From Carcharhinus amblyrhynchos (Eukaryota): 64,000 nucleotides of DNA. The stretch is from positions 66,402,001-66,466,000 of the forward strand of contig OZ336885.1 in the NCBI GenBank assembly GCA_965287045.1. The letters are read 5' to 3'. The translations under genes and the position numbers were made by a program. Under the pieces are notes generated by a model, which was not told where the DNA came from, did no database searches, and was given only the letters and a program-made list of their open reading frames with translations. Shown here in pieces: positions 1-64,000 of the stretch (position 1 is its first letter; every line of letters begins with the position of its first letter).

Positions 1-281
1 TGGCATGAATCTACGATTTTATGTGCGATGATTAGAAATCTGGATTTTCTGAAGCAGGGAGATAAACATATTCAGTACTTTCAGATCGCTGCTTATGGAT
101 TTTATTGGACTCAAAGGAACAAAAAGGTTCTGCAGAAAGAGCCAGAATGTTGAGTTGATTTACACCGTTCTAGCACTATTTTAATCAATTACAAAACCTG
201 ATCAAACAGCCATAGTTCCCCCTATTAAACATATGTATATTTATATTCGAATAGATACTCAACTCTGCATTTTTTTTTCAG

Positions 282-317
282 AAACACAAGTATTGAAAAA
301 GAAACTTCAAGATTTAG
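282..317 (+). CDS. Butyrophilin-like gene, coiled-coil micro-exon (36 nt, phase 1-1), xTQVLKKKLQDL
   Basis: Acceptor ttttttttcag| and donor |gtgaga. Length is a multiple of 3, the frame is open with a heptad-like peptide, and it joins the downstream micro-exons in frame. Confidence 0.65.
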
Positions 318-1156
318 GTGAGAAGTGTATTATTGATCATCAAACCACACTGGTACAAATAATAATTCATGAATGTAAATGATGGATTCATCTATTCAAG
401 GGATTGAGAAAGGAATTCTGTCTATCAGAGGTGTTACATACGGGCCCTATCAGAATGCAAAGTGGCAAACAGGTGTACATTTTTGGCGTATCCGTCTTAG
501 AAATAGTAGATGTGCACATTGATTAAAGAAAACAAGAAGAGGCCTGACTGAAAATGTATGAAATCAGTGTATTCGGGAGAAAATTTTGGCTCAAAAAACC
601 AAGAACACCTTCCCCACATTTCAAAACAAAAACCATCCTGATTAATCCTTTACATTTACTGAAGAGGAAATAGAGGCGACTCAATGTTCGTAAAATATAC
701 CTCTGATGACGCAGTACTTCTTCAGTGCAGTACTGATGCCTCACTCCTTGTTAATGTTCCGAGGAGCTGGAGTTTCCAAGCAAAACATTCAGAAAAAAAA
801 TAAAATGAGCCGCAGGGAGGCATTGTAAGCAAATATGCAACAAAACAAATGCGCGACATTCGTGTAAAGGGAACACGTTGATTTCAATGAATACATTAGA
901 ATGACCAAAACTGAGAAATTGAGGGACTAGAGGGTGCATCGGAATATAATTAAGAAGAAAAGGATAAATTCTAAGATGAAATAAGCAGTGCACAATGCAG
1001 AAGATTGGATATCTTACAGGGCACAACTTAAAAACAATGTTTGAGCGGTTTCAATACAACTGAGAGGCAGAGCGGCAAAATTAGAGGCAACATAAAATAA
1101 ACAATGGCTGTGTGCTTAGCTTTTGCTGAAAAGGTGAAAGCTACTAATTGTAGCTT

Positions 1157-1255
1157 CATAAGAACATAAGAAATAGGAGCAGGAGTAGGCTATCCAGCCC
1201 TTCGAGCCTGCCCCGCCATTCAATAAGATCATGGCTGATCTGTCGCTGCTCAGTT
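1157..1255 (-). mobile_element. CR1 LINE 3' tail fragment (young family)
   Basis: (CATAAGAA)n tail and sequence nearly identical to the 3' ends of the CR1 copies at 8234, 16120 and 20296. Confidence 0.85.
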
Positions 1256-2404
1256 GCATTCCAGAAATTGCCAACAGCAACAAAGGAATAAAATTCTTAT
1301 CCATAAGTAAACCATGTTGATTGGTTAGTATGTTGGCTCAGATGAGTGGAGACGTTGATACAGATAATGAAGCACGGAACAATTGACCTCCCAGTTTTTT
1401 TGTTTCAACTTTTAACCAGGCAAGGTATTGGTCTGCAGGAGACACCAGGGAATTCTCTGAGCCTTACCTTGTCTACCCTCCCTGTGACACAGTACCGACA
1501 GCAATGTGAGTTATTTTAAAATGCCTTTGGAAGCTCAGTTTGGGACAATTAGCGATCTGCCTATCTGTGTTCCCATTGTGCAACCCACCTCCCAATTCCT
1601 CTCTTAAATTCACGTTAAATTGATAATCTTGCACCTTCCACTCTTGGGACACATGTTTCGTGATATTTTACTATGTACTGCTTTTATTTCTCTTCAGGTG
1701 ACGTTTTCTGTTAATTATTGCTACTGAGCTCACCCCTGTCAGAAGAACTGCAAAACACTAACTGACAGAAATTGCGATCCTACATCTAAACTCACTTGTC
1801 ACTCCAAAATACTTAATCTATTCTGTCTGCTTCCAAGTCTGTTCACACCTTTCCAATAACGCCATTGCTGAACCCAAAGAAAATATGTCGGCAGCCCCCT
1901 CCCCGTCCCCCTATCCCCAGTGCCGTATTGTTTCTTATCAAAAACATTGGCACACATAATCCGTCCAAAAGCCACTCAAGAGAGAACTTGAAACAGTCAT
2001 GTCAAGCTAAAAACTACGACTAGGTCATTGTGCCGTCAGTGATCTGTGTGAAGTTGGCTACATTGACGAAACATTGTTGTGAAGAAAGACAATCATTCTT
2101 TCCACAACGGAAATAGCGTTAATATACACTCACTCAAATATAAATATTAATGATGCATACATCTGTGTGCTGGACTGATTTATGGAATTGAAACCTTAAT
2201 AACAAAGCACCCTGATTATGTCCTGTTTGCAAATTCCCTGACGATCGATCAGTTTAGCAAATTACCATGGATACTGAAAAAGAAATATGTTGCTCTATTT
2301 TTTCTCCTGGTTCTTCAGCGTTACAAATGTCGAATAGCAACGAAAAACATTAGAAATTAATTGTCCAGCAGTACTAATCTTCCCTGGTCGATTGTACTGG
2401 ACTG

Positions 2405-2735
2405 AGAATCATAGAATCACAGAATCTACACCGCAGAAGGAAACCATTCTGTCCATCAGGTCTGCACTGACAACAAGTCCACCCAGGCCCTATCCTGATC
2501 ATCCCATTCATTTACCCTGTACCTCCTGACACTAAGGGACAATTTAGCATGACCAATCAATCTAATCCGCACATATTCGGGCTGAGGGAGGAAGCCTGAG
2601 CAGCCAGAGGAAACTCGCGCAGACATGGGGACAAGGTGAAGACTCTGCATAGACAGTGAGCCAAGCCGGGAATCGAATCCAGGTCCCTGGCACTGGGAGG
2701 CAGCAGTGCTAACCATTGTGTCATCGTGCCGCCCC
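2405..2735 (-). mobile_element. tRNA-derived V-domain SINE (HE1-like) with CR1-type tail
   Basis: On the - strand: A/B-box head (..cagtgccagggacctggattcgattcc), V-domain core and (TCTATGAT)n-like tail. Paralogous to the copies at 23097, 33025 and 61598. Confidence 0.85.
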
Positions 2736-4004
2736 AATGATCGAACATAAGTGATTCAAACGTTAACTTCGGAAGGTTCCAACAGTTTTATGCTGATTAT
2801 TGCACCTGACAGAAATGGACGAAACAAAATCACTTATATATCTAAAGTTAATACTCTAATATTGTCACGACTCCATGCACTGTACTGTTCCACCCGGCGA
2901 ATCACCCACACAGCACCATCGCCCCACCACTCCAAACCAAACCCCAGTCGCCAGCCTAAACAACACACCACAATTCTGCTAGTGGCCAACACGTCCCTCT
3001 GGAACAATATTCCGCCACACTTGTTTGTGCCTTTGGTCCAAGCCGGGACTCCTGCACACCAAGCACTCCGTACATGACCCAACAAAGCTGAAAGTACTCC
3101 CACAGGACAACTAACCAAGCCCCTTCCTCCTCCCACTTCAGACTGATCGAAACACACGGCAAAATCCGCCCTCCCTTCCTACTCCACTGGTCCCACGCAC
3201 TGCTTTCAACAATCTGTCAATAAGTTCCTATATCTCCCCACTATTCCACGTCAGTTCTGAATCCCCCCTCCCTCATGTGGGATACGTTGTCTTTCTGCAA
3301 TCCGATACACAGACTCTCCCACCTGTTCAACCCCATCTTCCACTGGATCTGAGCCAGACCTCCCTCCTGGACAATTCACGCCCAATAGGCTCAAACACCG
3401 CCCACCACACCGCCTTCCAGCCGACCATCCTCTTCCATTCTAACACAATTCTGTTCCAAACCTCTTGCAGCAAAATACCCCAGCCGCCCTCAGACTGACA
3501 TGCTGTCCTTTGTGTTTTCCCCCAGGTTCGCCACGGATATCGGAAATACTGGTCATTGGAACGTGTCTTCTCCCTTTAAGTTGCCATTTTAAACTTCTCC
3601 GTCAGAGAGGTCAGTCCTGTAACACTGGGGTTTCCTGCCATTTGTGCATCATATTTGAACTTTGGCGATGCAGCCTGCGACACCAGTCGTTGTTCCTGTT
3701 TCTCCCAGAATGAATGAGAATTGTTGGGTAAGAGGGGGTTTTGCAACCTCAACGTGCGTTATTTCATTACAAGTGATAATCCGTCTGAAAGTGTCACTGC
3801 GAGTAAGTGATTGGCCTCAATGAATCCTATGTTTTCATTTTTATTAACTTAGTTGCACTTGCCAATAAATATATCACTATACTGTTTGTATTTCCAAAGA
3901 AATTCGCATGAATGTGTAACAGATTGAAAAGCAGCAATCTGCTTCCAGTGCACAATGAGACATTTTTTTTCCATTGTAACAATGCTGGTTCCGTGTTCCG
4001 ACAG

Positions 4005-4031
4005 AAGAAGATCTGAAAAGGAAAGGGAAAG
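4005..4031 (+). CDS. Butyrophilin-like gene, micro-exon (27 nt, phase 1-1), EEDLKRKGK
   Basis: ccgtgttccgacag|AAGAAGATCTGAAAAGGAAAGGGAAAG|gtgagt: consensus donor and a symmetric 27-nt exon. Confidence 0.7.
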
Positions 4032-6947
4032 GTGAGTTCTTCAAAAACACGTTGTTTCTTTTTTTCAACTACACATCCTATTGTGTGATATTGATTGGGT
4101 CTTTATGCGTGCCTTTAGCAATACCATGCACTGCCTTATCATTAACAATAACCGCAGTGTACATAAGTCACTTTTCAGATTCATCCAACTTCAAAACACA
4201 TAGAGGATGCGATAGGTATTTAGAGCCAACAAATGCATTGGTTGTACATACCCACGGCATGTGGGTACCCTGAATGATCCCATATGCTGTGCATACAGCA
4301 TACTCGAAGACATGACTCCATACACTTGGTTCAGCATAATGCTCGAATATTGCCTGCAGCTCTATTCACATTTTATCTAATTACCACAAACGTCGGATCG
4401 CTTTGCAAAATTCTTATTTCCGTATAACAGTTAAATACGAAGCAATGAGTGTGGACAATGCTCGTCTCCATGTAATTTGTTCGATCCAGCAATTTATGTA
4501 GTTCTCAGTTCTGGTCACCATGCTCTTTACTGGAATTGCAAAAAGATTACTTGGCACAGTGATAGACTCCATGTTACTTTTGGGGGTAAAGTTATGAGGA
4601 ACATGGGGAAAGGGAATTTGCATGAATGATACAAAAATCAGACAATTTGTAAGCTACGCAGAAATATTTGGAGTGGGTTACTGTTATGTAGACTAGGTAT
4701 GATAAGGCACCTGGATGAAAAAATTATGTCGTCGATGGTGAAGGTAAGTTAAAAACGTGAGTCCACAAAATTCTCAGACACGTCGTATTCAGTTCTTGGC
4801 ACCGCGCAAACAAAAGCCTCAGAAACATGGACTGTGACATAACATCTAACCTGCGAGGCTCAGTAATTTTAATGTACTGTACAATTTTACACCACACTTC
4901 AATCTATGCCTATGACATGTCAAAGTTCATTACCATAAAACTCAGATAGAAATGCATTGTGAAAGTGTAATAACTAGGATGCGTGTTTTTCATAAAAAAA
5001 TGTGTAATCCAGACGTAGATTCAAACAGACACACTAACTTTTATTGAAAGGTGCTTTCGGCTCTTCAGATTATCAAACTCAAAGTAAAACAGATGCCTCT
5101 GAAATACCATAACGAGGTCAACATCAAATAAGATAATCAGCTCTAAAAGCAACCACGCTAAACACATATGACAGAACATTCCCACCTTGTCCGTTTCTAC
5201 AATATTTCTAATTTCTTCATTTTTGATCTAACCACCCTGCTTTTGGAAAAGTAAAATACACCTCCGGTTGTTTTCGATAAATATTTTATATCTTTGACTC
5301 ATGGATTTCTAAGAGCTTATCACAACAAAGACAAGGGGAATAACAGCTGCCTGTATGGAGGAGAATAAGAAAAATAATGGAAATTTTTAACATTTCAACA
5401 ACGCACCAGATCCGCCTATTTGGGTACGGAGCACGATTTAAAAGCAAAACTTTTAAGGGGATAGCACAGACAGGGGAACAAATGATGATCTCTACAACCG
5501 GATGCCAACTGCTGTTCGATATCGAGGGACTGGGGAAGTGTTGGAGAATTGATGGGCAATTTTGGAATGGGCCAAACAGGCAGGATTAAGAAAGTGTTTC
5601 AGCAGAGCGCATTGACTGCATGTTGAATTAATAGGAGAACTTCAACGTCAATGGTTAATGCATGACGTCCTGCATAAATTCGTACACCGGACAAACAAGA
5701 AAACAATTGCACCTTGACATTGTGAGCAATGTGAACAGAGGGTTTTCTTCAATGGCCACTATCGCCAGTACCCGCGGCAGATTGTGTTTTTCTTCGAGGT
5801 ACAAATAATGCTGTTGATAAGGTAAGGTATTATTATGAATGCCGAAATCACCTGTCATCGGCATTCGTGTGGTTCTCCAGTCATATCTTAGATAACTGTG
5901 AGCCGTGGATACAACATATTGAGCGACAAAAGAAGAAGGTGTATTTTTACTTTTCACGCGGACGGTGGTTCGATGACGAATGCAGAAATTGAAAGTATTA
6001 ACGAATAATCAACTTGATTCATAAGTTTTGAAATATTTGTAAATAGTTAATTATCCTGCTAAGAAAGAGGTAGATCTGTTTGCGCATTGGCCGTTGCAGA
6101 GACTGAATTACACATTTGCGGAGGCTGGAATATTTAACCTCGAGGAACAAAGTATTTTAAATACATTGGCGAAGCGTAGAAAGCTGTGAAACATGAGCCC
6201 TTATGCGAGAGTTTTGAAAATGTTGAAACGCCACGTTCTTCCAAGTGGCCTCTTATTCTGTTGTATGATTGAATAATTATTTGATTGAAATATTGTTTTG
6301 ATCGTCTTTCAGAGAGAGAATTATATTTGAAAAAGTTGAAGGAATTGGGTGAGAAAGCAGCAATTGGTGGACATTTTGAAATGCCCTTGCCAATCTTCAT
6401 TGTGCATTGCAATTATTCAATGCAATTCAGTTTATTTTTTTTAAGCATTTGACGACAAACAAATACATGATTGAGCGTTGAATATAGGTTCAGAACAAAC
6501 AAAGATAATGTTCTTTCCATCTTAACGTTTCATATACTTTTAAGTTATTCTCAGATTTTTAGAGGATTGAAAGGCGATTTCATTCCAATATACTAAATTG
6601 TCACAGAGAAATACAAGGTAAATTCAGGAGGGTTGATTCCCCTGGTTGGAGCATAGCTGATGTTGGGAGCTTCATATCATAATGAACCATGCTACAAATT
6701 TTATTAATGAGGTGCAATCGCCGTAGGAATGAAAGGAGTATGGCTTCATTCAGAGGTGTGCAGGCCTCCGAGATACTCTACCCCAGAGAGCAGCTGCTGT
6801 TTCATTCTTGAATCATAATGTAAGTGCCACAGAATTTTACAGCATGAAAAGTGGTTCTAAATGCTGTTGTCTGCGCTTTGTACAAAACGGCACATATCTT
6901 TCAGTTCCATTTGCAAAACTTAGTCCGTAGCTTTAATTGGCAGGATT

Positions 6948-7955
6948 ACAAAGAACAAAGAACAAAGAGCAAAAACAGCCCGGGAAACAGGCCCTACGGC
7001 CCAACGAGCCCGCGCCGGCATTTTAACTCTACCAGTTCCCCCCTCCACCCATGACCCTTATCTATTGCTTTATGGCCATTCACATTGAGGGAAACTAATT
7101 TAGGGACAATTTATTACTGCCAATCAGCCTAATGGCACATCTTTGGGGTGTGGGAGGAAACCGGAGCACCGGAGAAAACCCGCGCAAGCACGGGGAGAAT
7201 GCGCAAACTCCCACAGACACTGGCCCAAATCCATGTGTCTGCACAGCAATCAGTGATAGTCACTGAGCTGTCGCCTTGCCTAGCATCTGGCCCAGTTTAA
7301 GCACACACTAACGACATGAAGCACTAGGCCAATCTCGAACACTCAAGAGCAGCCCACGTACGACCCATCACGTGTATGCCCCTTGTTGGACAACAAGGCG
7401 GACCGATTTATAACCTGTGAAAGAAAAGGGAAAAAACATTATTATCATACCAAATCCGTTTACCTTACCAGGGACGCCCCAATGCCAATGAACCTTATTT
7501 AAAACAATCTCCTGCATCCACCCATCCCCAACCCACTCATGTGCCTGTCTGAGTTACTCTTAAACAACTCTAGCGTGCTTGCCTCCACCACCTTACTTGG
7601 CAGAGCATTCCATACCCCCACTACCCTCTGTGTGAAAAACTCCCTCTAATATCTGTGTTATACCTCTCCCCCCTCACCTTAAGCCCACGGCCCCTCGTAC
7701 TGTGTGTCTGTAACATAGGAAATAGCTTACCTCCGTTTACGCTATCTATACCCTTCATAATCTTATATACCTCTATTAGATCCCCCCTCAGTCGCCGTCT
7801 TCCAAGGGAAAACAGCCCCAGTTTGTTCAATCTTTCCTCATAACCCAGTCCTTCCATACCAGGCAACATCCTGGTAAACCTCCTCGGCACTCTCTCCAGA
7901 GTCTCCACGTCCTTCCGGTAGTAAGGCGACCAGAACTAGGCGCAGTACTCTAAAT
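6948..7955 (-). mobile_element. 5'-truncated CR1 LINE (ORF2 C-terminus and long 3' UTR containing a V-SINE-like segment)
   Basis: ORF 7621-7908 reads LERVPRRFTRMLPGMEGLGYEERLNKLGLFSL...RGDLIEVYKIM. (AAAGAAC)n tail at about 6950. V-domain-like sequence at about 7090-7230. Confidence 0.85.
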
Positions 7956-7959
7956 GCTT

Positions 7960-8230
7960 CACATTGCAGCCTCACAGTGTTAGGGACCAGGAGTCAATTA
8001 CAAACTCATGTGGACGTTGTAATTTCTTCTGCTTCTGTGTGGCTTACCTCATGATGCTTCAATTGCTTCAGATTTCAAGGTGTAGCTTAGGTTGAACTAC
8101 TTCTTCTAAGTGCTCAAAGTTGTATAAGCTGGTGGATTAGTTATGTTAACTGTGCTGTGTTATGTGCATAACATAACATGGGCAGGACTTGGAGTGGCCA
8201 CTCTTTCAGAGAGCCGGTGCAGAATCGGTG
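7960..8230 (+). mobile_element. Degraded V-domain SINE between two CR1 insertions
   Basis: Head remnant gcctcacagtgttagggaccagg and an eroded V-domain. Confidence 0.5.
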
Positions 8231-8233
8231 TTC

Positions 8234-8803
8234 CATAAGAACATAAGAACATAAGAAATAGGAGCAGGAGTAGGCCATCTAGCCCTTCGAGCCTGCCCCG
8301 CCATTCAATAAGATCATGGCTGATCTGTCGTGGCTCAGTTCCACTTTCCCGCCCTCTCCCCATAACCCTTAATCCCCTCTCTTATCAAAAACCCATCAAC
8401 CCGCTTCTTAAAAATATTTAGCGAGGTAGCCTCCACCACTTCAACGGGCAGAGAATTCCAGAGATTCACCACCCTTTGAGTGAAGAAGTTCCTCCTCAAC
8501 TCCGTTCTAAACCGCCTCCCCTTTATCTTGAGGCTGTGCCCCCTAGTCCTACTGTCTTTTTTGAGCGGGAAGAGTCTCTCCACCTCTATCCTATCCATCC
8601 CATTCATCATCTTATGCGTCTCAATGAGATCTCCCCTCATTCTTCTAAACTCTAGCGAGTACAAGCCTAGTTTATTCAGCCTCTCCTCATAGCTCAACCC
8701 CCTCAACTCCGGTATCAGCCTAGTAAACCTCCTCTGCACTCCCTCCAGGGCCAAAATATCCTTGCGCAGGTGCGGCGCCCAAAACTGCACACAGTACTCC
8801 AGC
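8234..8803 (-). mobile_element. 5'-truncated young CR1 LINE
   Basis: ORF 8335-8805 reads LEYCVQFWAPHLRKDILALEGVQRRFTRLIP...RVVNLWNSLP, followed by a (CATAAGAA)n tail. Confidence 0.95.
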
Positions 8804-8899
8804 AATTTCTGTATTGTAAGTATGCTATCGTTCTATTGTATGCTGTAAACTTTGAGATTGTTATGTATGGACTTCTTAAGTATTGTATGGGCTGATTTC

Positions 8900-10030
8900 T
8901 TCACAAGTATTAAAAAGTGAGTGGCAGATTCCAGTCACCCACTGGACGAAAATGACTCTATTTTAACCCTTTGAAACCTCTGTTGCATATCCAAAATCTA
9001 TGCCTCATCAATAATGAACATTCAACAAAGGGGAAATCTCGTTCGATATCTAACTTATGTGTAATCCTCCTGATATTAAACACAACAAACAGAAACTCCT
9101 CAGATCTCTCAGTTTTAAGAAAAAGACGAGCCAGCCAAATCATGTGCCTTCTTAGTTGAAACGTTCGATCCCAGACAGCATACTCGTGAATCTCTTCCTC
9201 TTTCCTTCCAGGAAAATCACATGCGTCCTGTTTTTGGCAACAGCAAATACTCGCCTGACTCCAGCTGTGGCCTAAAACGCGTACCAACTACCTCCATGGT
9301 CTTATATTCTCTGCGCCAGCGAATAAAAGCACATATCCCACGTACATCCTGAACTGCATTACTGACTGTTCGGATGCCTCCAGGGATTTTAAATTGTTGA
9401 TCCGGAAGTCCCTCTTGTACTCCGTGCTTTGACGAATACGACTGCGCATTGCGCATCCCACAGTTTTGTTTCCGTCCTTAAATGCACCACCTCACACTTT
9501 ATGATGATAACTTTATTTTTCCACTGTTCTGTCCATCTAACCAGTCGTTCGAAATCTTCGTGCAATGTAATTATTTCTGCCTTTCTATTAAACACACCTT
9601 GAATTATTGTTTCATCTGGGAACTTACTAATCATGCTTCCTACATTAACGTTTAGATTTTAAACGCACAGTAGAAAGACGTGCAATGAAGGAACCACGCC
9701 TGTCGGGCACGATTGTGAGCAGGCTCCCACTTACAGAAAAGCAGCATTGCAGTACTTACATCTGACTCCTGTCAGCAAGCAAGTTTTGTAACTAATTTCC
9801 CAAATTGCGTTGGGTTCCATGGACTGTTAGCATCCTGATCAATGTCCCAGGCGGAGCTTTCTCAAAAGCCTGACTGAAGTTCGTTTAACTATAACAACTG
9901 CACGTCCCCCATCCAAACAATCTAACTAATGTCTCAAAAATTCCACCAAACTTGAGAGACGCAATCTTCCGCACCCTTCCCATCAAAACCATGCTGACAT
10001 GTTTCGATTAATCTTTGGCTCTCCAAGTGG
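8900..10030 (-). mobile_element. Old degenerate CR1 ORF2 fragment
   Basis: Eroded RT motifs ISKFPDET (KFADDT), KCEVVHL and RPQLES. Confidence 0.7.
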
Positions 10031-10224
10031 AGATTAATACGACCACAGTTCATTAGAACAAAATAAGGATTTTCCAGTTCAAACGTGCTCACTGGAAATA
10101 ACGCATTCACCCAGTGGCATCACAGTTTCAACCCCCACCATCTCCCTCTCCCCTTCCAGGCTCCATAACTCCCACCCCCAACAGTATGCATAGATTCGCT
10201 ACCTCTCATTCTAACTCGCACACT

Positions 10225-10239
10225 CACACAGACACACTG

Positions 10240-10272
<33 letters not shown>
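10225..10272. repeat. (CA)n microsatellite
   Basis: Directly visible CA run. Confidence 0.9.
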
Positions 10273-10274
<2 letters not shown>

Positions 10275-13200
10275 TGTTCCTTAAAAGCTGCAACTTATAA
10301 TCGCAGCATTGAAGTATTTTCCCTTACATGGGTTCAGGTACATTTAATTAATAGATTTACGTATTTCCTTGCCAAGATTATGTTGAAGACTTTTGTTAAA
10401 TGCAAACGGTCATCACAGTCCATATTAATGCAAAAATCACACGTTCTGAGTGTTTTAATTTCTATGCCACGGCCCATTAGTAAGGCATTCTAAGAGTTGT
10501 ATTATATTTAATAATTACCAATTGAAATATTTGAACAACGATGAAAGGATTCCAATACAGAGTGCCGTAACCCTTTTATTTCAATTATCACAGTCACTGT
10601 GACAAAAAAATGCCAACTGTCTTCTTGCGAAGTGAATAGTTTATTTGGATTTCATTGGCCTGCTTTTGCCACTTTAAGGCGAAAGCCCAAATAGTAAAAC
10701 AGGTATGTAAACCGAGTGTCTAGCATACTGTCGCTAAGTAAGTTTTGAACATTTCTAATGTATTTCTGGGCAACACAAATCCAGAAGGCTTCCCTTGAGT
10801 GCAATTGGGAATCATCCAAATGAAGGTGGAAATGAGCAGCAGCGACTGAATATGGCTCTATTGTGTTGCGTTGAATGCTGAATATAAGCGGGCATTTGAT
10901 AAAATATTTTCTCCAGCAGTTGAAGAAATATTGTTACATGTGGAGTCAGAACGCGAATTTGGGAAGTTAAGAATTCAATTAGTTTGCTCAAGGATGATGT
11001 CAGGAAGCATACTTCACAAAAATGGTTCCTAAATTTTGCAGCTAACCAAAAGGTTGATTGATTAATTGCACATGGATTGACAGGTTTGGTTTGTAATTTG
11101 AGTTGGCTGTTAAGTAATCAATTCGAGCACTTGAAACGTAGCTGAGCAATGCTGAAAACACCACGGAATGGTAAAGTAGTACAAAGAGTTAGAATTGTGT
11201 CCTAGCCTGACGATATGTGTTTTCAAAGGCAATTGCAGGTACATTCCAATGTAAAACTTGACGTCTAACAATGGTTTTGTCGAGGTTTCGTAGAAAACTC
11301 ACTGCTAAATGACGCCCGTTTAGAAAATTATATTCCATTGACAGAGCCGCATGATTCAATCCATTGGGAACGTACCATAAATCAACTCGAGTCCATACCC
11401 AATGTTTTTTAAAGTTGTATCAATAATCCCAAATCTATCCGCTTTTATTCCTTTTAAGTATGGGATTGTCCTGTGACTCAAAATTATGACTTCTTAGTCG
11501 ATAAAATGTCATTTTTCTATTGATGCAATTGGGAAAATCATGAAATTTTATCCTCATTCCAGGTGGGATATCCATTGACCTTGAACTGCCTGAAAGCATA
11601 GAAGTAGAATACTTCAGAATTATAAAGTAACAGCATGCAGGGTCATGCATTGTCACAGTAAATTTGGATTTGGACGTTGAATTTCTCTGATTCGTTTCCA
11701 ACAAATAATGAAAAGTCTTCCTACTCTTATAGAGGAACAGTTACGACAAAAAACGATTGGTAAGATTCCACAAAGTATATTTATCATTTCCTCTTATTTT
11801 CTAATGAATGCGTTGATGCAAAATGATTTGTTTAATTACCTGAAAGCTTGAATGATACTGGATTTTGTGTAAACGTACAAGCAGCTTAAAGGAACTGAAA
11901 GATTTATAGAGTTCAGAACACCAAACTCTACACGGCCTGTAATACAGTTTTCCAAAATCATATTTATCACTTCATACGTTATTACAAATCTCAGGGTTAG
12001 ATTTTGACCGCTTTTGAATTGAGTGGAAAAAAAGACACAAGCAATATTCATTTGTGGACAGAAATTGCGGGAAATTTCACAGTGAAGCATTTAGGTACAG
12101 ACAATTTCCCTGAAGAGTAAAATGTTCTAGCATCACTTGAAATGCGTTACACAAAACTTGGTACTCCAGAAACACACACAAAAAAAACAACCACACCTAA
12201 CAATACCTCTGGCTTGAGACGACTCCAGCGGTCAAATTCAATCCAGAGCTTGTTTCGTTGGCCCATCATACACTGTGAATGGAATCACCTACTTGAGTGT
12301 ATCGAGCATTATTTATTCGCAAATTAAAACTGCGGAAACACCCTCACCAACCCCTCTCCTCCAGACGACACAATTATCCATCATGCTAATTCTTATTGAT
12401 CCATGCGTTTGCAAAATATCACGAAGCAAAATTATTTTTGTTCTTATTTACTACAAGAAAAAGAATCATCGTTTTATAACAATGTCCAGTGTGGAAATAA
12501 TGCACCTCGGAATGTAGTATGAAAGAAAGTTAACGTGCACTGGATGTCAGATCTTGAAGTCACCGCAGATTTCAGAGTAAAGTCGAAGGTATCAATGCTG
12601 GAACCACGTGACAACATGAAAAGTAGGGAGACAATGACATTTTGAGTCTCACTGAGATGGCAGTGTGGAGCACTGAGTACAAGCGAACAATGAGTGAAAA
12701 GTTCGGACGGGAACTGCGACCTGTCAGAGCTGCAGATGTCATACAAATAAGGAAGGCTGGAACGCAATTCGAAAAGTTGTGTCAATCGATCATTTGATAC
12801 CACTATTGTAGCATGACGTGCAGTTATAACAGCACAACTTTAGAGAAAGGCATTCAGATGTTACTTGGGGAGTCTTAAGTAATAAATGTCACTGACGTGT
12901 TACACCTTCACTTAGTTAAGCTCTGAGGGTCCGCATATCAACAGTATGTGCTATAATCGCATTAGCAACCAGTACAATTTGACTGTAATTTCAAATTTGC
13001 ATTCTACATGTAGAACTTGAAAACATCAATGCAAAGTGCCGTAAGTAACGCGTGTCGGAATAGCGGGAGGGGTGGACTTGATATTATCACTGGACGAGGA
13101 TTCCAGATGTCCAGAGATTTCAAGTAAATTGTTACGTTTTGAAGGTGAAATCTGCCACACTGATAGTGAGCATGGAACCAATATTTATCATTGATCAAGC

Positions 13201-13667
13201 CGACCTGTTTCACTGCTTTTTTTTGGGGGGGAGGGGATAGCGGGGAGGGTATCTGCCGCTTTACCTAGCTTGTTATATCATTTGGGTGAACACAGTTTCA
13301 TTGTTACTCCGCGGGAAGACGTCTGCTCTGAGTACATTGCTCTATAGATAATCATAATCCTTTGGAACTGACGGCACAAAACAACATTTAATGCAAAGAA
13401 GCAACACGTTTCAATCAGTTTTTCATGGCGAACAGCCTCTTGCACGTTAGTGCTGCCACTCGCTTCATTTAGGTATTGTTATTTTAAACTGATTTGGCGC
13501 ACTCATTGACGCCTCGAGTCACAAATTGTGAGTTTCAGCCCATATCTGTTTGCACACATCCACATGTCCTTTCAGCAATACATGCAGGCATGAACATTGT
13601 CTATGGTAATGAGAGCAGAATTAAGCCAGTTGTGCCCAGAGAAGAATTGTGTGCAGCTTTTCCGTAA

Positions 13668-13855
13668 GACTATAAAACAATAATACAAAGGAGCAGAATT
13701 AGACCACTCGGCCCATCGAGTCTGCTCTGCCATTCAATCATGACTGTTTCTTTTTTTCTCATCCTCATTCTCCTGTCTTTTCACCATAATCCCTGTCCCC
13801 TTATTAATCAAGAACCTAGCTATCTCTGTTTTAAAGTCATTCAATGACCTGACTC
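13668..13855 (-). mobile_element. CR1 3' UTR/tail fragment
   Basis: ggagcagaattagaccactcggcccatcgagtctgctctgccattcaatcatg resembles the CR1 tails elsewhere in the window. Confidence 0.7.
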
Positions 13856-14799
13856 CAGTCTAGCTTACGTGTCTGGGTGACACAATTTGTACATAATATA
13901 AATAGCGAACGTTGTGAGGTATTCTAAAATTCCAGGGATTGATTTGTCAGGGTAAAATGGAGGACAAACCTGGGTACAGTGCACTAAATGTTAACTAATT
14001 CACCAGAACACTTTACGTGGAGGTATCGAAATTTATGACTCTAATATTGAGAGGAGGATGTGCTTCTGTGTTTAATATGTTTTACCCAATCTGCATGAAA
14101 ATCAGAAAGATGTACGTAGTTCCCTAATTTTGTCTCATGTATATCACCCTGACTACTACAGAGGGTTCGAAACGTTTTTCATCAAGACATTTGGGTTCAA
14201 CATCTGTATATTTCTTCTCTGGCTATCTATCCAAGATATTCAGATAACCAAAAAACGCTCAAAAAGCTTTAAGTTACACCTAATTCATATTTTGAGCAAA
14301 TTTGGTCCTGCATCAGGTTACAAGTTCTGTTTGTTTTTTTTTAGCTGTCACGCACGACGAGCAAATAATTAATACTTACAGTGCAGGTCGAATGAAATTT
14401 TGTTCTTCCTCCTTTAGAAAAAGATTTGGAAGAAACAATCTTGGGTAATTAAACAAAACACGGCTGATGCATTTCTTTTTCAAAGACTAAACTTTAATTT
14501 TATGTGAAGTATAGACAGAATAGTTAATCTAGTCTGCTGTACACCGGCACCTAGTAATTTGTCTGTGGTTTCTTCATTAGAACTCCAGAAGCTGAAGTAC
14601 GCGGGCAAAAATAAAGGTTAGTTTAAGATGATCAGTAAAACACAGAGTTAAGTGAAGAAGAGGATCAAACAAGTCAGCTTCTCGAGCATGCTCCATCATT
14701 AAACATCAAAGTACTGATCATTATACATTCGAATCGTTTCAAAATCCTGGTCCTTTCAATTAATAAGAAACTTAACTATATAAACCACTTGTCTGTTGT

Positions 14800-15310
14800 C
14801 GATGCCAGAGCAAAGCTGAGTACTGTTGCAAAAACTCACGTTTTGACACCCAAACGCCTGTCCACAATGTGCAAAGAATTTGCTGGAATGTTCTGTCATT
14901 GGATGGATGACTGCAGCTCCAAGGATACCCATAAGCTCGAAACAGTCCAGGGGAAAGCTAGCCGTTTGATTCGAAACATATCCATAAATATTCACTGCCG
15001 TCACCACCAGTGCACAATGACAGAATTGTGCATACCTGCACGATGCACGGTAATAAGACATCAGGCAGTATTAGACAATGCCGTCCAAACCCAGGGCACT
15101 CGTATCTAGGAGGTCAAAAGCACCAGGTACCTAGGGGGAAAAAAATCATCTCCAAGTTGCCCTCCAAGCCATTCAAAGATTGGCATAATATCGCCATCCA
15201 ATTAATGCTGCTGGGCAAAAACCCTAGAAGTCGCACAGAATTGTGTGAGGGTCGGGTGCTAATACGAGCTTGCTGATGTGATAGCATCTTGGAAAAACGT
15301 CTATTACACA
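14800..15310 (+). mobile_element. Degenerate 3' ORF2 fragment of a second LINE family (CR1/L2-group, Crack/Zenon-like)
   Basis: WMDDCSSKDTHKLETVQGKASRLI...HCRHHQCT matches a LINE ORF2 C-terminal pattern. Related sequence lies at 53160-53780 (-), and a tail at about 35515-35580. Confidence 0.6.
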
Positions 15311-15779
15311 AGTACGTTCAATGATGCATTATCCGAGTGAATTTTGAAACAGCGGCAATATGAGAATGGGTACTTGGGACCTTTATTAACTTATTGTCCA
15401 CGGACACACAGTGGAAGAGTGCACACGGGAAATTTCCCAGTTTCACCTCCAGATATCCAGTGGGACTTGATGCATCCAACAACATGAAAAAAGCTGCTCT
15501 TGGATTAACCATTGCTCGGTAAGGAGTTCACAACTGAGCAGAACTGATTTTGAGTTTCCTAAAATGGACTCGAACTACCTGACTTGAGTGATGGCTGCTT
15601 TTCATAATTATTTTCAGACGTCGACACGTTAATGTTCTTTATCCTTTGATTCAATGTTCTCACTCCTAATTGATGCTCATATAACCAGGCGGCATGGCGA
15701 TACACTAGTTGGCACAGTCCACGATAAGAATACTCACAACACCAGGTTAAAGTTTATCAGGTTTATTTGAAAGCAAACG

Positions 15780-15816
15780 CCACTAGCTTTCAGAGCGCTG
15801 CTCCTTCGTCAGGTGA
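15780..15816 (-). ncRNA. Minimal type I hammerhead ribozyme motif in a Penelope pseudo-LTR (core intact)
   Basis: The - strand reads tcac CTGACGA a ggagc-agc-gctct GAAA gc TA gtgg: CUGANGA and GAAA core, stem II, CUA cleavage triplet and stem I cac/gtg. Confidence 0.75.
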
Positions 15817-16119
15817 GTGGGGAGTTCTGCTCACAAACAGGGCATATAAAGGCACACACTCAGTTTACAGAATATTGATTAGAATGTGAGTCCTTACAGC
15901 AAATCAAGTCTTAAAGGTGCAGACAATGTGAGTGGAGATAGCATTAAGCATAGGTTAAAGAGTTGTGTATTGTCTCCAGACAGGACAGTAAGTGAGATGT
16001 TCAAGCCCAGGCAAGTTATGGGTGTTACAAATAATGTGGCATGAACCCAAGATCCAGCTTAAGGCCGTCCTCATGTGTGTGGAGCTTGGCTATCAGTTTC
16101 TGCTCAGCAACTCTGCGTT

Positions 16120-18517
16120 ACATAAGCACATAAGAAATAGGAGCAGGAGTAGGCCATCTAGCCCTTCGAGCCTGCCCCGCCATTCAATAAGATCATGGCT
16201 GATCTGTCGCTGCTCAGTTCCACTTTCCCGCCCTCTCCCCATAACCCTTAATCCCCTCTCTTATCAAAAACCCATCAACCCGCGTCTTAAAAATATTTAG
16301 CGAGGTAGCCTCCACCACTTCAACGGGCAGAGAATTCCAGAGATTCACCACCCTTTGAGTGAAGAAGTTCCTCCTCAACTCCGTTCTAAACCGCCCCCCT
16401 TTTATCTTGAGGCTGTGCCCCCTAGTCCTACTGTCTTTTTTGAGCGGGAAGAGTCTCTCCACCTCTATCCTATCCATCCCATTCATCATCTTATACGACT
16501 CAGTGAGATCTCCCCTCATTCTTCTAAACTCTAACGAGTACAAGCCTAGTTTATTCAGCCTCTCCTCATAGCTCAACCCCCTCAACTCCGGTATCAGCCT
16601 AGTAAACCTCTTCTGCACTCCCTCCAAGGCCAAAATATCTTTGCGCAGGTGCGGCGCCCAAAACTGCACACAGTACTCCAGCTGCGGCCTCATCAATGCC
16701 CTATACAGCTGCAGCAAGACCTCCCTACTTTTATATTCAATCCCCCTCGCTATGAAGGCCAGATCCCATTCGCCTTCCTGACCACCTGCTGCACCTGCAA
16801 GCTGGGTTTTTGCGACTCATGCACAAGGACCCCGAGGTCCCTCTGCACCGTCGCCTGCTGCAGTTTTTCGCCCCGTAAGTATTAGTCCTTCCTACCATTC
16901 TTCCTACCAAAGTGGACCACCTCACACTTGCCAACATTAAATTCCATTTGCCATTTCCTGGCCCATTCGCCCAGCCTATCTAGATCCTTCTGCAGACTCT
17001 CCACACCCTCCGCACAATTTGCCGTTCCCCGAATCTTGGTGTCATCAGCAAATTTCGACACCCTACACTCGGTTCCCTCCTCCAGATCATCTATATAAAT
17101 GGTAAAAAGCTGAGGCCCCAGCACCGACCCCTGGGGCACTCCACTAGTCACCATCCGCCAATCCGAATAGCACCCCTTGACCCCCACTCTCTGCCTCCTA
17201 TTTGACAACCAATCCTCTATCCACGCTAACACCCTACCCCCAACTCCATGTCCCTCGACCTTCTGCAATAACCTCTTGTGAGGTACTTTGTCAAACGCCT
17301 TCTGAAAATCTAGAAAGACCACATCCACCGGCTCTCCTCTACCCACCGCCCTAGACACATCCTCATTGAACTCCAGTAAATTTGTCAGACACGACTTCCC
17401 TTTAATGAAACCGTGCTGCGTCTGCTCTATCAAGCAATTCCCTTCAAGATGCCTCGCAATTTCCTCCTTAATGACAGATTCTTACATTTTACCTACCACA
17501 GACGTTAAACTAACCGGCCTATAATTCCCCGCCTTTTGCCTGGCACCCTTCTTAAACAACGGCGTAACATTAGCCATTTTCCAATCTTCCGGCACTTCCC
17601 CGGAATCCAGTGACGTCTGGAAAATAACCACCAAGGCATCGACTATCACCTCCGCCATTTCTTTCAGAACCCTCGGATGCATTCCATCCGGTCCTGGGGA
17701 CTTGTCCACAATCAGCCCCTCCAGTCTGTCGAGCACCGCCTCTCTAGTAACAGTAATGTCATTAAGACCCTCCAGTCCTACCAGCTTTCCATCGCTAACA
17801 CCCGGCAAATTATTCACGTCCTCCTCCGTGAAGACAGAAACAAAAAAGTTATTCAATACCTTAGCCATATCCCCATCCCCTACCACTAGGTCCCCTTTCT
17901 CATCCTCTAAAGGACCAACATTCACCCTAGCCAGCCTCTTCCTTTTTATATATTTATAAAAACTCTTGCTATCCTTTTTTATATTAAGCGCTAGCCCAGC
18001 TTCATAGTTTCTCCTACCCTTCTTTATCAACTTCTTTGTCAATCTTTGTTGACATTTAAACCTCTCCCAATCCTCTTCTCGCCCACTACTCTTAGCTACT
18101 CTAAATTCCTCCGCTTTTAATTTAACACTTTCCTTCACCCCCTTCGTTATCCACGGCTTATTACCTCTACTCCTACTATCCTTTTTGACCGTCGGAATAA
18201 ATTTCTGCTGAGCACCAAGAAAGATCTCCTTAAAGATCCTCCACTGCTCCTCAACAGACCCTTCCTCCAACGCGCTCCCCCAGTCCACATTCGCCAATTC
18301 TTCTCTCATCCTACCGTACTCCCCTCTATTCAAACAAAGGACGCGTGTCCGAGAACCCACTTTCTCCTCCTTCATCTGCGCCAGAAACTCCACCATACAA
18401 TGATCACTCTCCCCAAGAGGATCCTTCACCACAAGGTCCCTAATTCTACCCGCCTCATTACATAGCACCAGATCCAAGATAGCTCGCTCCCTCGTCGGCT
18501 CCAACACACACTGCTCT
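16120..18517 (-). mobile_element. Young CR1 LINE, 2.4 kb, 5'-truncated within the endonuclease C-terminus, ORF2 inactivated
   Basis: Motifs [49 protein letters not shown] and KFADDT. Two in-frame TAA stops (17482, 16882) and a 1-nt deletion near 16765 relative to the 20296 copy. Confidence 0.97.
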
Positions 18518-19636
18518 ATCGTGTGTTGTGAAGGCCGCCTTAGAGAACGTTTACCCGAAGATCAGAGGCCGAAGGCCCGTGACTGCTGAAGTGTTCGCCA
18601 ACAGGAAGAGAATAATCTTGCCTGGTGATTGTCGATCGGTGTTCATTCATCCGTGTCGTAGCGTCTGCATGGTCTCCCCAATGTAACATGCCTTGGGACA
18701 TCCTTTCCTGCAGCGTATCAGGTAGGCAATGTTGGCCGAGTTGCAAGACTATGTGCCGTGTATCTCATGGATGGTATTCTCACATGAGATGATGGCATCC
18801 GTGTCGATGATCTGGCATGTCTTGCAGAGGTTGCTGTGACACAGTTGTGTGGTGTGGTGGTGTTCTCCTGAAGGCTGGGTGGTTTGCTGTGGACGGTGTT
18901 CTGTTTGAGGTTGTGTGGTTGTTCGAAGGCAAAAAGTGGGGTGTGAGGATCGTCTTGACGAGATGTTCGTCTTCATCAATGACGTTTTGAAGACTCCAGA
19001 GAAGATGTCGTGGCTTCTCAGTTACGGGGAAGTACTGGGCGACGAAGGGTCCTCTGTCCACTGTGTCCCATGATGTCTTCTGAGGATGTCAGTGCGATCT
19101 TTCGATGTAACACGTCGGAACTGTTGATTGATTAGTGGAATGCCATACCTTGCTCTTATGATAGCATCTTTCAGCTTCTGGAGGTGTCTGTTGTAATCCT
19201 CCTCATCTGAGCAGATCCTGTGTATATGGAGGGCTTGTCCATAGGGGATAGTTTCTTTAACGTGTTTAGGGTGGAAGCTGGAGAAGTGGAGCATCGTGAG
19301 GTTATCCGTGGGCTTGTGGTACAGTGAGATGCTGAAGTTACCGTCCTTAATGGAGATGCGTGTGTCCAAGAATGCAACGGATTCCAGAGAGTAGTCCATG
19401 GTGAGTCTAATGGCGGGATGGAACTTGTTGATGTCATCATACAGTTGTTTCAGTGATTGTTCACCATGAGTCCAAAGGAAGAAAATGTCATCGATATGTC
19501 TAGTGTAATGCATCGGTTGAAGGTCCTGTGCAGTGAAGAAATCTTGTTCGAGCCTATGCTTGAAGATACACTTATCCGTATTCTGTAAACTGAGTGTGTG
19601 CCTACATATGCCCTTTTTGTGATCAGAACTCCCCAC

Positions 19637-19673
19637 TCGCCTGACGAAGGAGCAGCACTCCGAAAGCGAGTGG
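19637..19673 (+). ncRNA. Minimal hammerhead motif in the inverted pseudo-LTR (cleavage-site U mutated)
   Basis: tcgc CTGACGA a ggag-cagca-ctcc GAAA gc GA gtgg. CUA is changed to CGA relative to the other copy. Confidence 0.65.
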
Positions 19674-19767
19674 TATTTGCTACCAAATAAACTTGTTGAA
19701 CTTTAACCTGGCGTTATGAGACTTCTTACTGTGTTTATCCCAGTCCAACGCCAACATCTCTACATCA

Positions 19768-20040
19768 TCACAGCCCACGGACCAGGTTGGATGATCGGCT
19801 TGGGTCACTGTCTATGTGAAGTCAGCATGTTCAATACGTGTCTCTGTGCTTTCTATCCAGGTGTTCCAGTTTCGTCTCACAATCCTAAAGACGCGCTGGT
19901 TAGGTGCATTGTCCATGCCAAATTTCTCTTATTGCACCCAGACAGGCGCCAGGGTGTGGCGCATAGGGGAGTTTCACAGTAACTTAATTGCAGTGCTAAT
20001 GTAAGCCGACATGTGACGCCAATAGCAATAAGATATCTGA
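19768..20040 (+). mobile_element. V-domain SINE, second tail type; its 5' head is left at 15688-15720
   Basis: tcacagcc..ggaccaggttgg..cttgggtcactgtc, V-domain and tail ttcacagtaacttaattgcagtgctaatgtaagcc. Same type as 54974-55240. Confidence 0.8.
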
Positions 20041-20295
20041 TGACTTTATGATCTATAATCATAGATTAATTAATCAGAATCTATGGCAATTAAGAAGGAT
20101 ATGTTTTGTGGAGGTTTTCTTCCCTATATCTTCCAAAATTTGAGATTCCCCCAACAAAAACGCAGTAATGTTAAACGATATTAGTGGGTTGCTCCTGTAA
20201 AATTGCTGTAATAGTTCCTGAAGATGTAAACCCCAGTCAGGGAACCAGAATATAGTTGGATTGAGGATAAGTTCTGGTATGTCTTATAACACTCA

Positions 20296-21278
20296 AGAAC
20301 ATAAGAAATAGGAACAGGAGTAGGCCATCTAGCCCTTCGAGCCTGCCCCGCCATTCAATAAGATCATGGCTGATCTGTCGTGGCTCAGTTCCACATTCCC
20401 GCCCTCTCCCCATAACCCTTAATCCCCTCCCTTATCAAAAACCCATCAACCCGCGTCTTTAAAATATTTGGCGAGGTAGCCTCCACCACTTCAACGGGCA
20501 GAGAATTCCAGAGATTCACCACCCTTTGAGTGAAGAAGTTCCTCCTCAACTCCGTTATACACCGCCCCCCCCCCCCTTTATCTTGAGGCTGTGCCCCCTA
20601 GTCCTACTATCCTTTCTGAGCGGGAAGGGTCTCTCCACCTCTATCCTATCCATCCCATTCATCATCTTATACGTCTTAATGAGATCTCCCCTCATTCTCC
20701 TAAACTCTAACGAGTACAAGCCTAATTTATTCAGCCTCTCCTCATAGCTCAACCCCCTCAACTCCGGTATCAGCCTAGTAAACCTCCTCTGCACTCCCTC
20801 CAAGGCCAAAATATCCTTGCGTAAGTACGGCGCCCAAAACTGCACACAGTACTCCAGCTGCGGCCTCACCAATGCCCTATACAGCCGCAGCAAGACCTCC
20901 CTACTTTTATATTCAATCCCCCTCACTACGAAGGCCAGCATCCCATTCGCCTTCCTGACCACCTGCTGCACCAGCAAGCTGGGTTTTTGCGACTCATGCA
21001 CAAGGACCCCGAGGTCCCTCTGCACCGTCGCCTGCTGCAGTTTTTCGCCACGTTAAGTAATAATCCTTCCTACCATTATTCCTACCAAAGTGGACCACCT
21101 CACACTTGCCAATATTAAATTCCATTTGCCATTTCCTGGCCCATTCGCCCAGCCTATCTAGAGCCTTCTGCAGACTCTCCACACCCTCCGCACAATTTGC
21201 CGTTCCACCAATCTTGGTGTCATCAGCAAATTTCGACACCCTACACTCGGTTCCCTCCTCCAGATCATCTATATAAAT
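20296..21278 (-). mobile_element. 5'-truncated young CR1 LINE
   Basis: SKFADDTKIGG...LEYCVQFWAPYLRKD. Near-identical to 16120-17100, with frameshifts. Confidence 0.95.
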
Positions 21279-22984
21279 CTCAATCGGAGCCTTGACTAAT
21301 AAAACTTATTAAAGGAACCAACTGAATTGTCAGAATGTGTTAGTGAGTGACTGAGTCACTGCGTGAGTAATGGTGTGCTAATGGAGGAACAGTGAGAAGA
21401 CACCTGCATGCAAATCATATGACGCAGAAGTTACTGACATTCAACAAAATGCATCGTTGATGAACTTCGGATTCAAGAGTCGTGAGTCACAACTGTGAGA
21501 GACGGACTAATTGTGCTTTTGCCGTCCACTTCAGCGAATGGCAAAATGAAGTTGCACTGAATTAAATGGGAAAGAGAAACTGGCAAGGAATACCAGAGAT
21601 AACTGAGTGGATACAGCTTGTTTTCAATGACTGGCCTTCGCTGCAAATCAGCCCTAAACTGTCTTGAGGATGGCATCCTCAAAATTGCATGAGACAATGT
21701 ATTCCATGTTTCCACTCCTGACGGAAACATTAACTTGCTCACTGTCACATACTCTACAATAACTTCCAGACAATCATTTGCATCTCACCAATCTCGATAC
21801 CATACCATAGTCCCCGTATGTTTCTAAACGTGTAATTTTTTTCTCTCAAACGTGCGAAAAATGTCTCCCAATGCTTCATAGAGTAACGCATTGCACATTC
21901 TGACCATCTTCTGTTAATCCTTTCTTCTGAGTTCCCGCTGGTGTTGATACAATATAACTCATGTTCAAATGCGTTCGTCCTGGACTCCTAAACAACTGGA
22001 CGTTATGTCTTTTCATTTATTTCCCCTCAGCATGTGGGTTACAAAAACGTGCTTGTCTCCAAGAATGACTCTTGGATCCCAATTCTTCGACATAACTAAT
22101 CGAGTACCATGACAATGTTTCGGCTGTTACCATAGCTAATAATTCTAGACCAGGAGTGTCTCCAACGTTCCAAAGGCACCTCCTTGATTCCCATCCCGTT
22201 GTGATAATCCAAAGCCGGAGCCTCATGTTGAGACGCTGGGACATTACACACTGCAATACGGGAGCAGACCCCATTTCCGATATTAAAACCGTTGGCATAT
22301 GCAGTTTAAAACGTGTGCCTGGAACGCAGCTGGACGGCAGTGGAATGGAAATGGCAGATCAAAGAAAGTGTAATTAAATTCAGCTGTAGAAAGTATATCA
22401 TGCTTGATTGCCTGTATTGCAGTTGCAAAACTCTTGATATTTAAAACATATAATTCATATCGGGCAGACAATGGCAGTGGGTTATGCACAATGAGACGTT
22501 TCTCCATATTGTATGCTTGGAGAGCATTAGAGAATGACATTTCCACCACTTCACCTCTGCAGCCGCTGCCCCATGGTCCTCAAACCATTGGCCAGGACAT
22601 TTCAAAATCCCAGTCTTCAAAGCTCGCTCTGAGACAATACTTAGCAAGTGGAAAACAACAAATTGGAGTGCAACAAAGAACCTCTTATGTTCAATTATAT
22701 CTACACTATCAAACGCAGCTGAAATTCGAATGGTGTATAGTAGCTGCCACCAACACTTTCTTATTTGAACCAAACATCCATGTTTGCAGATGCACAGGCC
22801 CAAGATTGGAAGTGTGGGCTCAAGGAAATGGAAATCTGTATGGTTCATCTAATTTGCTGAACGCCCCTCGGAAAGTCCTACATTGGCCACGAGAACAGGA
22901 GAATAAAGTGAGATGTTGTTTGTTTGAATTGCATCAATTTAGGTTCTGACAGATTACTTTTTTTTCTATTGATGTCCATCTCAG

Positions 22985-23011
22985 CAGTTAGTGCCCGTTC
23001 CAGACTCCTGG
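22985..23011 (+). CDS. Butyrophilin-like gene, micro-exon (27 nt, phase 1-1), AVSARSRLL
   Basis: T-rich tract, then ccatctcag|CAGTTAGT...CTCCTGG|gtaagt with a perfect donor. The CAGCAG acceptor also allows a 24-nt variant. Confidence 0.6.
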
Positions 23012-23096
23012 GTAAGTCTGGTCCAAGTCGAATGTATGCTATTATTCACAAGTAAGAATATTGTTTCACTCTGTTAACTAGCACTTGACACCACAG

Positions 23097-23390
23097 TCAT
23101 AGAATCATAGAATCCTACAGTGCAGAAGGAGGCATTTCGATACATCGAATTGGCATCGACAACAATACCATCCAGACACTATCCCAATACCCAAGCTAAT
23201 CTCCCTGACTAAGGGGCAATTTAGCGTGGCCAATGCACCTAACCCGCACATCTTTGGACCGTGGGAGGAAATGGGACTACACGGAAGGAACCCACGCAGA
23301 CATCGGGAGAATGTGTAAACTCCACATAGTGACACAAACTGGGATTTGAAGCTGGGTGCCTGGCGCTGTGGGGTAGCAGTGCCAACGTCC
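23097..23390 (-). mobile_element. V-domain SINE (HE1-like)
   Basis: (CATAGAAT)n tail and V core gggcaatttagcgtggccaatgcacctaacccgcacatctttggac. Confidence 0.85.
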
Positions 23391-23599
23391 TGTCCCTTGA
23401 TTTGTTGTGAACTTTCACATCTATGAATCTCACTGTAACAAAAACCCTTGAAAAGATGATTCCTTCGTGAATAAGGTGTAACTGGAATCCAGCAGTGTGC
23501 AAAATACATAATTATTCTTTAACAATCCCGTAGGCCCTGACAAATCAATATAATGTTTGTTAAATTTCAAAATTTGTCATGATGATATGAAGTTCCATA

Positions 23600-26500
23600 G
23601 GTTTTTGAATTATTTTAAACATTTCTGATATTTTAACTCCTCTCTTAATCCTGTGTAGACTCGCATAGCATTTGCATTTTATTTCACTGCCTGCTGCACA
23701 TGCATTCTTATCTTTAGTGACAAATGCACGAAGGCATGCTTCATTCAATTTCCTCTCTCCCAATTTTGGGCATTTGGATAGTAATTGTTCAAACAGTTTT
23801 AGCTACCGAGGAGAGTGACCTTACATGTATTCAAATTGTGCTGCAACTGCATTCAATTTGTTCACTCAAAGAACAAATTACACTTGAGGTTTCTCTGTAT
23901 CCTTCTCAAAGCTCACCCTTCCATCCAACACCCAACTCAGTCTGAAAATATGGAAATATTACATTTACGTTCCATATCTAACCATGAACGCATATAGCAA
24001 ATAGCTGGGCTTCCGGCATTAAATCCTGCATTAATCCAGTAGCCGCTGCCTGCCATTTTCAAAAATACCCATTTGTTCCGACTCTTTGTTCCCTGTCTGC
24101 CGAACAGTTTTCTGTTCATCTAAAAAAAAGTGCACCCAATCACATGTGTTTTAGACTTGCCTACTAATCTCTGATGTGTGACATGTTGAAAAGCTTCTGC
24201 AAGTCTAAGTCAATCACAACCACTGGTTCCCCTTCATCATCTCTGCTAGTTAAATCCTCGAAGAACTCTCGCAAATGTGTCAAGTATTGATTCCTTTGCC
24301 ACGCATTCATGCCAACTCTGTCCAATTCTACCATTTCTTTCATGTATTTTGGAAAAAAATCTTTGATAATCGAATCTAGTTATTTTTCGATTACCTCGTC
24401 AGTCTTACTGGTTTATAATTCCTTATTTTTTATCTTGCCTAACTTCTAAAATAGTGAGGCTACATTGGCTAACTTATAATCTTTAGGATCTGTTCCACAG
24501 TGTATAAAAAACATAAAAATGACCACAAATGCATCTGGAGATTTTTGGGGCTATTTCTTTACTTACTCTCAGCCGTAGGTTAGCAGGCCTTGGCAGTCTA
24601 TAGGGCTTCAGCCCCATCAGTTTATTCTTCACCATTTCTTGACGAATATTAATCTCCTACAGTTTCTCCCATTCAATGAAGCCCCGTGGTTCCCAACATT
24701 TCTGGTATCTTTTTTGTGACCTCCATTGTGAAGACAGAACAAAAGTATGTATTCAGATGGCCATCCATTAATATTTCGCCATGTAAAATCTCATATTTCT
24801 CATTGTATGACTTCATCAATCTTGAACAATCTTGTTATTTTCTTCAAATACCTATAGGAAATTTCATGGTCAGTTTTATTTTTACTTTTCCTGCAAGCTT
24901 GCTCTGTACTTTTTTTTCTCATTTTATAATCATTCCTTTTGTCCTCCTTTGCTGAATTCCAAGCTGTTCCCAATGCTCAGGTCTGTCGATCTTTCTTCAC
25001 CAACTATAATTCCTCTTCCTCGGACACAATGCAAACTATAACGATGTTTTGGCTACTTTTCCGCTTTGGCTTTTGTGACAGGCAGGAATAAAGAATTGTT
25101 TTAGTTCACCCACAAGCTGTTTGAATGTTTGCCATTGTGTATCCATCGCGGTAGTTTTAAGTAACGTTTCCAAAACCATTATAGCCAACTCGCACCTTAC
25201 ATCATCATAATTTCCTTTATTACCATCCTATAATTTTGTCTCAAAATCACAATGCATCTTCATTAAAAAAAAATCCATCATCTAATGATTGTTCATTCTT
25301 AAAAGGGTCTTGCGTAAGTAGATTGCCAACCTTTCATCTCTCATTACATAATGCCAAGTCTTGTATTGCATGTTCCCCAACTTATTGGTCCAGAAAACTA
25401 TCATGTATACACTGCAGGAATTCCTCGCCTATAGTAGTGTTATTATTTTGTTTTGCACAATGTATATACAGATTAAAAGAACCCATAACTTCAGATACTG
25501 ATTCTGCGCATGCATCTCTAATTTCCGGTTTAAAGTCATCACCAGCTTCACAACGGCAGCTTGGGAGTTGGTGTACAATACTCACCAACACTTTTGATCT
25601 TTGGTGCTTCATAGCACTACCATATAAGTTCAACATTCTTTGGAAGTAATACTCTTCCTTAGTATGGTATTAAATTCATCCTCAAGCAGCAGTGCAACCA
25701 GGCCTCTTTTTCTTTTTAATTTGTAAATTTACCTGCATGATCAGTTTCCATCCTTGGTCACCCTATAGCCACATGCCCAAAATCCCGACTACACATACCT
25801 GTTCATCCATTCATCGTATTATAAAAATAACGTGCATTAACGCACAAAGCCTTCAGGGAGAACGTTATTTAAATTATTGGTCCTGTTTCCATTATTTTCA
25901 CTGAGGTCCCGTTTGATTTGGACCTTAGTTTCTATGCTTTTACTGTTTTTCTTCCTCTTTCTGACTTTGATGTTTGTCCTTGATTCTCCCTCGATTGATT
26001 CCTGGCACAGGTTCCCACACTGTTGCCATTTTAAGTTAACTCGTTCTCAATCATACTTTGAAATACGACCCTGAGGACCTCAGACCTGGTCCTGACCACG
26101 TGTAATCTGCCCAGATTGCAGTATTCCCAAGTCCACCAGAACCAGTCCCAAAGTCACAGAAATTGGGTCTCCTCCACTTCATGCCATCTCTTCATCCGAC
26201 ATGTCCTACAATTTCTAATTTAATTATCACGTGACCCTGGTCGTAATCCTGCGATCTCTACCCTTGGGTTCTGACCTCTCAACTTTCTTCCCAACTGGGT
26301 TTTTAAGATCACTTGTTTTATTTTTTAATTTGTGCCATCTGTACTGATATATACCAGGACCAGTCGTTGTTCACTTCCACCTCCAGAATACCCCGTAACC
26401 ACTCTGAGAAATCCATAACCTGAGCACTGGTGGGGTGTACAGGGGGGCGGGGACTGGGGGGGGTTGGAACTGGTGATGCGGTGGGTTCCGTGGAGAAAGG

Positions 26501-26900
26501 GGGCAACATACCAAACTGGAGTCTCCTTTGCGGCCACAGAAACGCCCGTCTATTCTCATTATAATTGAATTCCCTATGCTATTTCATGTTGGTACGTTTT
26601 TATCCTCTGCTCTGCAGGAGAAACAGCTGTGGTGCTTCAGATTTGTCTGCAACCTTTATCCACTGCGAGATCACTCCTTTCAACAATATCCTAAGCGATG
26701 ATTTTTTTTTTGGCAGGGAAATGGTCACAGGATGCATTGGTTGCTTGGCTCTTTTCCACTACCTGTGGGTCACCAGCTCCCTTTGCTTCAGGCAAATCTT
26801 AGCGTACAGCGTGACAATCTTTTGGCATATCCTGTCCAAATTGCTGTCTACCATGTGGATGAATATTTCAATGTATTTTGATTTAATTCCACTTAACGAT
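23600..26900 (-). mobile_element. Old, nearly full-length CR1 LINE: ORF1 SGNH-esterase remnant (about 25950-26900) and ORF2 EN/RT remnant (about 23600-25850)
   Basis: ORF1-like MRIDGRFCGRKGDSSLVCC..ILEVEV..LVLVYISTDG. EN start KALCVNAR (about 25852) and VMGSFNL..GEEFLQCIHDSFLDQ. RT KCNISIFSD. Many stops and indels. Confidence 0.8.
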
Positions 26901-27696
26901 TTTTGTTGAGGTAAAAGTATTCATTATTAACGATCTTAGATCCCCCCCCCCCACCCCCCAACCACCACCCTGACATATTCAGGAATAACAGGTATTTCCT
27001 GCAGTGGGAGCATGGATTTAAAAAAAAGCAATGAATGATTTCATATCCGAAAATTCAATAATCAGTGAGTAGCAGAGACAGTCAAAGGGTTTAGTACTTA
27101 AGCTATGTAATCGTACACGAATGCACAGTTTTCTGAATCTGAAACTGATAAAGCCCTCATAGAATAGACGGGGAAGTAAACATACAACTCCCAATGACAC
27201 GTGGAGACACAAAGATCAGCCTTCATCCCAACAATTCCAAATTCAAAATGATCAACAAGAAGCGAGCAGTTGAGCTTTATTTTACACATTCTTATAGCTG
27301 ATTGTTTTGTTGCACTGATGACAATGGGTTAGATATCAGACATGAATATAAGACATAGAGATGGTGTATAGTTCAAATTGTAAATATCAACAATTCATCC
27401 GGAAATGGTTTGCAGATCTGGCAGCATCTGCGGGCAAATAACCAATGTCCATATATGCGGAAAAGCTTGCATGATCATTGAGTATTTCCATCACTTTATC
27501 TTTCTATTATCTTGATTCACTGAGCACCAAATTTGCGATGGCTGTACGACCTGCACAGTTCTGCTGCACCTTGTATCTGAAAATAGATACAGTGGGAATA
27601 AAGTTTGGAAGTTCATGAACATGAAACTTTGGGTAGGAACAGGGGGAAGCCTTGCAGTTAATACGCAACACAAGCATTAACGTCTGTCCCTTTCAG

Positions 27697-27732
27697 AACT
27701 CGAGAGTAAGCTTCAAGATGCAAGTGATGAAG
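27697..27732 (+). CDS. Butyrophilin-like gene, micro-exon (36 nt, phase 1-1), ELESKLQDASDE
   Basis: ctgtccctttcag| ... |gtaaga. Heptad-like peptide that shares KLQD (cttcaagat) with exon 282-317. Confidence 0.72.
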
Positions 27733-29049
27733 GTAAGACTGATCTGCTTCCAACTTTCACTCAAAACCCTCTGTTTATGTTATGGGAAGGGAAGATCCCG
27801 TCTTTTAAATTCTCAAGTCTACTCCGGCATTGAAATTCAAGAATTCCCACCTGAACCCTATCTGTGTCTCAGATGGAAGCACATCCTATTTTATGTTGTC
27901 TAACAAAAGAGCTATCACTTTCGAGTTTGAAGATTTTATTATACAGAATTACGAACATGCGTACAGAATAGTACTAGGCCGCAAAGCATAATTAATTTAT
28001 GGTTGGTGCCATTGTATCCCACTGTCATCGACCCATTCTAAAAGTATGATAGCAAATCTGTTCAGTCATTAGAAAAAAAACCAACTCCCTGGTCAAACAT
28101 CCGGAAAGTGAATATTAAAATGTTACAACCGATAATTAATTAATATTTTTATATCATCATTTTTTTTCTTTTTATTCTTCTTTTATTGTTTTTTTTAACA
28201 TGTCAACTGTTCATCCATAAATAAACTATTAAATTGTTCAGACAACATAAGATGCTGCAAGACACAAATCAGCATCTACAATCTCCTCTGGGCACCTGAT
28301 GTTGGGAAGCTTCGCCCCAACACAGAGGAATATGTTATTACCTGATCTCCAGGCCAATACATGGATAAAGTTATTCCTCTCTTCGCAGAAGAGGTCTTTC
28401 AGCACCTCAGGTTCTTTCTGGCTCTCTGCAGGACCAATACATCCGTTCTCCAATACCCGTTTGTTACTCGGTAACTCTGTGAATTGGGCCAAATATACAA
28501 AAAGTAACATTCCATGTGACTTCCATCATCCGCTAATCAATATATATTCCAATTGGAAATCAGAAGCCACAAAACCATCCACGTTCATTATTTATGTTTA
28601 ACAATCATTTGGAATTAACGACACCCCCAGTTATTTACCTTTCATAAGTAAAACAAGTTTTTCTCAAACATCTTTTGTAGAATCCTTATTAATTAGAGGG
28701 CACTACAAAATAGGAAATGTCCCAACACCAAGCACTAAACTGGAAGCTTTAGCAAAACAAAAGGCTTGTAATAATTAATAATTAATAAAATAAAACCGGT
28801 GCTTGATCTTAGATTCGACTGTTTGAGGTAGAACAATAATCGCTTTCAAGAACAAGATTGACCAATCTACTAAGTGTCAAAGGAAAATAAAAATATGCTT
28901 TTTGGGGTCATCATGCTGAATTCTAAACACGGTTACTCCGGTCTGATGCGGGAAAAGATTTGTATATATATTGGCAAGATTCTGGTCTCTAAAAAATTGG
29001 GATGGCAAGTGCTAACGTTGATTGTTGGATTTAAAACTGTATGTAGACA

Positions 29050-29910
29050 GGTTACGTGAGTCACCAAAAAGTAGGCAGAAACTACATGACGTATCAAATG
29101 TGCAATTTTGAAATGTAGCAGGAAGAACAAAGAAGGTAAATATAATCGAAATTGATTAAAAGGCTGCAAAAAGATGCAACACAAATATTTTTGGGGATCT
29201 TTGTGCATTAAACGCAAAACAAAAATGTAGCCGACAGTCTTAAAAAGTCTAAATGAAAGTAAATAGAATGTTTGCCGTTATGTCAAAGGGAATGAGGTCC
29301 GCATTCCAAGGAGGCTCACATTTCTACACAAAGCTCCTGTTATGCCACGCTTGAAATATTGCAAATAGCTGTGCTTCCGTTCTCTAACAAAATATATATT
29401 GATATTCAAGGCAGTTTCGGCAAAGTTCACAAGGTGAACTTGGGTGCAGATAGATTTTCAAGGCGTTGAGTAGATTTGTTCTCCATTCACTCGAGTACAG
29501 AAGATTGGGAGATGACTTGTCTGAGATGTATAGCATTTCCATGGATGCTTGAAAGTTTAGATGTGGGAAGGTTGGTTCCCACTGCGGTATTGTCTATGTT
29601 CCAAGGACATATTCTCAGTCAAGTGTCGCCTACGTTGAGAGAAACGATGAGAGTTTTATTATCGCAGGAATATTGAATCTATTGAATTATTTACCACAGA
29701 TGGCTGTGGTGTCTGGGCTGGTAAGCCTGCTAAGGGCTGAGGTAAATGCATTTTTATCAGTAGAGGAATCAAGGGATTTGTCCCTTGAATTGAAGTCGGA
29801 AAGTGGACTAGGAAATTTCATTTCAATTCTCCCAAGATATCATTGAATGTTGTAGCAGATATGAATGGCCGAATGACCTACTTTTGCTCCGAGGCATTAT
29901 GGTCTTAACA
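29050..29910 (+). mobile_element. Degenerate CR1 3' fragment
   Basis: Eroded LGIFVH and PRLKYC motifs and tail ggccgaatgacctacttttgctcc. Confidence 0.65.
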
Positions 29911-30529
29911 TTTGGCCCGACGACTATAATCACAATCACAACAATAACTCTCTTCTTAACTCCCACACAGGTTGTGTGGATCCCGCCAAAGGTGCGACAA
30001 TTTTCCGTTTGGTTACAGGTATAAGGTGCCACTGCCTTTTAGTCATGGAGATAGACTGCTTCAAACCTTAAAATAAGCAGCGTTTGGTTATGTGGAGGAT
30101 ATTGTTCAGGCTGGGATATCAATAATTTGCCATTTTAAGATGTTTCCTCGCTTTGTGTCATTGTTCAACACAGCAGACCTCATGCAACAGGCCCTCCAAT
30201 ATTACATTTATATCTAATAATCGTCAGAAGGTCCACTCTTGAATTTCAAAACCAAACGCCAAATTATGAGTATTCTCGACTTCAGTCTAACATCTGAATT
30301 ATACCTAATTCAGTCGCAATCTGGGAACAACACAATTTGATAACTGTGATCTGGATTGTCCTGTTCTGATGTGTTCAGCTACTACAAGCTGAATGACGAA
30401 GAATGTGGAGTTCTAAAATGTGGTTCATGAAGCCTAGTAAGTCTCCTGAAGTGGGACAAAAAATGATGGGGTTTTCGAAGTGTAGTCATTATGGCTCTCT
30501 CGAAAAATGTGCTTATTGACGTGCTTAAA

Positions 30530-32230
30530 ATATCTCCACACCCATCAGTCTGAAAACTCTTCTCAATCTATCAGTTGTAAGATTGCCCATGTCCATCAAA
30601 CTTTGACCACATCCATCAATACAAAGATGTGGCCCATACATGTCAGTAGAATTATATTAACCATGTTAATTTGGATGAAAACTTCTTCCCATTCTCTACG
30701 AATGAAGTCACCACCCATATCCAATATCATGAAAGCCTCATCAATTTAGTCTTTATGACAATACGGCCCAGATCTATCGAAATCGAATCATATTCCTTAT
30801 ATATGAGATTTAACAATTCAGCCATTTACATTTGCATGGAAGCATTGCTCGTATCAATGAATATGAAACCATCGCCTATGTCCATCAGGTTGAAAAATGT
30901 TGTACATTCATTGATATGAAAGCAATGTTGATATCCGTCAGCATGGGAACTTCGCCCATATTGACGTGTGAAACCATCAGCCACACCCACCAGTATGAAA
31001 ACATGGTCATAAACATCAGGAATAAATATATGCTTTGACCATTAGTGTGACGAAATTCTGCATGTGCATTAGTATAACCCAGGTGCATTAGTGTAAACGA
31101 ATCTCCCAATTCATCAATATGAAAGCATCCCACATAAAAATCAGTATGAGCACATGCCTCATATAGATCATCACGTAAAAATCGTCCATATCTATCAGAG
31201 AAAAAACATAGCCCATATCCATCAGCATGGAAATATTGTCTTTGTCCATGAATATGTAATAATTAGCCATATATATCAGCAGGAAAATATGGCCCATGTG
31301 AGAATGAAAACATCTCAAGTGCCCATCAATGCAAAGAATTGTGGATTTCCATCGTCATGACCAACATCATGGAAACACTTTGCTTAACTAGCAATCCATC
31401 CATCTGAGTGAAAATGTGTACCATATCCACCAGTGTGAAAACTTTGCCCATATGCAACAATATTAAAGGCACCGCCCAGCTCCATCATTATGAAAGAATC
31501 GCCCATATCCAGGAGTATGAAGCCGTTCCATACTACGATCAACACTCAAATGCCGCCAATATATATCATTATAAAATGTCAGCCCGACCCTTTGACACGA
31601 AGTTATCACCCATTCCCATTCGTGAAACAACATCTCCCATATCCTTTAGAATGATTTTTTCCCATATATTTCATGATGAAAATTGCATGATAATGAAAAC
31701 GTGGGAAATACTCAATAGTTTGAAAAATGATCTTCCATCCATTGGTGTGAAATAGCTCACGTAACTATCAGTCTGAGAAATATCTTCCCCATCTATCAGT
31801 GCAGAAAATACCTGTCACATCCAAAAACCCCTCTCATCTCCATCAGTGTGAATACAGTGTAGATAAGCATGAGCATGGAAAGATTTCCGTTGTCATAAAT
31901 TAAGAAATCATTTCCCCTATTTGTCAGCGCATAAAGTATCTTCTGCATCCATCCCAACATCTCTCAATCAATCTACATGAACGATAATATCTAACAAACA
32001 GAACAAACATTCCCAGAGCAAGCAACTAGTGCGAATCTCCAATGGACATAAATATGAAAATCGACCACTAATCACTGTGGATTAAAAAAGCCTCCACAGA
32101 TCTATTTACATAATCACATCTCACATATACATGAATATGAAAGCAACTTCCATATCTGAATATTTTAAGAAAATCTCCACTGTCAATAATTTTGAAAATA
32201 CACGACATGTTCATCAATCTGTAAAATAAC
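30530..32230. repeat. Degenerate tandem minisatellite, unit about 27 bp (approx. TCGCCCATATCCATCAGTATGAAAACA)
   Basis: Recurring cccatatccatcagtatgaaa-like words at 26-28 nt spacing, clearest at 31421-31530. Confidence 0.75.
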
Positions 32231-33024
32231 AAAAATGTGTGCTGGTTAGTCATGTAAATACATGAAGGATGGTCACATAAAATGCAAAGGGATATTTTTC
32301 TTCATTCACCGTTCCTGGAATATAAGGCCGGTGAACCTGTATCCTCAATATAAATTCATGATTAATCAGCACAATTAAATTAACAAAAAACTCAGTTTCA
32401 TTAGTTATAGGAGTGGCACCACCTTTTTTTTTGCCTGGGATCCAGAAGCTTACGGGACAATGGAAGGAGATATCCGTTTTGTTCTAGTGCAGCGGAGGAA
32501 TTAGTCATGATACCATCAGTAGCAAGTACCCACCTCCCCCACCCCGCCCCCCCCCCCCCACCACACACACACACATACACCCCTAACCACTAGTGGTGTT
32601 CAATTAGCATTGATTTTGGAAATGGGAGGTGAAGATCAATACTGGAAAAGCCAAGACTGCATCAGGTTTTTCGATAAAAGCAGTCAAAAACCTGACCCAG
32701 ATCATTACTCCAAGTGGACTGTGCTTAGTTGATGATGGGTCAATCAGTGGTGTACTTAATTTTCCTCTGCCCCGACAATTTGTGCCCGCTGTGTTTATTT
32801 GGTAGGACATTGTTTGATGACGGTTGGTTTAAATCAAAACTCCTATAGATTTTTTTTGGGCAGCGATATTCTGAGGGATGTTTTACACTCTCGCTTAGCA
32901 GATCCGCGAGGACAGGTTGAAAAGGTCCTCGGTTTAATATTTTACTAAAAGACAGCATTCCCTCAGTGTTTCCACTGTATGGGGCTGGTCAAAGTTTGTA
33001 TCCTTTCAATCGAAAGCCCAGAAA

Positions 33025-33300
33025 GGTGGCACAGTGTTTTGCACTATTACCTCACTGCGCCTCGGGTAACTTCTGTGAAGAGATTGCACGTTTTCCCCGT
33101 GTCTGCGTGCTCCGGTTTCCTCCCACAGTCTAAATATATGCGGGTTAGGTTGATTGGCCACGATAAGTTAACCCTTAGTATCAAGGAAATTAGCAGCATA
33201 AATGTGGGGCGTTATAGAAATAGGGCATGGGTGGGATTGTGAACAGTGCGGTTCGATGGGCCGAATGACATCAATCGACACCGTAGGGATTCTATGATTC
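33025..33300 (+). mobile_element. V-domain SINE (HE1-like)
   Basis: Head ggtggcacagtg, V core ctccggtttcctcccacagtc and tail gggattctatgattc. Confidence 0.82.
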
Positions 33301-33464
33301 TTTGAACTCCATTAAGCTCAAGACCTTAAGTCCTAAATATGACAGAGCGATTTCCACTTACCGGCAGTTGAGTATTAATGCAATAGAGCTCTGATGTCAT
33401 AAGTATGGATTTTGGGGATGTTTCACTGTCCTCCCTTCTCTGCTATCCACATGACTATTACTAG

Positions 33465-33491
33465 AATGGAAAGTTCTAACGAAGCATAAAG
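33465..33491 (+). CDS. Butyrophilin-like gene, pre-B30.2 micro-exon (27 nt, phase 1-1), EWKVLTKHK
   Basis: ttactag| ... |gtaagc. An EWK-containing short exon directly before the B30.2 exon resembles the BTN3-type EWKxALFKP|ADVILDP junction. Confidence 0.78.
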
Positions 33492-34396
33492 GTAAGCCAT
33501 CATGAATTCTGCTTCACGGTCCGCAGCCCGCCCCACCCACCCCCTCCCCCCCCCCCACCCCGCCCTTTTACTTTCCTTAGGAGAGCCACATCTCCTTCTA
33601 AATGTCTCCAATCACTCCACTATCATCGACTACCCTTCCCCATTTCGTAATATCTGAGTCACTCCAGCAGTTCGTGGAAACGTAACGCGTGACGAGAGGT
33701 GAGGGAAAATTTGAAGTAATTGCAAAGTGTAGTTTTTTTAACCTCCTGGGGCTTTTTTGATGGTCTCCGAGAGGCACTTGCAGAGATGGGAAGATTCCTT
33801 GAACGAGTCAGTCAGACAAAGTAGCCAGCTGGGTGAAGCTCCAGAGGCGGAAACAACTTTTTGTCATAAATATGGTGCAGCACCAGCCGCTTGAGCCTCA
33901 GACGGGAGAATGTGGAGCTGTGTACTGTATGGGGCGGGTGGGGGTTGGGGCATCATTTTTCCAATTAACATTTAAATGTGCATGTGATGTTACTATTAAT
34001 GATTGGAAGCTCCTTATATTGGAAAAAGAGCCATGCAGCTAATGTAAACATCGTTGTATTTAATGCAGCGAATATATTTGAAAATGTTTGCAATGTTAAT
34101 TTTATCAATTTGGAGCTCCTAAAACAACAACAATGGAGATATTTGTATCTCCTTGCACTTCCTTTGATGAACGTTTGGAAATATTTTGCAAAGTTATACT
34201 GGATATTTTATGGATAAAGTATATGCGTTGTAATTTAGCAATGATTCAGGGGAAAGAACAAAAGGCGACAGGTCAAAGTACGTCAGAAATTTTGCACATT
34301 GTTACTGCTGCTTTAAAGGGGCTGATTATTTAATTTGTGAACTGTGCACAATTGCATGAATACAATGCTTACTTTTCTTCTCTCTTTGTTTACCAG

Positions 34397-34911
34397 TTCC
34401 GATTGTATTCGATAATGAAAATGCTGATCCACGGTTCGCCTTTGGCAAAGACAACAAAAGCGTCGGCTGGAATGACACAGTAGCAGCAAACAAGGAGCTA
34501 CAATTTGCGGACAGTTGGACAATCTGGGCAAGCGACGGTGTTCCTCATGGCAAGCAATACTGGGAGGTGTCAGCCAGCCCAGGGACAGTCTGGAGCGTAG
34601 GAGTCTCCCAGAATGTCCGACCTATGAACAGATGGAGCAGACCGTTTTCCAAGGACAGTTACTGGGCCCTGATGATGTGGAACATCGAAGGCAACAAGGA
34701 AAATGTAAGATCGCTGGGCACTTCAGTCTTGATGGCCCAACTGAGCAAACTGGGAGTCTACGTGGACAACAAGGAAGGACGGGTGTCCTTCTACAACCCG
34801 GAGAACGGAGCCCATGTGCATACCTTCAATGCCAAACTCACAGGCAAAGTTTACCCTGTCTTCAAACTCTGGGTCACCACGAGCCCTGATGGCACCTTAA
34901 CCCTAGTTTAG
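34397..34911 (+). CDS. Terminal exon encoding a B30.2 (PRY-SPRY) domain of a butyrophilin-like protein (TRIM-like less likely)
   Basis: Acceptor ctctttgtttaccag|, phase 1. Open frame VPIVFDNENADPRF...GKQYWEVS...WSVGV...YWAL...KLGVYVDNKEGRVSFYN...HTF...KVYPVF...LTLV*, with SPRY motifs YWEV, WxVGV, LGVYxD, VSFYN and YPxF. Confidence 0.92.
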
Positions 34912-35363
34912 ACCGGAGACTTTGATCATTGAAAAAAATCAGTCGATATTATGCATGTTGCTATGATCGACTCAATCCTTCATCCATTCTGCCTCTCTCT
35001 CTCTGTGTCTCTCTCATTTTCACTCAATTTCACGACTGCAAGTATGTAATTGGCCTCAACCTCTCAATGATAAGATAATCATGTTGTAGAACGCGGCATT
35101 TCCAGAATTCCGCCCAGAGAAAAGTATTTAGTTTCATTTCATTTTACCGGATCATCGCTGGATTGGAAATCGAGGCACCAAATTTACAGGCCGGATCTCT
35201 GGGGAGGGTTGGAGGAGTGGGAGGGGGGGCGGGGGCGGGGGGTTGGCTGGGTATCTATTCAAATCCCACTTTTGCTGCTGCTAAAATTTTAAATGGATCA
35301 ATAAGTATCTTAACTGGAATTTTCTCTCAGTTATGGTATCAATGAAATTATAAAATGTTGCGG

Positions 35364-35369
35364 AATAAA
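35364..35369 (+). promoter_or_regulatory. Candidate polyadenylation signal of the B30.2 gene
   Basis: AATAAA about 450 nt after the stop codon, with gtgtttcgtg shortly downstream. Confidence 0.5.
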
Positions 35370-37494
35370 ACCCGATTAACAATTAGTGTTTCGTGATGGA
35401 AAGTTTCCATTCTTAGCCTAGTTAACCTCCCGACAAGTCTACACACATTAAGAAATGTGGTTCGCCCTGAACCGACTTCAGTAGTCGGCAAGATAGCCAT
35501 TCATAGCGAGGACAATTGGGGATGGACAACAAATACTAGCCTTGCAAGCGACGCCTACATCCCCTGAAATAACAAAATAAGATTGTAAATCTCCACCTAA
35601 CTATGTTATGGTCTTGGTCGCTGATACTGGATTGCCCACGAAATGCAAATAAGTTTTCCTTATGAATACAATTCGCAGCTCCATTATATTAAAAATCTCC
35701 AGCAGTTCATTACATAGTGTCCCTGTTTCCCCTGAAAATCAATTCCCAGCAAGTTCAACTTTTTTCTTATTCAGAGACGCAGGCTTCTGCAATCACTTCG
35801 CATATTTTGGCACCTCTCCAGTACCTCAATACCCTCATTAAAATATCGAGACAAAAACGGCCCAAAAATTCCAATTTTGTTCCCAAAAAATTGTTGTTGA
35901 AAACTATTCTCAGTGCTCAAAGTTCTATCTGACCAAGGTCTCTGAGAACAACAGTGCTTACAGTGGTTCTAAGTGGTCCAATCAATATACTATACGCACA
36001 GACGTATATTCCTCGATATTTGAAACCTGCAGCCCTCGAAATGGACATCATTACTTGCTGAGCATTCTCCATGGCCCTGGTCACTTGTGTTTCAGCAATT
36101 AGGTCCACACAGTTTGAAAAGCTGATCAGTTTCAAATCTACCCAGTTTCGACTCCATGCAACCAATGAAGAGTTTAGTTCCAAGCGTATCGTACGATGTG
36201 TTTTGTTTATTTTCGCAGGTAGAAATCACTTGCAAACGGAGCAAAGCTGACAGGAGAACCATAAAATCGAGAGATAATAAACAAATTAATAAGGAATGAT
36301 GTTGAAGTATGTGGGTTTTGGGGTTATGCTGAATATCCTTTGTGAAGCCACGCCCCAACGTTCAAATATATATAAAAATAATATGACGCAGCTGCGCTCG
36401 CCGATACCTATAAAACCCCATAACAGCACTGAACTGACATCATGCAATCTTCATTTTGTTGCAGCTGATTCACCGCATTTATGTGCTTGTGCTCGATTCC
36501 TCTAAGTGTTTTCTGATATCGTCACTCATGTAGACTTCACATTCCAAAGAATATCAACCCTAACTGTAGAAATCCGTCTCCTCAGATCCCCTGGGCATTT
36601 TTTTTTGTGTGTGTGATTTTAAGCTAATGGTTCTCATCAACCCCTTTGGCAAAGAATATGGTTTCTTATAACTTCTGACAAAATCATCATCTATATTTCA
36701 CATCTACTTTGTATCTATTAATATATTCATGTGTTACCCAATTAATTAAGTCATCACTTCATCTTCCAATACAATTGCGCATCCATGAAATCGATATAGA
36801 GGAAAAGAAAAATCATTGATACTCCAGGGGAGGCACTTCTTGTAATCATTTGTTCCGAGTGTGTTCATTTTCGCTCTGTTTTTCTGATTGTGCTGTACTT
36901 AGTTGAAGACACCACAATAAATCCGGGATAAAAACATCAAAAAAAGTTTGGAATGTTCACCTTCGTCCACTGAGTTCATGGAGGAAATGATGAAAGCAGG
37001 ATTTTATTCGATGCAATCGATTCTTTTTGAAGATTAAGACAATGTCTATTTTAAAGATAGATTATCTGTGAGGAGATATTATTCAGGCCAGAATATTTTA
37101 GTACATTACATCGCAGAACGCTAATTGATCAATTTGCTTTAAAGGCGTTAAGACCAAAAGAGCACAAGAGAGTCGAATGGGAGAGAGAAAAAAAGTGTAT
37201 TGACCGAAAGTTCAATTGATCTGGAATCTGAGATCATTTTTCTCAGTCTGCCTCTTATTTGCTCTCCAGTTATGCACATACACAGAAATTCAAGCATAAA
37301 TGTTTGGGAAGTATTCAGTGCTAATTCTGGTGAATCAGGTGGGCAATCTCCTAAGACACATGAAAGCCGAAGAGGCTAAATGATACTTCAAACAAATCTG
37401 AACTGTTAGCATCCAAATTCCGCACTCGACGAAGGTGATACTGTTTCAATGGTGAATTAGTTTGTGTTGTATAATCTCAATCTTCAACAGGCAT

Positions 37495-37930
37495 GCATAA
37501 TTGCAGACGGACACAATCTCCGTCCATCTCTTACATACATGCACACACAACCTCTCGCAAAAGCATAGATATAATACACGCACATACACTCACGCGCACG
37601 CACACACACAGAAATACGACTGGATACGCACGGGCATACACACGCAAAAACACAGAGTCACAGGCGAGTTTTCGTGCAAGCACCCCTTACACACACACAC
37701 ACAGACATACATTCGCTCGCAGGCACACAGCTGCGCGGCTTCACAAACAGAATCATGATGCACATACAGTTACACATATGCAATCACAGACACACACATA
37801 CACACACACACACAGGCACAACACAAACAGATGCAGGCGCAAACAGAGATTCAAAATCTTTCACAAACAAAGGAACACACATGATTCAAAATCACTAACA
37901 CGTTGACACACATGCACAGTTATAAACAAA
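37495..37930. repeat. Degenerate CA-rich low-complexity tract
   Basis: Many interrupted (CA)n runs. Overlapping ORFs are His/Thr-rich artefacts. Confidence 0.85.
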
Positions 37931-39249
37931 CGCACTTACAGTTTCAAACATGCATTTATTGCACAGGAATAGATTCGTAATTACGCAGTCACATGCGGAC
38001 AGAAACAGAAAGAGAAAACAGGGATAATCGCAGAAATGTACAACATCTTACAAAGACAAAGACCATCGAGGGTTTATGAAATTCTGAGCTGGTTCACATA
38101 GGACGCGACATCAGAAGAATAACCGATGTAAGGTAGAAATCTTTGTGTGCACTATTATAAAATTGGATGGTATAAATTTATTCCTAAAACTATGAGAGGA
38201 AGTGAAATTGCCAATTTTCTACAATTTTGGAGTACCTGAACAGAAAACAATTTCGACACGTGATAATGTCACAAATGTATTATATAATCGGATGAAGTGT
38301 CTGAGAGGGGATTGCGTGGAATTTACTCTGCAGTGGAATGCGAGTGAAGCTATTAGACAATCATTCTCGCTGTATAAGTGAATAAGTTGCGAAGCTGCCA
38401 TTTAAATTTGAAGAGATTTGCGGTGTCTCCGGAAAGCTAAACTGGATCTTTTTAAAGAGAGGCTGTGCCTGATGTTGATTCCCCTCCCGGCCGTCACACT
38501 TTGTCATAGTTGTAGCAGCTCCTCCCAGTGCCAGATCTGGGAGAAGTTGCTGCAACTGAGGAAACATCCGGGACCCAATTTGAATGACTTTCATACTGAC
38601 GTTTTTAACAAAAGTAAAAATTATAAACTTGGCGAAACGAAACAAAGAAGAAGAGGCTCAAAGAAATGGGGAGGGAACGGATCCAAAAGCAGATCGGAAG
38701 ACGATGTCAGTAATAATCTTCCGCTTACGAAAAATAAACTTTGCACAAATGTTGCCGTTCCGCATGTGCCGAATGGCTTTCTCCCAGAGGACAGCGCATC
38801 GGCCACTTCCCTGGGAATAGAAATTGGCCGGTGAGCCGCAGTAGGGTGTTGGACGCGCACGCACAGTGCAGAGCTCCATGTAGCCGCTGATGATCGTTTC
38901 ACTTCGTATTTTGTGTTGTGCAGAGGATTGGATGTTCTCGCCAAGATATTAAGAACCCTGCGAACCATTACCACCCCTCCGCCCGTCACTGGTTCCCGAT
39001 CTTCGCCAAACTTAGTTACGATTGAACACGGGAGAAGACGGATTTCTACCTCTCTGATGGGGACATCGGAAGAACCATGTTCTTCGTCACTGCTTGACCC
39101 TTTCCGAATTGAATGCCATACTGAATCGAGCATATCTCTGTCGTCCAGAAATGACACTTTGACTGACGGAGGCAACTTGGTCCCACATTGAATCCCACCT
39201 TCCAAACACATTCCGTTCCCTCCCCTTTATTGGTCGTAACACTACAGGA

Positions 39250-41150
39250 GCGTGTCCCCATCTTTCTCTCCATCACAGCTTGACCTCATCTGTATAAACC
39301 TCTCTTTCACTTTCAGCCATCATTTTTTTGTTTCTGTCAAGCACAGCCCACTTGTTCAACAAAATACTGATCAGTCTCTCCACTGCTCTATCTCCTTCAC
39401 CTTGTCTCGCAGCCCATCCCTATCGCTTCACTATATCCAGAGGCTTGCTCCACCACTTCTGCTGTGACCCCATCCATCAACCTCCTCTCTCGCTCCATCA
39501 ACTTAGGACTATCTCAGCGGTGCCCAACCTTCTTTCTCTTTTTTTTTCTCTTCAACAACTCCCCTCCACTCCCACCAAATATGTTTGTCCACCACAACGA
39601 TCTATCCACCCCCAGCACATCACCTTCCTACTACCACCGATGCCCGTTCTCTCCAATGGCCCCCTCGTTTATCACAGATTCTGAATCTTCATGCTTCATC
39701 GTCCTATCATCACATTCTCTCCAAAACCATCCGTTCATCTACACCAAATCTTCTCTCCACGAACCATGCAAGATCCGCCCCCTCTCTCTCTCTCCGACAC
39801 CACAGCCCTCTCTTGTTCGAAATATAACCTTTCCCGTTCGAACATTTCTCTTCCACCACGTTTTCCCTCCTGATCCTTTCTCCCTCTCCACTCTCTCTCT
39901 ACCACCCCTCGCTCCTCCGCAACGTTTCTCCATCTCCACCATTATCACTCCCTTGCTCTGCTGCCCTCTTACTTTGCGAAAGTACAAACTCCCAGCCCAA
40001 TAACCCATCCCTCTACCGCAAATATCTCCAAAGCATATCTCTCTCCACCAGATTTCTTTGTCCACCACCATGCGGCTCCCTTCCAATCCTCTCTCGGCCG
40101 CAATCACCTTCCCTCTCCACGCTATCTCGCTTTCTCCACCTCTCAATTGCAACCTGCCTCTTCACCAACTATTTGTCTTTACTGTGTTCAGATTTCATGC
40201 CAGCATGTTTTCTTTTCTACCATTCTAATATCAGTCCTCTTTCCAGTCTCTTGTCTGCTTCCCTCTAATAATGTAGTGTTATTTTATCTACGAAACAACC
40301 TACCTCTCTCTCTCTGCCTCTCCATCTCTTTCAATCTCCATGTATCTTGTTCTCTCTTTAACCCATTTCCTTCCATTGATCTCTCTTCTCGCTATGCTTT
40401 GTCTCTCCAGACATTAGCTTCCACAGCCCTACACTCTTTGTGACACTATAATCAATTCGTCTTTTTGGTATTTTGCCCTCGTTCTCTCTCTCATTTCTTC
40501 CTCATTCTGTCCCTTCTTTCTGACCAGAATCTTCCCCCTCCCCTCACCTAGTCTTCCTCTTTCATCTCTGTTGTATGTTTGTATGTTACTCCACAAAGAC
40601 ACATCGTTTTTTTGTCAGGTCCAACAAGACCTGTTAATCATAGTGCATTATTATTTATGCATGCATTGTTTACAGTCCTTAGATGAGTTATCTTCATACT
40701 GCCCCTTTCTTACACACTAACATTTTTTCTGCTCTAATTGCCCTACAAAAAGTAGTGGGCATTGTTGAATTCCAAGTCTGGTATTTGTCCTCACTGGCCA
40801 GAGGTCATTTGTCTACACTCACCCCTCTCACATTCTCCTCCCCAAACTCCTCAAATCCTCAATATCCTATACCTCATTCCCAAATACTTTACTCTGGCGT
40901 ATACTGCCCCGCGATTGTTCTTTTCACAGTTCCCTCATTCTACCGATCTCCGTCTTCCACACGTTTCTCTCCTCTACTGCTATTCACAACATACTCTGTC
41001 CCATTCTCTTCTTTCTACGCCCTCTGCTCCTTCATTTTCTATTCTCTTATTTCACGCTATATTTCTATTTATCTCACTTAGTCTCTTGATTTTCTGCCCT
41101 TCTCATTGCATTAAACACGTCAACTGCTCAGGAAGCTTCTCTTTGATACA
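39250..41150. repeat. Pyrimidine-rich (C/T on +) low-complexity tract, about 1.9 kb
   Basis: Strong G depletion on the + strand with many tctctc/ccctc words. Confidence 0.75.
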
Positions 41151-43314
41151 TAATCACTTCACTAGGTAACACTCTGCCCTGGTCGGTCTTCGCCCTCACC
41201 AGAACTTCAGCGAATGTAAGTGTTACGTATTGCCAAAGTCATTCAAGACAGATGTACATTCGGAGGTGAGACATCAGGCAGGCATCAACTTCCACAGTGT
41301 GCTCTACTCAGTGGGCACGGGAAGGGCCTCTGGGACAAAGCTAAGTTCAACTCAGGTCGATGCGGTCCAAAATCGCCATTTCGGGGAGTAAGACTGGGAA
41401 AAATCACTTGCAGGCCTGAGCATTGACACTATTCGGGGCGTCCATTTTTGAAGCAGTTGCGAAGGCTAGCAAATAGGTCACACCTCCTTCCTGGATTCCT
41501 ATCCATATCACAGATGAGAGAATTCCCTACATGATGAGGACTAGAATCGAGGTTAGAGGGCATAGCGCTGACATTGCAAAATTCCACAGGATGAGGCGTC
41601 TGAAGACTTCAGTTGTTGTCCTAAAGTGATTGCCATGAACAGACAGACTAGAGGATCTATAGAAGAAGGAAGTGAAATTTACTGCCAAACATTAAAAAAA
41701 CGGCGACCTGTCAACACGAGTGCCAATATTCGCCCTTTCCCAATCAGCAACTTGTGTGTTTTGTTTAATTTCTGTGACCTTTCAACTACAGGTAGCTGCT
41801 TCCTCAATATCTACAACTGAAGTAGAGGGTACTGTTTCCAAACCCTTTGGCCTGAAATGACCTCCTTGGGCACCGTCTCATGCCTGGAACGTTCTGCCCA
41901 CTGATTCTTTCGCGCAGTATAGAAGGGTAACTGCTTCCGTCCTTGGTGTCAGCGTCCAGACGATTTCTGCTCAGAGGGACTGGAGTGTCAGGTGGGCTGG
42001 AGACAACCAGGGTTTTCTAACTGAAGGGCCCCGGTCTGGAGTCCTTCTCCTCGTGTTCCCGAGGTCGTTGTGCTTCTCCATGGGAAGGAGCCGCAAGGAG
42101 AGTAATGTAAAAGGGCATAAAATCCCCATAAAATTGAAACGAGGGCATCGACTCAACTTGTCAATTAAAATTTGCAAGTCGTAGCAATGACCTCGAATCT
42201 ACTTGGTTTGCATAGTTATGTTTCCAATAACGAGGGAAGAACTCTCAGGTTCAATAGAATAATGAGCCCTCATCCAATTGATAGGTAAAGAGTTATTGGC
42301 TCATACGATAATGCACAATATTGCAATTGGAACCTCCAGTTTGGATGATAAGCTGGAGGGGGAAATAGAAGCGTTCAGAAGAGTATATCAATCTGACACG
42401 TGTACTGTTAAACCTGAAAGATTACTTCAAGTTAAAGTTAAAAATTATTTGTTTGCCACGCGTCGGCTTATACTAACACTGCAATGAAGGTACATTGACA
42501 ATCCCCTGATGCTTGCTGACTTTTTTTTTCTCTCCTGTTGGGTGCATTAGCAATAAACATATTTTTGTTCTGTAACTGTATGCTTCTTTCGTGGTTTCTG
42601 TGTTCGTTGGTTTCAGTTGAATACTAGAATCCCCAGTGGGATATCCTGGAAAATTGCTCTTAAGATTTGGCGCTGGTGTTAAGGACACACCGGTGTCCAG
42701 AGGAGAGGCCTATTTCTAAAATGTGAGTGAGTGAATTTCTTTAAAATAGCCGCAGAAGACAGGGGCTTACACATCTTTGGCAGTCAGAAGCAGCAAGTTG
42801 AATATCTTGGTCTGGGGAAGAGTTGCAAAAACAGTTTGCATGTACATAATCCCTGTTTAATGTAGAGAGCAGAGGATGGACTCTCGAATCCCACCTAAGC
42901 AGCAGAGTAATAAAATTGGGGCCAAACGGACAGAAAGGACATTTGAAGAGAAGCTATGCTTAAATTTAGGGGAAGGGGACAGGAGCTTTGATTCCCCCAT
43001 GCAGCAGAGCGAAAAGTTGTGCAGCAGGCTAACATCAATGGACTCGACCGTCCAAACAAAGACGGCTGGCCCCGGCGGTTGTAACCAACTTTCACGGATT
43101 CGGGAGAATAGGGGACGAAGCCACGTGTGGGAGGCGACAGGGAGAGGTCCCAAGGTACGAGAACCTGTGGGAGACTTGTCAGGGAGAGAGAGAGAGAGAG
43201 ACACAAGCGAGGGAAGCGAGGGATTAAAGAAGAAAGCAGGCAGCCAACTTTCTGTGTGTGTAAGAGAGTCGTGAAAGTTTCGGGTGTGTTGAGAGCGGGA
43301 TGCAAGGAGTTAAT

Positions 43315-43316
<2 letters not shown>

Positions 43317-43354
<38 letters not shown>
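43317..43354. repeat. (AG)n microsatellite in the ERV leader
   Basis: Directly visible, with a shorter run at about 43184-43201. Confidence 0.9.
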
Positions 43355-43361
<7 letters not shown>

Positions 43362-44429
43362 CAACCTGTTTGTTTACGGAGTGAGATTAGACGGGTTGGA
43401 CGCCATCTTGTGGTAGACTAGGGTATGATAGAAAATACAATCTTGTCTGAAATGTAATAATAGGTTGGACGAAAAATTCTACTGGTGCTTATTTGTGTAA
43501 GTTCAATAAATTATTTACCCCTAGTTGGAATTTTACAATTGTGAGAATGTTGCAGAGTTAAGATCAAAGAGATTAGAATGTATATGTATTCTTAAAATAT
43601 TAACTCTTAATTTTTTTTGATCTGGGAAATAGTCGGTGCCCATGACAATTTTCAATAGAAAGAATAACAATTTGACAGAGATTTGAGCTCTGCCATTTGG
43701 AAAAGTAAATTTAAGAACTGCGTCAATTTGGAAATTACTTCACATTACATCCGTAAAGTTGCAAGTAGAGTTAACTATTTTTGGAAACAGTTGATTTGAT
43801 TTTATGTGGTTCGGAAACTGGGAGGAGAGTTGCAGAAATAATTAAACATCCAAACGTTAAGCCTATACTGCAGAGATTGTAAGTAAGTGTCAAAGTCTTA
43901 ATACCATTACATTTACAGATTATTATAGTTGGAGATGAGGGAAATAATTGAGTCCAATAAATGAGCATTCAAGGAAAGGAGCAGGTTTGCGAGATATCGA
44001 TGAGATACAGGAAGTGAATAGAGTAATGAAGGAGACGTTATAGACGAGCTGGTAGGACAGGCGTAGTATAAAATTAAAGGTGGGGTTCATTTGATGAATA
44101 CAGGGAACAACAATGGTGATACGAGAAAATAGATTTTTGAAGACAATCTAAAAAAGTAAACGACAGTTCAGGTGGTAGCGATGAACGAAGGAACAAAGAT
44201 TTTTTTTTAGAAAAAGAGGTCAGATAGACACTAATGTACATTTGAAAATCACCAACACTGGTTTCTAAGTTTAGGATTATTCTGACATAAGAAAATGTTT
44301 AGTAAGCAAACTACTTTAATAAAATGATGCTATTTAAGAGAAAGAATGAACAATAAAAAAGCTATTGCCTGAAATCGAATTGAAAGGTGTGATTCCTTTT
44401 TTCGAAGATGTTCTAATGCTATAGAATTC

Positions 44430-46835
44430 AGTTAAAGAAATAAGTTATCCTTTGTGTCTCAAGGCCTCTCACCAGAAAAGCGATAAGACAAGTATTGGAA
44501 TCTCTTCAGCTATTGGAGGGATTTTGTGGAGGATTTCTCCCAAGCAGCAAAGCCCTTATAGGGTGTGATAAAGGGGAAGAGAGCTAATCGAGAAAAGATA
44601 GAGTGGAAAGGGACAGAAATATTGGCCCTTTCATATTTAAAACAAGCTATGAGAGGCTCAGCACTGGGATTGCCTGATCTCATCAAACCGTTCCACACAT
44701 TCTGTGAGGAAAATGATGGAATCCAGGCAGCTCAGCGGTATGGGGGCAGATTAAGACCAGTGTAGTATTACTTCTGAAATTCAGTTGCCAGAGGAATGCA
44801 ACAATGCCTGAGTGTGCTAGCTTGCGCCAGGTCGGCGATCAGTGCTTCGGAGACCCTCCCATTGATGAGGAAAATAATTCTCCAAAGCCGAATGCTATTG
44901 TCCAGCTCCTAGAAGCGGGAAGATTGAAAGGGCTTAATGTGAACGCATATAGCATCGCCGTGGTGAATAAAGAGGGAGAGGTGATTTCGGGGGAGCAGAT
45001 CCCAGGAACTAATTCAGCACACAGAGCAGACTTGGTAGCTTTAACTCCAGCTTCGGAGTGGAGAAAAGGAAAAAAAGAGTCATCGATTTTACAGACAGTA
45101 GTAATTTTTTGGGGGGATTGTGCATGATTTAATGGCAGCTTGGGGCAGATGTGTTTTTGTGACATCAAGTGAGGGGGGTCACAATCAGATCGAAACGTTG
45201 TCCAAAGAGTTATTCCAAGTTACTTTGGGTGCAGCAGCAATAAAAGTCCCAGCTGACAGGAAAATTCAGGGCAAAGTACAGCCAGGGAATGATTTAGCCG
45301 ACAAGGTAACAAAGACCTTAGTGAACAGAATTACGAGAGCTCACAGCCTGTATGATTAGCAGCTGTAGCAGTTGAGGGACCCCAGGTATTAATGCAAAAT
45401 AAGTGCAGGAAGAAGCAAATGAAAAGGAAAAGGAACAATGGAAAAAAGATGGAGGATGGAAAGGTCATAATAGAATATGGAGGAGTTCGGGGAAAATAAT
45501 GTCTCCTAAAGTTTACAGCACTCGCTCTTGAAGATTTATCTCGGAATACCACACACAGCCAGAGACAGAATAGTTGATTTATTGAAGAAACCTTGTGATG
45601 GAAAGAGATGGGCGTCGGGGGTGGGGGGAGGGGTGCGAGGGTGCAGATATAGCAAAGTTTTGTCAGACGGACTTGCAGTGTGCCGTCGTGGAACTTGGTC
45701 ACGCCTGCAAGATTAAAGTGGGGTGTCGGCTACGTCACCTAGGGCCGTGGGAAAATTTACAAATGGATTTCACAGGGCCTTTACCACGGGAGCAGGGAAA
45801 AACGTAATGTTTAATAAGTGTGGCCGCGATTCTCTCATCCCGACTCACAAATTTTCTGCTGAGTCGTGGTGGAAGATGCGCGTTGCGCCTTGTTCCCGGA
45901 TTTCCAATGCCTGCAAAAAGTCATCGGACAGACCTCGCTGGACAGGCCACGCCTCGGCATGGGCAGACTGGCAGTGCAGGCCTATGCCTCCTGCGTTGTC
46001 CGAAGGGCACCTTGGCACTGCCCAGCGGGCATGGGACAGTGCCAACGGGGGAGGGCCTATCCTGAAAGGGTGTAGGGGCAATTGGTGGGGATGGGGTTTC
46101 CTCCTGCCAGTCTGCATAGCGTTTGGTCAGGGATGGAGCAAAGGCAGCGTGGCCTGGTGAGAGTGTGGTCTGTCGAGTGGGCCTGCCACCGGGGGTTGGG
46201 ATGGGGTCTGACCCCGGGGGAGATGGGGGCGGGGGTGTTCTGCCGGGTAGAGGGGAATGCGGGGATTGCCACTGCTGGGGGCGGGGGGGGGAGCTCCAGG
46301 ATGCGGGCGTGGGTTCATGGCTCGCCGGGAATTGTTGTGGGGCCAGCGATTGGGCCTTGGGAGGGGTAGCATTGCGGGGGTCGCAGGCTAGCCAGCCATT
46401 AAGCTAGCCAGCAAACGCGGAATCTGACAGACCGGAGCCACTGGGCATGTGCAGTGTTCAAGAACTGCCAGACTCCGTGCAAATAGACCCCAAACCCTTG
46501 AGTTTTTTAATGATACACGATTGGGAACTCTGCAGTGCATCGAGTAGAGAGATTTGGGTGAGGAACTGAACTGACAAAACAGTCAGTTTTGGAACAGTTT
46601 CCCTGCCAATTCAGCACTTTTGGGAGAATCATAGCCTGTATTCCAGTTTACTCGATAGGTTGAAGCATTCCAATGTAAAGATGCAACCGCCAAAACAATA
46701 GCTTTGACATTAGCAAATGAGCTAATTCGCAGGCGGGGAATGCCTCTTCAGTTACATTCACATCAGGCTACCCATTTCACAGGTAGAGTTTTGAAAGTGG
46801 TCTGTCGAATGTGGGGAATAAAACAACGTTTCTCA
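44430..46835 (+). pseudogene. ERV pol remnant (RT thumb/connection, RNase H, integrase)
   Basis: Motifs as listed for the ERV, across ORFs 44565, 44804, 45120 and 45595 and at 46640-46830. Many stops and frameshifts. The integrase is split by an insertion. Confidence 0.88.
45822..46636. mobile_element. GC-rich non-autonomous DNA transposon (MITE, PIF/Harbinger-like) inserted in the ERV integrase
   Basis: Imperfect TIRs ggccgcgattctc ... gagaatcatagcc, 3-bp tgt on both flanks, and integrase sequence resuming across it. Confidence 0.75.
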
Positions 46836-47149
46836 TACCTTGTCTGAGAGTTATAAGAGACCGTATGCATTTTCTCAAAAAAAAATGTATTCGTGCAACA
46901 GCAGCTGAGAGATTAGAATAAACTGACAGGAAACAGTACGCCTAAACTGCCCACAGCAGGAGATAAGACAATGATGAAACTCATGACTGACAAAAAAGGG
47001 ATTCTCATGCTACTGGGAAGCACCTTTTGATGTGATGATTACAAGGCAAACAATCACCCTGATTGATAAGTGCAGACACTGGACTCAGTTAAAATGTTAT
47101 CCCAGTGGGAAACCTCCAAACAGCGAACCTGACACAATGACTGGATGAC

Positions 47150-48660
47150 TTATTATTATTGTCTACACATCATGACTTATTATTATAAGTGAAGTAGAGA
47201 GAGTCTGATTAGATCAAGTTTTTTTTGTTATTAATTATAAAGCCACAAAGCATTCTGGATTTTATTGCAAATTATATGCTAGCAAAGATACAGGGAGCTC
47301 TAAAATGACAACTACAATCACGGCGCAGCTCCAATCAAGATCAACCAGACAGCCCCCAATGCAGAAGCAAGTCAAGTCCAGAGCGTTTTGTAAATACGTT
47401 TTACCATTACGCCTTGACATTGTCCAACAATTGCATCCAATTGTAAGACAAAAGTTGTGTTATAATGACTGCATCTTTCGTTATTCTTTTAGTATTGAAT
47501 GTACAGAAGTTGACTGAAGTAGAGTCAATTTCTGGGATGTTTCATTGATTTGGAGAAGTACGTGTGAACACATCTATATGTGGCATATACATATGCAGCG
47601 ATGACTAACCAAAGTGTTGGTTTTGTTCACATATTCCCATCCATGCGGGAAGAGGAATGCCTTTAAAGCCAACACTGCTGACATGGCTAGAGTTAATAAT
47701 GACAGATCAGATAGTTCAGAAGACTAGGCATCCTGGACACTATATACCAGCATTTGACAACACAGATATGTGCAGAAAGTACCATACCAGTAGGTACTGT
47801 GCAGGGAACATAGGTTATATGAGATGGAACAAACCCGTATATAAACTAAAAAAAATGTAAGCTCCCAATCTGTTTTTGGAACAGCAAACCCGAAATCAAA
47901 AGGGACTAACTGTATGCAAAATCTCGCAAAGGCCCTGGGAAGAATTTAGCGGTAGGTGATTGCAACTACCAAATGGGTCAGAACAGCCGATCAACCTGAA
48001 TCCGCCCAAAAGTGACCAGTCATCTAAGATACCCTGTTACTATGCAACACGTACCCAAAATTCAATTGAATTATTCCATCTGCAGAACCAAAGCATATCC
48101 TTGGCTCTCAATTGAACGGAAAGGGCCGTGTTCCCTTGGGTGTGTGCGGCTATGCATATGTCACACCCACAAACTCCTTCCCTTGCTAAGACATCGACGA
48201 GCAATTTCAGAAGCAGAATAATTCTTTGGCATACTGCAGTGGAATAGCTAAGGCATTGCGAGAGGTTATAACATTGCGCAATTTTTTTTTTGAACAAGCT
48301 AACAATGACACAGCCACTAACATAGCTGCAAAAAAAATGAGATCACTGTCATGCGCCCTGTGTTGCTTCAGCATCAGTTTGACATTGAATTATGTCTTGG
48401 CAAAAAGCGATGGGACGTGTGCAGTGATTGAGGCAGGCTGTTGCTCTACATACCAGATAGTTCAGAAAACCTAATCAATCTGGCTGCTCACATCGGAATA
48501 TAGGAGGGGAAATTTAAACAAACGCCACTGTCTACCACGGGTGAATGACTGTCAGGATGGCTGGATGCAGTGGAAACTTCAATCTTATAAGGATTGCAGA
48601 TGATCTTGGCATGATGATCCTGGCATTCATATAGCTGCAACATGAGTTTCTAACTCTAAT
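47150..48660 (+). pseudogene. ERV env remnant
   Basis: Furin-type site RHRR at 48189-48200, then a fusion-peptide/heptad region, an ISD-like segment and CX6CC (CAVIEAGCC, about 48418-48444). Disrupted, and the 5' limit is approximate. Confidence 0.8.
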
Positions 48661-48744
48661 ATTCAATGTTCTGGCTGATGACGGTAAGTGTGGCATGCGT
48701 CTTCTTAATGGACTTGGTCACAAATATTTCTACCTTCAGGGAAA

Positions 48745-49260
48745 TGTGACCTGCACGCACAGAACCCTCTATGTATTTATGTTGCTAAAGGTTCTGCCAT
48801 TTACATGTTTACAAAATAATTCACATCTAAATTTAATCCCCCAAAATGCATCATTTCGCAATTGTCCCTGTTAAACTCGACCTGCCGTTCCTGTGTCCAA
48901 TTCTCTAATCTATCTGTATCCTCTTGTGTTCTCTGAGAATCTTAGGGCTTATCAGTAACTCCACCAATCTTCGTATCATACATAAACTTACTAATCAGAC
49001 CACACATCTCCCTCCAGATCATTTATATATAGTACAAGCAACTGATATTCCAGCACTAATCACTGTAACACACCACTAGCTACAGATCTCTATTCTCAAA
49101 AACATCCTTCCACGAGAGCTCGTTGTCATCCATGACCAAACCAGTTCTGCATTCATCTCGCCAACGCACCACGAATTCCAAGTGATTTTAGATTATCTAC
49201 TAGCATGGCAAGTGCGACCTTGCCAAAGTATTACTAAGGTACATATAAATTGCATCCATA
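48745..49260 (-). mobile_element. Degenerate CR1 RT fragment
   Basis: ISKFMYDTKIGG-like (KFADDTKIGG) and KCEMMHFG-like remnants on the - strand. Confidence 0.65.
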
Positions 49261-50139
49261 GTTGAATTATTCGACTACAAAGTTTCCGACTGCGATCTTG
49301 GATCACAAAAATAATGTTATTTTCATAACAATCTTCAGCCTAGTACATGCACAATCCAAAAAACGAAAATCAGCAGAATAAGAAAAAAGATAAACGCATC
49401 ACCGTAGAAGATAAAGGTTGTGTCTTGATGTGGCAGGGGTGGAGACTGCGATATGAGAGGAGGAGGCATTGTGTTATCGAAAAAGGAGATTATTGCTGTG
49501 GAATGAGGGACAGCGTCTTAGACAGCTCTTCACACGAGGCTAAATGAGTGGAGTGTAGTAATAAAAAGAATTGTGTCTCAGCTGTGTTTATTGGACAGGT
49601 CTCACGACAGTCGGAAGGAGATTGACGAACGGCTATGTACGGAAAAGAGAAGTGTGAGGGGAATAGGGTTGTCGTGGTCTTGTAGGTAAACTTCATCACC
49701 TTAACTGGAATCCCCTTTGTGCGATAGATTTGGATTTTTTTAAAAGGAGAGCCATTTGTGTCTCTGCGTAAGTTGTCCTCCTTGGGATGAGGCAGTACTT
49801 AACCTAATGCAAGGAAGTGATTCGAGGCAAGCTTTGAAGTGGTCGCGGCTAATCAGTTTACGAATAGTAACCATAAATCTGCAAAGTTATCATAGAACTG
49901 GAAACGATATTCCAAAACCAAATGCCTAAATTGGGGGCAGCCCGATTTCAACACCAATAGACAGGACTTCGCAAACACAAATTGCAAGCAACCACTTGCA
50001 GTTAAATATATTTAATAAGTGGAAGTTATTTAAAAGTGAAATAGTAAAACTTTATAGTCAACAGGTTCCTCTAAGGGGATGGTGACATTCAAAACATATC
50101 CAGTCTTTAAAAAAAAACATGAAAGGTATAGAAAATAAA

Positions 50140-50365
50140 AACCGGAGGAGGTCAGTCCCACGCTCCTTCGAAATGGAGCTGCGCCGGATGTTGCACGCAA
50201 TCAATGTGACAAAAGCCACCCTCTTTCCCAGTGTATGCAATAGACTATCTGAAAATATCACGGCAGAATGCTCAGAGGAGAATGCTTTCAGCAGCAACAG
50301 GTTACCTAGAAGGAAAACAATGCAATGTAGGAAGAAAATTAACGACCTCCTCAAAGCTGCAATAG
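50140..50365 (+). mobile_element. Harbinger-type ORF1 Myb/SANT-like (trihelix) domain remnant
   Basis: RSVPRSFEMELRRMLHAI...TLFP...RKTMQCRKKINDLLKAA, followed by a donor-like gtaaga. Confidence 0.65.
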
Positions 50366-50749
50366 TAAGAACACACTTGTCCTCAACTCGCAACGTTCAC
50401 AGCCCTAACCATAGCCATGTTACCAGCAGTGCTTGTTGGCCTACCAGCACTTCCCACAGATCTGGTGGTGTTTCTGAGATGACCGGTACCGTCAGAAATT
50501 CACACAATACAAGATTCACGAAGTCAGTGTCTCAGTTTAAAGATGTAACTTTTTTAGACCAGCTGCCAATAGAGAAAACATCAAAAGGTCAAGGCAGCTC
50601 TGAGTTAGAGCGGCAGGACTTCTCCAATGTAGTGTGACGCATATAATTCAAAACCGATCAATTATTTGTTGTCTCATCAATTACTCCCGTCTTCTAACTA
50701 AATCAGATACTTTCTGTACCCTCTTCCAAAACATTAATATAAAGAATGA

Positions 50750-52160
50750 ACAGTTGGAGGTAATTAGCTGGGTTGGATTTGTCCTACTTTATTGTGTACA
50801 GAACATGCCTGGGCAATGTTTCACATTTTTGGGTAGATGTCAATGTTGTAACTGTATTGGAAGAGCTTGTCTAGGGAAGCAGCAAGTTGCCGGTGTTTTA
50901 TCAGGGCCCCTTGCCTCTGTGGTATCCAACACCGCCAACCAGTTCTTGATATCACGTGGAAATAATCGAATTGGCTGGAGACTGGCACCTGAGATGGGGG
51001 CGACCACTGGAGGAGGCCGAGATGGATCATCCACGTGGCATTCCTGGCTGAAAGTTGATGAGAATACTTCAGTCTTATCATTTGAACTGATGTGTTGGAT
51101 TCCTCCATCGTTGAGGTTGGGGGTATTTGTGAAGCCTCTTCCTGCAGTGAGTTGTTTAATTGTCCATCACCAATCACAATAGGTGTTGAAGGACTGCAGA
51201 TCTTGGATCGGATCCGTTGGTTGTGGGATCGCTTAGTGTTGTCTGCCACTTGCTGTTTTTGCCGTTTAGCATGAAAGTAGTCCTGTTTGGTAGCTTCACC
51301 AGGTTGACACATCATTTTTCATTATGCCTGGTTCTGCCCCTGGCATGCCCCTGCCTCCTGAACTCTCCGTTGAACTAGTGTTGACCTCTTGGCTTGATGG
51401 TAATGGTTGAGTGAGGGATATGTGGTGCCATAAGTTTGCACATTGTGCTGGGGTACAAATCTGCTGCTGACGATAACCCGCAATGCCTTATGGATGCCTA
51501 GTCTTGATCTGCTAGATCAGTTGGATATCTGCCCCATTTATCATGGTGATAGTGCCACCCAACACGACAGAGGTTATTCTCAGCGTGAAGGTGAAATATT
51601 GCCTCTGCAAGAACTGTGCAGTGGCCGCTTTCACCAATGTGGCAATGGACAGATGCATCTGCCATCGGCAGATGTTTTCCTCTTGTTGGTTCCTTCATCA
51701 CCTGCTACAGACTTAGTCTATCAGTTATATCCTTTTGGACCCGACCAGCTCAATCAGTAGTGTTGTTGCCTAGCCACTCTTGGCGTGGACCTTTAAATCC
51801 TCCACCCAGAGTACATTTTGTGCCCATGCCACCCTCGGCGCTTCCTCCAAGTGTTGTTCAAGATGCAGTAGTGCTGATTCATCAGCTGAAGGAGGATGGC
51901 ACATGCTAACCAGTAAGAGGTCTCCTTACCCATATTTTACCTGGAACCATGAGACTTCACAGGGCTCAGAGTCGATGTTAAGGAATCCGCGGGCAACACC
52001 CTCCCGACTGTATACTATTGTGTCGCTGCCTTTGTTTGGTCTGTTCTGCCATTGGGACAGCACATACCTAGAGATGGCAATGGTGGTGTCTCGGGTATTA
52101 TCTGTAAGGTATGATTCCGTGAGAATGACTACGTCAGGCTGTTGCGTGATTAGTCTGTAT
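50750..52160 (-). mobile_element. Degenerate LINE ORF2 (CR1/L2-group, Crack/Zenon-like), EN to RT N-terminus
   Basis: QPDVVILTESYL-like EN start (about 52140), KRSHNQRIRSKICSP, and DDPSRPPP..RDIKNWLAVLDTTEARGPD. Confidence 0.75.
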
Positions 52161-53159
52161 CACAGACAATATGCGGGACAACATGAACATTGAATAATAG
52201 CTTTTGCTTTGTAACAGGCCTTCATGATTTAACTTGACACTTTGATAAGTCTCGTTTTAGTAACGTCCTGGGGCAGAAACCTGATTGGAAGAATGCACAC
52301 TTCCACTTCCTGGAAAAATGGGAAAAGATTCAGGAAGCGAGAAAACTTAAAAGAATCTGCGGAATGAAATTTTAAGTCTGCATGCAAATTATTTAAATCT
52401 TATTATTGAATGTCCTTATTGAATTAATGAATGTCCAAATCCCTTTAGCTATGCCTCCAACAAAACAATCAATATTTTAAATTCAGTGAATACTCCTGAA
52501 TATCTTGACAATGTCGATCAAACCACTGACTAACATTCGAAATTTCAGAGTATACGACGTTGAAATCCGGTATTACTTTGGCTGCCTCCAACACCTCCCA
52601 TCAACACACCAAATGTTAAATTTACTATGCACCTCCATTGCCTCCGGTTGTCTTTCTTTCTCACTGGAAAGATCTTTCCTGAGAATTATTGAATGTTTTC
52701 TCAACGGTTTTCTACTGCATCCCTAGTGTCCTAAGATTTCAGCCAGTTTCCAGTCCGGCATTAACCTACTGTGCCTTGACACGTTAATAATTGTCTTTAT
52801 TTTGGGTTAAAAGACAAGACTCAATACCACGTTTCTCAGATAAAAACTGAACGCAAAATTCTATCACATTATGATTCTTTCACGTGGACACATCTTTGCT
52901 CTGAAGGTCTTGATCAATCGTGTCTCCCTTTGCATTACCAAGTGTAGATCAACCTGCTCTCTCGATTGCACTAGAAACTGTACTATAAGAAATCGTCTCA
53001 AATACGTATGTGTAACTAAATATCCAATCCACCTTTCCCTACCTGACCTTTCCAATCTGCATGTTTATTAATTGATCATAATTATTGCAGTAACTTGCTT
53101 AAATGCACCATATATTTCTGATTACCACAACAAAACTGTTTTATTATTTCGCAGGTTGT

Positions 53160-53780
53160 GGACATTGTTGACTCATCCAAAATTTGTTATCCATACCTGC
53201 CCTATAAGAACGGTTGGCAAGTGTTTGCTTAAACCTTTGCAATCATCGTGGTAACAGTACACCCACAGGACTGTTAGGGAGGGAGATTGTAGCAATGGTG
53301 GAGAAGCGGCTTTGAAATTTCAACTAAGGCTCCTGTGTTGATTGGAGTTTTGGGAGGAGTTTGCGAGTTCAAGTGCGGGTATTGCTTTGTGTCTGTCGGA
53401 TTTGGAGGCTGCTGTCGAAGGAGCATGAGTATGTTGCCAGATGCTTCATGCAGATGCTGCACCTTGTGTTTAAAATTGGTGAGAGGACTGACTGATGAAC
53501 TTATTGAATGGGGTGCAAAGAAGTGGCTGGCTTTGTCTGGCACGTTTTCAAGCTTCTTTTATTCTAATATAAATGCTTCAACTATTGGAAGTAAGTGGAA
53601 CATATTATACAGGCTCCTAATTCGTGCCTTGCAGATGGAATTCCAAATGTCAAAACGTGAATCACCTGCCAAAGTATGTGACCTGCTCTTGCAGCAATAG
53701 CTTTGATATGGCCACTCCATGTCAATTCTTCTTTCTCAGCAATGTTGGCATTCACTGTGTTCATAATGGGGTCACATTGG
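53160..53780 (-). mobile_element. Degenerate 3' part of the same LINE family as 14800-15310
   Basis: ELTWSGHIKAIAARAGHIL and the downstream HEAS..LLRQQPPNP pattern. Confidence 0.55.
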
Positions 53781-53804
53781 CAATGCTAATTGTTTGGCAT
53801 TGAA

Positions 53805-55830
53805 TCAGAAAATCATACAGTGTAGAAGAGGCCCTTCAGCCCATCGAGTTTGCAGAAACGGATAAGCATCACCTGAACTCGCACATAAACTCATCTGCCA
53901 GCACTGGGCCCATCGCCCTAAATGTAATGGTGTGTCAAGTACATTTAAAATGATGTGAGGCAAAAAGCCACTACCACACTCACAGGCATTGCAGACCGTC
54001 ACCACGCTCTGGTATAAGTTGTTTTCCTGACATTTCCCCTCAACCTCCTGCCCTCACTTAACCCAACATCCCCTTGTGTCTGACTCTTCAACTAAAGGGA
54101 ACAGCGGTTCCTTATCGACTCTGTCTATGTCCCTCATTGTATTGTACCATTCGATCAGGATGCCCCTCAGACCTTTCCATTTCCATGAATACAGCCCAAA
54201 CCTACCTGACCTAACTTCATCACACAATGTTCAATCCTAGGCAACATCCATGTTGAAGCTCCTCTGCAATACCTCCAGTTCAATCATATCCTTCTGATAA
54301 TGCGGCAATTAGAACTGCACACAGTACTCTAGCTGGGCCCTCTCCTAATTTCTATAATGCTCCAACATGACTGCCCTGCTTTTGTAATCGATGCCTCGAT
54401 TGATAAATGCAAGTATCCCATCTGCCTTTTCCGCCACCCAACTAAATGCTCTTCTGCCTTCAGGGAGCTGTGAACAAACACACCAATATCCTTTTGTTTC
54501 ATAGAACTTCCGAGTGTTCTACCATTAAATGAGTACTTACTTGTCAAAATTCTCATTCTAACGTGCATCCCGAGATGTTTTCAAGGTTATATTCTATCTG
54601 CCATTTATCTGGCCATGTGATCATTCCATCTATATCTTCTTATAGCCCAAGACATTCTGCCTCACTGTTAACCACCCGACGAATTGTTGTGTCATCTGCA
54701 ATCTTACTAATCCACCTCCCACATAGTCATGTAGGTCAATTTTGTAAAAAGCAAATAAGAGAGGGACCAGAGCAGATTCTTTTGGTACATCACTAAACAT
54801 TGGTTTTATTTCTCTAAAGTAGCCTTCTGTCATCACCCTCTGTCTCCTACAACTGAGTGAATTCTGAATCCATTTTATCAAATTAATCTGTATCCCATGT
54901 GCATTTATCTTATTTATGTAGGATCTTGTCAAAGACTTTGCTAAAGGCCACTAAGCTACATCGGCTGCACTACCACGGTAGCACAGTGGTCACCCCACCA
55001 GGGACACACGTTTGATTTCCGGCTTGAGTCACTAACTGTGTACAGTTTGCACATTCTCTCCGTTTCTGTGTAGGTTTTCTCTGTGTGCTCCGGTTTCGTC
55101 TCACATTCTGAAAGACGTGCTGGTTAGTTGCATTGACCCGAACAGGTGCTGAAAAGTGGCGAGCGTGGGAATTTCACAGTAACTTAATTGCAGTGTTAAT
55201 GTAAGCCTTACTACTGACTTATTTAAAAAAAAAGCTTTACTTTAATTTAAACTTATCTACCCACCTGATCACCTCCTCTAAATATTCATTTATTTTTGGC
55301 ATGACCTGCCTCTGACAAAAGTACATTGACTATCCCTGATCAACAATTGCCTCTCCAAGAGAAGATGGATGCTCTCTTTCAGAAACTTCACCAATAGTTT
55401 CCCACCACTGATGAGAGAATCCCTCGTCTGCAGTTCCCATTTTTATCTCTATAACCCTTCTTAATAACCACGTTAGTTATTCTCTCGTCAACTGACACCT
55501 CCTCCGTGGCCAGACACGAATTGAAAATTTGGGCCAGTTCTCTTGAAAATTCTTCCCTTGCCTCCCATAGCAGCCTAGGAAAAAGTTTATCTAAATCTGG
55601 AGATTTATCCATTTCTGAGGCTGCCAACACCTACATACGTTATCCTTCCTTAAGTCAAACTGTTCAAGAACCTCACAGTCTCCATCCATGAATTATCTTT
55701 CATCGTCCTCATTTTCTTGCGTGAAGAGGGATGTGAACTATTCAACACTCTACGAATGTCCTCTGGCTCTAGCCACAGATTGTCAATTTGGCCCGTAGTG
55801 GGCCCTAACCTTTCCCTAGTTATTCACTTC
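53805..55830 (-). mobile_element. Degenerate CR1 LINE interrupted by a SINE
   Basis: DKSPDLDKLFPRLLWEAREE, RRQRV and VPKESALVPLLF, with tail gaagaggcccttcagcccatcgag. Confidence 0.85.
54974..55240 (+). mobile_element. V-domain SINE, second tail type, inserted in a CR1
   Basis: Head cacggtagcacagtgg, V core and tail ttcacagtaacttaattgcagtgttaatgtaagcc. Confidence 0.82.
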
Positions 55831-57287
55831 ATGGCATACCGAGCTGCAGTGATTATTATCCCTCGCTTTGGACATGATCAACCCCTAGCAGGTGCTCTGC
55901 ATTAATTTTATGCGTAACATATCAGACATAGACTGGAATACACCATTTCAAATTTGAAGAGTTGCACAAATGATGCTGAACTTCTTACAATCTTCAGAAA
56001 AACTCTCCACTTCTGACTTTCTGATGGTGGGAGAAGATCATAGACAAAAGGACAGAAGATGTTCAAGCCTAGAATACTACCCTGACCAACTTCAACTATG
56101 ATGACCTGGAACTAGGACACTGACCTCAAACTCAACGTTTATAAAGGTTATGAATCTAACTCGAGGATTGTATTCCCGCTGGATCCCCTTGACTCTAATT
56201 TTGCTGGTGTTCTGTGATGAAACCCCTCGTGAAATGCAGCATTTATGTTCAGGACAGGCAGTCACACATCAGCTCCAAGACTGTTGTCATCCCAATCAAA
56301 TTTATGTTTTCAATTTCTTAGCCTTCCATTGATTTGCTGGACATTTTTTTTGTAATTGATAACTTCATCCCTAATGTAGCACTAATTATATATCTCATTA
56401 TCAGAGTTATCCCAACAGTTACTTTTATTTTAGAAATGCCATATTTGTTGTAATGTTAAGGTCCCAGCGTTTATCACCCCATGACTATTCATCTTTGATG
56501 GTAAGCAGTTCATATGTACCCAAGTCTATCTGTGCTAAGAAGGGATTACTTTTATAGTTTAGGAATTAGGAGCGAATTCTAATGCAAATTGTTTAACACT
56601 GCCTACTTTAATTTAATTTTCAATTTAAGTTTTGCTTTGTCTGTTATTAGACTCTTGGAGCTGGTTCTCTGATTCTTCCTATGATAGTCTGGCTGTCATT
56701 ACTAAATCCCTCTGATCCTTTAGAATTTCATTGTTACATTTGTGATACTGCATTTCCCCTAGTTTTGCCCACAATTTAACTTAAAGCCCTTGCTACCAAC
56801 TTAGTTATATTACTGACCAGAACTTTTCTCCCAACACAGATCCAGACATTGCAATCAAACAACTTTTAAGTTCCCCATAACCGATGCTAGTCCCTATGAA
56901 CAAAACCCATTTCTGGGTGCCAGTCTTCACAACATGCATTTTTTTTTAGTGTCAATACCCTCTACAATATTTGTCACGTAGGCATTAACTCCAGAGTTAA
57001 TTGCTTCTGAGCTACCACTTTCTAAATCAGTCCCTCCTTGTTCATTATCCCAAAACAAACAATCTGTCAGTTCTATCGATGACACGAGCACCCACACAAA
57101 GTACAAAAACCTGATCTCCGCACTTCAACTGCAAGCTCCATTCAAATCCAAGCAGCCGTTGGAGCCATCCAATGAACAATAGCACAAGGTTCTACATTTT
57201 TGCTCTTAGCTACATTATGAAAAGTGATGGAGGGAGATACATAGAAAAATGAAAAAGTCATCTGGTAGCACATAACTGCTTTATTCA

Positions 57288-58186
57288 TCACTGTGTTAAA
57301 CTCCAAATTGAAACAAAGGGATATTTCAGCACATGTTTCACTTGTTCCCGAAACTTAGACTGTGTGATTGCATAAATGCAAGTGTTTGTGCAGCAACTAA
57401 GGAGTTGCAACATGAGGCCTATTTCGAGCACAAACCAATCTAAATGTATAGTTTCATACCCCAAAAATGACATTCTCCTCCATATAGAATAAAACATGAA
57501 CAATGACCATAGCAGAATGAAATTTGCTGAGATAACAAATAATAAAACAATGGATTTCTTCCGACTCTCCATCTCTGGGTCTCTTGGATTTTCCCTATTG
57601 TTGTGCGCTCGCAGTCTCCTACGAGCACTGCTGGTGATTAGAATGTATCGGATGGTGAAAAAATTGAGCACAAGAATGAGGACAAATGGGACACATGGGT
57701 TTAGAATGTAATGGAGGAACTCAACTGATCCCCATACTGTAGATTCCAGAGCATTTTCGATTGCATAACAGAACCAGGGGGCGTTGTCCAGGGAATACCA
57801 ACCTGTTAGTATAAAATACCAGTAGGTATTCTTTAAACAGCTCAGGACAGTCACTGTTCCCAGAACCACAGATGCAGTTTTTTGAGTGCAATATTTATTT
57901 TTCAGCTTCTGGCAGCAAATGGCAACACAACGATCAAATGTGAAGGTGACGGTGAACCAGACAGAACAATCAGTGGCTGCATAAAGCAGGACAGCATGGA
58001 TATTGCACACAGGGATGTACATCAAGAAACTAAACTGATCATCAAAAACTATTGGAATTTGCCTCAAAATCAGGTCAAAGATAACGACCAGTAGATCTCC
58101 CACAGCCATGGCCACCAGGTAGCGAGTGACACACTTTGAGAGACCGCACTTGCCACGATGAAGGATACTGATCGTCAATGAGTTTA
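57288..58186 (-). CDS. Class A GPCR, GPR139/GPR142-like, coding exon 2 (end of TM1 to C-terminus)
   Basis: Acceptor tttccattccacacag|, phase 1. Uninterrupted frame with YLVAMAVGDLL (TM2), SVWFTVTFTFDRC (TM3), PCVPF (TM5), ISANFILLW (TM6) and CCTNTCIY...KFR (TM7/H8). Confidence 0.93.
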
Positions 58187-58872
58187 CTGTGTGGAATGGA
58201 AACACACATAGAAATTAAACATTAGGGTGAGAACAAAATTACCCCTTTTGCAGAAGTTGTATTAAGATTTGCCATTGTTTTGCTGTAGTCAGTGATCTGT
58301 TGATGAGAATGGACAGAAAATTTCAAACAAAATGTTTTCGAAAATGAAGAATTCAGTTACCAGTAATGATGCTGAAATGCTCATTCTCAGATTTGATCAT
58401 GTTCAGAACCCTGCCCTTCCTCCCTCCGTCACCCCTTCTGCACATCCACACCACCCCCGCCTCCCCTCCCCATGCACCCACGGCACGGGATTCACCCATT
58501 CCTGGGACACTACCAAACTGTGAATAGTCCCCTACACCCACCCCACAATTTTCAGCTTCCAACTTCCATTGACATTACTCTCCCAAAGTCTGAACTGGCC
58601 TGGCAACTATAACTCTGCGAGTGACGACCCTACTTGATACCTCCAAAGACCATCAAACTCACTGAAGCCAGGTACGACCACAGCTCACAAACTCCAGCAC
58701 TCTCGCACAAGTAGTGAATACAGCCTCCCCAGGAATACTGACCCACGAGCCGTCCCACCCAGCCCTGCTGTCCAATGTTTGACAGTAACCCCCACAAGGC
58801 CACAGCAGAACCCCAAACATGGATTATTGAAAAATCAAGCCCTGCTGCAACTTCCAAAATTAAACCAATTAA

Positions 58873-59003
58873 GTTCTATACACGTATCTTATCCCTGACA
58901 TATCAGTGACATTTAAGCCTGGAAATTGTCTACTTTCCTGTAGGTTCTATACTCGTACCTTATTACTGTCATATCAATGACATTTAAGCCTGGAAAATGC
59001 CTA
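58873..59003. repeat. Imperfect direct tandem duplication (about 60 bp, period 71) in the GPCR intron
   Basis: gttctata..cgta..tta..atatca.tgacatttaagcctggaaa.tg.cta occurs at 58873 and 58944. Confidence 0.85.
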
Positions 59004-59594
59004 GATTATGACATTTCAAAGGGTCCTCCTTACAGCAGAATGTACAGCATTGTGCATTTGATCATTTGTTCCCTCAAAATAATGTCTAACCGAGACAAAC
59101 ATCAAACGATGTGTTATATACAATTCCTCCCAATACATCCTCCATTATGTGCTTCAACCTAAGCTGTGCCTTTTGAAATAGAAATCACAAATCTACCTCC
59201 TTATATTAAGAATATAACTCATGGCTATCTTTAATTCTTGTTACAGTAATAATGTGTTTTGAACCAACTGCCCCTTGCTGATTGGCAGATATCTACCGCT
59301 CTAAGGTAGACTCTGTTAGCAGCCTAATTAACTCAATTGGAGCTTCAAAGATCTATGTCCAAAGGTGAAAATTAATTGAAATTTAAGTTAGAGAAAAACA
59401 AGTCAGGGCAAAGGTCACCACACAAAACTTCTAATTGTGCACGTAGTGACTTACTCCAGCATATCTTCAACTTGAAACATCCCTTTGATGAGTAAAGCAA
59501 ATGACTATGAAAAGCAAAAACAACTAGAAGGGAAGGATAAAGATTGGCAAATTGATACTTAAAACTGGCTTCAATGGTGGTTATAGAGTCTTAC

Positions 59595-59769
59595 CTGGGA
59601 CACCAACAATAGCAAGGATGGGGTAGTAAAAGAATTGAATCAACCGAAGTGCATAATAGGTCAGCCATGTCCAGTGATAATGTTTTGTAAGACGGTCGTA
59701 CCAAAATGATAGCCCCCTTTCCATTGTCGTACCATTCCATCCTATTGTTCTCAAATTCGGATCTCTCAT
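59595..59769 (-). CDS. GPR139/GPR142-like GPCR, coding exon 1 (N-terminus and most of TM1)
   Basis: ATG at 59769, MRDPNL...NGT...FYYPILAIVGVP then G|gtaaga. The phase-1 join to exon 2 restores GVPVN (TM1 GxxxN). Spliced CDS is 1074 nt, 357 aa. Confidence 0.88.
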
Positions 59770-61597
59770 TTTCCACTATATCTCGGCTTCTGATCTGTAT
59801 TGTTGCTGGAGCTGCTGCTCCCACTGACACAACGGCACAACACCCTGAAAGCAACCCCTTATTAATGAGTATGGGAACCTCCAGTGACACAATTATAGTC
59901 CATGGAGACTAAAATTAATTAATGTTACTGACAAACGTAGTTGTTATCACCTTTCAATCCAACAATTTATAGCCAGCAGTAGGTTACAGAATTCATCAAT
60001 ATATGCAATGATTGAACTTTGCTTAGGGCAGGACATGGAGGGAAAAGTGGTGACAGTGGCCTCTTCACTCCACCTTGGAGTAGGGAAGGACATCAGATGA
60101 GTGAAGAATGAAAAGAGGGATAAATACTGAGCAGTTTATCTAATGTCCAGGATACACTGGGAAAACTTTATTGCCTTTTAGCTGGGAGAGAATAATTCGC
60201 ATGTTGGAAAAACAATGGTTTAAAAGCAAATTTGGGGCATGGTCTCCATATCTAAAGTTTACACTGCCTTATTTTTGTACGAATATATGGACATAAAGCA
60301 CGGGAGTATGAGGTTGTAATTATGGCCATCAAGTGTGCTTCTCCACTCACTGAGATTATGATCTGGAAGCGGCCTGAACTCCATGTTCCTTTCATGTTGC
60401 TTTAATCCCTTGTCCCACCTATTTATGCTTTTGGTGGAAGAGAAGTTCAGCGACTAAGAATCATCTGATGGAAGGCAAATCTCCTCAACTTGGTTGTCAA
60501 TATTTTGATTGATAAACTGTGTCCCATAGTCTAGTTTTCCCCACACGTGTAACCATCCTAGCACTATGCATCCTGTTGAATCCTATAAGCATGATATGTG
60601 AAAATGTATGCTGAGGTTTGGTGTTTCTAAAAGCACAACAGGTATCGGGCGTGCATGTTAAAGGCTTCGCTCTCAGGCAAGCCATTCATCCATTGACTAA
60701 GGTGTAAGTGGCTCAATGGGGTTTTAACTTTTAATTTGCTGAAAGATCTTCAATCAAGCAAACCTGAGTTTTTGGCTAAAGTTGTTCTTTTTCACTGTGA
60801 TATTTCTTGTGGCCAGTGACCTGGAATTTGTCAAAGAACAGAAGGTATCTGATTCAACAATTTGTCTTTGGCAGGAATGAGTTGTGAACAGACTTTTGGG
60901 AGCCAGAGTTCCTTAGCTGGGTGAGCAATGTAAACAATATGCAGCAAATGATGTGGTCTGAAGTGACCAATGATAAGATTGTTGTATTTGATTGGCCTAA
61001 CCGAACGATGCAATCAGAGTTCTGATCAATTCACTGGCTGATTACCAAAGAACTTTTTTGAGTTTTGACTCTAACAGCACAAACAGCAAGTTCAGGAAGG
61101 CAGTATGAGGGACCAGGGAACAAATCTCACAAAGAGACACAACATCTGGAAGGAGAAGAGAACAAAGAACTAATCATGGCCAGGCTTTAATTGAAAGTGG
61201 AAATCAACCTTTAATTAAGTAAAGTAACAGATAGTGAGTATTTGGCTTATGCATGGCAAGTATTTACTGTTGTTTAAGGAGCTACAGAATAAAGGAAAAA
61301 AAATTAAAGTCCACGTTGAATCTTTAATTGTTACAGAGATTAAAACATGCAAGTTGAACAACAATAAATGGCATCCCAGAGGGGACCCGATAAGAAATAA
61401 TTGTAAATGCTGCTCTGGGTTGAGCTCTTACAATTTTTAAGTGATTTTGAACAAACCTGATGTTTACTCTGAGTGAATAAACACAATACAGGAAACCTTA
61501 TATTCAGTAGTATCTTGATAGCTGACCTTGATAAGGGATTAAAGACTTATCTTTTGATGTATTTTTGCGGGTGGATTGATTCACATTCATGACACAC

Positions 61598-61933
61598 CAT
61601 AAAGATATCATAGAGCCCTACAGTGCAGAAAGAGGCCCTTCGAGTCTGTACCGAACACAATCCCACCCAGGCCCTAGCCCCATATCCCTATATATTATTA
61701 CCCACTAATCCCAGCATTTTAGGACACACTAAGGGGCAATTTTAGCATGGCCAATCAACCTAACCTGCACATCTTTGGACTGTGGGAGGAAAACGGTGCA
61801 CGCGGAGAAAACCCACACAGACACGAGGAGAACATGCAAACTCCACACAGACAGTGACCCGAGCCAGGAATCGAACGCAGGTCCCTGGAGCTGCGAAACA
61901 GCAGTTTTAACCGATGTGCTACCGTGCCGCCCA
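61598..61933 (-). mobile_element. V-domain SINE (HE1-like), full length
   Basis: Head ggcggcacggtagcac and a B-box-like gttcgattcc on the - strand, V core and CR1-type tail. Confidence 0.88.
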
Positions 61934-62019
61934 GGTTAGGGGAAGTAATTTTTAACACAAGTCAAGTTCGTGTGCAAAATTGCCTGTCTTTCCCCCTTAC
62001 CTTAAACTAGATATAACGG

Positions 62020-62760
62020 AGAAAATGGCAGAGTGTTTGAAATGGGAAGAAATAGTAGGAGGTTATCCCCATACTAAATAACCATGTCGGGTGGATTTTT
62101 GTATCACTAACGAAGAGGATCTGGGATCCGTGAGTCAAAAATGTTGGAACAAAAGGTGTCGAGCCCAAAGGAAGTGAATTGATAAAATGAGTAAAGTTAC
62201 AGAGATTGCGATTTGTTTGGGGCAATTGCAGAGAGAAGAAATGGAAGTTAACCGTTTAAATGATGAACTAGAGAATGCAAGGTTAGAAACAGAGTTACTG
62301 CGATGAACAATAAAGATGAGAGATGAGTTACAGCATGTGGTAATATAGAAGTAAAGAAAGTGCAGGAGGGTGTTAAAATTAAAACGAATAGCATGGAGAA
62401 GGAAATAGAAGGGCTTGGAGTTAAAGTGGCAGATCAAGAACAAAGAAATAAAATTAACATGCTGCACATGGCTCACTTTCAGGTTCAGTGTGAAAACGTT
62501 TATCATGGAAAGGAGCGAGCTATTATTGAAAACGACCGAGGCGGAAAACAAGCTGTGTCTGTATTAACAGAGAAATGCACAAATCAGCAGGCAGCATTTC
62601 AGGTCTTACACCAAGTCAGAAATGAAAAGTAGCCTTCCACAGCTGATCATTCAAAGTGCCAGCGAGAAATTGAATAGCTGAAGTCACAATTATCAATAGA
62701 GCAGGGAATGGTGTGTACATTTGAAAGAGTTGAGGTGCAGGCTGAAGATAACGCAGTAGG
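62020..62760 (+). mobile_element. Probable decayed Gypsy-type gag N-terminal coiled-coil region (possible LTR upstream at about 60800-61520)
   Basis: Purine-rich broken frame MAECLKWEE..NEEDLGS..IAICLGQLQREEMEV..DHSKCQREIE*LKSQLSIEQG, with AATAAA at about 61476 upstream. Recognised by eye only. Confidence 0.45.
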
Positions 62761-63502
62761 TCTGGGTGCCTTGCAGGTAGCAACAGATCAATATTTAGAT
62801 ACAAGTTTTCACGTAACCTATTACCAGGCGTATCTTCTGGTTCCTCAACTTCTGACGGGATTCAATAATCGCTTGTCAGAAATAGGCGGAAGAATCGGCA
62901 CAAGAATAAGTTTTCAAATCTTTTGCATACAAGTGAATAATGTTGCAGGGCACAATAACTTTGAAATAAATCGACAGATGCATATTAAGTGATTCACCGT
63001 ACAAAATGTGATTATACTCAACCTGGAAACGTTGGAAAGGTTCGGGGAAGAAAGAGAAGCTGCTGGTTTATTGGCAACACGTTTAGGAACACAAAAAATA
63101 AACAGTAGTCCCTGACGTCCAACAAGGCTGCTTCGCCGTTAAATTTGATCATGATGCATTTATGGGAATGGTGTGTTGCATTCTTCATAATACACTCAGC
63201 TAACCACATGTCATCATTTTGTTTTAGAATTATCTATGAGATTTCATCATTTCATAAATGACGGAATTAGAAATGTATTTCATCCCTGCTTATAGTAATG
63301 ATTCCTAATGTCAATTTTTAATGATCAGGCTCTGATTATAAAGTTATGGATCCTTAGCCTCGTACCTGTCAATTGGCACCATTGTTCTCTTTTAACCCCA
63401 TCAATTTTGTTCACCATTCGAACGAACCTGGTAACTATTTGACATTATAATTCAAAACAAACATACCCCTCCTCTGAATGACCCATTCTCAGAATTCCAT
63501 GT

Positions 63503-64000
63503 TTGGAGATCTGTAATTATAGGTCAGTTAGTATTACTTTGGTGATTGATAAGTTAATGGAAAGAATCCTGAGAGATAGGATTTATGACCATTTGGAAAG
63601 ATGCAGTTTAATCCGGGATAGTCAGCCCGGTTTCATGAGGGCTAAATCCTGCCTCAGAAATTTGATTGAATTGTTTGAGGAGGTAACTAAGTGTGTAGAC
63701 GAAGGTAGAGCAGTTGATGTTGTATACATGGATTTTAGTAAGACATTTGATAAGGTTCCCCATGGTAGGTTCATGAAGAAGATAAGGAGGTGTGCGATAG
63801 AAGGAAATGTGGCTGATTGAATAAGTAACTGGCTGCCTCATAGAAGACAGAGGGTGGTGATGGAAGGGAAATTTTCAGACTAAAGGCCAGTAACCAGCAG
63901 TGTACCACAGGGGTCAGTGTTGGGTCCTCTGCTATTTCTGGTTTCTATCAATGACTTGGAAGAGGGGGCTGAAGGATGGGTTAGTAAATTTGCTGATGAC
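63503..64000 (+). mobile_element. CR1 LINE RT fragment running off the window end
   Basis: [51 protein letters not shown]. Confidence 0.93.

Follow-up and report, generated by a model that had tools for sequence, protein, structure and literature searches.

A ~900-kb micro-exon array in a shark genome probably encodes a long coiled-coil rod with a C-terminal B30.2 domain

Results

Results of our analysis indicate that the window, a stretch of 64,000 nucleotides from the genome of Carcharhinus amblyrhynchos, contains the 3' end of a ~900-kb array of ~140 symmetric exon-like segments of 21, 27 and 36 nt, which, judging from their sequence, are likely spliced into one gene. The product of this gene is probably a coiled-coil rod of ~1,400 residues with a C-terminal B30.2 cap and without a detectable Ig ectodomain. 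While the predicted architecture is similar to that of butyrophilins (BTNs) and of BG tails, the gene is probably not a butyrophilin. As no antibody-like or membrane-anchor exons were found, it likely represents a separate, previously undescribed gene family, and our literature search found no description of such a rod and B30.2 gene.

Micro-exons of the window

The initial annotation of this DNA proposed five micro-exons leading to a single B30.2 exon. Their coordinates and lengths agree with our results; each of them has a pyrimidine tract leading to AG and a donor GGT(A/G)AG cut after its first G, and their in-script splicing gives an open frame into the B30.2 exon. On the + strand, where the window has 1,835 candidates open in phase 1, their splice scores rank 2, 4, 5, 15 and 46; the top score of the 2,085 such candidates on the - strand is 17.0. 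The five-exon tail is real in its exons and positions but incomplete, since four further exons, whose scores against a profile of upstream exons equal or exceed those of several named ones, fall between 4031 and 22985. Therefore, direct joining of 4031 to 22985, as proposed, is probably not the main splicing event. The expectation that more micro-exons may exist holds both for these four and for the array extending ~870 kb upstream. The features of the window are as follows.

282..317, + strand: 36-nt phase 1-1 rod exon, named earlier; ~130 more such exons continue ~870 kb upstream of base 1 (C16 ~65.53-66.40 Mb)
4005..4031, + strand: 27-nt rod exon, named earlier, by splice score and rod profile
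6313..6348, + strand: 36-nt rod exon, newly added; outscores each of 89 background candidates in the profile; single copy
11733..11759, + strand: 27-nt rod exon, newly added, by splice score and rod profile
14418..14444, + strand: 27-nt rod exon, newly added; weaker donor; breaks the strict 36/27 alternation
14581..14616, + strand: 36-nt rod exon, newly added, by splice score and rod profile
22985..23011, + strand: probable 27-nt exon, named earlier; good splice sites, poor rod profile (equalled by 26% of 93 background candidates)
27697..27732, + strand: 36-nt rod exon, named earlier, by splice score and rod profile
33465..33491, + strand: 27-nt final micro-exon ahead of B30.2, named earlier; W...K motif common to skate and chimaera relatives
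34397..34911, + strand: terminal coding exon, divergent B30.2/SPRY; stop TAG 34909-34911
35364..35369, + strand: first AATAAA 3' of the stop, candidate polyadenylation signal by motif only

The acceptor of the exon at 33465 is weak (0.3), yet the exon agrees with the W...K-V-P junction of the skate relative. Segments 8749-8769 and 15774-15812 were rejected as repeat-derived (53 and 27 copies in 1.064 Mb), and those at 29971, 10679, 28432 and 13014, which are single-copy or weak and have a poor rod fit, were left out; 29971 is still included in the count of 142.

In two related sequence sets, contigs cross the B30.2 acceptor into the intron and are therefore genomic, speaking neither for nor against splicing; a third set covers 34428-34895 inside the exon only, and a fourth comprises short or paralogous pieces (33600-34975). 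Long contigs of three related sets (paralogue rows dropped) carry at least 10 coding substitutions in the B30.2 exon; those among the rows listed, all but 8 of the total, comprise 5 silent, 5 missense and 0 nonsense, which are too few for a selection test. The two indels listed are outside the B30.2 coding exon.

The upstream array

The ~140 array exons, mainly of 27 and 36 nt and all of phase 1-1, extend ~870 kb upstream of base 1. From -870 kb to the B30.2 exon, 27-nt candidates number 62 on the + and 10 on the - strand, and those of 36 nt 66 and 12, respectively, as compared with 4-24 and 4-19 for other lengths; those of 21 nt are not enriched overall (19 vs. 15). In phase 1, 136 of the 147 candidates of 21, 27 or 36 nt are free of stops, vs. 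67 and 83 in the remaining frames. Such an array is far beyond chance. The strand switch at its start, where a second array abuts head-to-head, is clean: rod-like candidates number 0 on the + and 18 on the - strand between -1,200 and -901 kb, vs. 134 and 7 between -900 and +50 kb (overlapping candidates counted). No first exon common to both arrays was found (best local score 30, low-complexity), and none of the 15 non-repeat ATG-to-donor candidates from -901 to -869 kb stood out as a first coding exon.

The exon style shifts along the array, from 21-nt exons at the 5' end to runs of 27-nt exons in its middle, and near -448 to -420 kb near-identical exon cassettes recur every ~10 kb. The 5' 150 kb are sparse, and the continuity of the array as one transcript is therefore an assumption. 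Gaps between exons of the picked set reach 39 kb. Opposite-strand counts (7 at threshold 18, 23 at 16) suggest that this set may include ~7-20 false exons. No N gaps occur in the 1.064 Mb counted. Only one B30.2 occurs in 1.26 Mb around the gene; two ORFs that are not of LINE type, 476 and 518 aa long, are also present there.

The predicted rod and its B30.2 domain

The coiled coil proposed initially is visible in the exon set as an a/d heptad register. The 36-nt exons are hydrophobic at codons 2, 5, 9 and partly 12, and the 27-nt exons at codon 4, one 36+27 pair giving 21 residues, or three heptads; hence the predicted rod of ~1,400 aa, with ~200 heptads ahead of B30.2. At the a positions, as at the first d, hydrophobicity reaches 0.78-0.83, and 36/27 alternation is more frequent than in shuffled sets (82 vs. 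65.9, p 0.003). Cysteines cluster at core d (23/193 at d, 3/193 at a, 5/858 elsewhere), the d positions being assigned from the same exon set. The periodicity of a 21-exon in-script chain peaks at 3.55, without power at exactly 3.5, which indicates gaps or extras in the picked set; the chimaera rod peaks at 3.70.

The single B30.2 exon at the gene end, as initially described, matches Pfam SPRY (E 1.7e-12). Its PDB matches include TRIM58 (top) and BTN3A, and the AlphaFold model is all-beta, of modest confidence (pLDDT 59). In a tree built without NLR sequences, this domain falls within a distinct chondrichthyan clade (17/17 rows, support 100/100), whose sister is unplaced (30/73), and the 8 BTN rows form no clade. 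W94, N95 and R104 are invariant within the chondrichthyan clade. In a HMMER alignment, D-S-W corresponds to W350-H351-Y352 of the BTN3A-type pocket (W-H-Y in the BTN3A3 chain), so that Ser replaces the phosphoantigen-binding H351; the role of these residues is described in PMC7348870. A 9-residue W-bearing segment ahead of B30.2 occurs in shark BTNs, too.

Search for other domains

Ig and transmembrane (TM) exons had been expected upstream of base 1, where we found rod exons for ~870 kb instead. The BTN-ectodomain HMM gave no IgV or IgC match in 1.26 Mb, a stretch that reaches 330 kb past the first exon of the array; as it detected 2 and missed 3 of five unrelated V-set control loci, a very divergent V domain could have escaped. 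Pfam revealed no Ig in the ORFs at the array 5' end (115 of 274 scanned). Of the genome matches to C2-set_3 (all 87 candidates scored) and BTN-IgV, 0/35 and 0/58, respectively, are on C16, while compact canonical BTN genes are present on C46, C53 and C9. Neither a clear TM exon nor a signal peptide or TM segment at the apparent 5' end was found.

RING/B-box or NACHT exons, envisaged as the alternative upstream content, were not found in the 1.26 Mb either. The best RING/B-box HMM hit in 28,165 ORF pieces had E 0.68, while the same HMM recognised 142 of the 269 proteins fetched and none of the 22 from the subfamily. ORFs of at least 100 aa in the 1.26 Mb lack the Walker A-type pattern G-x-x-G-x-GK[ST], a motif used in place of a NACHT HMM.

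Relatives and paralogues

The catshark RefSeq rod XP_038671249.1 maps as 38 segments onto 27/36/24/21-nt exons upstream of a paralogous B30.2 on C9, where 28 of 37 joins leave exactly one split-codon residue (controls: 1/14, 1/23 and 2/21) and the paralogue is collinear with this single protein across ~240 kb. The catshark model is 5'-partial, and annotated relatives are therefore no proof of missing Ig. Pfam found SPRY alone in each of the eight annotated relatives scanned, one of them a chimaera model of 1,697 aa. Several relatives carry the RefSeq labels TRIM39-like, TRIM58, TRIM69-like or A33-like. In the relatives from ray, catshark and chimaera, annotated isoforms are set apart by in-frame blocks of 6, 7 and 9 aa. 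Skate, chimaera and epaulette-shark models start with hydrophobic stretches, and a truncated Scyliorhinus torazame model lacks B30.2. Chimaera and skate have more compact genomes. At least six B30.2 paralogues are on C16 and two on C9. A single-sequence search of 518 candidates gave no longer homologues at E 1e-20, and the catshark protein as rod query gave 2 matches among 7,992 candidates.

Discussion

The initial proposal of a chondrichthyan BTN-like receptor stands as regards the chondrichthyan host, the hidden symmetric micro-exons, the coiled coil and the single B30.2, but not as regards the short juxtamembrane tail and the Ig and TM parts. In the reading that we favour, the rod would dimerise in parallel and, if unbroken, reach ~200 nm (a coiled coil rises by 0.15 nm per residue). 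It would present paired B30.2 heads to a binding partner and so may work in soluble form, as a tether or scaffold resembling a detached, hugely lengthened butyrophilin or BG tail, comparable to the BG-derived zipper protein. The array may have grown as exon-intron cassettes were duplicated in tandem; with all exons in phase 1-1, such growth keeps the reading frame. The rod may be tuned by exon skipping. We give a cytosolic location about an even chance, a secreted product a distinctly smaller one, and a membrane anchor without Ig the smallest.

Possibly, though this is unlikely, the same architecture has another location and perhaps another start, the product being secreted or anchored via a short hydrophobic exon to give a disulfide-linked extracellular rod. 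The 72-nt segment from -574,059 to -573,988 (acceptor 9.4, ATG at +3, hydrophobic core, phase-1 donor) would suit this, as would the enrichment of Cys at d positions and the hydrophobic starts of the skate, chimaera and epaulette-shark models. However, in partial models a hydrophobic start may stem from intron read-through, and with 5 leader-like candidates on the + and 4 on the - strand, this segment is no better than background. When 22,488 ATG peptides were compared with six leaders, it ranked outside the top 6 for each of them, and the genome holds no further DNA copy of it. Its apparent likeness to the skate N-terminus failed background tests. The low exon density, the gaps, the changing exon style and the truncated S. 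torazame model could also indicate several tandem units, of which only the downstream part splices to B30.2, the rest being a tail-less gene or decaying. The single strand and open single phase over ~900 kb, the lack of a second B30.2 in 1.26 Mb and the collinearity of the C9 paralogue with one protein make this improbable.

Less probable still is a receptor of butyrophilin type with IgV, IgC and TM exons that have diverged beyond detection, are absent from the assembly or lie nested in the neighbouring gene. The heptad micro-exons followed by one B30.2 exon follow the BTN tail plan as outlined in PMC4046983, PMC8813856 and PMC12841164, the array opens with 21-nt exons, the size used in BG tails (PMC5938342), the W-bearing segment also occurs in shark BTNs, and the Ig HMM missed 3 of the 5 control loci. 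Against this are the lack of Ig hits in 1.26 Mb, the absence of N gaps in the 1.064 Mb counted, the canonical BTN genes on other contigs, the lack of a clear TM exon and the absence of H351. The least probable explanation, hardly to be entertained, is a gene of TRIM or NLR-B30.2 type whose coiled coil is unusually long. The names of several relatives, the top PDB match and the unplaced sister clade are in its favour, but the RING/B-box searches and the missing Walker-type motif oppose it.

A broader version of the favoured reading, which we regard as doubtful, is that of an ancient family of chimaeras, sharks and rays, with near-megabase genes nearly invisible to annotation. They would encode secreted, disulfide-stitched coiled-coil rods of 1,000-2,000 residues, each ending in a B30.2 head specific to the lineage, their length and register set by skipping among >100 frame-safe micro-exons. 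Such rods would form a new class of fibre, serving in extracellular recognition or as a structural element.

Our results concern a multi-megabase gene cluster of shark genomes that annotation either misses or labels wrongly as TRIM, A33 or 'nuclear-pore anchor'. One gene appears to unite a long micro-exon tail like that of chicken BG with the B30.2 head that BG researchers had proposed as a separate partner; this bears on BTN/BG evolution. The three-heptad 36+27 module offers a clean natural test of exon-level coiled-coil evolution and of micro-exon splicing across very long genes. Because the canonical BTN genes are elsewhere in the genome, it would be wrong to count this gene among shark gamma-delta T-cell ligands.

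Comparison with known systems

BTN tails are encoded by short phase-1 exons and one B30.2 exon. According to PMC4046983, PMC8813856 and PMC12841164, a heptad coiled coil precedes the C-terminal B30.2. BTN/BTNL proteins and the predicted shark product share this order, but BTNs have IgV, IgC, TM and few heptads, while in the shark gene ~200 heptads are predicted, neither Ig nor TM is detectable, the B30.2 belongs to a separate long-stemmed clade, and H351 is absent.

The enterophilins of guinea pig combine a soluble, extended leucine zipper with B30.2 and are not known to have an ectodomain, but are much shorter and mammalian. An interaction of enterophilin-1 with SNX1 is noted in PMC13749957.

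Chicken BG, as portrayed in PMC5938342 and PMC4046983, has a long coiled coil encoded by many phase-1 micro-exons with split first codons, its length varying by exon number and splicing; its zipper protein, a soluble form of the tail, acts on actin-myosin. The shark gene, mostly of 27/36-nt exons, shares this long tail of phase-1 heptad micro-exons. However, BG has IgV and TM, 21-nt one-heptad exons (27-38 repeats in the alleles covered there) and no B30.2, which the BG papers hypothesise as a separate 'orphan' partner. The shark gene, in which no IgV was found, is built mainly of 36+27-nt pairs of three heptads each, has about five times the length and carries B30.2 at its end.

TRIM proteins of class IV (PRY-SPRY) also combine a coiled coil with a C-terminal B30.2, and automatic annotation has filed relatives of the shark gene under TRIM names. 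Apart from having no RING or B-box found, the shark gene differs from them in its coil, which is distributed over >100 micro-exons.

Micro-exon array and B30.2 exon of the window

The window physically ties an array of micro-exons to a B30.2 exon, and these most likely belong to a single gene whose product would be a long dimeric rod bearing paired B30.2 heads. The exon anatomy is seen in the sequence itself, and the unity of the gene, the pairing of the rods and their role are inferred from it. The five segments named in the initial annotation lie at the coordinates given there, with AG acceptors and with donors that read GT(A/G)AG after a final exonic G, and joined together they read in frame into the B30.2 exon.

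282-317, 4005-4031, 22985-23011, 27697-27732 and 33465-33491, + strand: micro-exons, phase 1-1
34397-34911, + strand: SPRY/B30.2 exon (Pfam E 1.7e-12; no Pfam match for PRY)

In a simple splice-site scan these five ranked 2, 4, 5, 15 and 46 among 1,835 candidates, and further candidate exons were returned. The expectation that more micro-exons exist was borne out by an exon profile trained solely on exons upstream of the window, which supported those at 6313, 11733, 14418 and 14581 and scored 22985 and 33465 weakly. Without 14418, the exon order before B30.2 is 36-27-36-27-36-27-36-27. Candidates at 8749 and 15774 were rejected as repeats by BLAST, the false 21-nt exon at 8749 deriving from an antisense LINE. 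The introns contain LINE reverse-transcriptase fragments and a Penelope-like fragment, at 7621-8832, 16214-18561, 20555-21305 (- strand) and 19022-19702 (- strand). Downstream of the rod gene, a single-exon rhodopsin-family GPCR ORF (57288-58214, - strand; Pfam 7tm_1, E 3.3e-14) presumably resembles the shark-expanded GPR139-like receptors.

Extent of the array

The window occupies C16:66,402,001-66,466,000. Within the 1.2 Mb examined upstream of it (genome size 2.92 Gb), like exons on the + strand run to about -869 kb from window base 1. Up to this point 27-nt candidates number 62 on the + strand vs. 10 on the - strand and 36-nt candidates 66 vs. 12, and phase 1 is open in 136 of 147 array candidates. 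Candidates were also scored on splice sites and composition together, with training on the rods of relatives and an equal length bonus on either strand; at threshold 18 this left 143 on the + strand and 7 on the - strand. The pick at threshold 17 comprises 157 segments, 142 of them of 21, 27 or 36 nt after one repeat was dropped (1,440 codons). The 5' end of the array consists of thinly spread 21-nt exons. Past -901 kb the strand flips (0 (+) vs. 18 (-) candidates), which places the array head-to-head with a second one that may lead to the B30.2 exon at 63.74 Mb.

Contig C16 from ~65.50 Mb downward (window -901 to at least -1,175 kb), - strand: second micro-exon array, with a 21-nt exon run near -1,137 to -1,175 kb

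The 32 kb that separates the two arrays contains 15 non-repeat ATG-to-donor candidates, and none of them resembles a leader or a transmembrane segment. A single-copy hydrophobic segment of 72 nt, bounded by AG..GT and carrying an ATG at +3, lies inside the array (5941-6012 of genome stretch L070; window -574,059 to -573,988); on visual inspection it is similar to the beginning of the skate model, yet it does not exceed background, and it is a possible alternative leader. Near -448.6 to -420.0 kb (L057-L055 region), ~10-kb tandem duplications bearing near-identical 36-nt exons represent a recent cassette expansion. The rod may have grown through such frame-safe duplication of exon-intron cassettes, as the near-identical copies ~10 kb apart suggest.

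Predicted coiled-coil rod

Hydrophobic residues occupy codons 2, 5 and 9 (0.82-0.83) and partly 12 (0.42) of the 36-nt exons and codon 4 (0.78) of the 27-nt exons, so that a 36+27 pair makes three heptads; in 21-nt exons codon 2 is hydrophobic. The two larger sizes alternate above chance (82 vs. 65.9, p 0.003). In the register taken from this same exon set, cysteine is found at 23/193 d, 3/193 a and 5/858 other positions. The hydrophobic period of the catshark rod is 3.50; a 21-exon chain from the array peaks at 3.55 with zero power at 3.5, which indicates that the exon set is imperfect. A dimeric rod with paired heads would act as a tether or scaffold, and exon skipping could tune it.

Relatives and splicing

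Independent support for splicing comes from the models of relatives, the rod gene itself contributing none. Catshark XP_038671249.1 maps collinearly, in 38 segments, onto micro-exons upstream of a paralogue on contig C9.

C9:103.955-104.304 Mb (stretches L114-L153), - strand: paralogous array, orthologous to XP_038671249.1

Exactly one split-codon residue is present at 28 of the 37 joins (1-2 in opposite-strand and shuffled controls), and a few weak members of the chain are probably spurious. The C9 array extends >100 kb upstream of the model start, and residue 8 of the model falls inside the still-continuing array, which makes the model 5'-partial. In three species the isoforms are distinguished by in-frame blocks 6, 7 and 9 residues long, among them a W-bearing block directly before B30.2; RefSeq isoforms rest on RNA-seq. 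The end of the skate model, W...K-V-P, has a junction matching that of exon 33465.

Profile searches returned RefSeq relatives in catshark, electric ray, skate, basking, whale and epaulette sharks and chimaera (1,697 aa), labelled TRIM-like, A33-like, BTN-like or nuclear-pore anchor-like, and SPRY is the sole domain in all eight scanned. In the genome itself, C16 carries five close B30.2 paralogues (38-58% identity) and C9 carries two, and clade-specific invariant residues are common to them.

Butyrophilin, TRIM and NLR identity

Butyrophilins are defined by IgV, IgC, a transmembrane segment, few heptads and B30.2 (PMC4046983, PMC8813856, PMC12841164). For the Ig exons that the initial annotation inferred upstream of base 1, no BTN-type match was found on C16 or in the ORFs scanned. 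With a shark/rodent HMM, the best E value for a BTN ectodomain was 5.8 in 28,165 ORF pieces, and no match at E 0.1 occurred in another 200 kb; of five unrelated V-set loci, this HMM recovers just two. That recovery rate, like the truncated 5' end of the catshark model, weakens the case for a missing ectodomain. Of the 274 + strand ORFs at -1,000 to -730 kb, the 115 with two spaced cysteines, a tryptophan and no LINE words gave no Ig match in Pfam. C16 holds none of the 35 C2-set_3 and 58 BTN-IgV matches genome-wide; compact BTN genes sit on C46, C53 and C9, where the clusters below are candidates for the real shark butyrophilins.

C46 0.65-2.08 Mb, C53 0.58-1.78 Mb, C9 98.8 and 102.66 Mb: canonical BTN-like IgV + C2 exon clusters amid many B30.2 exons

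Searches for RING, B-box and Walker A, which would have pointed to a TRIM or NLR instead, were likewise negative. The closest solved structures to the window B30.2 are TRIM58 and BTN3A, and by alignment it carries Ser at the counterpart of H351, described in PMC7348870 as the key phosphoantigen residue. In a tree of 58 rows (17 subfamily, 8 BTN and 33 TRIM domains; NLR-B30.2 left out), the 17 form one clade (100/100, stem 1.03), with no sister resolved among the BTN and TRIM domains.

Comparison with known systems

The literature searched, including PMC11788884 and PMC13749957 and with subscription papers and supplements outside its scope, contained no description of this family. We regard the gene as a variant of the BTN/BG tail design and do not file it as a butyrophilin. 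As a working model the chicken BG tail comes closest: it has 27-38 heptads on 21-nt exons and occurs in a soluble form, the zipper, and an orphan B30.2 has been proposed as its partner (PMC5938342).
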